Positions 1 to 64,000 of a stretch of 64,000 bases of DNA are shown piece after piece. The position numbers and the translations under genes are program-made. The notes beneath the pieces were generated by a model, which had not been told where the DNA came from, did no database searches, and worked only from the letters and a program-made list of their open reading frames with translations. The stretch covers positions 181,908,001-181,972,000 of the forward strand of contig OZ024740.1 of the NCBI GenBank assembly GCA_964016885.1, given 5' to 3'. How positions within the stretch are numbered: position 1 is the first letter of the stretch; each line of letters starts with the position of its first letter. The stretch is from Eledone cirrhosa. Its lineage: Eukaryota.

Positions 1-245
1 AGGGCTAGAAGGACAGTGGTGGTGGGGTAATGGCAGGGTGTGTTGGGATGCGCCAGAGGAGGAGAGAGTTAGTTAGGCAGGTAGTAGAAGCAGCAGCAGC
101 AGTGGAAATGGCATGCTAGGTTTGATTGGTCGAATAGGCTATGGTGGTGTGTGGGGGTGGGGGGGAGGGAAATTGTGAGGTAGGAACTGAGGGTCGCATG
201 GTAAATATCCAAGTTAATACTACATCAGTAAAATTAACAATAATA

Positions 246-3200
246 ACGTCATGAAAAAAGCTACTAAGAGAAACCCTCGAAAATTTATCGCTAATACAGC
301 AGGGAAAATTTAACGCTAATACAGCAGGGAACATCATATTAACGACATGAAAAAGCTACTAAGAGAAACCCTCGAAAGTTTATCGCTAATACAGCAGGGG
401 AAATTTAACGCTAATACAACAGGGAACATCATATTAACGACATGAAAAAGCTACTAAGAGAAACCCTCGAAAATTTATCGCTAATACAGCAGGGAAAATT
501 TAACGCTAATACAGCAGGGAACATCATATTAACGACATGAAAAAGCTACTAAGAGAAACCCTCGAAAATTTATCGCTAATACAGCAGGGGAAATTTAACG
601 CTAATACAGCAGGGAACATCATATTAACGACATGAAAAAGCTACTAAGAGAAACCCTCGAAAATTTATCGCTAATACAGCAGGGAAAATTTAACGCTAAT
701 ACAGCAGGGAACATCATATTAACGACATGAAAAAGCTACTAAGAGAAACCCTCGAAACTTTATCGCTAATACAGCAGGGAAAATTTAACGCTAATACAGC
801 AGGGAACATCATAATATTAACGACATGAAAAAGCTACTAAGAGAAACCCTCGAAAATTTATCGCTAATACAGCAGGGAAAATTTAACGCTAATACAGCAG
901 GGAACATCATAATATTAACGACAATATGTAGGCTAAAATACCTTCGTAGATTAGGTGGATGGCTGGCTGGGAAAATTGAATCATCTCTAGTGGTACATTT
1001 TAGCAGAGAAGAATGGCAAAGTGTCTTATCTCTTCAATATTTTCAGATTGAATGAATTAGGTTAAAGACAGGGTAGTAAGCCTTAAAGAAGTGCATAGAG
1101 GGGGGGGGGTAGGAACTGAGGGTCACATGGTAAATAACTGAGAGAGATACAATAGGATTAGAATACCGCATGGTAAATATCCAAGTTAATAAGTTAATAC
1201 TACATCAGTAAAATTAACAATAATAACGTCATGAAAAAAGCTACTAAGAGAAACCCTCGAAAATTTATCGCTAATACAGCAGGGAAAATTTAACGCTAAT
1301 ACAGCAGGGAACATCATATTAACGACATGAAAAAGCTACTAAGAGAAACCCTCGAAAATTTATCGCTAATACAGCAGGGAAAATTTAACGCTAATACAGC
1401 AGGGAACATCATATTAACGACATGAAAAAGCTACTAAGAGAAACCCTCGAAAGTTTATCGCTAATACAGCAGGGAAAATTTAACGCTAATACAGCAGGGA
1501 ACATCATAATATTAACGACATGAAAAAGCTACTAAGAGAAACCCTCGAAAATTTATCGCTAATACAGCAGGGAAAATTTAACGCTAATACAGCAGGGAAC
1601 ATCATAATATTAACGACAATATGTAGGCTAAAATACCTTCGTAGATTAGGTGGATGGCTGGCTGGGAAAATTGAATCATCTCTAGTGGTACATTTTAGCA
1701 GAGAAGAATGGCAAAGTGTCTTATCTCTTCAATATTTTCAGATTGAATGAATTAGGTTAAAGACAGGGTAGTAAGCCTTAAAGAAGTGCATAGAGGGGGG
1801 GGGGTAGGAACTGAGGGTCACATGGTAAATAACTGAGAGAGATACAATAGGATTAGAATACCGCATGGTAAATATCCAAGTTAATAAGTTAATACTACAT
1901 CAGTAAAATTAACAATAATAACGTCATGAAAAAAGCTACTAAGAGAAACCCTCGAAAATTTATCGCTAATACAGCAGGGAAAATTTAACGCTAATACAGC
2001 AGGGAACATCATATTAACGACATGAAAAAGCTACTAAGAGAAACCCTCGAAAATTTATCGCTAATACAGCAGGGGAAATTTAACGCTAATACAGCAGGGA
2101 ACATCATATTAACGACATGAAAAAGCTACTAAGAGAAACCCTCGAAAATTTATCGCTAATACAGCAGGGAAAATTTAACGCTAATACAGCAGGGAACATC
2201 ATATTAACGACATGAAAAAGCTACTAAGAGAAACCCTCGAAAGTTTATCGCTAATACAGCAGGGAAAATTTAACGCTAATACAGCAGGGAACATCATAAT
2301 ATTAACGACATGAAAAAGCTACTAAGAGAAACCCTCGAAAATTTATCGCTAATACAGCAGGGAAAATTTAACGCTAATACAGCAGGGAACATCATAATAT
2401 TAACGACAATATGTAGGCTAAAATACCTTCGTAGATTAGGTGGATGGCTGGCTGGGAAAATTGAATCATCTCTAGTGGTACATTTTAGCAGAGAAGAATG
2501 GCAAAGTGTCTTATCTCTTCAATATTTTCAGATTGAATGAATTAGGTTAAAGACAGGGTAGTAAGCCTTAAAGAAGTGCATAGAGGGGGGGGGGGTAGGA
2601 ACTGAGGGTCACATGGTAAATAACTGAGAGAGATACAATAGGATTAGAATACCGCATGGTAAATATCCAAGTTAATAAGTTAATACTACATCAGTAAAAT
2701 TAACAATAATAACGTCATGAAAAAAGCTACTAAGAGAAACCCTCGAAAATTTATCGCTAATACAGCAGGGAAAATTTAACGCTAATACAGCAGGGAACAT
2801 CATATTAACGACATGAAAAAGCTACTAAGAGAAACCCTCGAAAATTTATCGCTAATACAGCAGGGAAAATTTAACGCTAATACAGCAGGGAACATCATAT
2901 TAACGACATGAAAAAGCTACTAAGAGAAACCCTCGAAAGTTTATCGCTAATACAGCAGGGAAAATTTAACGCTAATACAGCAGGGAACATCATAATATTA
3001 ACGACATGAAAAAGCTACTAAGAGAAACCCTCGAAAATTTATCGCTAATACAGCAGGGAAAATTTAACGCTAATACAGCAGGGAACATCATAATATTAAC
3101 GACAATATGTAGGCTAAAATACCTTCGTAGATTAGGTGGATGGCTGGCTGGGAAAATTGAATCATCTCTAGTGGTACATTTTAGCAGAGAAGAATGGCAA

Positions 3201-4028
3201 AGTGTCTTATCTCTTCAATATTTTCAGATTGAATGAATTAGGTTAAAGACAGGGTAGTAAGCCTTAAAGAAGTGCATAGAGGGGGGGGGGGGTAGGAACT
3301 GAGGGTCACATGGTAAATAACTGAGAGAGATACAATAGGATTAGAATACCGCATGGTAAATATCCAAGTTAATAAGTTAATACTACATCAGTAAAATTAA
3401 CAATAATAACGTCATGAAAAAAGCTACTAAGAGAAACCCTCGAAAATTTATCGCTAATACAGCAGGGAAAATTTAACGCTAATACAGCAGGGAACATCAT
3501 ATTAACGACATGAAAAAGCTACTAAGAGAAACCCTCGAAAATTTATCGCTAATACAGCAGGGGAAATTTAACGCTAATACAGCAGGGAACATCATATTAA
3601 CGACATGAAAAAGCTACTAAGAGAAACCCTCGAAAATTTATCGCTAATACAGCAGGGAAAATTTAACGCTAATACAGCAGGGAACATCATATTAACGACA
3701 TGAAAAAGCTACTAAGAGAAACCCTCGAAAGTTTATCGCTAATACAGCAGGGAAAATTTAACGCTAATACAGCAGGGAACATCATAATATTAACAACATG
3801 AAAAAGCTACTAAGAGAAACCCTCGAAAATTTATCGCTAATACAGCAGGGAAAATTTAACGCTAATACAGCAGGGAACATCATAATATTAACGACAATAT
3901 GTAGGCTAAAATACCTTCGTAGATTAGGTGGATGGCTGGCTGGGAAAATTGAATCATCTCTAGTGGTACATTTTAGCAGAGAAGAATGGCAAAGTGTCTT
4001 ATCTCTTCAATATTTTCAGATTGAATGA
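246..4028. repeat. Nested tandem array: 95-bp monomers (each with an internal ~25-bp duplication) in blocks of 7,4,5,4,5, separated by a ~310-bp spacer
   Basis: The monomer aacgacatgaaaaagctact... starts at 341, 436, 531, 626, 721 (period 95). The identical 76-aa spurious ORF recurs at 825, 1520, 2310, 3006, 3798 (periods 695, 790, 696, 792). Confidence 0.97.
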
Positions 4029-4084
4029 AATTGTACAAAATATAATTTAGAGATATATCAGATAAAAGAATGGTATTTAACTAA

Positions 4085-4350
4085 TGTTTTGGTACGCGAT
4101 GGGGCCCAACCACAGCCCCGGCGGACAGAATGGAGAAGGCATTTCCCCAGAACGGCAAGGGAGACGTGCTGGAAAAGCCACTCCAACTCGCGGGGCTCAC
4201 ACCTGCAGCTGGCCAGCTCAGCGCCTATGGTGGTGACTAAGGAGGTAGCCCTGGGACGGAGGACACCAGTAGTCTCCACTGCCAGGGGAACGACTGCAAA
4301 CCTATTGGAGGGCGACCGGTATTTGAGGAGTTTGGCCCCCTCAGCCCAAC
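4085..4350 (-). mobile_element. 3' fragment of a CRE-like non-LTR retrotransposon (restriction-like endonuclease C-terminus)
   Basis: The translation KLLKY...FAVVPLAVETTG...IGAEL...RELEWLFQHVSLAV matches the CRE-type RLE pattern KxxKY..FxPxAxETxG...LFQRxSxAxQRGNA. Confidence 0.7.
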
Positions 4351-4384
4351 GTGTGTGTGTGTTTGTATATACATATATATATAT

Positions 4385-4560
4385 AATTGTTTCTACTTTA
4401 GGCACAAGGCCAGCAATCACCAGTGCATTACTGGTACTTTATTTTATCGACCCCATAACGATGAAAGGCAAAGTCAACCTCAGCAGGATTTGAACTCAGA
4501 TCGTAAAGGGACGTAACTATGCTGGAAAGCATAGTTACGTCCTTTTACGATCTGAGTTCC
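4385..4560 (-). mobile_element. SINE family B (B-box-containing, (ATT)n tail; resembles octopus OR-type SINEs)
   Basis: Shares ctgagttcaaatcc...ctttcatc...gtcgataaaataaagtaccagtaatgcactgg...ttgtgcctaaagtagaaacaattatt with copies at 7690, 11128, 14192, 26836 and 43666. Confidence 0.8.
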
Positions 4561-4564
4561 CTAA

Positions 4565-6690
4565 TTCCTATATCCCTCTTTTCCTTAATTTATTTCATTG
4601 TTTGATCATTTGACATTTCAATTCCTTGACTTCTTTCAATTCTTCTCCATTCCAACATCATTTATGAAAACTGTATATTCAAGATTTTCCTGTTGCTTCT
4701 CATTTTACACAAATAGCTTCAAATCATCCATATATAGGAGATGATTTATTTGACCATACCCTTTTCCAAAATCATAAGCTATTTTAACTTTCTGTAACAT
4801 CAGACTGAGTTGAATCATGGCCAATACAAATAGCAATGGCAATAAGCTACGTCATTTCATCATTTCATTTTGCGTCCGCTTTTCCCTGCTTGCAAGGGTG
4901 GGATGGGAACTGATTCTGGCTTAATTTCTACTACAGCTGGATGCTCTTCCTAACACCAATCTCATTTACAGTCAGGGCTGGGTGCTTTTTTGTTGTGGCA
5001 CCTACACGTCCACTTTGCAGTGGAATGATAGGGACGTCAGTCCCTATCATCTCATTTCTACAGCTGAGTGAATATACTACATCTGATGTTCACCTTCAAT
5101 CAACTCAATGTATTAATGTTTCATACAGTTTCTCCATACAACACCAAACATGCTCATTGTTTTACATATCCAAAAGTGTCATATCATGTTATATGCCTTT
5201 ATATAATCCAACCAATTTCCATTTCCAATTTCCAATTTCTGATTATCCTTTTATTAATTAACAACTAATCATTTGTTCCCCCACTTCTCCTTCTACATCT
5301 TTTCTATTCCACTAGAAGTAAATTATTATTTTTGAGGTGGTTGTATAACATTTCCAATAAGACACCGGTCATAAGCTTCTACATAAATGGCAAAAAGCTT
5401 ATTGGTTGAAAATTTGACACCAAATTACCACTAAGTGGATCCTTAAGACACAACAATGTTTGCTCAATTGTCATGCTAGGAGGAAATTGTTCCCATTGTA
5501 AACATTCACCAAATTGTGCTGTACTCTTTTCAAACAACTGGCTAAACTTCTTTGGCCAGTAAGTTTAAAATCCATCCAGGCCTGGTCCTCTTCAACGTGG
5601 TACTTTTTCAACTTAAGTTTCACTGAGTTCAGATCAATTTTACTGTACTCCTGTTTTGGTACATTAACAAGTTATCTCCCCATCTGTGTAAGTCACTCTG
5701 CATTTTCATTTTGTCTCTTTGAACTGCCCCCAAATACTTCCAAAAATTCTTTATTTTCTTCTATATCAAGAGCTTCTTATTGGTGGTGAAAAGCACATGC
5801 TATTTGATTGAAACAATCTATTTTGTTCAAAGCCCTTGCCCCACCAGCATCATATCTTTGGTATTTAATGCCACAAAACTTTGTAACAATTCTCTATGTA
5901 CTGTTTGCCTTCCTTCTCTTCCAACCTCTACTGTCCACTCAATTTTCTGTGCATTGCCTTATTATTGAGCTCTCGTTATCCTGTTTAGTTGCCCCAGTTT
6001 CTTTTTGTGTCTTTTCCAACTTCATTTTTATTCATTTCGCTCAGCTTTTTTCTTTCTTTCCTTCTTTTCTTCAACTATCTTCTGCTTGAATCCTTTGATG
6101 TCAGCAATAACATTAATGGTGATTATGATGATATGGATATGGTGTATGTGTTTCCTCAATGTATCTGTTTCAATAAGGCTCAAAGCACTGTTTAATTTCC
6201 TTATGGTTTCCCTTACTTTTTCTATGTCTATTTATCTTAAATCTGGTGGTAATCGTCGTGTACACCAAACATTTTAACTCTCAGCATTTCCAGAATCTCC
6301 TTCATTTTATCATCCGAATCCTGTTCAACATTTATTGTCACTCACCCAGCTTCACTTCTTTCACTTTGTACTTCATCAACATTCTCAGGCACAAAGAGAT
6401 GTTCTTCCATTCCTAGCTCCTCATTTCCGTCTTTTAATACTGGTGCTTCACAATCTTCCTGTTCATTTTCTATTCTTCTCGGAATTTCTTCAATCTCTCA
6501 TTCAGTAATTCAAACATTTGTATGAAATAACATTCTCTGATCTATCAATCATTGGCCGGAAGCATCAAAAACTCCCTTTTCAACCCATATCCTCTTCATT
6601 CTTTTCATGAAACCTCTTTTCTTCAATTTGCTCCAAGCCAAATTTCAATCACAATCTTATTTACCACTTTATGGCATTTCATGTTTCTCT
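4565..6690 (-). pseudogene. Decayed R4/Dong-like RLE LINE, reverse transcriptase region, interrupted by a SINE
   Basis: The minus strand reads NHLLYMDDLKLF at ~4705-4745 and GPGLDGF*TYWPKKF...KDP..GNLVSNFQPISFLP at ~5380-5590. Many stops and frameshifts. Confidence 0.75.
4853..5070 (-). mobile_element. SINE family A, 3' part
   Basis: Reverse complement of the 10726-11060 body and tail (ggtgttaggaag.gcatccagctgtag, cccacccttgcaagcaggg). Confidence 0.8.
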
Positions 6691-6759
6691 TACTGCACAT
6701 TATTATTATTATTGTTATCATTATTGTTATCATTTTTGTTATTATTTTTATTGTACATC

Positions 6760-7660
6760 ATTACTGCTTTACCGAGCACAGCTCTGTGTGCCTTGGGTAT
6801 GTGCAGTGTAGTTTTTTCTAATGTTGTTTCTATTATATTGATAGTACTGTTTGTAATATGTGTACAGTGCCTAGTAGTGCTATCTTTTGTATGCTTTATA
6901 TATTTATAAGTACTGGGGTTTTGGCTACGTATTTGTCTGTGTATTATTTTAACATTCCTAGCGCACTTATTTTTATGGATATTGTTTCTGTTTTCATTTT
7001 TTACATTCCAGTTGTTCCTATCTCTAGATCTATATATTTGGAGAGTTTCTCTATTTCCCTGGAAGATATATTGTCATCTGTGGGGATAGATACATCTATT
7101 AGAAGGCATTTTTTTTTTTTTGTGTTCTTTGATTATAATATCTGGTCCGTTGGCCTTGATCTCTCTGTCTGCATGTATTGGCATATACCAGAGAATGGTT
7201 GCTTTGCCATTCACTGAGACTTTTTCTGGTTTGCGTCTGTACCATCTTTTTCTGTTGCTATTTCATAATGCTGGCATAATTTCCAGTGTATGAAGGTTCC
7301 AACTCTATCATGCCTGTGGATATATTCTTTTTTGGCTAGAGCTGGGCATCCAGAGACTATGTGGTTGATTGTTTCTTTCCTATCTCTACATATTCTCCAG
7401 TTACTTATTGTGCTTTGTTTCATTATATACTTCTGGTAGTTTCTGGTGGGTAGACTCTGGTCCTGCACTGCAATTAGAAATCCTTCTGTCTCAGCTTTTA
7501 GTCCAGTGCTTCAGAGCCAGTTTTATGTGTTTTCTTTCTGTACTTCCTTTCTATTTAGCTTTTTGGGGTATTGGCCATGTAAGGATTTCTCTTACCATCG
7601 TTTTAACATGGCATTTTGGATATCAGTTTTCAATTTAAATTTTCTGTCTTTCACAATTTC
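6760..7660 (-). pseudogene. R4/Dong-like LINE 3' fragment (CCHC knuckle + RLE) next to (TTA)n-rich sequence
   Basis: RICRDRKETINHIVSGCPALAKKEYIHRHD, followed by PDIII..KKCLLIDVSIP...EKLSKY (PD..D/ExK RLE motif). Confidence 0.8.
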
Positions 7661-7689
7661 TATTGTTGTTTTTATTATTATTATTATTA

Positions 7690-8032
7690 TTGGCAGTATA
7701 GGTAGACTGTCGGTTGCCATGCTTTGCAGCATAGAGTTACGGCCCTTTATGATCTGAGTTCAAATCCTGCCAAGGTTAACTTTGCCTTTCATCCTTACGG
7801 GGTCGATAAAATAAAATACCAGTCATGCACTGGGGTCAATTTAATCGAATTTCCCCTCCCCCCAAATTGCTGGACTTGTGCCTATATAAAAAACCATTAT
7901 TGGCAGTATCGATAGAATGTCAAACACCATACTTGCCTTTATGTTCTGAGTTCAAATCCTGCCGAGGTCAGCTTTGCCTATTATCCAATAAAATAAAGTA
8001 CAAGTAATGCCCTTGGGTTAATTTAATCAACT

Positions 8033-8063
<31 letters not shown>

Positions 8064-8125
8064 GGCCTTCTGTTTAAATCTGAAACCATTGTTCACCTTG
8101 TGCCTAAATCAGAAAGATTTATTAT
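7690..8125 (+). mobile_element. Two adjacent SINE family B copies
   Basis: ggcagtat...ctgagttcaaatcctgcc occurs twice (~7755 and ~7946), each followed by the gataaaataaa/ttgtgccta tail. Confidence 0.7.
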
Positions 8126-10084
8126 TATTATCACCCTCATCATCATCAACGTCGTCATCATTTGTTTGCTGTCTATTTGCTTTTTAAACTTTTTAATGCC
8201 ACTATATGAATAATTTCAGAAATTGAAGATAACATGTCAACACTTTTGGTTTGTTTTCCCCATCTTCCCACCCCACCCTTAACTCAACAGTCTAAGACCT
8301 TTAGTCCACACTGTCCTGCTACAAATAAAAAGGAATTGTCAAAAACAGCATAAGGCAGAAAGGGAACATTATCATCTTGTGCTATTGGCATTGGGCATGA
8401 ATGTGTTCAATGATTTAATGAAGAAACAAAAAATGACATTGTATAATAGAGGTGTCAAACAAAACTTAAACATGCTATTCAGTTAGGAACCATTCAGTCA
8501 TAAAAATATTTTATATAAACTAGATGAAAATGCCTAGAGTCCAACCCTTTTGTTACTTTATTTTTAATGAACCCTTCTGTCTGTGATTTTCAAATAAATA
8601 GAAAGAATCTAGTAATATAACTAACTTTTTTTCATTTTTAAACTGGTATTTAGAACATAAAATTTCTATTATGTGATAGAAATTGCAAATCTAAATATGA
8701 ATAAATAGAAACAAACAGCTTTTTAACATTGAACTAGAGGCAGTGTCAGGTTGTTGATGTCAAAGGTGATAAATAACAGCAGCTGGAAACTAGAAAAATA
8801 CTGAGGGGAAAATATCTATGAATTTTATCACTATATACGTTTACAAACCACCTATTTTCAACTCATGTGGCTTTATAATTTCTAATGAGAATAATGATTG
8901 TATGTTTCAAGTAGTTTTCAATATAATGAACATTTTGATAATGTAGTAAAATATCTATATCTTGCAAGCAGGAAAAACAATCATTAAATGTTGATCATAA
9001 TGAAGATGATATATTTTTTATATTGATAGATATTATTAAACTGAAATCCCTGGAATGCTGGCATCATTAATGTGATAATGAGGTTTTTATTGAAATTTTA
9101 ATTCAAATATGAACACTTTGATATGGGGGGGAGGGGGTCTCAGGTGTGTTGATATTAAAAGGACTTTATCTTTCTCTCACACATATCATGTTTCTCTTTC
9201 TCCTTGTCTCTCACTCTCTCTTTCTCCAATTTACTGCCTCACAAAATAAATATTTCGCCAGCTAGAAGACTAGAAATTGAGCTGTTGTTATTATTGATTC
9301 ATATTAGACATTTAAATGAAAAAGTGTCAATGTCCGCTCAAACATTGGCAGCTTAATTGGCAAGTATGATCTGTATCATCATCATCATTAGTTTTACATC
9401 TATTTCTTCATGCTGTGGTGGATAGTTTGAGAGTGACTTTTGCTGAAAGATTTGAATGCTGGTTGCATTTTCCGATGCCAACTCTCGCATGTTTTTCTTC
9501 TTTTGTTAAAGTAATGAGTATTTTGCACATTTAACTGCTGAGCATCAAGATCTATTTATATGAAATGTGATCTGTGGAATCCAAAGTAAAAAGTGGACAA
9601 AGACACACACCAACATAAGAGCATGTGTGTAAGTGTGAATGAGACATGAAATTCGCATTGCAGAGTACACATCTAGGAACGTAAGTGCATACAATAAATA
9701 TTGTGTGTATGTACATATTTATGTATAAGTGTGCACATGTGTTCATGTAATAGAAAGTTTTGGAATCTACAAGCTGCATCACAGACTACACTATTGGGAA
9801 GTCAGTAACTACAAAGAAAAACTAATATAAGCGAGTTTCTCTTCTCCAAGTCATTGATGTAGTCCAAAAGAAAGGCAAGACTGATACAGTTTGGCACCAG
9901 TTTCGTAGCTATTCATTTTTACTTGCTGAGTGGACTAGAGCAAGGGGGAAATAATATGTATTGCTGAATGATACAATGCACCACCCTGTCCAGGAATTGA
10001 ACTCACAACCTTACACTCATGAACTCAATTCTCCAACCTCTTATGAATAAATATACATTTCAGCATTTTAACTATTTTCATAGA

Positions 10085-10685
10085 AAAAGTACAAGGGGAG
10101 GCACAATGATATTGACAGATTGGTTCACTGAAAGCCCTGTTATAAGTATGATATGAGCAGAAGTGAGAAATAGGATGAGCACCAATCAGAAAGATTTGCT
10201 GAAAATGAACAATATAAGATCTTGTTTGACATGACTAACTTGTGCAACCATCTTATCGTCGCTAGACATCCTGACATTGCTGTCATAGAAAAGAAGAATA
10301 ACAAGACAATTATTGTGGATATTGCTTCACTGTGGGACCACAAAGTGAATGAGAAAGAAAGAGAGAAAGATGAAAAATATCAGGAACTGAAGAGGGATAT
10401 CAGGAAACTATGGAGAATCAGACACTTAGAAGTGGTACTGATTGTGGTTAGCATACTGGGAGCAGTTAGTAAAAGTTTGGATGCATGAATTGAGAATTAT
10501 GGTCAGGACAGGATTGTTGCAGAAACCAGCCTTACTGGGAACAGCATGGATTCTAATGAGGGTGTTAGAAAGCTGAAGGAGAAGGAATAACCCAAAGGAA
10601 CTATGACAATTGGCTATGGGTCGCTCTTTTGGTATAGTGTCAGTATATCATTTGCCAGAGCAAAAGCATTACAAATGATAATAAT
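10085..10685 (+). pseudogene. R4/Dong-like LINE 3' fragment (RLE domain)
   Basis: RHND...ARHPDIAVIEKKNNKTIIVDIA...EKDEKYQEL..LW..VVLIVVSILG, ending in an (ATA)n tail. Confidence 0.8.
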
Positions 10686-10725
10686 TGGGCAAAGAAGAAA
10701 AAGAAAAATATTTCTATATTCAAAT

Positions 10726-11060
10726 GGAGGCACATGGCTTAGTGGTTAGAGCATTGGCCTTGCAATCGAAAGGTTGTGAGTTCAATTCTCAGTCCGGGTG
10801 ATGTGTTGTTTCCTTGAGCAAGGCATTTTATTTCACATTGCTCCAGTTTACTCAGCTGTAAAAATGAGATGATAGGACTGGGTTCCATATCATTCCACTG
10901 CAAAGTGGTTGTGGAGGTGCCACGGCAAAAAAGCACCCAGCACTCACTGTAAATGAGGTTGGTGTTAGGAAGGGCATCCAGCTGTAGAAATCAAGCCAGA
11001 ATCAGTTCCCGTCCGACCATTGCAAGCAGGGAAAAGTGGATGTAAAAGGAAATGAAGGAA
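10726..11060 (+). mobile_element. Full-length tRNA-derived SINE family A (resembles octopus OK-type SINE) with RTE-type tail
   Basis: A box TGGCTTAGTGG, B box GAGTTCAATTC and central ccttgagcaag. The tail is shared with the RTE 3' end at 33030-33085. Confidence 0.85.
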
Positions 11061-11127
11061 ATTATGAAATGCTTCAATTGAAGCATAAGTGTAACTTAAA
11101 AATTAAAAGACAAAAATTTGTTTTAAA

Positions 11128-11242
11128 ATAATTGTTTCTACATTTGGCACAAGACCAGCAATTACTCAGTGCATTACTGGTACTTTATTTTATCGACCCC
11201 GGGATTTGAACTCAGAATGGCAAGGGCCGTAACTCTATGCGT
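11128..11242 (-). mobile_element. SINE family B, internally deleted copy
   Basis: Same tail and B-box segment as 14192-14390. Confidence 0.7.
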
Positions 11243-11757
11243 CAATTTGTTTTAAAATAATGAAGTGAAATTTTAGATGACATAATAGCCATTTTGCTGG
11301 GTTTACTATTACTTTTACTTTTTCTATCTATTTTTGTTTATTTTTGTTTTTGTTTGTTTACATATTTGAAGTATTTATTAGTGGAAGACATATTTTCAAT
11401 TCATTTTCAGTTAGAAGCTGCTATGTAATTAAAATATAAAATATAACTCTTTGTTAAAATTATTACACATTTATTCTTTATACAAAGTCTCTTTTTATCT
11501 ATTTTTGTTATTACCATGTTGAAACTTAAGATTTTAATTACGGATTACAATATTTTATAAAAGTACTCTAAATGATGCCAAAAGACATATTATTTCTACT
11601 GTAACAAAGGATGGTAAATATATTGGAGTGTTTCTACAACTGTTGAATTGAAAACACTAGCCGACTTATTAATTCTTGTTCTAATTTATTTATCTATCTA
11701 TCAAATGAATAATATATATATGTATGTATGTGTATATATATATATATATATATATTT

Positions 11758-12693
11758 CGTTTCTGAATTTGTTTAGCAAGATTCTTTATCTGAAAACGTG
11801 TGTTGAAACGATATTGTTATGCTTTGGGAGGGTCATGTTGCCAATAAGAAACACACGCACCATAAATAAACACTTATTAGCAATACATAACCTTTTCAAA
11901 GACCTCCCTGTATAGATAAGAATTGTATAATCTGTAAACTAAGTCCCCATATTAATTGTAAAACTAAAAATGTAGTATATAGCATAAGATGTACTGAAGG
12001 ACAATGTAGAGATAAGAATATAGTGTACATAGGTGAGACAGCTCGTAGTATAGGAGAACGGATAAATGAACACTGGCGAGAAGTTCAAGATAGAAAAGAA
12101 TCATCTGTACTCCACCAACATGCTAAAATAGAACACAGGGGTAAATTAGAGAACATAGAAATAAAAATAGAATCTACACACAGAAAAGACGCAATGTTTA
12201 GACAAATCACAGAGGCAATAAACATAAATGTACTCCAACAAAAATTAAATAGAAAACATGAATGGAATAGCAATATCACAACTTACAATTAAGGACAAAC
12301 TGAAAACACACACACACACATAGAACAAACAACCAACCAGTAACATGTAAATAAACAAATAAATAAACAAATATAAACACACACAGACACCCGGATGTAG
12401 CACGTGCGCAAATAAGCACACAACACACAAAAAAAAACAAGATGGCATAGGACAGAACAAAGGAGAGGCACAAAAACAAAGAAAAGAATCCCCAGTCACT
12501 GAAGAGGTCACAGAATGTGTGACGAAAGAACTTTGACAATATATGAACAACCGTCCAGTTTTGGAACTAACCAACCAACCGGAAATTTATGAATTCTTAA
12601 ATTTATAAATTTAATTTATAATAAATTGGAGTGAAAGCAACTGGTGTATATGTTTCTTATTGGCAACATGTCTCTCCCAAAGCATAACAATAT
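11758..12693 (+). mobile_element. 5'-truncated Neptune-like PLE in (TA)n: GIY-YIG endonuclease, pLTR with HHR, short inverted arm at 11758-11855
   Basis: One frame reads PPCIDKNCIICKL...CKTKNVVYSIRCTEGQC...YIGETARSIGERINEH...HQHAKIEH...RQITEA (Cys linker, GIY-YIG, CCHH). 11811-11853 is the reverse complement of 12651-12693. Confidence 0.85.
12495..12537 (+). ncRNA. Type I hammerhead ribozyme motif
   Basis: gtca CTGAAGA g gtcaca gaatg tgtgac GAAA gaac TT tgac. Confidence 0.75.
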
Positions 12694-12917
12694 ATATATA
12701 TATATATATATATATCACAAAGGAATTGTGGTAAGGAACCAGATGGACCATAACGCACCAGAGTAGTCAATACTTAGGGTAGTAGAGTGGGAAATATATA
12801 GATATATATATTCATACATATATAAACACATATGTATTCATGAAGACACACACGCTTATATATATACACATACATATATATACACATATATATATACACA
12901 CACACACGCCACACATT

Positions 12918-12971
<54 letters not shown>

Positions 12972-13773
12972 CACACATATATACATATATACACACATAC
13001 ACACACATGTACACACCTACTTACCTTCTACTGCAATCAGATTAATTTGTATTTTCTAGCAGACAATTTTCTTCTTCAATATTACATAGTAAGAAAAGAA
13101 CATAATAATTTTCTATTTCAAGTTGTTCAAAATGTTTTTTTTTTATTTCAAATTTTAGCAAATTAGAATTTATTTTCCTTTCAAATATATTTAGAGGCTT
13201 AAGAATGACACTTTAGCCAAGTCTAGTAGATAACTTCACTTGTTATTAATGTGTATTTGCTGGTTTAAATGTTGTAGCATCATCATCATTATTTCCATGC
13301 TGGCATGGGTTAAATGGTGAAACATGTCTTGCTTGAATGTTTCATATTAAGGAAAGGTTTCTCTGGCTAGATTTTCTTCTTAATGTTTACCACATTACAG
13401 AGTGTACTGGGTTCTTTATATTTTGACACCAGCACTATGACTACAGTGTATTTTATTATGGCAATAGCACTTTGAAGAGTGCACTGGGGGAATTTTATGA
13501 TGAGATAAGCATTATCCTTTTACAGAGTATACTGATGCATTTCATTGTTGCATCAGCACTACCACTTTTCAGAATATATTGTGACATAGAAATAAGAATA
13601 TTTCAACTTTAACACCTATATAGTTATTTGTACAGATATGGCTGTGTGATTGAGAAGTTTACTTCCCAAGCATTTGGTTTGGGGTTCTATCCCACTATGT
13701 GACCTCAAAAGAAAGTGTCTTCTACTATAGTCCTGAGTTGATGAATGACTTGTGTGTGAAAAGGTAGATAGAA

Positions 13774-13821
<48 letters not shown>

Positions 13822-14191
13822 TGCATGTGTTTGGTGATAGAAATGGCATCCAGCCATAGAAAGCTTGACAGACAAAGTGTTGGGTGGTCCCTTCAGTAAT
13901 GTCAAGGACATGACAACCTTCCTAGTGTTGGTGATTTATATTATAAATACACCTAGTACATGCTGTAAAGTGGTGGGTGAGAGGAGGGGCATCTAGCCAT
14001 AGAAATCCTTCCAGACAGATGATTGGGAGGACTCTTCAGTCATGTCAAAGGCGTGACATCTGTGCACTCAGTGGAATGAGAGACCATACATAAGTAAGAC
14101 ACGGTTACCTAGGAGATCAGTGGCTCCACTTTTGTACTGATTTGGTGTATATGGACCCACCCAAACCTTGCTAGCAGGGAAAGCTCACATT

Positions 14192-14390
14192 AAAATAATT
14201 GTTTCTACTTTAGGCACAAGGCCAGCAACTACCCAGTGCATTACTGGTACTTTATTTTATCGACCACGTAAGGATGAAAGGCAAAGTCAACCTCGGCGGG
14301 ATTTGAACTCAGATCGTAAAGGGACGTAACTATGCTGGAAAGCATGGCGTCTGACCATCTACCGATACTGCCAATCCACCGCCAATCCTA
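14192..14390 (-). mobile_element. SINE family B
   Basis: Near-complete copy of the family; B-box-like gagttcaaatccc. Confidence 0.8.
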
Positions 14391-14724
14391 TATTAATAAT
14401 AATATTCGATTTGTTTGCAATTATGCAAACAATCCATGCAGTAGAATGAGCCCCTCATTATTGCTCTTGTGTTGACATATAAACAAGACTGCAGACAACA
14501 ATATTTCTGGGTGATTACCCTTTGTCAGTGCAGTTCACTTTTAAACTGTCAAATGTTAGAGCTACTGAAAATATACAATGACTGATTGCCTCATTTGCAT
14601 ATTGGTGTCTGCAGTTCTGTTTATATGCCAACACAAAAGCAAGAATGGGGGGCTAATTCTACTGACATGGCTTAAAATAGGCCTGTTTGCATAATTGCAA
14701 ACGAATCGAATACTATTATTAATA
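14391..14724. mobile_element. Fold-back/MITE-like element with long imperfect terminal inverted repeats
   Basis: tattaataat.tattcgattt.gtttgcaattatgcaaaca... pairs with ...tgtttgcataattgcaaacgaatcgaatactattattaata over ~115 bp; no ORF. Confidence 0.7.
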
Positions 14725-14792
14725 TTCTAAAAGCTCAGATTACATTTATTGTATTCAGGCATGTAGAATGATAACTTTTTTTGATTAGTTAT

Positions 14793-14857
<65 letters not shown>

Positions 14858-15068
14858 GTATAATAAGGATAAATCTAGATGTATACAATGTATATTGATT
14901 AAGTTACTCAATACGGAAAGATCAATAAACATTGAGCTCAGAGCATATTTTATACAAATTTAAACAACATACCAAAAGGCTTACATATGGAGCACTTGGC
15001 AAGCTCAGCCTGAAAATACAATTATTTTACTGTATACTAGTGGGAGGTTGCTAGTATATATATATATA

Positions 15069-15380
15069 TTAGAGCATTGGGCTTGCAATCGAAAGGTTGT
15101 GAGTTCAATTCTCAGACCGGGTGATGTGTTGTTTCCTTGAGCAAGACACTTTATTTCACATTGCTCCAGTTTACTCAGCTGTAGAAATGAGATGATAGGA
15201 CTGGGATCCCCATCATTCCACTGCAAAGTGATCGTGGAGGTGCCACAGCAAAAAAAGTACCCAGCACTGACTGTAAATGAGGTTGGTGTTAGGAAGGGCA
15301 TCCAGCTGTAGAAATCAAGCCAGAATCAGTTCCCGTCCCACCCTTGCAAGCAGGGAAAAGCATGATATAAAATGATATAA
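15069..15380 (+). mobile_element. SINE family A
   Basis: High identity to 10737-11050. Confidence 0.85.
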
Positions 15381-15382
15381 TG

Positions 15383-15414
<32 letters not shown>

Positions 15415-15418
15415 GCAC

Positions 15419-15461
<43 letters not shown>

Positions 15462-15464
<3 letters not shown>

Positions 15465-16183
15465 AGTAGAATAATCGAGTATCGAAAAATCGGCGCACGA
15501 GTTCACGATAAACAAAATTCGATATGAGCGGCAGAGTGCTCCATAATTTAGATAAATCAGAGCTATAACTATCGTTAAAATACCGTCACACACAGAACAA
15601 GTCTATAATCAACCGTACGATCGAAAATTTGCGATCCGGAAGATTCGGGACACTCAGATAAAAAATCAATAAATCAATAAATTAAATGAATGTAAAAAGC
15701 ATACCCGGACCCGCTAGGAAGATGTTAAATCTAGCTTCATGGGTTTCTGTAAATTCTTAAACTGTTCTCTATCAGCTCACATAAAAATATATAAGACTTC
15801 TAGATACCAGTGGACAGGAAAATTTACTTCTTCAACGAGCTTTGTCCAAACGAATGAAATGGCATAACCCAAGCTAAATACGCACATGGAATTCGGCAAG
15901 GGAGATAACCTCTACATCCGCGAAAAATATTCGGGAAAATGTGGAAATACACATATCGAATAAGAGTGCTCAATAGACATGTTAAAATAAACAGGAGCTA
16001 TTCATCATTTAATAGAATCGACAAAAAATGAACAATAAAATTAACTGGTCAATAGCTAGGTCTAGAGCTAAATATAGTAGAATAATCGAGTATCGAAAAA
16101 TCGGCGCACGAGTTCACGATAAACAAAATTCGATATGAGCGGCAGAGTGCTCCATAATTTAGATAAATCAGAGCTATAACTAT
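15462..16183 (-). mobile_element. Non-coding mini-PLE/retrozyme-like unit (611-bp period, ~110-bp direct terminal repeat) in (TA)n
   Basis: 15462-15572 equals 16073-16183; contains the HHR at 15703-15840; no meaningful ORF. Confidence 0.75.
15703..15840 (-). ncRNA. HHR-like motif with extended stems II and III (core TTGAAGA)
   Basis: gctcg TTGAAGA a gtaaatttt...agaatttac a GAAA ccc..gctag..ctagc ggg TC cgggt. Confidence 0.6.
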
Positions 16184-16323
16184 ATATATATATATATATG
16201 TAGGAGGTGAGTTTTATTGTAGTACAATAAAGTAATGCAGATATCGGATAAGAAGCACTCTACAGTTTGTAGGACTGGAGTATACATAATATAAGATCAA
16301 AAGATGGTTAAAGGAGTTCCATG

Positions 16324-16394
16324 TATTTTATTATGCGCATTTCAAAAACAAACATCATCATGCAATAATATTTGTGTTTTCATCAGATAAAACA
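16324..16394 (-). ncRNA. Minimal type I HHR in the PLE-1 pLTR
   Basis: tgttttat CTGATGA aaacacaaat...atgtttgtttt t GAAA tgcgca TA ataaaata; palindromic stem III. Confidence 0.8.
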
Positions 16395-17578
16395 GGAGAA
16401 CATGATATGAAGGCTAAAAAACACTTGTGGATAGTGCAGTTTTAAATCAACATATGAAAGGTGGTTTTAGATTGATGTGTGATATTGGGAAAAATATTTT
16501 ATTTAGAGAGGGGGGGGTGGAAAGGATGAAAAAGAGGAGGAGATGAGAGTGAAGGTGGAGAGGGAGAGATGGGTGATAGCGAGAAAGAGATAGTTTTTAT
16601 AACTGAGAGAAGATATATTGTTTTACATAGAGAGGTTGAAAACCGTTGGAAGATGATGTATAAATTAAAAGAATTTGAAAATTAACGAAGGGAAAAATAT
16701 GTACGAGGAAAAAATATTTTATTTAGGGAGGGGGGGGGGCGGTGGAAAGGATGAAAAAAGGGGAGGAGATGAGAGTGAAGGTGGAGAGGGAGAGATGGGT
16801 GATAGAGAGAAAGAGATAGTTTTTATAACTGAGAAAAGATATATTGTTTTACATAGAGAGGTTGAGAACCGTTGGAAGATAATGTATAAATTAAAAGAAT
16901 TTGAAAAGTAACGAAGGGAAAAATATGTACGAGGAAAGAGATGGGAGTTTATGTATGAAGATAGAGAGAAAAAATAATAGTTGCGGATGAATATTCTAAC
17001 GTCAAAAAGGTGTATGTTGATAAGTATTGTGGCAATTTCAAAATTAACGAAGAGAAAAAATGTTTAAGGTTTGTGTGTAGAAGGATTTGAGAAAAATAAT
17101 GTGAAGTTAAAGTTTGTATATTGAAGGAATTGATGATATGTGCGAAGAAAGAGTTAATATGTATTAAAAAATTATTAAGGTTTGTGTATTAGATGATTTG
17201 AGAAAAATAATGTGAAGTTAAGGTTTGTATATTGAAGGAGTTGATAATATGTGCGAAGAAAGAGTTAATATGTATTAAGAATGAGTTCGTTGATGGGGAG
17301 AAAAAAATAATAAATTAAGGATGAAATTGAGATTAAAAAGTTTTATGATAGAGAGAAAAAATAATAATAATTGCGGATGAATATTCTAACGTCAAAAAAA
17401 CAAATGTATATGTTATGAAGGATTTTACAAGGTGAAGATAGAATGAGGGTAATGAGTAAACAAGTATTATAGAGTGTATAATGCCCTTTGAAGTAAGGTA
17501 GGAAGATGGGTATATTTTAAAGAGGTGTATGTATATGTGCCTTTGAGAAAAGATTCTAAATTGATAAAGAATTGAATA

Positions 17579-19964
17579 TTAGCTGTATACTTTGTGAAAA
17601 GTCCTATGGAATTTATGCAGGCAGATAGAAAACAAATCTGTACGTCTATTTATTATAGAATCTAGATTAGAGATAATGGTAAATTTTTAATTTAGGCAGA
17701 GATTACAGATTTTAGATAGAGAGCTGTTCAAGTATGAGAATGCAGAAGAAACCTTCTTCCAAAAGATGGTATATTTAATGTTTTTGTCTTTCAAGGACCA
17801 TATGAGTTCTGAGAGAGCCGTGTTGGTTCTTTTAAGTTTGTATTTAAAAGATGAATGGTGATTATAGAGACGAGCTTTAAAAGAGGTGGAAGTGGAGCCA
17901 AAATAGGTGAAGGAATTGGTGCTAGTTATAACTTTACATTCATAAATTAAGTTTTTATCAAGACAATGGTTGTTGAGAGGACATTTATTTTTAATGCGGC
18001 AGTTGCAATTAGAGAGATTATTAATGAGTGACCTAGTGTTATCTATAGAAGGAATTGGATTGGAGAAGTTGTTTGCGATAGGAATAATAGGAATAATAGT
18101 TTCTTGATTTAGAGTTGGATTATGAACATTTAGCGAAGTTGTGTTTGACGTTGTATTTGGGTTTACAGAAGTTAGCCTAGGGTTTACAATGACGTCGGGA
18201 GTACTATTACTGTTATTATGAAATTCAATGTTGGAAGGAAGAGATTTAGTATTTAGTATTTTATTGTTGTGTTTAGAGATGATGTTGGAAATATTGGAGG
18301 ATGTAGAATAAGAAAATTTGATGGTGTGTTTGTTAAATATTTCACTATAGATATGTGAGGGAGGGAAGCATTTATTTAAGGCACTAAAAAATAATTTAGG
18401 AATATTGTTATTAATAGAGATGGAGAAAGGAGCATTATACCAGATTATGTTTTTGTATCTAGGTCTTTTATTAAAATTATTGGAATGATCATGATTAATT
18501 ATTCTACTGTAAGTTTTTCTAGAATTTGTTTCTTTACTATATTTGATTTTATCTGGATAGCCGGCTTTAGAAAGTGCGTTATTATAGTAATTGGCGTTAG
18601 CATCAAAGATGTTTTTATTAGAAGATATGTTAGATATTCTTTTTCCAATATTACTAACTATAGCATTCTTGATATTGGTAGGATGGTTAGATTTAAAGTT
18701 AACATAATTTAGGTTCTCATTGTTTTTATGGTAAGGGTAATATAGGCCAGTGTCAAGATTAAGAGATACATCCAAGAAATTAGCTAGTTTGATACTATTA
18801 TCAAATTCAATTTTTAGGTTATGTTGGTTAAAGAGATTACGTATATTGTTCTTAATAATATTAAGGTTAACTATATTGCAATTTAAGATAGTAAAGAGTC
18901 CATCGTCACGATAAATTCCACCGCGAAGTTGAGGAATTTTCCGACTCAAAGAGTTCAAAATAAAGATACCAATTAAATCAGTCAATTGGGATGAATCGGA
19001 TGCTCCCATTGTGATGTCGAAGTTGTTAAAGGTATCGGCTCTGGTCCAATATTCGTTGTTGAACTCTAGGATGGTTTTACGTGCGGTGAGGATGATGTGA
19101 AGTTCATCTGTGGTGATGTCAGAATATTTAAGTGCGAAAGATAGAGCATTATTGAGAAGTGAAGGCGAAATGGAGGAATAGTAGCTGGCAATATCAAATT
19201 GAATAAATTTTAGTTTGTTTTTATTATCCAATTTGTTGAACCAGCCAATCACTTCAGAGGTACCAAACCATAAATTTAGGTTCAAAGAAGAGCAATTAGA
19301 ACTAACCTGTGGGATAATTCTATCCAAGATGGCTTTACTAACAACCCCCAGATCAGATTTAGAGGGGGCGATTAATCTAACAGGTAGTTCAGTGCGAAAA
19401 TTGTTTTTGTGATCCTTGAGATTTATCCTTGGAGTTCTTGGGAGGAATGGTTCGGTCTTTTTTTCAATGCCAAGTTTTGACATAATCTCAGAGGCTTCAA
19501 GGTTTATGTATTCTAAATTTTCATGGTTGGTTTTACGATACTTTTTCCTAAGTTCATTTAGGATAAGGTTGTTATAATTATCCTTGGAAATATCATATAA
19601 GTTATTGGTTTTGTCAGAGTGGACTAAAATATTTTTTGAGGAATTTAGGTTAGAAATTGTGTTCTTGAGATTTACAAGGTGCTCTTGTCCTTTGTAAGGG
19701 TATCTCTTGAATTTAAGATTTTTTATTATTTTAGTTAATTCTTCCTCGAATTGTACTAGATTTTTGTTGGAAGGAGGATTTCGTCTAGAATTAAATAGAT
19801 GATCAAGGAAGTTATGTTCTTTGGTATGGAAGTTCCCTTTTAGGCGCTGGTCATAGAAATAGGCTGTCCATCTAAGTCTTCTTACGAAGGAGTCAGTTCT
19901 TTCAATAAGAAGTTTGGTGAATTCAGATGTCTTTAGTTGAATTGGTTATGTTGTAATAATCCAT
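17579..19964 (-). pseudogene. PLE RT + C-terminal GIY-YIG polyprotein (Hydra-clade-like), disrupted
   Basis: RRLRW, SDKT, LKDHK..RLIAPSKSDLG, FDI..YY, TMGASDS, YRDD, FLDVSL, CNCRIKNKCPLNNHCL, LIY..YFG, CNLC. The frame is open from ~19930 to 17687. There is a frameshift after MDYYNITNSTKDI and a TAA at the catalytic Glu position. Confidence 0.9.
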
Positions 19965-21881
19965 GTTGTAGAAGAAGAGGTAAAAGACCATCAAAAGGTA
20001 TCCAATATGAGAGTAAGCGCTCAACCGTTAAGGAGCAAGTTAATGTAGGAAGGCTAAAAAACACTTGTGGATAGTGCAGTTTTAAATCAACATATGAAAG
20101 GTGGTTTTAGATTGATGTGTGAAATACAACGTCAAACACAACTTCGCTAAATGTTCATAATCCAACTCTAAATTAAGAAACTATTATTCCTATCGCAAAC
20201 AACTTCTCCAATCCAATTCCTTCTATAGATAACACTAGGTCACTCATTAATAATCTCTCTAATTGCAACTGCCGCATTAAAAATAAATGTCCTCTCAACA
20301 ACCATTGTCTTGATAAAAACTTAATTTATGAATGTAAAGTTATAACTAGCACCAATTCCTTCACCTATTTTGGCTCCACTTCCACCTCTTTTAAAGCTCG
20401 TCTCTATAATCACCATTCATCTTTTAAATACAAACTTAAAAGAACCAACACGGCTCTCTCAGAACTCATATGGTCCTTGAAAGACAAAAACATTAAATAT
20501 ACCATCTTTTGGAAGAAGGTTTCTTCTGCATCCTCATACTTGAACAGCTCTCTATCTAAAATCTGTAATCTCTGCCTAAATTAAAAATTTACCATTATCT
20601 CTAATCTAGATTCTATAATAAATAGACGTACAGATTTGTTTTCTATCTGCCTGCATAAATTCCATAGGACTTTTCACAAAGTATACAGCTAATATTCAAT
20701 TCTTTATCAATTTAGAATCTTTTCTCAAAGGCACATATACATACACCTCTTTAAAATATACCCATCTTCCTACCTTACTTCAAAGGGCATTATACACTCT
20801 ATAATAATTGTTTACTCATTACCCTCATTCTATCTTCACCTTGTAAAATCCTTCATAACATATACATTTGTTTTTTTGACGTTAGAATATTCATCCGCAA
20901 TTATTATTATTTTTTCTCTCTATCATAAAACTTTTTAATCTCAATTTCATCCTTAATTTATTATTTTTTTCTCCCCATCAACGAACTCATTCTTAATACA
21001 TATTAACTCTTTCTTCGCACATATTATCAACTCCTTCAATATACAAACCTTAACTTCACATTATTTTTCTCAAATCATCTAATACACAAACCTTAATAAT
21101 TTTTTAATACATATTAACTCTTTCTTCGCACATATTATCAATTCCTTCAATATACAAACTTTAACTTTACATTATTTTTCTCAAATCCTTCTACACACAA
21201 ACCTTAAACATATTTTCTCTTCGTTAATTTTGAAATTGCCACAATACTTATCAACATACACCTTTTTGACGTTAGAATATTCATCCGCAACTATTATTTT
21301 TTCTCTCTATCTTCATACATAAACTCCCATCTCTTTCCTCGTACATATTTTTCCCTTCGTTAATTTTCAAATTCTTTTAATTTATACATTATCTTCCAAC
21401 GGTTCTCAACCTCTCTATGTAAAACAATATATCTTTTCTCAGTTATAAAAACTATCTCTTTCTCTCTATCACCCATCTCTCCCTCTCCACCTTCACTCTC
21501 ATCTCCTCCCCTTTTTTCATCCTTTCCACCGCCCCCCCCCCCCCTCCCTAAATAAAATATTTTTTCCTCGTACATATTTTTCCCTTCGTTAATTTTCAAA
21601 TTCTTTTAATTTATACATCATCTTCCAACGGTTTTCAACCTCTCTATGTAAAACAATATATCTTCTCTCAGTTATAAAAACTATCTCTTTCTCTCTATCA
21701 CCCATCTCTCCCTCTCCACCTTCACTCTCATCTCCTCCTCTTTTTCATCCTTTCCACCACCCCCCCTCTCTAAATAAAATATTTTTCCCAATATCACACA
21801 TCAATCTAAAACCACCTTTCATATGTTGATTTAAAACTGCACTATCCACAAGTGTTTTTTAGCCTTCATATCATGTTCTCC

Positions 21882-21952
21882 TGTTTTATCTGATGAAAAC
21901 ACAAATATTATTGCATGATGATGTTTGTTTTTGAAATGCGCATAATAAAATA
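21882..21952 (+). ncRNA. Minimal type I HHR (inverted-arm copy)
   Basis: Same sequence as the 16324-16394 motif, on the + strand. Confidence 0.8.
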
Positions 21953-24354
21953 CATGGAACTCCTTTAACCATCTTTTGATCTTATATTATATATATATAT
22001 ATATATATTTGTATGTATGTATGCATGCAATTATGTGTGTGTCAGTTTCTCTTTGTGTTTTCACTTTGTATAAACAAGTCCCACTACATAGAAATACAAC
22101 ATGTGAAGAACAGTATCTTAAACATAAACAAATAAAGGGGTCACATCAATAAGGACATCAGGTTGGAGAATACTATCTCAAAATGCTTCAGCCAACCCTT
22201 GGTAGACTAGGAAAATACATGAAAATACAAACAATCATCATCATCGTTTTCCACGGTAGCATGGGACGGGCTGTCCGTTTTGGAGATAATCAGGTCAGAG
22301 GACCATGTTTAGTTCACCTGGGGCTGACTTTTGCTTGGTTTCTACAGCTGGATGCCCTTCCTAACGCCAACCACATTTACAGTGTGTGAAAATAATTGTG
22401 AATAATGTGTTATGGTTTTGAATCATAGTAATTCTTCCACAAATCAGTATCCTTAACTAGAATACAATACACAGCAAATCAAACACTCTATTTTTTATAT
22501 ATAAATAAGGATTGTTTCCCAATTTAATTCAATAGTCTTCATTTATCAGTGTGGCACCTATATATAAAGCGATGCAGTTGTGTGCATGAAATACATGTGA
22601 GAAATCAATCATTTTTGTGTGTGTTTCTTTTATTGTTAAGTGAGTGGAAAGACCCTTTATATTTACTAGGACTGAGATTGAAGGGATGAAGTTCACTTCA
22701 GCTCAGAGATCTATTCTGAATGCTTGCTACATAATGAACTCTGTTTAAAGCACCAAAGGACTTGGTTGTTGTGTTAAATCAAGCAATGGATTGTGATTAT
22801 CACTTCAGAACTCAGAAACCAAAAGACCTGGAACAAATATCTCAAAGCACCTTAACCAATGCTCTCACAATTCTGCAAATCTAATGGCACGTTATTTTAT
22901 TGACCCCAAAAGGGTGAAAAGCAGAATTGATTTTGGCAGCATTTGGATTTTGGGGTCAGAAAGTCAGAACAAATGTCACAAAATAGTCATCCTCTGCTCT
23001 AATGATTCATCATGATAACCATTTCACATCTGTTTTCCATGTTGGCAGGGGTTGGTTGGATCATTACTGTCAGAGACTAGACTGGTTAGAGAAACATGTC
23101 TTGCTAATATGTTTAATATTCGGCAAGTTTTCTCATGGCTGGATGCCCTTCCTTGTACAAACTACTTTACAGAGTGCAATGGGTGCATTACATCATGGCA
23201 ACAGCACCAACATATTAGAAAGAATCTATCAAAATAAAAGTCTTCTACAAAATATAACAGTGAAGAATCATTAGTTTATATGTCTTCATTGGACATTTGT
23301 TTATACTTTTGGTATCCTTATAGTTTGAAAATACAAATTAATATTGTTATTATTACTACTAATCGAATTTTGCGAATTTGCTTGGATTTATTTCTTTATT
23401 TATATCTATCAGCAATTTTATGTATCAAATAATTATCTTTATTATCTAAGAAAAGTTTATTCATTGGTTTTCTTATAGTAAAATATTGTTTTACAAGCCA
23501 ACATTATTGATTTTTGGCTTACTGCTTTTATTTTCATTTTGTATTTTCATTTTTTAAAATCCTTATTAATCAAGTGAGTGAATATGTTTAGTGAAAATAT
23601 GCTTGAATGTGTTTAAACATCTGTAATGTAATTGATTAAATTTTACAGATAATGTGAGCTGTATAGCATTGGAATTGTTCTTTATCTTGGTGTCCAATTA
23701 AATTTAACTTTATTCATTAGCCATTGTCTGTATATGATGTCAGGCTGAAATTTCAATTTTAAATCTATAAGAGAATCAATATTTAACAACTCTATTGATA
23801 ACAACCTACCACAGTGTTCAATGGTATAAAAATATCTTTTTTAAAAGTGTTTGCATTTAATTTCAACCTTTCGTCATGATTTTATCTAAGAAGCTTTTGT
23901 TAAGTTATGTTCCAAACACTTGGGTTGATAATGGAAAAGTTATGTATTTTTACCAAATCCCTTGCAATTCCTGATTAAGTTTATAGACAATGGATTTGAT
24001 AATATGTTCACAATGGGTTAAAATTATTAATACCTGTATAAAATCAGATATTTTCAATATTGAAATTTATAACTCATAATCTTAGATTTGTTGTTGTTTA
24101 GATTCAGGTCAGTTCTGATCAGGCTGACATGGTTAAAGATTTTCTATTCATGCTTATTCCAAACTTTTTCAGGCATACAGTAGTTGCTGGCATGCCTGTG
24201 TGGTTAAGAATTTTTGTTTATATCTACATTGTTTCAGATCCTTTCTTCATATCTCTCTACTTCGTACCTTGGCCAAGCATGTTCTCCACTATACCCTCTA
24301 GATAACTATTGGCTTGTGAGTAAATTTGGTAGATGGAATCTGTTGAAAGCATGT

Positions 24355-24394
<40 letters not shown>

Positions 24395-24492
24395 CTTGTA
24401 TGTATGTAAAAGGTAAACAGAAATATCAAGGCAAACAAAACAGTACATTGAAGAAATATATTATTTTAATGCTTGAAATAGCAGGAAAAGTG

Positions 24493-24527
24493 TCTTAACG
24501 TTTCGGACATAGTCCTTCATCAGAATA
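24493..24527 (-). ncRNA. Minimal HHR motif in a probable PLE pLTR remnant
   Basis: CTGATGA a ggac tat gtcc GAAACGTTA; stem I is weak. Confidence 0.55.
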
Positions 24528-26835
24528 GTTAGGAATAGAAGATAAAATAGAAAGATAATGAGTGAGAAGAGGAAAGAATGGAGGGAAAGGAAGAAAAAAT
24601 GGGGAAAAAATATGTGCATATTCGGTCAACCATTTTGGAGATTTGCTGGTCAAGGTGTATCTTACATGTAAGAGAGGTTTAGGAAAGGAGGTAATCAAGG
24701 TGTATGTAAGGTGGACATGTGTATATGTGTGTGTCAATGTGTGTGGGTGAGCATGTGCATGTGAACTGACAAGGTAAGGGGATGTACAAGAATGTATATG
24801 AATTTCTACATATGCATACATACACTCACACACATAGAAGCAGCCGAGATGAGCTGTGTAGAAAGAAGGTGGTAGTAAAGGAATGTTGATGTTTTACTAT
24901 GAATCAGCCCTGATCAACCAAATTTATTATCAAAAGTGTGCCAATCATGGGCATCTCATCTTTATGCACATATTGGTTATTCAGGACCACATCATTGAAT
25001 GTTAGCATGGTACAGTTTTTAGAAAGTCAAGCAACTTTACAAAAGCTTTCATTTTAGTTGGACAAATCTCTTCATTGCTACTATTGTTAATCTCAAGTCA
25101 GCCCTGATTTAGACTTATTTATGATCAAAGGCATTCCAACTTTGACAATCTCAACTTTTTTCTTTTCAACATAGTGTCTTTAGTTGCATATTATCCAATG
25201 TAGCTTTTTTAAAAAGCTGTATAGTATAATTTAAGGAAGATCCTGCTGTTAATTCTAGCAAGTCTACTGACTGCATAGGCTCATATTCTCATTCACTAAG
25301 GGCTTGGGCTTTTAGTTCATTCATAATTCATATAATTACCACTGCAGTAGTTTGTATCTAAATGAAATAATCATGTCAGTATGAAAATATTTTACTAATT
25401 TATTGTACTATCGTTGCATCTGAAGACTATGAGCTGATCTAATAGAATGTGCTACAAATAGCAGCCAAATCTCCCTTACACTATTCTATTATCTTTAAAG
25501 ATAATGGACCCATTGGATAAGGTAGAATTAGATGGCTGCGAAAATCAAACGATGAAATTTTTCCATTTGGTCTGAATTTGTTTATAAGTTTGCTTTATCC
25601 GAGCTGATACAAGGCAAACGAACAATTTGAACTTGTAAGAAAGACTTATTATCAGGTGCTGAGCATTGAACTCCTATAAGTTGTTATGCAAACAAGAGAT
25701 GAAACTTATTTAATATAGTATACCAGTCTGAGACAATTTAAGAGCTGTTCTTTCTCAACTAAATGAATTAACTCTTAATGTCCATGAAACCATATTAACA
25801 AAGCATTCTTGCAAAGTAGCACACAGCACTGTGACTACAATATATTAAACATTGTCTTTAATTTAATACTGCAAATTTGCCTTTCATCTATTCAAAGCCG
25901 ATTAAAAATTTGTCAGCCCAGTACTAGGGTCGATTCTTCCTCTATATTTCTTTCTCACTTCCTCACTCTCTCACTCTCTATCCTTTCCTAGAAGAAATCT
26001 GTTGTATTCCGACCTGGAGTGGAGATGGGCTCTGCCAGATTTAAAGGTGCCCTAGAAATGCTGTATGTCAATAAGTTGCCTCTACAACTTCTTTGTCAGA
26101 AGTTATGTGGCCATACATACACATTGTTATATACAGGTACATATAATGTACATGATGTACTAAAAAATAATAGAACATATATTTATATCTTTTTAATTGA
26201 CATACCCTCTAGTATATTTAGGTAAATAGGTAAGTTGTTTAACATCTTCCTGTTTAAGGGTTACTCTGCCGAGTGGTTACAGGGAACAGAATGGTGAAGA
26301 CATTTTCTCAGAGGATGGCGAGTGGGATGCACTGAAACAGCCATTCCAACTCACAGTGGTAAGTCATTTTGTGGGTACACAACTCCGCTCTGATAGCAGT
26401 GAGTAGGGATGTTGTCCAAGGGCCCAAAAAGCCACTATAATTGGAAATATGTGGGTCCCCTCAGAATATGACTAGTGACCCATCTGGCCTGGTCTGACTG
26501 TTACTCACTAGCAATATAGAGATATACAGAGGAAAACACCCATAATTGAATGTGAACTCATGAAACATAATGACAAACTAGTAAAATATGTCAAAATTTA
26601 CCTGGCCACTAGTTATACCTAAAACACTAAATCAATAATTAGATTTTCTGAAAAGATGTATGAATCATCTGCGAAGTTATAAGGTGTTTCACATGATTCA
26701 ATTACTTCAAATTAGTAACTGAATAAACACAAGGAAATGAGTTTGGTGTTAGTTTACAATTGAAATGTAATTGTTATTTTAGAGATTCCATGCAATCCTT
26801 ACTATATCACTATCATTATTGGATGCATTATTGGA

Positions 26836-27018
26836 TTGGCAGTATCGGTAGAGGGTCGGACGCCATGCTTTGCAGCACAGTTACGTCCCTTTACGAACTG
26901 AGTTCAAATTCCAGCGAGGTTAACTTTGCTTTTCATCCTTATGGGGGTCGATAAAATAAAGTACCAGTAATACACTGGGATAATTGCTGGCCTTGTGCCA
27001 AAAGTAGAAACAATTATT
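26836..27018 (+). mobile_element. SINE family B
   Basis: Near-complete copy with the ttgtgccaaaagtagaaacaattatt end. Confidence 0.8.
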
Positions 27019-29010
27019 GGATGCTGACTCTACTGAATACTGGGTTGGTTTCATTGTTTTATTTTTCATTTTAAAATTTTTCTTGAAGCACATTACAGAT
27101 ATTAGTATCTGTTAGGTTTTTTTTACTTGTTTCTGTTAGGTTTTGTATGCTAAAATATATGTAAACCAATGATAGCCATAAAAATGGTGATAATACTGAT
27201 GATTGTGTCCCCAACAAAGCAAATAGTAAGCTAAAAATGTTGAATCAATGGCTTAAGTTTCAAGTTATTATCTTGTGTGGCTGCATTTTTGTTTTCTTTA
27301 GAGCTTTTGCTTCTCAATCTAAAGACAAGTTTCCATAAAGGAAAACTGATAAAATCAAACAAAAAACATCCAATTAATCAAACAAAAATAAATAAAATAT
27401 GATCAAATTGCTAATGTTTCCTTTTAAAATAGATAAATGAGATTTAATAGCCAAAGGCTTCAATAATTTAATATCCATGAAATATTTCCTTAACACCACT
27501 GATAGATTTACATCAATGCAATTAACCTATTAGTTGAAACCACCTTCAAGGTACTAATTATTTTTTCAACCAATTCTTTGTTTTTTTTTAAAAATACATC
27601 TGTACTCTCTCAATCATTGTATTTTTATTGTTATTAATTTTCTTCAGTTTTATACGATTTTCATTTCAATACTAAATGGGGTGAAGGATCACTCATTCAT
27701 TTTTGTGTGTTAATTTTCATTCCAATTTAAATTTCCTCAATAAGGTTGTTGGATTGGCAGGCAGAATTGATTGTATCAGACAAAATGCCTGACAATATTT
27801 ACATTTGGATTTCAAATCTTATTGAGGTCAACTTTGCATTGCTTTTCATCTTTAAAGACTGAAAAAATAAAACACCAGTTAAGTACTGGGTTAAGTGTAA
27901 TTGAATATACCCTCCCCACAAACATGCGTAGCCTTGCTCTAATATCAATATTAAATGGATACTTTTACATTCTCAATTCATATCCTGTTGAGGTTGTCTC
28001 TGATTTTCATACTTTTAAGGTCATTTGAGAAACATTTTTGGTTTGAGGATACATTCTTCCATCCTTCTAACTAAACTATAAAAAAAAGAAAATATATCAA
28101 ACATAATGAGGTGTCCTTCAGTAAAGTATCTGCACCTAGAAATAACTCTAATTTTGTACATATGATGTTACATTACAATCTTAATTAAATTGCTACAATG
28201 AGAGTTGAGAACTCAGCCAAACTAAAGTAAACTTGTTCTTGATTCATAATAAATCATTTTATTCTCTTGTTGAAATATCTGGAATTAAGTTAGTGGTGGA
28301 TGAGAAGAAGTGTTACAAGTGTTGGATAAAATGCTTTGCTTTATTTATTCCAGTTTTTTATGTTCTGATTTTAAATCCTGCTAGGATCAATAAAACAAAA
28401 TACCAGTAAAATTCTGAGCTCAATATAACCTCCCTCACAGCATTGAGATTCCTCTCCCCATAAATTGCTGACCTTGTGCTTAAATTGGAAATCATTATGT
28501 GCATATGAGTGAGCATGGTCACAAACAATTTAACTAATTAAAATTAAGGTCACAGGATGCTGGGTGTCATGGATCAGATGAAGCAAGTCTATAGTGAGTA
28601 GTGATGTGCCATACTGCAAATCAAACTCATGTCAGCATGAAATATTAAATTATCACCATTTTACATCTATGTTCCATGCTGGCATGAGCTAGACAGCTGG
28701 CATTCAGACAAGGCATTACTTCCCCAACCCATATGATAGCAAGGGCTCTTCAGTTATGTCAAATGAACAAAAACCTCATCAGCGATGCACCCAGGACATT
28801 TTGTAAAATGGTTAGCCATAGAGACTATCCCAAAAAATTTTCGGAGAAATTTTAGTTTCATCATGGACACAACAACGCTCTAGTGGAGGCGCCATGATAA
28901 AATACCCAGTGCACTCTGTGAAGCATTTTGTATTAAAAAAATGCAGCCAGTCATAGAAAGCATGAAAAAGCCAGGGAGAATATTTCAGCTGTTCACAGAT
29001 TGACTTTTTT

Positions 29011-29061
29011 AGTTTCAGAAGATCCCGTTAAGGGTGAAAGCAGCGATTCTTTGCTTAAACT
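29011..29061 (+). ncRNA. HHR-like motif with CAGAAGA core (family also at 40913-40963 minus; fragment 53798-53835)
   Basis: agttt CAGAAGA t ccc gttaa ggg t GAAA gca gcgattctt tgc TT aaact. Confidence 0.6.
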
Positions 29062-29077
29062 TTAATCTGTTATTTTA

Positions 29078-29150
<73 letters not shown>

Positions 29151-29155
<5 letters not shown>

Positions 29156-30195
29156 ATGAATTAACGGAGGCATAGGCCGTCGTTATTCCCTGTAAATAAT
29201 GTGCTCAAAGGAGAAGAGATCCTGAGCTCTTTAAAATACAATATGTTGAGAAGGTAACACACCAGAGAGAGATATATAGTGCGTTATCAATAATACAGGG
29301 GAAAAAACCACCAGTGTATGGAATCTATAACCTATGAAAGGCAGACTATAGACACGATAAATAAAAATATAAATTAAAGCGTAAATAAATACCTTTATAA
29401 CTATATAACACACGTACAAATCCAAAGATATGTTTCACCAAACAAATCCAAAGATATGTGAAACATATCTTTGGATTTGTACGTGTGTTATATAGTTATA
29501 AAGGTATTTATTTACGCTTTAATTTATATTTTTAATTATCGTGTCTATAGTCTGCCTTTCATAGGTTATAGATTCCATACACTGGTGGTTTTTTCCCCTG
29601 TATTATTGATAACGCACTATATATCTCTCTCTGGTGTGTTACCTTCTCAACATATTGTATTTTAAAGAGCTCAGGATCTCTTCTCCTTTGAGCACATTAT
29701 TTACAGGGAATAACAACGGCCTATGCCTCCGTTAATTTATCGTGATATTTCACTCCTAATAACAGTCGATCCTATCACCGTTTGGTTGAGCACACTTCTC
29801 TGAGTGGCTTTGGGCTGCCCTTTCTAGCAGCTCGTCTCTCAGAGGCCACTGGTTCACTGCCCCTAAACACGCTGTGACTTCTCTCTCCCACGTGTAGCTG
29901 GACAGTCAATTGTAAAATCCTCTTAGTGTTGTCTGAAATGTATGGCCTTACACAAGCTGATGAACCGAGACTAGACCATTTCTTTCAACAAAAAATGTTT
30001 TGGTGAAACATATCTTTGGATTTGTACGTGTGTTATATAGTTATAGAGGTATTTATTTACGCTTTAATTTATATTTTTAATTATCGTGTCTATAGTCTGC
30101 CTTTTATAGGTTATAGATTCCATACACTGGTGTTTTTTTCCCTGTATTATTGATAACGCACTATATATCTCTCTCTGGTGTGTTACCTTCTCAAC

Positions 30196-30200
<5 letters not shown>
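29151..30200. mobile_element. Non-coding HHR element in (TA)n: inverted arm (29151-29441) plus a 545-bp unit with a ~198-bp direct repeat
   Basis: 29458-29656 is approximately 30003-30200. 29151-29441 is the reverse complement of ~29458-29747. Confidence 0.85.
29950..30033 (+). ncRNA. Type I HHR
   Basis: acacaag CTGATGA accgagac...gttttggt GAAA catatc tttg gatttg TA cgtgtgt. Confidence 0.75.
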
Positions 30201-30237
<37 letters not shown>

Positions 30238-30244
<7 letters not shown>

Positions 30245-30596
30245 AAGTTAAATAAAAGTCAAATGATTAAAATTTAGCTTCGTTTATTACTGCTATATAT
30301 ATTTCAGTGACAGCCATCTTTGGCTGTGACCTCTTCAGGCAGTTTGAATTAGTATGGTATAGACATATGTACTTGTCTATACCATACTAATTCAAACTGC
30401 CTGAAGAGGTCACAGCCAAAGATGGCTGTCACTGAAATATATATAGCAGTAATAAACGAAGCTAAATTTTAATCATTTGACTTTTATTTAACTTTATTTT
30501 ACACTACTCCGGAGTAACCAAACCAACCTGCGCACTTTGTCGGGTGCTCCAGCCTGCATACTGAGGTGTTGGTATACAACCAACATAAACTCAAAA

Positions 30597-30600
<4 letters not shown>
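30238..30600. mobile_element. Head-to-head pLTR palindrome in (TA)n with two HHRs (30289-30343 minus, 30396-30450 plus)
   Basis: ~125-bp perfect inverted arms around ~30370; actgc CTGAAGA ggtcacagcc aaagat ggctgtcact GAAA tatata TA gcagt. Confidence 0.85.
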
Positions 30601-30654
<54 letters not shown>

Positions 30655-30655
<1 letters not shown>

Positions 30656-31210
30656 GTTATTCCGGGTTGAATCGGAGGTAACCACAGTAAGTAAGGTACT
30701 CAATACATAGCAGAGTATAAAAGTTTTAATATAGATGAGATTCTACAAGACTAGAACTGTTTCATTCTTTAGAAATCATCAGGAATCTGGGTATCAAAAA
30801 ATAAATATGGTATTTATAGGCCTCTTCAGGTGGTAGGATAGGGTAGGGAGGCGGATGGTTAGAGGACATTGGTTGATAGAAAAGGGAATTCATTAAAAGC
30901 TAATTCTATAAAGCTATAATTTATATTTAGAGTAACAAAGGCAGAAATAATTCTATAAACAAGTTCAGAATGGGTGCCACTCCTTATTTTTAAGTTTCTC
31001 TTAAGCTAACCATGCCTATATTTCAGGTGTTTATAAGATCGTTGGGGGTCAGTCATGGTTGATGGATTTAAAGAATAGGGAAATTCTTTAAAAGCTAATT
31101 CTTTAAGGTTCTACTTAGAGTGACAAAGGGCTAGAGAATTCTATAGACCAGTTCAAAATATTGAGTGCCTATCATACCATTATCTTCAAGTTTCTCTTAA
31201 GCTATATTCC
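30655..31210 (-). mobile_element. PLE-type pLTR/3' end with HHR at 30738-30788 (same family at 32770-32943 plus, HHR 32876-32926)
   Basis: agattc CTGATGA tttc taaa gaat GAAA cag ttctagtc (c/t)tg TA gaatct; ends in (TA)n. Confidence 0.75.
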
Positions 31211-31319
31211 AAATGTCAACAGACATACTTCACAAAAACATACACTCAAACACACACACGCCCCCCCCCCCCCCACACATACATATATATATATAAATAT
31301 ATATACACACATATATATA

Positions 31320-31512
31320 TATCATCATCATCATCATCATCATCAACGTTTAACGTCCGTGTTCCACGCTTGCATGGGTTTGGACGGGGGTAGTCCCACT
31401 TGAGGCAAGAGTGATTGTCTTGCTCGCATAGGACTGTCTGGCAGGTTTTCTACAGTTGGATGCCCTTCCTAACACCAACCACATTTACAGTGTGGGTCTG
31501 GGAGGTTTTTAC
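31320..31512 (-). mobile_element. SINE family A-related tail with (ATG)n end
   Basis: Matches 47620-47820 in reverse orientation. Confidence 0.7.
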
Positions 31513-31590
31513 CGTGTTGCCTACACGGCCATGTATATATATATATACATGTACACATACACACATATACACACACATATATACACATAT

Positions 31591-31673
<83 letters not shown>

Positions 31674-31760
31674 TATTAAGATAAGCAGAACAAGTAAAAT
31701 TCAATCAATTTTTTAAAATACATTAAAAAATATAATATAAATATTTACCTCTCCTAGTGG

Positions 31761-31839
31761 CCCTTACTAATCAGTTTCGCTTTGTAAAACCTCATAAATC
31801 CGATGGATTTTTGATTGAAAACCAAAGCTCATCAGAGAA
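31761..31839 (-). ncRNA. Type I HHR with long stem II
   Basis: ttct CTGATGA gctttg...caaagc GAAA ctgattag TA aggg. Confidence 0.7.
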
Positions 31840-32042
31840 GCATTTTCCTTTCCTAGGGCTAAACGTCCCAGGAACGACAAAATATATAACCTCCTGCCAG
31901 CAAATAAAGGTCTGAAAGGTCGTAAAAGTGACCCGTATGTAAACTGGACCGAAGTAAAAGTGGGAAAATCAAAGACTTGCTGTCTACAATTACTACTAAA
32001 ATATATATGTATATGTGTGTATGCATGTACACATGTGTGTGC

Positions 32043-32077
<35 letters not shown>

Positions 32078-32081
<4 letters not shown>

Positions 32082-32402
32082 CCTTGCAATCGAAAGGTTG
32101 TGAGTTCAATTCTCAGACCGGGTGATGTGGTGGTTCTTTGAGCAAGACACTTTATTTCACATTGCTCCAGTTTACTCACCTGTAGAAATGAGATGATAGG
32201 GACCCATCCAGTCGTGGAGGTGCCACGGAAAAAAAAAAGCACCCAGCCCACCCTGTAAAGTGGACGTGTAGACGCCAAGGGAAAAAAAGTACCCTGCACT
32301 CACTGTAAATGAGGTTGGTGTTAGGAAGGGCATCCAGCTGTAGAAATCAAGCCAGAATCAGTTCCCGTCCCACCCTTGCAAGCAGGGAAAAGTGGATGTA
32401 AA

Positions 32403-32436
<34 letters not shown>
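32078..32436 (+). mobile_element. SINE family A with (GAT)n tail
   Basis: B box gagttcaattc; tail cccacccttgcaagcagggaaaagtggatgtaaaatgatgatg. Confidence 0.85.
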
Positions 32437-32437
<1 letters not shown>

Positions 32438-32469
32438 ATATATATAGATATACACATACATACACACAT

Positions 32470-32522
<53 letters not shown>

Positions 32523-32664
32523 TGCACACATACATATACATACATACACACTAACATATATACACACATATTAACACATATATACACATATACACGTATG
32601 CATATATACATATGTATATATATATATATGTATATACGCTTACATATATATCTATATACACGTA

Positions 32665-32710
<46 letters not shown>

Positions 32711-32961
32711 CTTATATATATATCTATATGTGTATATATACATATATATATATACAAACACAGACATACACACAGTTTCTTTAGGGACCACCAGATGACC
32801 TCTACCCATCCCACTCCCTACCCTCTCCAACCACCCGAAGAGGCCTATAAATACCATATTTATTTTTTGATACCCAGATTCCTGATGATTTCTAAAGAAT
32901 GAAACAGTTCTAGTCCTGTAGAATCTCATCTATATTAAAACTATATATATATATGTATATA

Positions 32962-33029
<68 letters not shown>

Positions 33030-33032
<3 letters not shown>

Positions 33033-35045
33033 CATCATCATCATCATTTTACATCCGCTCTTTCCTGCTTGCAAGGGTGGGACGGGTCTTATTCAGCACA
33101 GCATCTCTCCACTTGTCACAATCCGTGCGTCATCTCCACCGTGAGCTTCAGCGATCTGAGGTCTGTTCTCACCGCCCATGTTTTTCGTGGTCTACCTCTA
33201 CCACATCTTCCTTCAACTGGCATTTCCCGGCACTTCTTTACCCATCGGTCATGCTCCATCCACATCACATGTCCTTACCACCTCAGTCTCCTCTCCCGTA
33301 CACTAAATTCTATCCCTCTCAGACACATTTTCTCTCTCAACACATTCACGCTGGGTCGTTCACATACATTGACATTGCACATCCAATGGAGCATGCTTGC
33401 CTCATTTCTCTCCAACTGTCGCATATCCTCTGCAGTTGCTGCCCATGTCTCACTACCATGCAACATCGCGCTTCTCACACAGGCATCATATAACCGGCCT
33501 TTCATACGGAGGGAGAAACCCTTCTTCGTCAGCAGAGGAAGCAGCTCCCTAAACTTCTTCCAACCCGTCCTTATTCTAGACACTATGGCCTTGGAACACC
33601 ACCACCATGCTAATCTGATCTCCTAGGTACCGAAAGCTATCCACCACTTCTATAGCACCCGCCTGCATTTGAAAAATGTGTCTATCAATGCGACTTCTAC
33701 TGTCTAATTTCCCTGTACATCTACTACATACATATTTCTCCCTACCTGTTAGTTTGCCTGCTATCCCACTACATCTCTTGTGTACCCAGGATCTGCATTA
33801 TGTGCATTTTATAGAATTTATGCCAGTTCCTTTTCTGCATATCGAACATGGCCATTTCCCTGACGGAATCAGAGTTTTGTCCTCTTTTCTACTCATCAAC
33901 ACTTTTGTCTTAACTAGGTTCACTCTCAGTCCTCTTGTTGCCAACTGCTGTTTCCATGGCCAGAATTTATTCTCTAGCTCCTCTACTGATTCTGCTATAA
34001 GAACCAGATCGTCAGCATAGAGAAGTTCCCATGGACAGCCAGTCTTAAACTCCTCTGCTATGGCTTGGAGGACTATAATGAACAAGAGCGGGCTGAGGAC
34101 CGAACCTTGATGTACTCCTACTTGTATCTGGAATTCCTCACTAAACTCCATTCCTACTCTGACTTTACTGACAGTACCTCTGTACAAAGTTTGCACTGTC
34201 CTCACAAGCCATTCCTCAACACCTAGTATCCTTAGGGCCACCAGATGACAGATCGGGGTACCCTATCAAAAGCCTTCTCTAGGTCAACAAAGGCTAAGTA
34301 TAGTGGCTTATTTTTCTCTAAGAACCTCTCTTGCAATTGTCTCACCAAGAAGAGGGCATCTGTTGTACTCTTGCCAGGCACAAAACCAAACTGCATCTCA
34401 TCTAGTCTGACCCTTTCTCTAATTAGTTGTGCTAATATCCTTTCTTCCACTTTCATAACCTGATCCATCATAATGATCTATAATTGCTCCTCTCCAGAGC
34501 ATTCCCTTTACCTTTGTAGCAATTTATGAGAATACTGCTGCACCAGTCTTTGGGTATGACACCACCATATATAGTATGATTGATGATGCGTGCAACCAGC
34601 TTAGTGCCTACGTCCCCTGATGCCTTCAGCATCTCAGCAACTATTCCCGATGGTCCAGCAGGCTTACCATTTTTCATTTTCTTAATCGCCTCTTGGAACC
34701 TATATTCGTCAATCTCAATAGCTGGTCCCTCTGTCGGATCTACTGAGGGTAATTTCTCTCTTTCCTATTCGTTCTCCACATTCATCAGTCTCTCATGATG
34801 ACATTTCCAGGCCTCCTTTTTCTTATCATTCGTGACACTAAGTACACCGGCATCGTTCTGGACACATTTATTTCCCAAAACATCCTGATTTGCATTGACA
34901 CACTGCCTTGCAATGTGGAACACAGCACGCCTCATCTTCCCTTCGCAGAACATTGGTAAATCTCCTACTCTCAGCGTCCCTGCGTGCTAAGTACACCTGA
35001 CGTCTAGATTCTCTCTTAGTGGCTGTATATTCTTTCCTACTCCCT
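33030..35045 (-). pseudogene. 5'-truncated RTE-clade LINE (RT with Cys-rich PHD-like insert), frameshifted
   Basis: GPSGIVAEMLKA, QFGFVPGKSTTDA, FVDLEKAFDRVPR, GVHQGSVLSPLLF, LLYADDLVL, WPCSICRKG..C..C..WVHKRC, MLHGSETW; (GAT)n tail. Confidence 0.92.
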
Positions 35046-35382
35046 ATATATATATATATACACACATAGATGTGTATATATATATATATTGTAATAATAA
35101 TAATAATAATATTAATAATAATTATAATAATGCTTTCTTTATTAACCATAAGGGTTTACATAAAGTAGACATTAAGGACAGTACATGACAATACAGGACG
35201 GTACAAATGGGCATTTCTGCATGTTAATAACAAAAGTAGAGGATGTAACAAAAAAATAACAGTGAAAAATTCCCCAATACGTGAGTGATTTCCGAGGGAT
35301 ATTCGTGGAGAAAGCCCAGTAAAAAGCCACAGTAACCCTAACCACCAGGGCAAATAACCTCTCCCAGTTTTCGACCTTTAAT

Positions 35383-38300
35383 TTACAGACACATACACAG
35401 AGTAGGCCCATTCACTCGGGCCATTCTTGCCTCTCTCACCCATCTTTCAACAAAATGCTGGGAAGAGAGCACTTCCCTCTCTACCCTGATTTTCCTTTTC
35501 AAATGAAATTTGAAAAAGTTAATCAGGGCCTCACCGAAGAGGTAAGTGCTCATCTTCAGCCCTTTCAAACGTGTCCGCCATACTATCTCTTTCGCCATGG
35601 CCACCAGACAGATAAAAACTGCCTGCCCTTCCGGACATGCCTGCACGCATCTCGGACATGCCCGGCTGACGGCACATCCATGCCTGTAGAGTTTATCCCG
35701 AACTGGCAAAACTCCTCGGTAGTACTGCCAGGCCAGGGATTTCTGGAAGATGTCCATAGGCCCCGTCACGAAAGTTCTTCCGAAGAGATTGGCTAGTTGA
35801 TTTTGGTCGACGACTAGAGTTTCCCCAAGTACGTCGTCGCTATCCCCTCCACTAATTCTCTATAGAACGCCAAGGTGGAGTTTCCACCGATCACATTTCC
35901 CGATTGGTCGAGGGCTGTGAGCGCCTGAAGACATTCCCGTCTCCAAGCGCTCCCTCTCGGTCTTCGCTTGACCCGGGACTGCAGCTCCGTCAAGGAGACG
36001 AGATGGGGAAAGGCGCGTCTAGCAAACGGCGCCCGCACCTGATCACCGTCGAGGAAGAGGTGGAGATGTCGTAGCCTGAGCGCGTGTCTGCGCATCATCT
36101 GCCACAGCATGCCCAGCCCTCCACGTAGCGGGTGTTGACAGCAGATAGACAACCATCGGAGCACGTCCCTTCCACAAAAAGCGAAAGAGCAAACGCTCCA
36201 GCACAGTCAGGCGGGGCTTAGGACAAGGGACGACGGTCAGGCGGTAGTAGATGACGGACGTGATGTACGCGTTAGCCACCTCCGTTCGATCTTTGAGGGA
36301 TAGCTTCCTCTCCGCCCATTTCTGGGTGAGAGAAGCCACCCTGCTCGTCACCTCGTCCCAGTTTTTGTCCGTCTGGAAATCCGGCCCGAACCAGATCCCT
36401 AGCAATTTACCGGTCCACCCGTCCAGCTTCCGACGACGCTGTTGGACGGCATGAACCTGCCTCTCCAGGTGCCGCGCTGCAGGCCCACTGACTTTTCCTG
36501 GTTGATCATTGCTCCTGTCACAGCTTCGTATTCTCTTAGTGTTGTGCCGATCGGCTCGATGTGTTTGGCGTTCGACACCACTACGGTGACATAGTCCACA
36601 TATGCTGACACGGATCATCCGCAACGTCTCCAGTTTGTGCAGTAATGTCTCGAGAGTCAATACGTACAAGAGGGACGAGAGGGGACATCCTTGTCGGACC
36701 GAGCGCATGATGATGAACGGTTCCGAAAGGTGAGCGATCACCCTGCACCACAGACCATATGTCGCTATGGCAGCGATCCAGCCTCTGAAGACGGGCGCAA
36801 AGCCAGTCACCCTCAGGACTGCCGCTAGGTAACGATGGTTGACCCTATCGTAAGCTTTCGACTGATCTTTATTGATCAAGGACCGACCCGTGCCAAGTTC
36901 CTTAGCTACCCTCTCCACGATGTATCGCATGAGGTGGAGGTTGTTGTGGATGGATCTACCGGGAATGGTGCACCAGACCACAAACGACAAGCGCCAACCT
37001 CTTTGCTAGCACCTTGGCAAAAATCATGAACTCTGTGTTTAGCAGTGTTATGGGCCTGAACATATCTATGTTATCCCCCTTGTTTGGATCCTTTATCAGC
37101 AGTGCCACAGCTCCTCGGCTCACAGAGCTGGAAATTCTCCCGTTCTGTTGCCAGTTGCAGTAGACGACCGCCAAGAGGCCTCCGAACAAGTCTGGCATCT
37201 GTACGTAAAGTTCATAGCGCAGACCATCCAAACCAGGCGATTTACCCCTTGTGCAGCCAGTCATTGCATCCCGTACTTCAGCGGCTGTTATCGGATTTTC
37301 GCAAAACTCCGCCTCAGTGGCCGAGAGCAGCGGCAGTCCGTCGAGGTAGACACTAAAGACCATCCCTCGATCCGGCCCGCCGCTGCCCCCGAACAGCTGA
37401 GCGAAGTGTCGTTGAAAAGCTTCACACATTTGCCCATGATCGAGTAGCATGCGCCCGACGTGGTCCACCAAAGACCGGATCGTGGCTTTGTTGCCACAAC
37501 GCGCCACCGCCACTAGGGCCCATTGAACGGCTTTCGTCCTCTCGTGTCTGAGAGCACGCACCCTAGCTCTGATAACGCAGCCTTCGTGCTTTGCATTGAA
37601 GAATTGGTCAAGGGCCAATTTCGCCGCACGTATGTCGGTCGCGTTGCCTTTGCTAAGCGCCTCGTCTAATTTTCTAACTAGTTCTCCCTCTGCTCTATTT
37701 TTCTCTATTGCTAAAGCCTTAAACCTAATTGACTCTATTCTAATCGCTCTTTTCAGAGCAAACTACCACTTGTTGTTGACGATGGCCCCCGTCAACGCCT
37801 GCTTAACTAGTTCCCTAACCCGTTCTCTGTAGGCCTTGCGCGCTGGTAAGGACGTGTTTAGCTTCCAGTAGCCGGGTGCTCGTCTATGAAGCCTAACTAA
37901 TTCAAGCACACAGATCATGAATTTGTGGTCCGTGTAGCTGACTATCTTGAATTGTGGACAGCCTATGCTAGATCTATCTATTTCCCTACAAAAACTCTAT
38001 CTAGATATAATCTGGATGACCCTATGCGGTTTGTCCAAGTCCAGATTGGCACATTCGGGAAATCCAATCGGTACCTGTCAGACAGTTCCAAACGCCTGAG
38101 CAGGTTGGTCTCCGCTGGTCACGTCCAGCACCACCAAATTACCGTCTGGGTCCAGGAAGATGGCCCGTATGGCGAGGTCCAAACCTCTCCGAGAAAGCAC
38201 AGAAACTCCTCCCCCCGATCCCGGACGGCTGGGAGATGCGTACACATCGTACGCCGAAGATCGGTGCGAAGGCCCGTGCTTCAGAGATTCTGGTCTCGCT

Positions 38301-38402
38301 GATGGCCACTACATCTATGTTTAGTGACATGATGTCGTTGAGCAGGTGACCCTGCTTCCATGACGACCCCAAGCCATGCGCATTTATTCCGAGTGAGGTC
38401 AT
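35383..38402 (-). pseudogene. Tx1-like ORF2 (APE endonuclease + RT), multiple frameshifts
   Basis: MTSLGINAHGL..ISET, KSPGLDG, FRPITLLNTE, IPGRSIHNN, DQSKAYDRVNH, VRQGCPLS, AYVDY (decayed YADD), CPRC. Confidence 0.88.
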
Positions 38403-39075
38403 GTTGAAATGGAGTGGAAAAGATGTGAAAGAACACTTACCTTACTTCTCGTAGAGGAAGGATGGTTTCTCCATCCCTTTTCACTTGATCGTCTGGTGAA
38501 GGGACCGTTGATCGTCCATTCGGCTGGTCGTCGGCTTTTCTGTGAGTATATCCGAATATACTCTCCGGTTGAGTGTCCCTCCTAGGTCTCTGAAATCACC
38601 AACAGCGTTGGGGAATTTCGTTTTAATGATTGTGTATTGTTTCTGTGCTATTCTTACCAGTCTTATGTTCGTTGGTGTTTTGATTGGTGCTGGTATTATG
38701 TAGTCGTGCTTTGAAATTATCTGTGTGTTCAATTATGTAAGTCATTAGTTTTTTGTTGTGTGTATTTATTGCTATGCATTTGTTTTTCTGAGGGTGGGGT
38801 GTGGTTCTGGTATTTTCTTGTCGTTGTTGCTGAGGGTGTGTGTTTTGTTGTTGTGTTTGCGATGTTGGTGCTTGTGGTGTTGAAGGTGCTGTTGTTGTTT
38901 GCGGTGGGGTTGCCGCCGGTGGTGATGGTGGTGCTAGTGTGGGTGGTGATGGTGTTGGTGGTGTTGCGGCTGTAAGTCTCTTTACAGTAGCCTTTACCTT
39001 TTTTTCATTTCTTTCATCCCTTTTCGAAGGCGACGATGCGCTGCTTCTGCGTTTGTGCCTTCTTGCGACCTTTTG

Positions 39076-40047
39076 CTATCCCTCTCCCTCCTCACACTCC
39101 ATGTCCGATTCTGTGAGGTCGAGGAGGGGTACCAGCTCCACTCTTTCACTTGTTGTTGTTGATGATGTTTTCAGTGGAGTCTCTGTTGCAGCTGCAGTTG
39201 GTATTACTGTTGTTGTTGTTAATACTTCCACTGCTGCTGCTGTTCTTGATTCACGTGGCGTTGATATGGGTGCCACGGACCTATCCTTCCTGCTTGCCGC
39301 CTGTCCTGTTGCTGGTGGCAGTGGAGCCGGTTTCGGAAGGAGGGTTTTTTTTCCCTTTCTCAGGGTCTTCTCATTGCAGAAGGCCCTGAGGTGAGTCTTC
39401 GATCCACAGCGAAAGCATTTCGGGCGTTTGCCCTCAACACTTAAGTGCAATTGAATACCGTTATCGAAGTCTATCACATCCGGGATAGCTTCGATGCACT
39501 CCTGGTTGGTTTGGATTAACATCTCAATGGAGGTGCCGACCCAATCTTCTCGTACTTTTTTCTGTACTTGCAGTACAGTTGTTTTGTCCTCGATTCCGAC
39601 GATGACAGACGCGGCCAGCCAAGAAGGGGCCATTCCGTGAGGACGTGGGTCAGTTTGATCCTCACAATTTTTTGCCCGGATTACGAGGGCACCAACACCA
39701 TTTCCTTGCTCCTTAGGGTCACTAAGGATTGAGCCTTTGCCTCATGGGGGTGGCAAATAGCACGTCCAAGGTGGCATATTTCTTGCCTCGGGTGATATGC
39801 GTTTTCCGCTGCCACAGACCCTAAGGCTTTTTGTATTTGAGCCTCTGTGGCTCTTTCAACCCTACGTGATTTTGTGCTTACTGTACGGTACGTGACCGTA
39901 CAGTGCTGTTGGGTTTCGAAAAATGTGTCGGCTGCCTTGCAGATTGCTCGGTGTCCGGTTTTCATCACCATCTTCTTTGCTTCCTGTAATTCCTCATTTG
40001 TTATGAGGTTCTTTGCGATACCTGAAAACGCGATTGGTTTTTCTTTC

Positions 40048-40081
<34 letters not shown>

Positions 40082-40138
40082 CAGAGCTGCTGTTACTTTT
40101 GTTGTTGCTGCTGGTACTACGACCTCCGCCGCCGCTTT

Positions 40139-40176
<38 letters not shown>

Positions 40177-40364
40177 TTTATGCTGCTGCTGATGTTGTTG
40201 CGGCTGCTACTAGTGTTTTCCTTGTCACTGTTGTTGCTGCTGCTGTTATTACGGCTGCTACTGCTATTCTTCATGACGTCAGACGAATGAAATGGCTTTC
40301 CGTATTTACCGCACACATTTTTCTTCGTTGTCGTCGTCGTGGAGAAATGTTCCACGGTATGCAC
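39076..40364 (-). pseudogene. Tx1-like ORF1 (nucleic-acid binding, zinc knuckle), frameshifted
   Basis: CFRCGSKTHLRAFC (CX2CX4HX4C); N-terminal poly-Asn/Ser region encoded by (AAC)/(AGC) repeats. Confidence 0.8.
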
Positions 40365-40981
40365 TTGCTATTGGTGAAAGCTATCAGAAACTATATTTTT
40401 ATTTTTCTTTAATGGCGTCGCTTGCGAAAGAGGCGACACCACATTTAGAGAAGGGAGGGAGAGAGACAATCTTCTCTCTGATGTAGTGACGATTGAGGAA
40501 GAAGACGGAATGAGTGGGAGTGACTTGTGAAAATTCTTTTTTGTAGCTATGTTTTTTTTTTGTTTTAAATGAATATTAGGCACAAAACCCCAATTAGTGG
40601 ATATTTAACCCCGAAGGGCCAAATAACGGGCAGAAAGACCCCTCTCACAAGGAGCAGGGTGTTTTTATCTACAATTTGTTAAAGTTTTAAACAATTTACA
40701 ATTGTTATACCGGTTAAAAATTACTATACCTTACAGAGCCGAGCCTCCGTCAACCATGGCATTCAATAATAATAATTATTATTATAATAATAATAATATT
40801 TAGTAATAATAATAAATGTGAAGACTGAAATCCAAAGAGGGATTTATAAGGATGAATATATATCAAATGTATAAGAACCCTAGAGCAAATATTTATTAAA
40901 ATAACAGATTAAAGTTTAAGCAAAGAATCGTTGCTTTCACCCTTAACGGGATCTGCTGAAACTCTTCTGAAAAAAAGAAGA

Positions 40982-41012
<31 letters not shown>

Positions 41013-41069
41013 ATATATAAACACACAGATACATGCGGACACATACATATACATGAATATATCCACATA

Positions 41070-42103
41070 TATCATTTGAATTAGTGGTGCCAACCTCAAC
41101 CGATGTTGCTCTATGAATAACTGGGACAAAATAATCCGAATGGATGAGATTGATTCAGTATCAGAGCTATATAATACATTATGAAGAGAGAAGAAACATT
41201 AGATATAATTAATAATAAGATATATCATACCTAAACTTCTTCTTTACTCCTCGACTACGTAGTTTCGTGGCATATTATGCAAAAACACTACATCACAGAG
41301 ATATAGAATTTGTGTGAGGTCTGCCGACTTATCAAGAGGATACCTCATTAAGAGTTTCAAAACACGTCTGTAGGGCGCGAGATAGAATCCGGAAAGACGG
41401 AGGGGGAGTCAATCACGTGATACAGCGGTCAAGAAACAGAGCTAAGCCTCTTATAACCATGAAAAAATACCACGGAGGCGGAGGGGGTACTTATATCAAA
41501 GCCGTAGAAGAGGTGGCTAAGGCGGCGAGAAGTATGAGTAATGGTAGCTTTCCAGCAGTCACTACACTTCAAAGGTTACTCGACCAAAGGGAGTTATAAA
41601 CAATATATAGAAACACACAGACACACGCGGACACATACATATACATGAATATGTGTGTTTCTATATATTGTTTATAACTCCCTTTGGTCGAGTAACCTTT
41701 GAAGTGTAGTGACTGCTGGAAAGCTACCATTACTCATACTCTCGCCACCTTAGCCAACTCTTCTACGGCTTTGATATAAGTACCCCTCCGCCTCCGTGGT
41801 ATTTTTTTCATGGTTATAAGAGGCTTAGCTCTGTTTCTTGACCGCTGTATCACGTGATTGACTCCCCCTCAACCTTTCGGGATTCTATCTTGCGTCCTAC
41901 AGACGTGTTTTGAAACTCTTAATGAATGTAACCTCTTGATAAGTCGGCAGACTTCACAAAAATTCTATATCTCTGTGATGTAGTGTTTTTGCATAATATA
42001 CCACGAAACTACGTAGTCGAGGAGTAAAGTAGGAGTTTAGGTATGATATATCTTATTATTAATTATATCTAATGTTTCTTCTCTCTTCATAATGTATTAT
42101 ATA
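41070..42103. mobile_element. Head-to-head pLTR pair in (TA)n with U3-A8 variant HHRs (41248-41340 minus, 41932-42022 plus)
   Basis: 41168-41617 is approximately the reverse complement of 41653-42103; (t)cctc TTGATAA gtcggca...tgccac GAAA ctacgtag TC gagg(a). Confidence 0.85.
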
Positions 42104-43404
42104 TATATGTCTAATGGTAGCTAAGATGCTTCCATAGGCGGTATGCCAGTTGAGCACTCTATGCTTCTACAGAGCAGAGTATGATAGAATGGAAAAACGA
42201 AAAATCAGTGATGCATTGCAACTCAATTTATTGCGTATTACAATTGTTTCCCCGGCGAACAGCTCGAGGTGCGACCTGTGTGTGGATTGACCTGACTCTG
42301 GATTCACAGGCTCCTCAGACACGTCTATTGATTTTGAAGCACATCCTCTTTCTGGGGTTTCTGACCCTACGGGTATATATCGTCCACATTCATCGTGTTT
42401 GCGCTTCCTTGGATTGATCACTGGTTAGTGACGTCATCATAATTCTGACCACTGGTAGCACCCCACTGACCATCGGGGCGTGAGCTTTCACTCACCCACT
42501 GTCCCATCGGCAAAATTACTGCTGTGTTTGACTGCTTACACGCCCACGCGCACACCCACACATGCACAGAGACACGGACAGATACATAAAGAATAGCTTG
42601 CGTGCTTACTTTCACACATGTACGCACAGAAACATACACACATATCCATGTTTACACACACACATAAACAGTGACACAATTATGTGTGTATATGTACGCA
42701 TGTGTACGTGTGTGTGTGTGTGTATATATAGGTGCATGTATGTGTGTGTGTGCCTCTCTGTGTGCATGTATGCGTATATTTGTGTGACTGTTTAGGTGTG
42801 TGATATGTTTGTATGTTTCTGTGCGTACATGTGTGAAAGTAAGCACCCAAGCTACTCTGTATATATCTGTCCGTGTCTCTGTGCATGTGTGTGTGTGTGC
42901 GCGCTTGGGAGTGTGAGCAGGCAAACACAGCAGTAATTTTGCCGACGGGACAGTGGGTGAGTGACAACTCATGCCCTGTTGGTCAGTGGGCTGCCACCAG
43001 TGGTCAGAATTATGACGACGTCACTAACCAGTGATCAATCGAAGGACGCGCAAACAAGTTGAAGATGGACGTTATAGACCCGTAGGGTCAGAAACCCCAG
43101 AAAGACGATGTGCTCCGAAATCAATAGACGTGTCTGAGGAACCAGTGAATCCAGAGTCAGGTTGATCCACACACAGATCGCACCTCGAGCTGTTCACCGG
43201 GGAAACAATTGTAATACGCAATAAATTGAGTTCCGATGCATCACTGATTTTTCGTTTTCCATTCTATCACACTCTGCTCCTTAGCAGCATAGAGTGCTCA
43301 ACTGGCATACCGCCTATGGAAGCATCTTAGCTACCATTAGACATATATTATGCTCCTTTACATGTACAGCGCTTACAGCCAATCGCCATGGAGTAATTCC
43401 AGTA

Positions 43405-45045
43405 CTCTTCCTCTTTAAAGGACACCCCAATCCCTTCTAACAACACCTACATGAGCCTGTTGATCAACCACACCAACTACTTCATTAGACGCATGAGATG
43501 GCATGGATTCCCCCATGACAGAAGGACCCAGCAGCACGCCTACAATGATCCTCACTACCGCCTCAAATGGATCTTCAAATCAAGACGACACCCACCACAT
43601 AACGCACTGCTGGAAGAATTTGAAAACCGTATCGTCAATCGTCCGAAACATCAAATTCCGAAGGAATAATTGTTTCTACGTTTGGCACAAGGCCAGCAAT
43701 TACCCAGAGCATTACTGGTACTTTATTTTATCGACCCCGTAAGGATGAAAGGCAAAGTTAACCTCGCGGGATTTGAACTCAGAATTCCGAAGGAATAATA
43801 CACGCAATAACGAATACCTCAGGAAACTCAGCTCCACAATCAAAAGCATGGAAAGATGCCCGGATTTACCTGTGCCCTCGGACAAAACCGGTAATGTATA
43901 CATGCTTGACCAATTTACATACAACGACTGCATTGGGAAAGAGGTTATGAAAGACTATAAGACCACAGGACAGGACAACCTGGATAACATCAACGCCACG
44001 ACCAAAAAAAAATAATGACAGGGTTAGAAATAGATGATAGGACATACCCCTATGTACCCAAAAAACCGCGGATATCCATTAAGGATCACAAATTAGACTT
44101 TAGGACAAATTTCCCCGTTAGGTTAATAGCACCCTACAAATCGGACATAGGTAGGGCCAGTAAGAATATCATAAATAGGATACTACCGGTACTTAGGAAT
44201 AAAACTAGGCTTAACTTATGGACCTCCACTAAGGAGGTAATTGACTGGTTCCTGCTATTAGAGAGCAAGCAACGGGTAAATTTCATTCAGTTGGAAATAT
44301 TGAATTACTATGCGTCAGTATCATCAGTAATCATGAGAGCCATGGCTAAGTCCAACCTCACTAGAGAGGAAGAAAACATCATAATAGATGCGAGAAAGAT
44401 GTTAATTAGCTTCGACAATAAATTATGGGAGAGGAGAGACAGACCCGACAGTTTCGATATTACTATGGAGTCGAGTGACTGCGCGGGTGACGGACCTGGT
44501 GGGAATATATCTCCTCCAAAGACTAGTGTAGGAGATCCAAGGAATCGGCGGAGGAATATATAGAGACGACGCACTATTTACCTTCCGCTCCCTAAACCCC
44601 AACCAGCTGGAGCGTATGAGGAAGGTCATATCACATTTCTTTAAGCAACACGGCTTATCCGAGCTGATAGATCCTAGCACTAAGACGGTGAATTTCGTTG
44701 ATGTTACTCTGGAACTAAATACGGGCATACAACGACCATACCACAAGCCCAATGAGAACCTGCAATATATGAACAGGCACTTGAACCACCCCAAGTCCGT
44801 CATAGACGCCATAGTAAAAGGGGTATCCAAACGCATATCCACACTGTCGGCTAACGCAGACGTGTTTAACCAGCACGCCGACTATTATAATGAGGCACTG
44901 CACAGGGCCGGTTACACAGAAGCCATAGTGTACAGGGAAGGGCCTAGTGGCGAGGCACGCGGATATGAGTATAGCAATAGTACTTCCATAGGTAGACAGT
45001 ACAACCTGGAACTAGCATCTAGGAATAGGAGTAGCAGTATAGATG
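43405..45045 (+). pseudogene. PLE RT (Hydra-clade-like), frameshifted, interrupted by a SINE
   Basis: SLKDTPIPS, FIRRMRW, SDKT, IKDHK..VRLIAPYKSDIG, FDITM, GGIYRDD, NFVDVTL, NHP. Confidence 0.88.
43666..43782 (-). mobile_element. 5'-truncated SINE family B inserted into PLE-2 with target-site duplication
   Basis: Flanked by aattccgaaggaat(aat) at ~43654 and ~43783. Confidence 0.88.
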
Positions 45046-46020
45046 GGCTACTTCAGAGTAAGCGAAAGAGGAAAAAGGAAAAGGAAGAGGAGGGGGAGTG
45101 GAAGGAGGTGAGAAGGAGAGATGAAGAGGAAAAAGAAAAGAATTACATATACCTATGTATGCTGAGGTTTCCCTTAAGTAGTTCAGCAAGTGGGGAAAAG
45201 AATGACGTTGCAGCCATTGTCTACCCAGCCAGATCATGAGGGGGATTGAGAGTAAGGTAAGTCCTACGCAATCGGTGTTTACATGCGGTTACAAGTTCGT
45301 CTTTTTTGTTTTTCCCCACTTGCCGAACAAGTGAGGGGAAACCCCAGCATACATAGGTAGATGTAATTCTTTTCTTTTTTTCTTTTTACCTCTCCTTCTC
45401 ACCTCCTTCCACTTTCTCTCCTCTTCCTTTTCCTTTTTCCTCTTTCGCTTACCCTGACGTAGCCCATCGGGATTTTGTAGCCTCAGTACCCTCACCCCCG
45501 TAAATTCTATATAGCAATGTCCGCAAACGCAATACCAGCTAAAAATATAGCAGCTGTTTTAGATTATAGTTTTATTTATTATTTATCATTATTTAATTTT
45601 TTAACATTATTACTTATTTCTTATCTTTTTATTTTAATTTTTATTTATTAACGTTTTAATTTTCTAATTTTATAACTTCCCACCCTTAGATTCCGCTAGA
45701 ATTCTTTTTTCGCCTGCTTTCTAGCTAGCCTAATTCATCTACACTCCTTAGAATTCGACTTAGCCTACTGCCTCATTGTTCTACAGGCAAGTTCAGCCAC
45801 CCACCGCCAGGAAAGATTTAATTGTGTTTACATGAAATTTTGATCAATACTTTAGACAATTACAATCTTCAGAAATGCATGATTATCTCACGCACATATA
45901 TGGAATTACCCCTTGAAAAGTTCGGCTATTTATTATCACGCTAAAAATCTAATTTAGTCCAGAAATAGCCGGCGAAACGGCTTGCGCTCTGCCGTCGGGG
46001 TCTTGATCATTTTCCTATAT
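45043..46020 (+). mobile_element. Separate PLE-type 3' end with a ~170-bp inverted duplication and a U3-A8 HHR
   Basis: 45043-45210 is approximately the reverse complement of 45308-45468; HHR at 45908-46001; ends in a TA-rich tract. Confidence 0.65.
45908..46001 (+). ncRNA. Type I HHR with U3-A8 core (TTGAAAA) and full stem III
   Basis: acccc TTGAAAA gttcggctattt...aaatagccggc GAAA cggc ttgcgctct gccg TC ggggt. Confidence 0.75.
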
Positions 46021-46495
46021 ATACTTATATATATATCGTCAGTGGTGCTATTATGTTTCCTCCCGTTGTATTGTATGTAAATATGTGTATATATATATAT
46101 ATATATGTGTATATATATATATGTGTATGTATATATATATATACTCTGATATAACACCTGCAACCATGATGGTATCCAATGATGTTGACGTGTTCTTCTT
46201 TTTGGCAAATATCATATTGGTTAAGAGTGTGGGACTGGCTTTGTGCAGTGCCTTTGCTCACTATAAAAGCTTCAGGGGACAGGCATTGCTTTATATCTGG
46301 AGATCTCTGCACTTGTCATCACATGGTAGCATGGGCCCAGCACTATGTGACAATAATTATCACAGGTGTAGTGTTTGTACCAGAGTTTTCAAGTTGCTGG
46401 CTGGGCTAAAAAGTCGCACTCGTTCAGCGCATCGGTAGGGGTTCTCCTACATGGATATAAAGTAGTGGCCGTACTCGAAAACGAGTTGGCAGCCA

Positions 46496-46562
<67 letters not shown>

Positions 46563-46584
46563 CATACATATATATATACATACA

Positions 46585-47820
46585 TTAAAGTTCTAGTTTG
46601 TAGGAAAGAAAATAAGGCGCCGGTTCCTTCCGGGAAATGGCCATGCTCAGTGTGTAGGAAAGGCGTAAGTAGAAACTCCATTTTATGTCCCAAATGCAAA
46701 GTATGGGTGCATAAAAGATGTAGTGGGATCATAGGTAAGTTAACTAAGAACATAGATTTTACATGTGGCCGGTGCTCTGGTGCAATAATTAGCAGCAAGT
46801 GCCCACAAAATAATAGCTCTTTCAATTGCGCAGAGGGTTCTATAGAAATAGTGGACAGCTTCCGTTACCTGGGTGACAAAATCAGAAGTGGGGGAGGGCG
46901 CCCTGAAAGTACAGTAGCTAGAGTCAGAACTGGATTGAAAAAGTTCAGAGAGCTTATACCACTATTAGCCGCTAAAGGGTTCTCCCTAAAAATGAAAGGC
47001 AGGCTGTATGATGCCTGCATACGAACAGCAATGTTGCATGGCAGTGAGACCTCGGCATTGTGTGCAGAGGATATACGCAGACTAGAGAGGAACGAAGCTT
47101 GCATGCTCCGCTGGATGTGTAATAGTAATATACGCGAACGGCGAAGCATAAACGAACTAAGGGAAAAATTAGAAATAAGAGGGATCAGATGTTGTTTACT
47201 CGAGAGAAGGCTACGTTGGTATGGTCACGTAATGCGCATGAAAGACGACAGCTGTATAAAAAAGTGCAGGGCAATAAAGATAGACGGTAGCCACGGAGTA
47301 GGCAAACCCAGAAAAACCTGGGACGACCTGATAAACTCCGACCTCACACACTTACACCTCTCCAAGACAATGTCACTGGGCCGAGATCTTTGGCGGCACT
47401 CAGTAATAGAGAAGACACGCCTTACCTAAATACAAAGTAAAACCTACTACAGTCAGTAGGCATCTCTAACAAAATACACCCCCGTCCCACCACCCCCACC
47501 CCATCCACACTGCCCTTTCAATGTAAAGTTATGTTGGTGCCACAACATCCAGGCCGAAACAAATGAGATCGTGTAGGTGTCACGACAAAAAAACACACAG
47601 TCCACGTTGTAATGTGGCCGTGTAGGCAACACGGTAAAAACCTCCCAGTCCCACACTGTAAATGTGGTTGGTGTTAGGAAGGGCATCCAGCTGTAGAAAA
47701 CCCGCCAGAGAGTCCTATGCGAGCAAGACAACCACTCTTGCCTCATGTGGGAAAACTCCCGTCCAAGCCCATGCAAGCGTGGAACATGGACGTTAAACGA
47801 TGATGATGATGATGATGATA
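46585..47820 (+). mobile_element. RTE LINE 3' fragment (ORF to 47429) followed by a SINE-A-related tail with (GAT)n
   Basis: WPCSVCRKGV..CPKC..WVHKRC..CGRC, FRYLG, MLHGSET, RLRWYGHV..GKPRKTW. Confidence 0.88.
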
Positions 47821-48179
47821 AATATATATACACATATATACACATATATATATATAGCATGTATTCATTTTCTACTACCATTTTAAAGGGTCCGTCGAGC
47901 TGCCGATTATAGAGTCGGGTAAGATCGATACAGATCGAACCTTGAGCTGATCACTGGCGAAACGCGCGTCACCTACCAATTAATATAATGAAGGAGTAAC
48001 CAATCGTCCTTGTTATCTTTTCAATATATTACAGAGAAGTGAACCTAAACATCGAGTGCTCACCCGGGTGAACCTGCAGTAACTGCAAGTTACACTCCCT
48101 AGATATTTAGCTCCCTTCTTTGTCGAGCGCTTAGCTGGAACACCGTGGAATTGTTCTACACCACTTCCTCCCTTCGGAT

Positions 48180-50661
48180 GATGTATACATGAACCTTTTA
48201 CTAAAGCAGACAAATAATTTCATCAGGAGGATCCGCTGGAGGACCTACCACTACAACAACAGGATCAAGTGACAATTCCAGCAACCACATAAAAAAACTC
48301 TTTAAATCGACGAAAAACCCACCGCACAACCCACTCCTAGAGGTGTTTGAGGACAGGATCATTACCATGGACCGTTAGATTCAGGAAAACACCGCGAAAC
48401 CCTGACAGAAGAGCATTCCTGTCTGGGCTCGCATCTACTGTAAACAAGATCAGGAATAGCCCTCGTATCATCGTACCAGCCGATAAAACAGGAAACTTAT
48501 ACAATTTGGAGTACAAAACTTACAACAATGCATTAGAAATGAAATCGCTAAAATATACAAAACATCAACACGGGACAACCTAGCACACATAAACAAATAG
48601 GCGAAAACAATAATGATCGAACTGAGCATTGATGACAGGACTCATCCCTACAACCCTAGGACACCTAGACTATCTATTAAAGACCATAAACCGGACTTTC
48701 AGTCAAAACTACCGGTCAGACTCATAGCCCCCTCTAAATCAGATCTAGGTAGACTTTGCAAATCCATCATTGACGGGGTTATACCTGAACATAGAAATAG
48801 AACTAAACTCAGCTTTTGGTCTTGTATAAAGGAGGTAATCGACTGGTTTTGTGGCATTGAAACTAAGTCGAATGTTCGATTAGTCCAATTGGACATTACG
48901 AACTACTACGCCACTATATCCCCAATCATCCTTAACAAGGCACTGATCTCAGCCATGAACAGATCAAGCCTCACTAGAAAGGAAGTGGACACCATACTAG
49001 TAGATAGGAAAACTTTACTAGAATTTGACGGGAAATTGTGGGAGCGACAGAATAGACAAGATAGCTTCGACATTACTATGGGATCGACTGACTCCGCGCA
49101 GGTTACAGATATAGTAGGCAGGTACCTCCTAAATATATTAACAAACGAGATCCCCTCCTTGGGCGGTGGCTTATACCGTCACGATGCCCTACTAATGACC
49201 CGTGGACTCAATAATAGCCAATTAGATAGACTACACAAACGACTTAGATACATCTTTAAGACCCAAGGATTAGCGGTAGAAATTGAACCTAACAGTAGAA
49301 CAGTAAACTCTTTAGATGTCACTCTAGAATTAGACTCAGGTCGCTGCCGTCCATACCACAAATCTAATGAAAATATTAAATACGTTAACAGACACTCCAA
49401 CCACTTTAGGAGCATAATTAACTCAATAGTTAAAAGCGTTTCCTATAGAGTGACCACCCTGTCGGCTAACAGAACTATCTTCAACCAGCCCGCGGAATAC
49501 TACAACTCCGCACTTGAAAAAGCTGGTTACATTGAGAAGATTTCTTACAACGACCCAAATAGAACCGTAACGCCGCCAAACATAACCGGACCCTTAGAAA
49601 CGAACATAGACGAGGTCACCACACCTAGAACAATTAATAACCTAAGACCCTCTTTAGTCGGCAGGGTAGGCAGCGTTACACACAACTGTCAAGGAGATAA
49701 ATCTATACTCTCCAACCCAATAAGGACTCCGACTATCGCACACGTTTAGGTAGTAATAGAGACAACAGACATAACGCCAATAGATTACTAAGAACCCCTA
49801 TGACACATACGCCTGACCAAAACGCACCCATACTACCACCTAATCACAAAAACCTCACTAAACACTGTAGAGCCCGAAGTAGACCTGTCACATGGTACAC
49901 CGCCCTGTATTCTATACACGTTGCCACCAATATACCGGGAACCTTCTTCAGGGCTCTTGAACAATCTTTTCCACACACACATAAATACCACAAGCTCTTC
50001 AATAGACACACTGTAAAATTCTCTTTCTGTACAACACAAAAATCTAGGCCACACAATAGCACACACTAATAGGACAACATGGTAGCCCCACAACAAACCA
50101 CTACCACAACACAAAACGAAACCACATACACAACACAACAACCCACATGCCAGCTCCACACAGCATGCCACCAACCGACAACGTGCCGCCACACCGATAA
50201 CACCCAATTGCAACTGCAAAAAACGGGCTGAACGCCCACTAAACGGGGAGTGCCTCGTTAAAAACATTGTTTACCGGTGTGATGTCACAGCTGGCAATAA
50301 AGAGAACGCATATATAGGTGCGACCTCCACTACGTTTAAGGTGCGCTGGTATAACCATAGAAGCTCCTTCAAACATAGGCTGAAACGATCCCAAACTAGA
50401 CTGGCCGATTTGATCTGGGACCTCAATTACAGGAACATCGAATCCCAGATCACATGGTCAGTCAAAGGACGCTTGGCGCAACTCCCCAGTAACAGAAACC
50501 ACTGCAGGTTATGCTTGGCCGAGGCAGCAGAGATAATTAAATTAAAATCTGCCATAAACTATAGGTCGAGCATAATTATCAATTGCAAACACACCAGGTT
50601 GAACATATTTTCTGCACAAACATTCGGCGGAGGGCCGCACACTAATTATGCCCCAACATAA
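48180..50661 (+). pseudogene. PLE RT + GIY-YIG (Hydra-clade-like), disrupted
   Basis: FIRRIRW, ADKT, IKDHK..RLIAPSKSDLG, TMGSTDS, YRHD (decayed YRDD), CNC..(R)PL..CL, IVY..YIG, RWYNH, CRLCLAE. Confidence 0.9.
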
Positions 50662-50865
50662 TAATAACCACATTTGCCCCATCTCACCATCCCTCATCTC
50701 AGTGAAGTTATTTTATTGCATGTAACCCTTTGTAAGCCCATATTTTGTATATCATGCCGCATACATCATCCCCACCAAAAGTCACATCGCCACACACCCC
50801 TCATCTTTGTAACATTGTGTTCTATCTGTCCTCTCTGTCAGGTTTTACCTTGTAATCCATAGTAA

Positions 50866-51840
50866 CATCTGATCCTGTAAATATATTGTCCATCATATCA
50901 CCACATCGCCACCACCACCACTACCACCGCACACATCGCTATATGTCTACCATCCCACACCCGCAACCTTAGTCCCCATGTTCCCCTGTCTGCCTAAACC
51001 TACAACCCTTCGTAAAATTCGATCCTGTAAATGTACTGTCGCACACACGACCACCGCCACCACTCGATACATCTCCATACTTATCAACATCACCAACACA
51101 TCATCCCTCACTCCCAGAACGACTGTATTATATCTGCCCTCTCTGTCAGCTTTACACTGTAACCCACCGTAACATCTGATCATGTAAATATATTGTTGAA
51201 CATATCACCCCATCGCCACCACCACCACCGCACACATCGCTATATGTCTACCATCCCATACCCGCAACCTTAGTCCCCATGTTCCCCTTGTCTGCCTTAA
51301 CCTACAACCCTTCGTAAAATTCGATGCTGTAAATGTACTGTCGCACACAACACCACCGCCACAACTCGATACATCTCCATACTTATCAACATCACCAACA
51401 CATCATCCCTCACTCCCAGAACGACTGTATTATATCTGCCCTCTCTGTCAGCTTTACACTGTAACCCACCGTAACATCTGATCATGTAAATATATTGTTG
51501 AACATATCACCCCATCGCCACCACCACCACCGCACACATCGCTATATGTCTACCATCCCATACCCGCAACCTTAGTCCCCATGTTCCCCTTGTCTGCCTT
51601 AACCTACAACCCTTCGTAAAATTCGATGCTGTAAATGTACTGTCGCACACAACACCACCGCCACAACTCGATACATCTCCATACTTATCAACATCACCAA
51701 CACATATCATCCCTCACTCCCAGAACGACTGTATTATATCTGCCCTCTCTGTCAGCTTTACCCTGTAACCCACCGTAACATCTGATCATGTAAATATATT
51801 GTTGAACATATCACCCTATCACCACCACCACCACCACCAT
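50866..51840. repeat. ~303-bp tandem repeat (about 3.2 copies) in the PLE-3 3' UTR
   Basis: catctgatc(c/a)tgtaaatatattg recurs at ~50866, 51173, 51475 and 51779. Confidence 0.92.
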
Positions 51841-53015
51841 GACCACACACATCGCAATACGTCCACAAACTTTTTTCCCCGTGTTCCCTATGTCACTTTT
51901 TAACCTGTAAGCCATCGTATTATTCGATCCTGTATATTTTTAGTCACCCACATCCCCACCCCCGCCACCACAAGGCACAACTCCATACCTCAACAATCAT
52001 TAACTTCATTAACATCGCCAACACATACCTTCCCTCCCGAACCAACGCAAGTATGTGTGTCTGTGTGTAAGTATATTTATATGTACAACGCCATCTTCAT
52101 TGGCTCTCCCCCTCCCTCTATCTATGTACTACGCCACCCCCACTGACACCCCACACCCCTCCCTATATATATACACGCGCGCGCATCCATATATGTGTAT
52201 ATATGTATATAAATATTTGTATGTGTGGGTGTATGTGTATGTATGTATGTGTGTGTATATGTATATATATATATGTGAGTATGTGTATATATGTCAGTAT
52301 ATATACGCATTTGTATGTATACAACGTTTTTGTCAGACTAAGAGTGTCTAGGTATGTATCTCCCCATTGATTTGACACCACCAACACATCCACCACACCA
52401 CCACAAACGCCACTACCATAAACAACAACACCACACCCACACGACACACAATAACCAGCCACAAATATACGCCAATCTGTCTACTGACAATCCACTATCC
52501 CCACACCACAGCCCCTCCCAGCTAGAGACCGTCACCAACATCTTATCATCACATCCACCCCCACATGCACTACAGGTGAAAGACAATCCACTACCCCCAC
52601 TCACAGCCCATCCCAGCCAGTAACCGTCACCAACATCTTATCATCACATCCACCCCACATCCACTACAGCCGAAAACATCCCTATGATCTATTCCACCAA
52701 TCAAGACAATTCATATTGACCAACATATGAACTTCTAACTTCATCATATAGCATGTATTCATTTTCTACTAGCATTTTAAAGGATCCGTCGAGCTGCCGA
52801 TTATAGAGTAGGGTAAGATCGATACAGATCGAACCTTGAGCTGATCAGTGGCGAAACGCGTGTCACCTACCATTTAATGTAACGAAGGAGTAACCAATCG
52901 TCCTTGTTATCCTTTCAATATATTACACTCTGTATAGCTCTACACCTCAACACAGAAGTGAACCTAAACATCGAGTGCTCACCCGGGTGAACCTGCAGTA
53001 ACTCCAAGTTACACT

Positions 53016-53046
<31 letters not shown>

Positions 53047-53052
<6 letters not shown>

Positions 53053-53593
53053 TGAATATATGAGAGGGATGAACACCGATAGAAGTATACATGTGTTCGA
53101 ATTGTAAATGACCAAGTTAGCTAGATTGAAAAAATACTAATTTAAAACAATATGGTTTGCCTGTCTCGATTTAAATTAATAAATCAATAAAAATAACAAA
53201 CCTATATTGGGCAACTGCCTTCGATACCCAGACAGATCTAAAATCTGTTTTACAAGAATTATTAAGAGAAAGCCGCCATTCCTGTGCTCTTCTGCGGATA
53301 TCCATGAAATACGTACCTTTCACTTCAAAATATCTAAGAAGACTGAACTATGTGTTGATATAAAAGCACATGTTGCAGCGCCTAGCGCGTCTCATACTCA
53401 TGCCGCTAAAAATATCACCCGGTTTCATGAGACTAAAGTTAGCTCTACATATGGAGCCGATAATATCATAGATTGAGTTAGAAACTCAAAATAGTCTATA
53501 CAATTAAATAGCTCAAGGAAGGGAATCTTTCCGATATGTGTAATACAATTGAATATATAAGAGGGATGAACACGGATAGAAGTATACATGTGT
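53047..53593 (-). mobile_element. Non-coding ~497-bp unit in (TA)n with a ~50-bp direct terminal repeat and a degenerate HHR (53223-53302)
   Basis: tacaattgaatata...tatacatgtgt at both ends; gatatccg CAGAAGA gc acaggaat..attcttgt AAAA cagat tttag atctg TC tgggtatc. Confidence 0.65.
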
Positions 53594-53614
53594 ATATATA
53601 CATATAAGTATAGA

Positions 53615-53712
<98 letters not shown>

Positions 53713-53713
53713 G

Positions 53714-53760
<47 letters not shown>

Positions 53761-54339
53761 ATAATAATAAAATTGAAGACTAAAATCCAAAGAGGGCTTC
53801 TTTGCTTAAACTTTAATCTGTTATTTTAATAAATATATATATATATATGGAAAGTTATATTTAAATTGTTGGGTTACAACGAGTAAATATTTATAACTGA
53901 TATAAAAGCACTCGACAAGTATTTGGAGTATATTTACGATATTAAATAAATGGAAACTATATTTATAAAACCATATCTATTTCATTATATATATTTTAGG
54001 GATATCATATTAACAATATGCTATGCCTTCCTCAGACAAAATACAATATAAACAGTTTTATAGATAAATAGATTTGACATACCGTACAACATCGACTTGT
54101 ATTTGAAAAGTTGAATTGGCAGTGAAAAAATTGTACACAGAGAGAAAGAAAGAGAGAAAAAAGGAAAGAAAGACAGAAAACGAAGAAAAAGAAGAAAAAG
54201 AAGAAATGCATGGAACAAAATAGAGAGATGGAAAGATAGATAAAGAGAAGAACTTCATGTAAAGAAACAGATATATATATATATATAGAGAGAGAGAGGA
54301 AATAGAGATAGATATATATATAGAAAACTAGGTAAGCAA

Positions 54340-55822
54340 ATTAAATATAACAATAATAATAAGTTTATTCAACTTGATATTGCTAACTATTATTCTTCTA
54401 TTACCCCTAATCTACTAAATAAGGCACTAAATTACGCATTCAAACATACTGACCTAACTAGCAATGAAATGCATATTATATTATCGGCTAGGAAAACATT
54501 GATAGAATTTAATGACCAACTATGGACCAGAGCAGATAGAGATAGCAACTTTGACATTACTATGGGATCATCCGACTCAGCTCAGGTAACTGACCTTGTG
54601 GGCTTATTTTTAATCAATTCGCTACATAGGAAAATACCTGGTACTACCGGAGGTTTATATAGAGATGACATGCTTTTACTTATTGATAATAATAACTCTG
54701 AACTAAATAGAAAATGTAAACAAATTACACAATTTTTTAATTACTTTAATCTTAAAATAGAAATTGAGAACAACCATAGAATAGTCAATTTCCTAGATAT
54801 AACATTAAATCTCAACACATGTCTTCACTATCCTTTTCACAAGTTGAATGAAAACTTAAACTATGTCAACTTTAACTCTAACCACCCCAGATCTGTCAAA
54901 AACACTATAGTAAACTCTGTTCAAAAACGTATCTCTAGGATCTCGTCGAATAGAAAGATTTTCGACGAAAAAGCCCAATACTACAATGAAGCGTTAGCTA
55001 GAGCAGGATATACTGATAAGATTATGTACATAGATAATGATAGACAAACTAAACAAAATAACAACTATTTTAATTACAGCAACAACCTTAACAACTATAA
55101 TAGAAAGCATTACAATAATTCCAAAGGCCAAAAAAGAAATAGAACTAGGAACATAATTTGGTTTGCCCCCCCCCCCTTTCTCACTAAACATTAAAACCCA
55201 CATCGCTAAACTATTTTTTAAAGCTCTTGATAATCGCTTCCCTAGAACACATAGGTATCACTCAATTTTCAATAGACATACTATAAAATTAACCTACTCA
55301 TCCACCAAAAATTTAGCACAAAATATTAATAGAATAAATAATAGGAACTTAAAACCTAGTGATAATAGCATAAATAATATACAAGTTAACAAATGTAACT
55401 GTAGAGATAGATCTAAATGTCCGTTAAATAACAACTGCTTAGTTAAAAATATAGTATACAATTGTAATGTTAAAACTGACTCTAATTCTTTTAACTACGT
55501 CGGTTCCACATCGACGGAATTTAAACTTCGCTATAATAACCACAAGAATTCTTTCACAGATCCAAGCAAAAAATCTTCAACGGCACTATCAGGCGTACTC
55601 TGGCAACTTAAGCTAGATAACGTTAGATATTCGACGGCTTGGAATATAGTCTCAAGAGGGATTCCTTTTAATTCATCCTCTGAGACATGTGACCTCTGCG
55701 CAGAGGAGATATTCTTTATACTAAAATCTAAAAATTCCCTTAATCTACGGACAAATTTATTCAGTTGCTGCAAACATAGATTAAACTCAACTTTTAAATA
55801 TAAATTTAAATTTAAAATGTAG
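54340..55822 (+). pseudogene. PLE RT C-terminal half + GIY-YIG; single frameshift in a C11 run
   Basis: FIQLDIANYY, TMGSSDS, YRDD, FLDITL, CNCRDRSKCPLNNNCL, IVY..YVG, RYNNH, CDLCAEE. Confidence 0.9.
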
Positions 55823-57170
55823 TATATTTAGTTTGATTTATAATTATATGGGAAACTAGCCGATAAATCTTTCGATTTCTTCTTTTTATTCTTTTTATTT
55901 TTATTTTTATTTAAACATTCTTCATGAAAAATTAAGCTACCCTAAAAGTTGATGCTCCAAATATTTCGAATAAACGTTACACTAGATAAACTTCTATATT
56001 AAATATAAGAACACATGTAGACCAAATGGGCATCCTAAACTTTTTGAAATGATTTTTGCTAGATGCGATTTGATAAATAATTTTTAGCTTTATCTGTTTT
56101 TCGACTCTGATGCTTATAATGAACTTGGCAATATATTGTCAATTAATTTTGAAGGGTTGATCTTTGTGGTTTATTTTTATTATTGTAGTATTTTCTAATA
56201 TTTTTATTTTTAATATGTAATATTCTTTCGTAATATTTTTTAGTTTTCTATTTTATTATTATTTATTTATTATTTATTTATTTATTATTATATTTATTAT
56301 TATTATTATTATTGTTATTTGTTTGGTTTTTGTTTCTGATATATATTTTTTATTAATATATTGAAATCTGCTCTCTATTTCTGCTTGATAGATAATCTTG
56401 TAGAGTAAAGACAAGAATAGTAGTAATATAGACTCTATATATATATATGTGTGTATATATATACACATATATGTATACTTAAATTTTTATAGCACAATGA
56501 GAATGTTTTCCGTGGATTTAGGGTTTGCAGAGTTGATCATGTAAATTCACATAGATGTTTGTAGTTATCACATAAACATATGAATTTTTTTTTAAAACTA
56601 AACATAAGATCATTACTTTTCACACATTATGGATACATGTCTCATTCAGGAATACTGATATTTACAATATAGTGGCTGGTTTTTATACATACTAATACCT
56701 CTACATTAAAACATAGGGTTTTTATGCCTCGCCTATGTCTGGTTATTTTTAATTTTTCTCTCTATATAACAGCTGGTTTCTCTCCTAACCACATATATCT
56801 CCCTTACAATAATACTAGAGCTAAATAAATAAATAAATAAATAAATGTATCATTGATACGTTTACTCAACGGATGTCCCACTACCTAGTTTTCTATATAT
56901 ATATCTATCTCTATTTCCTCTCTCTATATATATATATATCTCTCTGTTTCTTTACATGAAGTTCTTCTCTTTATCTATCTTTCCATCTCTCTATTTTGTT
57001 CCATGCATTTCTTCTTTTTCTTCTTTTTGTTCGTTTTCTGTCTTTCTTTCCTTTTTTCTCTCTTTCTTTCTCTCTGTGTACAATTTTTTCACTGCCAATT
57101 CAACTTTTCAAATACAAGTCGATGTTGTACGGTATGTCAAATCTATTTATCTATAAAACTGTTTATATTG

Positions 57171-57236
57171 TATTTTGTCTGAGGAAGGCATAGCATATTG
57201 TTAATATGATATCCCTGAAATATATATAATGAAATA
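57171..57236 (+). ncRNA. Minimal type I HHR in the PLE-4 pLTR
   Basis: tattttgt CTGAGGA agg..catatt gtt aatatg..cct GAAA tatata TA atgaaata. Confidence 0.78.
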
Positions 57237-57276
57237 GATATGGTTTTATAAATATAGTTTCTATTTATTTAATATC

Positions 57277-57372
<96 letters not shown>

Positions 57373-57384
57373 ATATATATATAT

Positions 57385-57498
57385 TTATCCCATGATCATC
57401 ATCAGTCTATGTATATATATATATATGTATATATATATATGTATATATGTACATATATATGTATATATATATATACATATATTATCTATATCTGCCTG

Positions 57499-57532
<34 letters not shown>

Positions 57533-57544
57533 AAGAGAGAGAGA

Positions 57545-57587
<43 letters not shown>

Positions 57588-57606
57588 GTCTCTCTCTCTC
57601 TCTCTT

Positions 57607-57638
<32 letters not shown>

Positions 57639-57694
57639 CAGGCAGATATAGATAATATATGTATATATATATACATATATATGTACATATATAC

Positions 57695-57725
<31 letters not shown>

Positions 57726-57989
57726 CATAGACTGATGATGATCATGGGATAATTGAACCAATGAACAGACATAGAATAACATGATGTTAACATGTGCTGT
57801 ATATTGCTAGAGATTTGAACACACAGAATCGGAGACAAATCCACATTCTAAGCATATCTGATGATATTTTGATTACAGAGTCAGGTTTAAGCTATAATAG
57901 GTCTTGCCTCCAGCTGATCGATAGTGAAACATATGTAATATTTATTAACTATGTTATGATGCAACATTGAATCCTTGTTCCTTATCCGT

Positions 57990-57990
<1 letters not shown>
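57385..57990. mobile_element. Microsatellite-rich palindrome (57385-57752) running into an HHR-bearing segment (57854-57941 plus)
   Basis: ttatcccatgatcatcatcagtctatg...catagactgatgatgatcatgggataa; atat CTGATGA..GAAA catatg TA atat. Confidence 0.65.
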
Positions 57991-58066
<76 letters not shown>

Positions 58067-58094
58067 GTGGTTACACAATAGTTAGTTCACCATA

Positions 58095-58134
58095 CCGAGA
58101 ACATTTGTTTCACCTTAGCGGGTCTTCAGCTCGG
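58095..58134 (-). ncRNA. Minimal type I HHR
   Basis: ccgag CTGAAGA ccc gctaa ggt GAAA caaatg TT ctcgg. Confidence 0.7.
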
Positions 58135-58344
58135 AATGGTCATGATTATAGGAACAGAAAGGACAACCGTACGAACGCGCATGCGCAGAAACCCTGTCAC
58201 TTCACACAGGCAATACTAGACTGCGTGCGAGAAGTGTAAGGGAGATAACTGCGAAAGTCCGAAAAGTAACCAGGAACTGGTTTTGTATTGATGGAGTTAA
58301 ACACCTCAACAATATGTGTACCCGTCACTACCACACCAATTTGG

Positions 58345-58468
58345 ACTGCCTGAAGAGGTCACAGCCAAAGATGGCTGTTACCGAAATATATATAGGAGCA
58401 CACCTTTAATAAACGAAGCCAAATTTTAAATATTTGACTTATTTATTTTATTTTATTTTATTTTTTAT
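58345..58468 (+). mobile_element. pLTR fragment with HHR, same family as 30396-30500
   Basis: actgc CTGAAGA ggtcacagcc aaagat ggctgttacc GAAA tatata TA. Confidence 0.7.
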
Positions 58469-59263
58469 ATATACATATATATATACACACAGACACACAT
58501 ATATACACACACACAGACACACACACAGACACACAGACACACACACATAATGATTATGCTATAACACTTAAAAGGATAGACATTTTCTGGGGTTTTTTTC
58601 TTTTTGATTTGAAAGCATTAAATACAATCCTGGTTCCCAATTGAAAACTTGTATTGACAAATGTCTTTCTTCCCAAACAGTATTTCCATTTTATCTAAAC
58701 TTTCCAATTTAATTTATATACATCATGTCTGTTTCAGAATAGTGAACTGTATCAACCTTTTAATAAATATTCACTCTAACTGTTACTTAAAATCTAAAAT
58801 GTTGCATTCCAATGCTATTAATTTTATCTAAATAGATTATAAGCTGTCTAACTCAATGGCTATTAGGTTTAAAAGCTGGCCTGTTGACTTCATAGATAAA
58901 AATTAAAACCTTATTAGTGTTATTATGTTGCCATCCTTGGCAAGTTGCATATTAGTAATCTATGAAGTATGTCTGGCAGACATACTTCATATAGTTGTTA
59001 CCTGTAAAAGAAACATCATCACCATCACCACCATTTTTATTTCAACTTTTCCAGTCTGCTATTGACTGAACAGGACATTTTGAGGCAGTGTTTTAGGAAT
59101 GGATTCACAATTCTGGCAACAATTCTTTTAGTCACCTGTCATAACAAGCAGGGATGTAGTGTATCTATTCTAAAAACTAGGATAGGCAGATTGGGAACAC
59201 CTCTAACTCTAAGCAGATATACAATTTATATACAAACATGGATATATACATATATATATATAT

Positions 59264-59264
<1 letters not shown>

Positions 59265-59294
<30 letters not shown>

Positions 59295-59560
59295 CTGTCT
59301 TACGTTGATTCTTCCATGCTAGCATGGGTTAGACGGGTTGTCCTGTTGTGGGCAATGTTAGGTCGGCTGACCTTGTCTTGCTCATACAGGAATTGATTTG
59401 GGCTTGATTTCTACAGCTGTATGCCCTTCCTAACACCAACCCCACTTACAGTGAGTGCTGGGTGCTTTTCTTCCATGGCGCCTACACGTCCACTTTACAG
59501 TGTGGTCTGGGTGCTTTTTTTCGTGACACATCCACAACCTCTTTGCAGTGGGAGGGGATG
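59265..59560 (-). mobile_element. SINE family A-related copy
   Basis: (CAT)n tail; tttctacagctg.atgcccttcctaacaccaac. Confidence 0.7.
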
Positions 59561-61149
59561 GGGGCATATTGTCTATATGCTTCGGCTTGTTCCTGTAGGA
59601 AGTTGGGTCTTGTATATATATATAACAAAGAGGGTGTGGTAAGTTACCAGGTGGACCATAATGCACCAGAGTACTCAATATTAAGGGTAGTAGAATGGGT
59701 AATAGCGTTAGAGTTAGGGTTAGGGTTATAAATATATATATGTGTGTGTACACAAAATTTATAGTTTAATAAAAATTATATGTATAAAATAAAATATAAT
59801 GTACAGATAAATTTCAGGAACAAAGCTAAATTTATATAAAACAAAAGTCAATTTCTGGTCAGAAATGATAATCAATTTATAACTGAAAAGTGTCGACAAG
59901 TTTTAGAGTTTTTGTTTTATGTATTTATTTTTCTTTTGCCAGTCAATAAACGCTAATTTTACCTCATAATAAAGTCCACGTTTAAAGTTTAGAGATCAAT
60001 AAAACAAAACCAAAAAAAGAACAAATTAAAAATTGCCTAATTATAACTTTTAAATTTTGACTAAGTTTTATGAAGCATTTGCTGACTTATTTATAAACTT
60101 GTTTTTATAATAATAATAACTTCCCGTTTAATTATTAGTGTAATAGAATACCAAATAAATAAAAAATAAAAAATAAATGCAGATATAAAAAAAAAACATT
60201 CACAAAGTAAATTTGTGGTGTGAATCTATTAATAATTGAAATCTGTTGACATAAAATATCTTGAGAATGGAAATTTTGTTTTCCAATTGTTATTTATTTA
60301 TTTATGTATATTATTTTTGTGGTTTTCATGTTTTGTATTCTTAAAACTTGAAACATTTTTAGTACTTTTGCAAAATTCAATGAAAATATGTATCATACTC
60401 TTACAAAAGTTGTGGATGGACACATCAAAATGTTGGCTTGCCATTGAAATTACTCAGCATTGTTGTATAGTGTTAAATTAAAACAAAGTTACTTATATTG
60501 TATAAGTGAGTTCTCTCAAAACACTTTAAATGGTAGGAGCATTGTTTAATTTAAAATGTGTTTGTTGGCCTTTATTATTAGTTTTTTAACTCATGAAGTC
60601 TCACTGAAGAAACTCAAGTTATCTAGTCAGTGAGATTTGGTAATTTGTTTTCTTTACAGGCTGCATGCGATTGGTGGCTCACATGTAATCAGTCAACATC
60701 ATATTAAAGACATCAAATTCATACAACCATCATTTAATGGATATCTTATTCCATAATGAATGAAGCAAAGAACTAATATGAATCTCTATATGATCACCCA
60801 CCTGTTTAGAAATAGCAGCCAAATTTTTCTGAAATCACACACTGCCATATTTTGTTACATTATATAATCTGAGATAAACTGTCTGATATGAGAGGTGCCT
60901 TCGCAGCTAGAATACATTTTTAGATCCATAAGTAGGGCCATATTTAGATCTTTGGAGACCTGGAGCAGTACAGTTCAACAAACACCTGAAGGCCATTTTT
61001 CCCACTAAAGATTGACCTTGCAGGCCCCATGACAAGTTACCAGACTTTGACTTATTAACTACATTCTCCGTCATCAATACTCTGGCTTTCATTTCTTGCA
61101 CCATCGTCCCCACTCATTTATTTTGGGTTCTTCCTTTTATTCTATCTCC

Positions 61150-61400
61150 CTCCACATTCATTTTCTTCACTCCTTTCGACCAGTTACTTTCATTCTTCAT
61201 CTATACATGACCCAAACATATCAATCCATTTCTCTTCACAACATCCATCTCTGGCTCAATTGCCATCACCCCCTGCAATTCATTGTTTGTTATCCTCTTT
61301 CTGAGTAACACTCCCCTCATCCACCTTACCATCCTCATTTTTACTTTTTCTATCCTTCTGTGCTGCTCTACATTTTGGGTTATGAACATAGAGCCCTGTT
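61150..61400 (-). pseudogene. Old RTE LINE 3' remnant
   Basis: MRMVRWMRGV...RITNNEL...LICLGHV resembles the RTE C-terminal RMLRW...LxWxGHV pattern. Confidence 0.6.
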
Positions 61401-62696
61401 TGGAGAGTATGTGAGGAGGCTGTTAATATAGGGGCTCTGTTTGACAAGAGATGCACAGGGCATTTTCCCCTTCCCACAGCCAATAAATCCAACCCTGTCT
61501 CTTGTTCTACTTGACCAAAATCCACTTGGGATGGGAGGATAAATACCAATTACAATGAATAGAGTTATCCTTTGAAAATAATAATTTCTATAGCTTAAGA
61601 ATGACACTTGATCTTCCATTTTATGAATTCTGTGTTAACCACTTCTTTCTTTTTAATGAATATGTTAAGGAATCTCATTTGAGAGCTCATCAGCCCATTT
61701 AGATTTTATTTCAATTCAATGATAAATGAAACAAAACCAAAATGAGCTGATAAGCTCTCAAATGAGATTCCTTGACAGACAAGTAGTGAATTGGCAGAGT
61801 CGTTAGAAGGTTAGACAAAATGCTTTGCAATATTTGTTTTGGCTCCCTACTCTCTGAGTTCAAATCCTGCTAGGGTCAACTTTACCTTTCATCGGTCAAT
61901 AAAAAAAAGTACCAGTCAAGTACACAGGTCGATTCTTCCTCTTTAACTCCTTCTCACTTCTATTCTCTCACTCTCCCTATTCTTCTCTGGAGAGATGTGT
62001 TTGCCAGGGTTTAAAATGCCCTAGAAATGATGTATGTCAATATTCTACCCTAGGACTTACTTAAGTGTTATTGGATTAAAGAGAAAAGTTACTATGACAG
62101 ATTTGATTGAATCTATGATGTGATAGCTTGTAAGTAAATTGTTAAACAAATCTCATTGTACTTCTTATTGAAGGAAAGAAAGGGGAAGCGGCCATAAAAC
62201 TTGCTGTTTCTGCCAGATTTGCTATAAAATTCTTTTAGATGTATATGTATAGTATTTTTTTTTTTTTTTGAAAGAGTGCAAAATAAATCAAGATATATTA
62301 TGCAGTCATTTTAATAGAAAATGTTTTATAATTTATATCATATATGCGAAAAAAACCAAAAATATTTATTTTCCTTGTTCACAATATATAATGTTTTTTT
62401 CATTAATCTAGTTATAACTTAATGGAAAAAACTGAATAAGGCGCTTATGGGCTTACCATCATCATTGTTTTTTACTTCCACATTTCTATGTTGGCATGGT
62501 TTGAACAACATTTTTCAGTGTGTAAACTAGATGCTATTCTTAACACAAACCCATACATATTTTTAAATATGGTATTTAATCCACTGATTTCCTCCTATCG
62601 ATCTACTAAGTTGGAAGACATTGTTTATGCAGTACATAAACAATTGGCGCCAGGTCTTTAGGCAATGCAAATGTGAAATTACACATTGCAACAAAT

Positions 62697-62742
<46 letters not shown>

Positions 62743-63047
62743 CTATATATCTAAAACTAATCAAGTATGATATTGTAATATGTACCATGCTTTCACAAAG
62801 GTTTTTCAGTGGTCATACAGTTGCAATTAAACACATACACCCTCTTAGCCCACCATCGTTTGATTAAGTGGAAAATCTAGGACATGACAGCTGGAAGAGT
62901 GGGTTGCTCCAGCACAAGGTTTGTAGTATTTATATCAAGCAAGAAATAATGAAAGGCAAAGTAAACCTCGGCATATTTGAACTCAGAATGCAGATTCAGA
63001 AAAGATATCCAATGCTCTAAGACTCTCACCAAATCAACTGCCTTATA

Positions 63048-63120
<73 letters not shown>

Positions 63121-63328
63121 ATTATTATAAATGTAAGCTATCGCAGTATTTTGACCAAAGAAATTAAAGAAATTATTTAGCCTAATAGTGGGGTTAAGAA
63201 CCCTCGGAGAAATGTAAAAAGATGAGTATTGACGTACATGTCAATAATCATCTTTTTCAATTTAATTTCTTTAGTCAAAATACGGCGATAGCTTATATTT
63301 ATAATACATATATATATATATATATATA

Positions 63329-63810
63329 GTAGTGAAAGAGGGAGGAATAACATGGTCGGCTGTACAAAAAGGGTTTTATTTATAGTATTAACAATTGTTT
63401 CATTGATCAGGTGAGTCTAAAGGCCGCTAATCACTCGAAATTGCGTCACTCGACATTAAATACAGTGTGTGTCTCTGATCAAGTCATTCCGATGATTTGA
63501 TCAAAGACACACACTGTATTTAATGTCGAGTGACGCAATTTCCAGTGATTAGCGGCCTTTAGACTCACCTGATCAATGAAACAATTGTTAATACTATAAA
63601 TAAAACCCTTTTTGTACAGCCGACCATGTTATTCCTTCCTATTTCACTACTATTACTCCAAGAATAACCTGCATGGGAACTCTCGCGAACCACTACCTAA
63701 CTATGGAAACCTGTTGTTGAGTCAAACAACGCTGTACATTAAAACTATCCACAATACATAGTACTCACAACCTCTAACTGGATTACCTAAAATGATAACA
63801 TGTTATCCCA
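63329..63810. mobile_element. Head-to-head pLTR palindrome in (TA)n (arms 63329-63483 / 63497-63653) with an HHR-like motif at 63486-63594
   Basis: ~155-bp inverted arms; CCGATGA t ttgatca...tgatcaa t GAAA caattg TT aat. Confidence 0.7.
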
Positions 63811-63832
63811 TATATATATATATATATTCATA

Positions 63833-64000
63833 TATCATCATCATCATCATCACTGTTTAACTTTCATTTCCCATGCTACCATAGGTTAGACGAGCTGTCC
63901 CATTGTGAGACAAGCCAGATTGGATGACCATGTTATGCTCATACAGAACTGATTTCAGCTTGATTTCCATGGCTGGATGCCTTTCCTACCCAACAACCAC
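63833..64000 (-). mobile_element. SINE family A-related tail, cut by the window edge
   Basis: (CAT)n tail followed by ggctggatgcc.ttcct. Confidence 0.6.

What the first reader, a model, noticed from the sequence alone, without database searches (positions are those of the whole stretch)
16198..63659. Element 3' junctions with (TA)n fall just 5' of the hairpin, giving two alternative termini: a candidate RT-initiation signal
Seen: short arms stop 0-15 nt before hairpin 1. Examples are 21990 (before gtaTACTCC), 42103 (before GCTCT), 57279 (before aataTACTCC), 32943 (before ttTACTCT), 29085 and 53835 (before tttGCTCT), 30238 and 58468 (before acacTACTCC), 30200 (before GCTCA) and 63329 (before tACTCC). 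Long arms include hairpin 1 and end 40-80 nt later. Where the continuation is visible in a 5' copy, a second RCTCC stem starts ~3-10 nt after that terminus (PLE-1 at 20036, PLE-2 at 43352, PLE-3 at 48110, mini-element at ~29752). Each terminus has TA-like microhomology. Inference: RT binds the stem, and the adjacent AU-rich stretch anneals to the nicked (TA)n target to prime cDNA synthesis. This would parallel template positioning in telomerase, the sister group of PLE RTs (established relationship).
Basis: partly seen in the sequence, partly recalled or inferred. Interest (0 to 1): 0.88.

Follow-up and report, generated by a model that had tools for sequence, protein, structure and literature searches.

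The report
Paired stems set Penelope element ends
Copies of Hydra-type Penelope jumping genes stop a few bases before one of two small conserved stems, with one end of each kind on almost every mirror-image insertion, and the stems likely tell the element's enzyme where to start copying.

Summary
The elements are Hydra-clade Penelope-like elements (PLEs). Each family has two sharp 3' ends. 340 of 348 junctions whose continuation is known lie from 15 nt before to 2 nt inside a conserved bulged stem (RCUC/GAGY-RC); 1 of 112 TA-like sites away from a stem is used. Mirror-image insertions join one long and one short end in 143 of 148 classifiable pairs. The stem precedes Hydra ORFs in unrelated metagenome contigs (36 of 47, twice in 22), and its bulge-spanning pair covaries (44 of 48). 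The adjacent 6 nt fit (TA)n at 10 of 16 ends against 8% expected, so pairing is common but not universal. The one-sided 'tail' and two internal start sites are published (PMC8557442, PMC11167929); I found no paper on this stem. RT binding, RNA versus DNA, and the telomerase parallel are untested. A non-Hydra family shows the same long/short pairing without this stem. This scan reported the same feature before on other DNA of this genome.

The parts
17687..19945 (-). PLE-1 reading frame (752 aa, RT plus C-terminal GIY-YIG), Hydra clade
   Evidence: RW, DKT and CxCx5C motifs; many copies with 821-aa open frames in G000
16199..16480 (-). PLE-1 long arm: hammerhead core at 16386, stem 1, long end at the TA run
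16255..16281 (-). PLE-1 stem 1
20017..20036 (-). PLE-1 stem 2, just 3' of the long end, upstream of the ORF
21791..21990 (+). PLE-1 short arm: hammerhead core at 21890, short end at the TA run
29148..30204 (.). Non-coding 542-bp tandem mini-element insertion: long end 29148-29151 (-), short end 30200-30204 (+)
   Evidence: longest Met-ORF 26 aa
29669..29695 (+). Mini-element stem 1
29752..29793 (+). Mini-element stem 2 (outer pair mismatched in this copy, G-C in most copies)
30238..30598 (.). Two-armed insertion: short end 30238 (-), stem 1 30506-30547 (+), long end 30598 (+)
30655..30880 (-). Long arm of the 30.7 kb family, stem 1 at 30696-30716; a short end of this family lies at 32942 (+)
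40796..40963 (-). Long arm of the 40.9 kb family; stem 5' strand 40878-40886, partner strand mutated in this copy; short ends at 29085 and 53835
41008..42103 (.). Two-armed insertion: long end 41008 (-), stem 1 41102-41167 (-), short end 42103 (+)
42103..42180 (-). PLE-2 long end and stem 1 (42154-42180)
43271..43375 (+). PLE-2 5' copy: stem 1 43271-43297, stem 2 from 43352 (degenerate here, intact in L003)
48110..48130 (+). PLE-3 stem 2
52927..53020 (+). PLE-3 stem 1 (52927-52978) and long end
53849..53929 (-). PLE-4 long end and stem 1 (53908-53929); stem 2 seen in L152
57059..57279 (+). PLE-4 short arm, hammerhead core at 57179, short end
58314..58468 (+). Diverged short arm of the 30.2 kb family, hammerhead core at 58350
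63326..63808 (.). Two-armed insertion: short end 63326-63329 (-), stem 1 63655-63722 (+, long insert), long end 63808 (+)

Best explanation
These are Hydra-clade Penelope-like elements whose two 3' ends each lie a few bases 5' of a conserved bulged stem, and the stem likely acts in the element RNA as the protein-binding site that positions reverse transcription. Shown: two stems 55-100 nt apart lie between the hammerhead and the ORF start; copies stop before one or the other; two-armed insertions carry one end of each kind. Inferred: the endonuclease cuts (TA)n on both strands; each target 3' end pairs over about 4-8 nt with the AU-rich linker beside a stem; one end primes at stem 1 and the other at stem 2, probably through a protein dimer on one RNA; the two cDNAs are joined head to head, or one is lost. 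The known one-sided 'tail' would then be the spacer between the two stems.
For: Junction position: 340 of 348 callable junctions at a stem; 22 of 27 TA-like sites near a stem used against 1 of 112 elsewhere, including unused 7-9-nt TA tracts. De novo clustering: of 29 end clusters with a continuation seen in two or more copies, 19 have RCTC within 15 nt (background 7.6%) and 11 the full pattern (background 0.8%) (about half of these clusters are families I had searched for). Sequencing-run contigs: summed depth falls about 250-fold across the PLE-1 long end, with loose ends into (TA)n at both termini (contigs only, possibly the same sample). Coupling: 143 long+short, 4 long+long, 1 short+short; 141 distinct structures. 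Two primings: the short arm reaches 30 nt or more further 5' than the long arm in 48 of 114 pairs, and 19 long arms hold little more than the tail. Structure: bulge-spanning pair Watson-Crick in 44 of 48 metagenome stems, other registers 1, 1 and 8; 3 of 6 pairs with two-sided changes in a 16-row alignment. Conservation; 4 of 6 published Hydra consensus sequences by eye. Pairing zone: TA run begins 6-13 nt from the stem at 16 of 16 ends; 5 or 6 of 6 matches at 10 of 16 against 211 of 2560. The ORF-less mini-element keeps both stems. In vitro, a Poseidon PLE cuts and extends both strands, starts at two internal sites, needs RNA 3' of them and is predicted to be a dimer (PMC11167929).
Against: No biochemical test; sequence cannot tell RNA from single-stranded DNA. 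Six of 16 ends match (TA)n at only 2-3 of 6 nt, and PMC11167929 reports no homology between start site and cut DNA. A non-Hydra family has two ends and 7 of 7 long/short pairs with no such stem after its short end, so this stem is not needed for the pattern in PLEs at large. Isolated folding supports the stem only in part: pair probability 0.6-1.0 in 9 of 16 cases, 0.55 or less in 7, some being mutated copies or wrongly assigned partners. The outer-pair covariation may reflect few events. Same-class pairs exist (L058, L170, L086; L087). Searches returned top-scoring copies, not a random sample. Twenty pairs had an unclassified end.
Confidence: 0.62

Rival explanations
1. The stems act in DNA: the endonuclease recognises them on a transposition intermediate and cuts beside them, so the two ends are cleavage sites rather than priming sites.
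For: PMC8557442 ascribes the tail to endonuclease resolution of an intermediate (passage). PMC11167929 reports that the tail was needed for Penelope endonuclease cleavage of plasmids (original paper not held). The linker is TA-like, as a cut site would be. The 3' strand GAGY-RC-U resembles a degenerate palindrome. The stems also form under DNA parameters in several families.
Against: For Poseidon, in vitro RT starts match the genomic ends (PMC11167929). Arms of unequal reach need extra deletions under a symmetric intermediate. Covariation points to a single strand, which fits RNA most simply.
Confidence: 0.15
2. The stems direct RNA cleavage or termination that creates RNA 3' ends a few bases upstream; ordinary LINE-like priming then starts at those ends.
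For: Gives the same junction map. The stem has a superficial likeness to a tRNA D-arm (recalled, not tested).
Against: It does not explain why each insertion takes one end of each kind. Predicted hammerhead cuts lie 35-65 nt upstream of stem 1, not at the ends. Internal initiation is shown for Poseidon.
Confidence: 0.12
3. One priming only: cDNA starts at the long end, folds back at a palindrome and copies itself, stopping at stem 1; later deletions make the arms unequal.
For: PMC3846280 infers self-priming from palindromes at inverted junctions (passage). In 54 of 114 pairs both arms begin within 30 nt of each other.
Against: The short arm reaches further in 48 pairs and the long arm in 12, also in the 98-99% identical PLE-4 family; short-only insertions are common.
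Confidence: 0.08
4. The stems serve transcription or translation of the ORF, and their closeness to the ends is incidental.
For: The last stem lies mostly 34-76 nt before the ORF start in metagenome copies.
Against: Both stems are kept in an ORF-less mini-element, and junctions track both stems in unrelated families and organisms.
Confidence: 0.03

Closest known systems
Hydra clade of C-terminal-endonuclease Penelope-like elements (Craig et al. 2021, PMC8557442; sections 11 and 15, passages, supplement parts 52-53)
   Same: RW, DKT and CxCx5C motifs, C-terminal GIY-YIG, hammerhead in the pLTR, (TA)n insertion, tandem and inverted arrangement.
   Different: No stem pair, junction rule or pair count is described in what I read; the tail here is 65-100 nt rather than 30-40.
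PLE 'tail' and internal initiation in Poseidon_Ac (Frangieh et al. 2024, PMC11167929; main text parts 1-3 of 4)
   Same: Two internal start sites bounding the tail; RNA 3' of the start sites is required; both strands are cut and extended.
   Different: There initiation is in an AC-rich stem-loop with no homology to the target; here each end has its own copy of a covarying stem 3' of it and often a TA-like pairing zone.
One-sided tail on inverted pLTR insertions (Arkhipova et al. 2013, PMC3846280, passages; PMC8557442 Fig. 2 legend)
   Same: Tail at one end of an inverted insertion.
   Different: Described as optional or frequent; here it is 143 of 148 pairs and tied to a sequence signal.
Telomerase template positioning (PMC6125678 and PMC8648750, abstracts only)
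   Same: Internal template, short primer-template duplex, structured RNA 3' of the template.
   Different: No repeat synthesis and no 5' boundary here; no sequence or structural homology was tested or found.
L1 twin priming (recalled, no call)
   Same: Both target ends prime on the element RNA, giving an inversion.
   Different: In L1 the second site is set by chance complementarity; here both sites are fixed.
Animal non-LTR retrozymes (PMC7229834, passages; bioRxiv 10.64898/2026.07.22.740005, parts 1-3 of 5)
   Same: The 542-bp tandem mini-element is a non-coding hammerhead-bearing PLE derivative.
   Different: No cis-signal for mobilisation is named in what I read.

Membership tests
Hydra-clade PLE | Single ORF, RT with C-terminal GIY-YIG endonuclease | tested here: met
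   752-aa frame; Pfam GIY-YIG only weak for PLE-3 (E 0.018) and absent for PLE-1; 120 listed homologues at 31-40% identity
Hydra-clade PLE | RWK-like motif, DKT in place of DKG, CxCx5C linker | tested here: met
   RLRWTA at 23, DKT at 111, CNCRIKNKC at 647; RW and DKT also in PLE-4
Hydra-clade PLE | No CCHH motif in the endonuclease | tested here: inconclusive
   No spaced H..H pair in the endonuclease part by a simple pattern; not aligned to the published figure
Hydra-clade PLE | Canonical hammerhead in the pLTR | tested here: met
   Cores with palindromic stem III at 21890, 16386, 30401, 30338, 57179, 58350 and in PLE-2; activity untested; PLE-3 and the 63 kb family have a variant core
Hydra-clade PLE | Insertion into (TA)n | tested here: met
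   All but 20 of 477 called junctions run into (TA)n; the caller required a microsatellite flank
Hydra-clade PLE | Phylogenetic placement with published Hydra RTs | not tested
   No tree built; likeness to Hydra proteins in the supplement read by eye
PLE tail / internal initiation | Two discrete genomic 3' ends, tail at one end | tested here: met
PLE tail / internal initiation | RT initiation at those sites in vitro | not testable with these tools
   needs purified protein
Telomerase RNA-like template domain | Homology to telomerase RNA elements or any Rfam family | tested here: not met
   No Rfam match over the stems in 18 loci at E 0.5 or among the 150 of 176 rows shown for the window
Telomerase RNA-like template domain | Short primer-template pairing next to a 3' structure | tested here: inconclusive
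   Enriched at 10 of 16 ends, poor at 6
Telomerase RNA-like template domain | Reiterative copying up to a 5' boundary | tested here: not met
   Arms extend tens to thousands of bases without a fixed 5' stop

The most novel reading that the evidence does not exclude
A Hydra PLE protein dimer binds both stems on one RNA and primes both ends of a double-strand break at once, each active site held 6-9 nt from its stem over a short alignment zone as in telomerase; the stem pair is a portable signal that makes any RNA a template and may keep an ancestral PLE/telomerase mode of template handling.
Probability: 0.3. Interest if true: 0.87.

Novelty: new variant of a known kind. Interest (0 to 1): 0.7.

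Why it matters
How Penelope-like elements choose where to start copying, and why their insertions carry a tail at one end, has been open for decades; the one in vitro study did not identify the protein-binding motif. A small, duplicated, covarying stem with a fixed distance to each end makes both questions testable with a few point mutants, and it bears on template handling in the closest relatives of telomerase. It also names a candidate cis-signal for non-coding hammerhead mini-elements. The limits: the element class, the tail and internal initiation are known, and the stem is so far Hydra-specific.

Tried and rejected
Random use of TA-rich sites: rejected. Hammerhead cut as the terminus: rejected, predicted cuts lie 35-65 nt before stem 1 in the 7 references with a plausible site. 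Pairing of the two GAGY-RC strands as a palindrome: the Y and R positions vary independently, so not supported. Pile-up of long-arm starts at the short terminus, expected for two primings on one RNA: about 14 of 126 in that 40-nt window against 8-10 in neighbouring windows (my count), inconclusive. Junction shifts in (CA)n, (CT)n and (GT)n flanks: 20 cases, microhomology 0-3 nt, most still at a terminus; repeats may have changed after insertion, so not used as support. DNA search for the PLE-1 pLTR returned nothing, not even the window's own copy. First metagenome scan empty. No RNA holder listed, so RNA ends were not examined. Dimer prediction was not run. Automatic partner assignment was wrong or missing for several stems and was redone. 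The script count of 14 of 22 metagenome repeat ends near RCTC includes two chance hits and one degenerate stem; by eye 11 of 22 stop 0-5 nt before a canonical stem and one before a TCTC/GAGA variant. Supplements of PMC11167929 gave no text hits, so its figures S1-S2 on the stem-loop were not seen; bioRxiv supplements are closed; PMC522041 is not held.
Full report
What is there. The window lies in a 3.0-Gb AT-rich genome (G000) and holds about ten insertions of Penelope-like elements in (TA)n runs. The PLE-1 frame (17687-19945, minus) has the RW, DKT and CxCx5C motifs that define the Hydra clade in PMC8557442 section 11, where (TA)n targeting and hammerheads are also described. Hammerhead cores were found in several pLTRs.

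Two ends per family. I fetched 230 loci of G000, using queries placed upstream of the short end for four families, one that reached close to it, one covering both stems (biased to long arms) and a protein query. On 12 real-copy references, 477 junctions into a microsatellite were called. Of these, 340 lie from 15 nt before to 2 nt inside a stem, 129 at a long end whose continuation the reference lacks, and 8 elsewhere; about 25 PLE-3 long ends appear on two references. TA-like sites near a stem are used in 22 of 27 cases, those elsewhere in 1 of 112. Caveat: top-scoring hits must cover the query, so ends upstream of it are under-sampled in the queried arm. De novo clustering of 1410 junctions found the motif in families I had not chosen, and also families without it. 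Contigs of one public run show summed depth falling from about 580,000 to 2,300 across the PLE-1 long end, and loose ends into (TA)n at both termini; these are contigs, not copy numbers, and may come from the same sample.

The stem. It reads RCUC, a variable insert, a 2-nt bulge, then GAGY followed by RC. I examined 47 of 79 metagenome loci, those with an N-terminal match and at least 79 nt upstream: 36 have a stem and 22 have two, 55-83 nt apart, against 28 of 2350 shuffles and 3 of 306 ORF segments (a few loci are near-identical). Among 48 distinct stems the pair across the bulge is Watson-Crick in 44 (29 C-G, 15 U-A), against 1, 1 and 8 in other registers. In G000 the outer pair is A-U or G-C, and the bulge-spanning pair adds A-U (15 of 17 Watson-Crick). 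On a 16-row alignment 96.9% of cells pair and 3 of 6 pairs change on both sides; I named the structure from these same sequences, and relatedness is not corrected. Variants among copies are rarer in motif columns (10 of 80 against 119 of 441). By eye, 4 of 6 published Hydra consensus sequences carry the stem, one as GCCC/GGGC. In metagenome contigs that hold both pLTR copies, all 8 3' copies that run into (TA)n stop within 5 nt of a stem (6 canonical, 1 variant, 1 degenerate); over all 22 repeat ends 11 stop before a canonical stem. Rfam has no match over it.

Coupling of the ends. From 205 raw pairs, 178 were unique and 10 were set aside for a TA run between the arms. Of the remaining 168, 143 are long+short, 4 long+long, 1 short+short, and 20 have an unclassified end. 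Two of the five same-class pairs have near-identical flanks and look like fold-back duplications. L087 is a further short+short case that the script did not pair. Single-armed copies of both classes are common, so independent choice would give at most half mixed pairs. There are 141 distinct structures, and long and short swap sides around recurring centres, so these are not copies of one master. In 48 of 114 pairs the short arm reaches at least 30 nt further 5' than the long arm, and in 12 the reverse, which favours two separate primings over fold-back copying, though later deletions cannot be excluded. A non-Hydra family in the window (11756-12693) also shows 7 of 7 mixed pairs without this stem: the coupling is general, the stem is clade-specific.

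Pairing with the target. At 16 of 17 ends with enough copies, the TA run begins 6-13 nt from the stem (15 within 6-10). The next six element bases fit in-phase (TA)n at 5 or 6 positions, allowing rG-dT, at 10 of 16 ends against 211 of 2560 in a null that applies the same sliding rule. Six ends fit poorly. Distance from the stem therefore comes first and pairing second.

Prior work. The tail at one end of inverted insertions is described in PMC3846280 and PMC8557442, which ascribes it to endonuclease resolution. PMC11167929 shows two internal RT start sites that match the tail, a need for RNA 3' of them, cutting and extension of both strands, and no target homology. Seven full-text searches and passages of PMC2377424, PMC7229834, PMC6765202 and bioRxiv 10.64898/2026.07.22.740005 gave no description of this stem or of a twin-priming model for PLEs. 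Subscription papers, Repbase notes and unseen supplementary figures could hold one. The telomerase comparison rests on two abstracts and is an analogy. Earlier notes of this scan reached the same reading on other DNA of this genome; they are not independent support.

Verdict. A real, conserved and apparently undescribed cis-element of a known element clade. It most likely positions reverse transcription at two sites and explains the one-sided tail (confidence 0.62); action on DNA through the endonuclease and RNA processing remain open.

Noticed in passing
window 11756-12693: A different PLE family (GIY-YIG remnant 11891-12292, Pfam E 1e-4) with two ends 55 nt apart and 7 of 7 long/short pairs, but no RCUC stem after the short end.
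   Followed up: partly
window 52840-52864 and 63569-63592: Hammerhead-like cores reading CTGATCA instead of CTGANGA, with a very short or missing stem II, in PLE-3 and the 63 kb family.
   Followed up: no
window 29458-29999; L087, L088: 542-bp non-coding tandem unit with a hammerhead-like core and both stems, 1546 first-look candidates in G000, arrays of up to four units.
   Followed up: partly
G000, PLE-1 family: Many copies with intact 821-aa frames at 95-97% identity, so recently active; PLE-4 pLTRs are 99-100% identical.
   Followed up: partly
L093-L116, PLE-4: Head-to-head centres recur about 190 nt upstream of stem 1 in unrelated insertions, with long and short arms swapped; possibly the RNA 5' end or a palindromic hot spot.
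   Followed up: no
window 15465-16181: Apparent mini-element with 115-bp direct repeats; its end is followed by GCTCT without a clear partner, and a full stem lies about 70 nt further.
   Followed up: partly
L298 and L308, upstream of the ORF: Stem variants with a U-A outer pair (TCTC/GAGA) in metagenome Hydra elements.
   Followed up: no
L036, L205: Opposite ends of only about 10 nt of inverted long-end sequence next to the TA run, suggesting very short second cDNAs.
   Followed up: no
window 35383-39741 (-), 33275-34262 (-), 46560-47429 (+): Broken non-LTR retrotransposon frames (endonuclease and RT-like), unrelated to the finding; family names not tested.
   Followed up: no
window 195-4029: Tandem array of about 95-bp units with higher-order repeats.
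   Followed up: no

Follow-up and report, generated by a model that had tools for sequence, protein, structure and literature searches.

Insertions of Hydra-clade Penelope-like elements (PLEs) have their ends in a TA-like tract, ~2-6 nt ahead of either of two homologous predicted hairpin modules of the leader, and run from there into (TA)n. Since these ends lie a few bases before either hairpin, the hairpins likely tell the reverse transcriptase (RT) where to start. We think it quite probable that each hairpin sets the position of internal, target-primed reverse transcription, with priming on both target strands, one from each hairpin. The analysis started from a window of 64,000 nt of Eledone cirrhosa DNA (contig OZ024740.1), in which a first-pass annotation had noticed a conserved leader motif upstream of three divergent PLE open reading frames (ORFs). 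This exact motif is a local variant of the wider module RCUC-Y…R-UN-GAGY-NCU. In the following, S1 denotes the TA-like tract before module 1 and S2 the TA-like tract before module 2.

Hydra-clade elements in the window

By their sequence, with likeness to reference Hydra proteins judged by eye and a protein tree that holds no other PLE clades, the motif-bearing elements are Hydra-clade PLEs (C-terminal EN+). For this clade, the parts of Craig et al. 2021 (PMC8557442) covered here give RW(K/T/R), DKT, CxCx5C, no CCHH, a pLTR hammerhead and (TA)n targets, all of them traits common to the window elements. An RWK-type N-terminal motif replaces GxKF/Y (RLRWT, RMRW and RIRW in elements 1-3), and DKG is changed to DKT (SDKTN, SDKTG, ADKTG). 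The CxCx5C linker is present in elements 1 and 4 and, with the last Cys changed, in element 3; a CCHH pattern was not found in the window elements. The Pfam GIY-YIG match is weak (E 0.018). The hammerhead core was found, as a pattern only, in elements 1 and 4 and in 44/61 metagenome loci; families B and C were not picked up by the simple pattern, and no hammerhead was among the 150 of 176 Rfam matches listed. Insertion into (TA)n was likewise found. The modelled RT has TERT as top Foldseek match, with a TM of 0.44 that is close to other RTs. Hydra elements in the covered parts of PMC8557442 are under 3 kb, whereas the family A unit is longer (~3.66 kb).

The features of the window are listed in Table 1. 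In the ORF of element 1, a short deletion after the first codons disrupts the frame, compared with sibling copies. The 3' pLTR copy of element 3 does not include module 2. In the inverted arm of element 4, (TA)n begins ~57 nt past module 1; this end is called S2 by analogy, module 2 of that family being unseen.

Table 1. Positions of PLE features in the window.
Feature	Position	Strand	Remarks
Element 1 (family A), module 2 (motif)	20014..20036	-	
Element 1, Hydra-clade PLE ORF	17687..19964	-	RT then GIY-YIG-type EN
Element 1, hammerhead-like core + stem II in 3' pLTR	16340..16386	-	pattern match only
Element 1, module 1 in 3' pLTR	16253..16281	-	ACTC/GAGT variant
Element 1, 3' end	16192..16211	-	switch to (TA)n at TA-like tract before module 2 (S2)
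Element 1, inverted arm	20122..21996	+	(TA)n end at tract before module 1 (S1, 21978-21996)
Element 2 (family B), module 1	43271..43299	+	
Element 2, module 2 (motif)	43352..43375	+	CAGC for GAGC; ATG at 43388
Element 2, inverted arm	42101..42562	-	module 1 at 42152-42180; ends at S2 (42101-42118)
Element 2, broken Hydra-clade ORF	43388..45239	+	stops, frameshifts, unrelated insert near 43665-43783
Element 3 (family C), module 2 (motif)	48110..48133	+	start codon position 48145
Element 3, 5' pLTR	47852..48109	+	5' half of module 1 deleted in this copy
Element 3, broken Hydra-clade ORF	48145..50661	+	
Element 3, 3' pLTR	52746..53027	+	module 1 at 52927-52980; (TA)n end at S2 (53011-53027)
Element 4 (5'-truncated, Hydra-clade), inverted arm	53841..54325	-	module 1 at 53906-53929
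Element 4, main arm	54289..57284	+	(TA)n end shortly before module 1 (S1, 57268-57284)
Element 4, RT/EN fragments in main arm	54289-55822	+	
Element 4, hammerhead-like motif in main arm	57179-57220	+	

A twin module in the leader

The three motif strings are present where the first-pass annotation had placed them (Table 1) and sit, as it described, between the pLTR end and the start codon, all in PLE leaders. The distance to the start codon is 50, 12 and 11 nt in elements 1, 2 and 3 (GTG in the third copy) and ~10-50 nt before the ATG across the leaders examined. In the window, GCTCC-N8-14-AGCGCTTA matches at these three sites only, and 0/100 shuffles gave a match; genome-wide there are 341 matches, with highly varied spacers, against 6 for the reversed pattern. 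The same annotation had held that the other non-coding DNA of these families does not align. This proved incorrect, as a homologous module ending in GAGTGCT lies 55-75 nt upstream of GCTCC in 4/4 families examined. Its guess that the motif is a "hairpin 2" is supported, the motif being the second of two homologous predicted hairpin modules. Conservation, which it had claimed for sequence and spacing, applies to the generalised form RCTC-Y…R-TN-GAGY-NCT and not to the exact string, which is lineage-specific (17/30 and 9/40 protein-selected loci, 0/51 modules from metagenome loci). Absence from other families, named there as refutation, is accordingly true of the exact string, whereas the generalised module is present. 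The copy at 43352 has CAGC where most siblings have GAGC, so that one stem pair is broken in it.

Each module is predicted to fold into a 4-bp stem, a 2-nt bulge and an inner stem. The two modules of a leader are 55-103 nt apart and lie between the hammerhead and the start codon, module 1 being 90-160 nt from the ATG. Among 39 distinct leaders on metagenome contigs, 32/39 have at least one exact module and 19/39 have two, compared with 1/349 ORF-interior control windows; the viral-contig scan and the first metagenome scan found no relative. TAT or ATA directly precedes 40/51 modules, against a background of 33%.

The predicted stem is supported by compensatory base changes. The inner pair is CG in 36, TA in 13, TG in 1 and unpaired in 1 of 51 modules, pairs at bulge length 2 only (98% vs 0-29% at other lengths) and requires 7 CG/TA switches on the protein tree (24 labelled rows). 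The outer pair is GC in 54, AU in 3 and other in 1 of 58, in modules picked by a pattern that favours outer-stem pairing. Three of the four outer pairs are invariant and therefore uninformative on structure. RNAalifold recovers the 4-bp stem only, the hairpin is missing from the minimum-energy folds of the three window 50-mers, and two modules of the own genome fold it weakly (0.06, 0.39). The strand asymmetry (GU 8, AC 4 of 73) is too weak as proof of RNA over single-stranded DNA.

In the published consensuses covered (PMC8557442), the module is visible twice in Hydra-1_Ajap and once, at the 3' ends, in Hydra-2_Ajap and Hydra-2_Amil; Hydra-1_Obim and Hydra-1_Crog show diverged forms. The words 'hairpin' and 'stem-loop' are absent from the main text of that paper, and its passages covered here do not describe the module or a tie to ends. 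In the Naiad and Chlamys consensus files, where line breaks can hide matches, three 8-letter forms gave 11 text matches in entries other than Hydra, none with the full module in the short passages around them. One look-alike among these 11 sits in coding sequence.

Other structural readings of the motif were discarded. A branch point with a 3' splice site does not fit, because families A and C have no AG in the stretch from the motif to the ATG, and nor do 12/31 other leaders; contigs of two runs, of unrecorded kind, contain no splice-like joint near the motif. An HDV-like ribozyme (P1 from GAGTGCT:AGCGCTT, then GG for P1.1) lacks the GG after the motif. The long-range helix GAGTGCT:AGCGCTT is not kept in other lineages, in which both modules read GAGCACT and the helix is thereby broken. 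Rfam covariance models gave no match over the three motifs among the 150 of 176 matches listed.

Insertion ends and head-to-head copies

All mapped ends are in a TA-like tract with (TA)n or a similar sequence behind it, and module 2 is missing from the ends that it marks. In family A, with copies chosen by their 5' region and 3' ends taken by position, 20/20 3' ends fall at the two sites, 11 at S2 and 9 at S1. The kilobase upstream of module 2 in this family holds 15 TA-like 5-mers, and only the 2 beside the modules are used. Queries upstream of both modules gave, in family B (n=30), 18 ends at S2, 10 at S1 and 2 read-throughs, and in family C (n=30), 8 at S2, 19 at S1, 2 elsewhere and 1 read-through, where 14 ends at an apparent -91 are taken as S1 ends over-extended into the TA run. 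In family D, 12/14 loci end in (TA)n at S2. All locus counts come from best-scoring hits and include some near-duplicate loci. Within a family, the spacing from end to module is near-equal at S1 and S2 (3-5 nt).

Metagenome 3' junctions called automatically lie within 8 nt before a module in 12/20 cases, and 16/18 distinct junctions do so with same-family references chosen by eye. L408 has a single clear module, which its 3' copy runs past; in L391 the end is 12-16 nt before a module. A few ends, such as those of L158 and L180, use nearby tracts. Contig depth in run X1 drops across the motif from ~750,000 to ~4,700; solo pLTRs far outnumber bodies, which makes inheritance of ends possible. Parents that already had (TA)n behind them could have passed on S2 ends even if the template lacked module 2. 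In 20 copies, the 5' and 3' repeats differ by 4.2 positions within a copy and by 8.9 between copies, a likeness that does not separate a circular from a tandem template.

Head-to-head insertions (fold-backs) were found 61 times, 55 of them classifiable and 6 with one or both ends elsewhere. One end at S1 and one at S2 is the arrangement in 52/55 classifiable fold-backs (P = 8e-7 against a 2/3 null allowing for query bias). In 18/48 measured pairs the S1 arm extends further 5' and module 1 is found in the S2 arm only, so the arms cannot have been copied from one another; element 4 of the window shares this anatomy. Arm reach shows no bias over the 48 pairs (18, 14 and 16 equal). Nearly half of the arms (46/96) stop 250-275 nt upstream of the motif, which suggests an RNA start well before it; no clear clustering of arm ends was seen at the hammerhead cut site.

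Proposed priming from two hairpins, and precedents

In the proposed mechanism, the RT-EN protein would bind RCUC…UN-GAGY-NCU in the RNA and its endonuclease (EN) would nick both strands of the (TA)n target. Each 3'-OH would anneal to the UA-rich tract beside one hairpin, and copying would start ~2-6 nt on the 5' side of each module. The cDNAs begun at S1 and S2, both of the same polarity, would then be joined at their far ends, giving inverted pLTRs with a one-sided 'tail' (here module 1 plus spacer). The short abundant fold-backs could arise if only the 5' leader is copied, from an RNA that likely begins ~260 nt upstream of module 2; for full-length and tandem copies, a tandem or circular template would be required. 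We also put forward, tentatively and with slightly more doubt than confidence, a programmed twin priming, in which two RT-EN molecules sit on the two 25-35 nt bulged hairpin copies, each placing one nicked (TA)n strand on the adjoining UA tract, so that two cDNAs start from fixed internal sites. On this view the hairpin would serve a telomerase-related RT as a portable start tag, and the inverted pLTRs and one-sided tail of PLEs would be accounted for.

The modules might instead be read as DNA, as duplex or single-stranded hairpins, by the GIY-YIG EN, which would act on a longer intermediate, cutting or resolving it at the TA tract in front of each module, while the RT starts elsewhere. The near-palindromic GAGYRCTY with its invariant core would suit this reading; in the covered parts of the sources, the tail is ascribed to EN-mediated resolution (PMC8557442), and recognition by the D. 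virilis EN depended on the tail (as cited in PMC11167929). We nevertheless regard it as unlikely: the compensatory changes on either side of a fixed 2-nt bulge indicate a folded single strand, two independently templated arms need two primings anyway, and in the one PLE tested in vitro in the covered parts of PMC11167929 RT starts matched genomic ends. It is very unlikely that ends are set solely by (TA)n annealing to UA tracts, or inherited from parents, with the hairpins serving RNA capture, stability or another job. The TA-like tract at all mapped ends, the few ends at nearby tracts and the excess of solo pLTRs agree with it, but family A uses 2/15 tracts, only those beside modules, and inheritance leaves S1 ends, the matched spacing at both sites and the one-end-per-site rule unexplained.

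An internal promoter or translation element, as considered by the first-pass annotation, or a splice signal is hardly probable as the role of the motif. Its position shortly before the ATG would suit such a role, and in D. virilis Penelope and Chlamys-3 the leader holds a promoter and an intron (PMC8557442, as far as covered). Yet the motif is duplicated with the first copy far from the ATG, nearly half of the fold-back arms stop well upstream, and insertion ends just before both modules are left unexplained. There is room for a second role of the module in translation.

The proposed priming resembles systems outside PLEs in part. In L1 twin priming, two primers arise from one target site and the cDNAs are made on different parts of the RNA; here both cDNAs would cover the same segment, each from its own fixed, marked start. 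In L2/CR1 elements a small 3' RNA stem-loop recruits the RT, and the stem-loops of LINEs, being located 5' of the start, are copied, whereas the signal here lies 3' of its own start site. Template-flanking elements of telomerase RNA accompany priming by annealing to a short tract that matches the repeat. The hairpin is possibly an RNA tag directing target-primed insertion by a telomerase-related enzyme. A clade-wide short motif at a fixed offset from both ends offers exact mutations to test, and the modules give an annotation rule for the boundaries of Hydra elements.

Head-to-head inverted pLTRs with a one-sided tail are known from PLEs (Arkhipova et al. 2013, PMC3846280, in the parts covered), and an extension on one side only is common to those elements and the present ones; the tail is 30-40 bp there and ~55-100 nt here. 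Self-priming, possibly on an antisense template, was proposed in that paper, whereas 18/48 fold-backs here have arms that cannot be mutual copies.

Two internal start sites and a one-sided tail are already published for a Poseidon-clade PLE, PAc (Frangieh et al. 2024, PMC11167929, as far as covered). In vitro, RT initiates internally at two sites, which coincide with genomic ends and delimit the tail. Nicking and extension occur on both target strands, RNA lying 3' of these sites is needed, and targets are AT-rich. Two discrete genomic end sites bounding a tail are found in both systems. The PAc starts lie inside the ORF, in an AC-rich stem-loop with no homology to the target, whereas the sites here lie in the leader and the ends in UA/TA-like tracts matching (TA)n. 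Moreover, each site here precedes a conserved duplicated module, which by eye is absent from the printed PAc template; a binding motif of PAc is only hypothesised, within the first 172 nt. A signal setting internal start sites of PLEs was not found in the literature searched. The in vitro study gave two internal starts but not their signal, and the modules bear on how PLEs choose their starts and on the origin of inverted ends with a one-sided tail.

A module pair in the leader of Hydra-clade elements

The first-pass annotation had described a conserved leader motif, GCTCC separated by 10 or 11 nt from a second fixed string, upstream of three divergent Penelope-like element (PLE) ORFs. All three strings were confirmed; the window holds no other match and shuffled sequence none. 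Throughout the genome (~3.0 Gb, animal) this pattern gave 341 matches versus 6 for the reversed control. Among the first 30 of the 341 fetched, 27 have the same N-terminal protein motif 3' of the match (exceptions L007, L024 and L030), and four families, A-D, were distinguished. In protein-selected loci of the same genome the exact string occurs in 17/30 and 9/40 and looser patterns in 21/30 and 24/40, denominators that take in 5'-truncated copies; in metagenome modules it occurs in 0/51. The motif is real, the exact string did not hold up as the conserved unit, and by sequence comparison it is best described as a lineage variant of a broader module, more general than reported.

The motif is one member of a module pair. 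GAGTGCT, with ACTC before it, lies 55-75 nt upstream of GCTCC in all four families; we call this homologous upstream copy module 1 and the motif module 2. Their start-to-start distance is 87-103 nt in families A-D and 55-83 nt in metagenome leaders. Metagenome contigs scanned with a 30-homologue alignment yielded 78 loci, 47 with a recognisable N-terminus, 39 of these distinct. At least two exact modules are present in 19 of the 39 leaders, one in 13 and none in 7; several one-module and zero-module leaders are cut short or have a module with a single mismatch. In controls, modules appeared in 1/349 ORF-interior windows and on 4/39 reverse strands. Moreover, Hydra consensus sequences in the portion of the PMC8557442 supplement available contain the same module, with two copies in a sea cucumber leader.

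The ORFs encode RW, DKT and CxCx5C motifs plus a GIY-YIG-type domain at the C-terminus, CCHH is absent, and the insertion target is (TA)n. All of these are Hydra clade features according to the accessible part of PMC8557442, and by such diagnostic features of ORF and target the motif-bearing elements appear to match that clade. At the protein level Argonauta hians supplies the closest named relative (41% identity). Residues 1-480 from one family A copy were modelled with AlphaFold (pLDDT 92), and the model has structural matches to TERT and other reverse transcriptases (RTs). The window also contains pseudo-LTR (pLTR) pieces of a further family, whose modules the original pattern does not catch.

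Features of the window and of individual loci
Feature	Position	Strand	Remarks
Module 2, element 1 (family A)	20014-20036	-	
Module 2, element 2 (family B)	43352-43375	+	
Module 2, element 3 (family C)	48110-48133	+	
pLTR pieces, further family	15457-16183	-	GAGCACTC-type modules at 16145-16174, 15534-15563, third around 15964; (TA)n end of one piece at 15457-15471
Tandem array	120-3900		95-bp units; higher-order period ~600-700 bp
Array, element 3 3' UTR	50800-52000	+	~150-bp units, alternating types
Repeats, element 1 3' UTR			~220-bp
Non-LTR retrotransposon ORF fragments	36043-37762	-	presumably, with the next two, L1/Tx1-like and RTE-like by motif
	33798-34262	-	
	46560-47429	+	
Hammerhead regions, families B and C	L044:1232-1318, L008:1255-1340		stem II very long or atypical, hence missed by a simple pattern
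Single clear module, L408	L408:179-260		

Insertion ends and fold-backs

The 3' repeat of window element 3 gives way to (TA)n at the point from which its 5' counterpart runs on into a short TA-like tract followed by the motif; the same is seen in elements 1, 2 and 4. All 20 family A copies picked by their 5' region end at two sites, the tracts just before module 2 (S2, 11 copies) and module 1 (S1, 9). With queries upstream of both modules (n=30 each), family B gave 18 ends at S2, 10 at S1 and 2 read-throughs, and family C 8 at S2, 19 at S1, 2 elsewhere and 1 read-through. Queries between the modules found S2 ends in 28/30 (B), 27/30 (C) and 25/30 (D). At S1 and S2 alike, the last matching base precedes RCTC by 3-5 nt. 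In run X1 contigs depth, which does not equal copy number, drops >100-fold across the motif, and loose (TA)n ends occur at S1 and at S2.

Among 61 metagenome loci examined, 44 have a hammerhead match; 14 were scored as having no 5' reference, 8 as contig ends, 2 as read-throughs and 20 as junctions, 12 of the 20 lying <=8 nt before a module. After by-eye choice of same-family references and per-locus calls, 16 of 18 distinct junctions lie that close before a module, a count that adds L365, a contig end yet within (TA)n; L391 and L408 are the exceptions. In L408 the 3' copy ends past its single clear module; a stretch resembling the 3' half of the module covers part of the first codons, so module 2 may have shifted to within the ORF. 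Five loci (L265, L274, L281, L292, L296) have (TA)n as their 5' junction, immediately preceding module 2 or inside it, so the S2 tract can give rise to 5' ends as well.

Head-to-head insertions with two inverted arms (fold-backs) mostly have one end per site: among 61 in the studied loci, 52 are S1+S2, 2 (a near-identical pair) S1+S1 and 1 S2+S2; in 6 an end lies elsewhere. Since an S2 end was a requirement of many queries, the S1+S2 excess was tested against a null of 2/3 (P = 8e-7). In the 48 pairs that were measured, the two arms are copies of one and the same segment upstream. The further-reaching arm is that from S1 in 18 pairs and that from S2 in 14; in the remaining 16 the reach is equal to within 10 nt. 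Where the S1 arm extends further, each arm has sequence missing from the other, so neither could have been made from the other by fold-back copying; the arms are separately templated. Nearly half of the arms (46/96; families B, C and D, counted by hand) end 250-275 nt upstream of module 2, beyond the hammerhead. This stop is not the reference edge, because some B and C arms extend further; it probably marks an RNA 5' end, with transcription likely starting on the 5' side of the hammerhead, and suggests an uncleaved template.

Five family A units (L064-L068) stand seamlessly head-to-tail ~3,657 nt apart, both modules intact at the joints. Upstream, the 5' direct repeats extend for as much as 700 nt or more, and they resemble the 3' end of their own copy more than those of other copies. 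Tandem and circular templates both fit the long copies.

Predicted hairpin structure

The module consensus reads RCTC, pyrimidine, variable loop, purine, TN, GAGY and NCT. The inner pyrimidine-purine pair, which lay outside the pattern used to select modules, is present in 50/51 (CG 36, TA 13, TG 1) and forms at a bulge length of 2 only. Compensatory changes occur in the stem: the module 1 inner pair switches 7 times on a 40-protein tree (24 labelled rows), at least 6 of them forced by well-supported branches, and in three families of the Eledone genome module 1 has A-U in place of G-C as its outer pair. In an alignment of 58 modules pairing holds in 93.7% of cells, versus 24-56% for slid structures, and 0/500 shuffles, which ignore relatedness, come out as high. 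Mean hairpin probability is 0.92 over 51 modules with short flanks. Against the structure, three outer pairs do not vary, RNAalifold retains 4 pairs only, and for the window copies the predicted hairpin is weak.

Proposed role and known systems

In Hydra-clade PLEs the paired module is, in our view, likely to signal where reverse transcription starts. The element protein would bind each hairpin in the RNA, the two nicked target strands would anneal to the UA tracts, and two cDNAs would start there and then join at their far ends. A protein dimer is plausible by analogy with PAc, a Poseidon-clade PLE studied in vitro.

Recognition of the modules as DNA by the endonuclease (EN) is an unlikely source of the ends, given the compensatory changes in the stem. 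Still less probable is an origin from TA annealing or inheritance alone; the ends do lie at TA-like tracts, and in family A the upstream kilobase holds 15 TA-like 5-mers, of which just the two at S1 and S2 are used. Least of all do we favour a promoter or translation element, one of the possibilities first proposed; the likely transcription start lies further upstream.

L1 twin priming, LINE stem-loops and telomerase RNA elements offer comparisons for a start signal of this kind. The literature searched, as text without figures and including few subscription papers, yielded no description of the module. The one-sided tail of PLEs is described in the accessible parts of PMC3846280 and PMC8557442. 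Hammerheads and retrozymes are covered in PMC4209133, bioRxiv 10.64898/2026.07.22.740005 and PMC7229834, in the available text of which the paired module was not seen. A parallel is PAc: in the portion of PMC11167929 available, this element initiates internally at two sites that match its genomic ends, the binding motif being left undefined there, and the motif-bearing PLEs have two end sites, S1 and S2.
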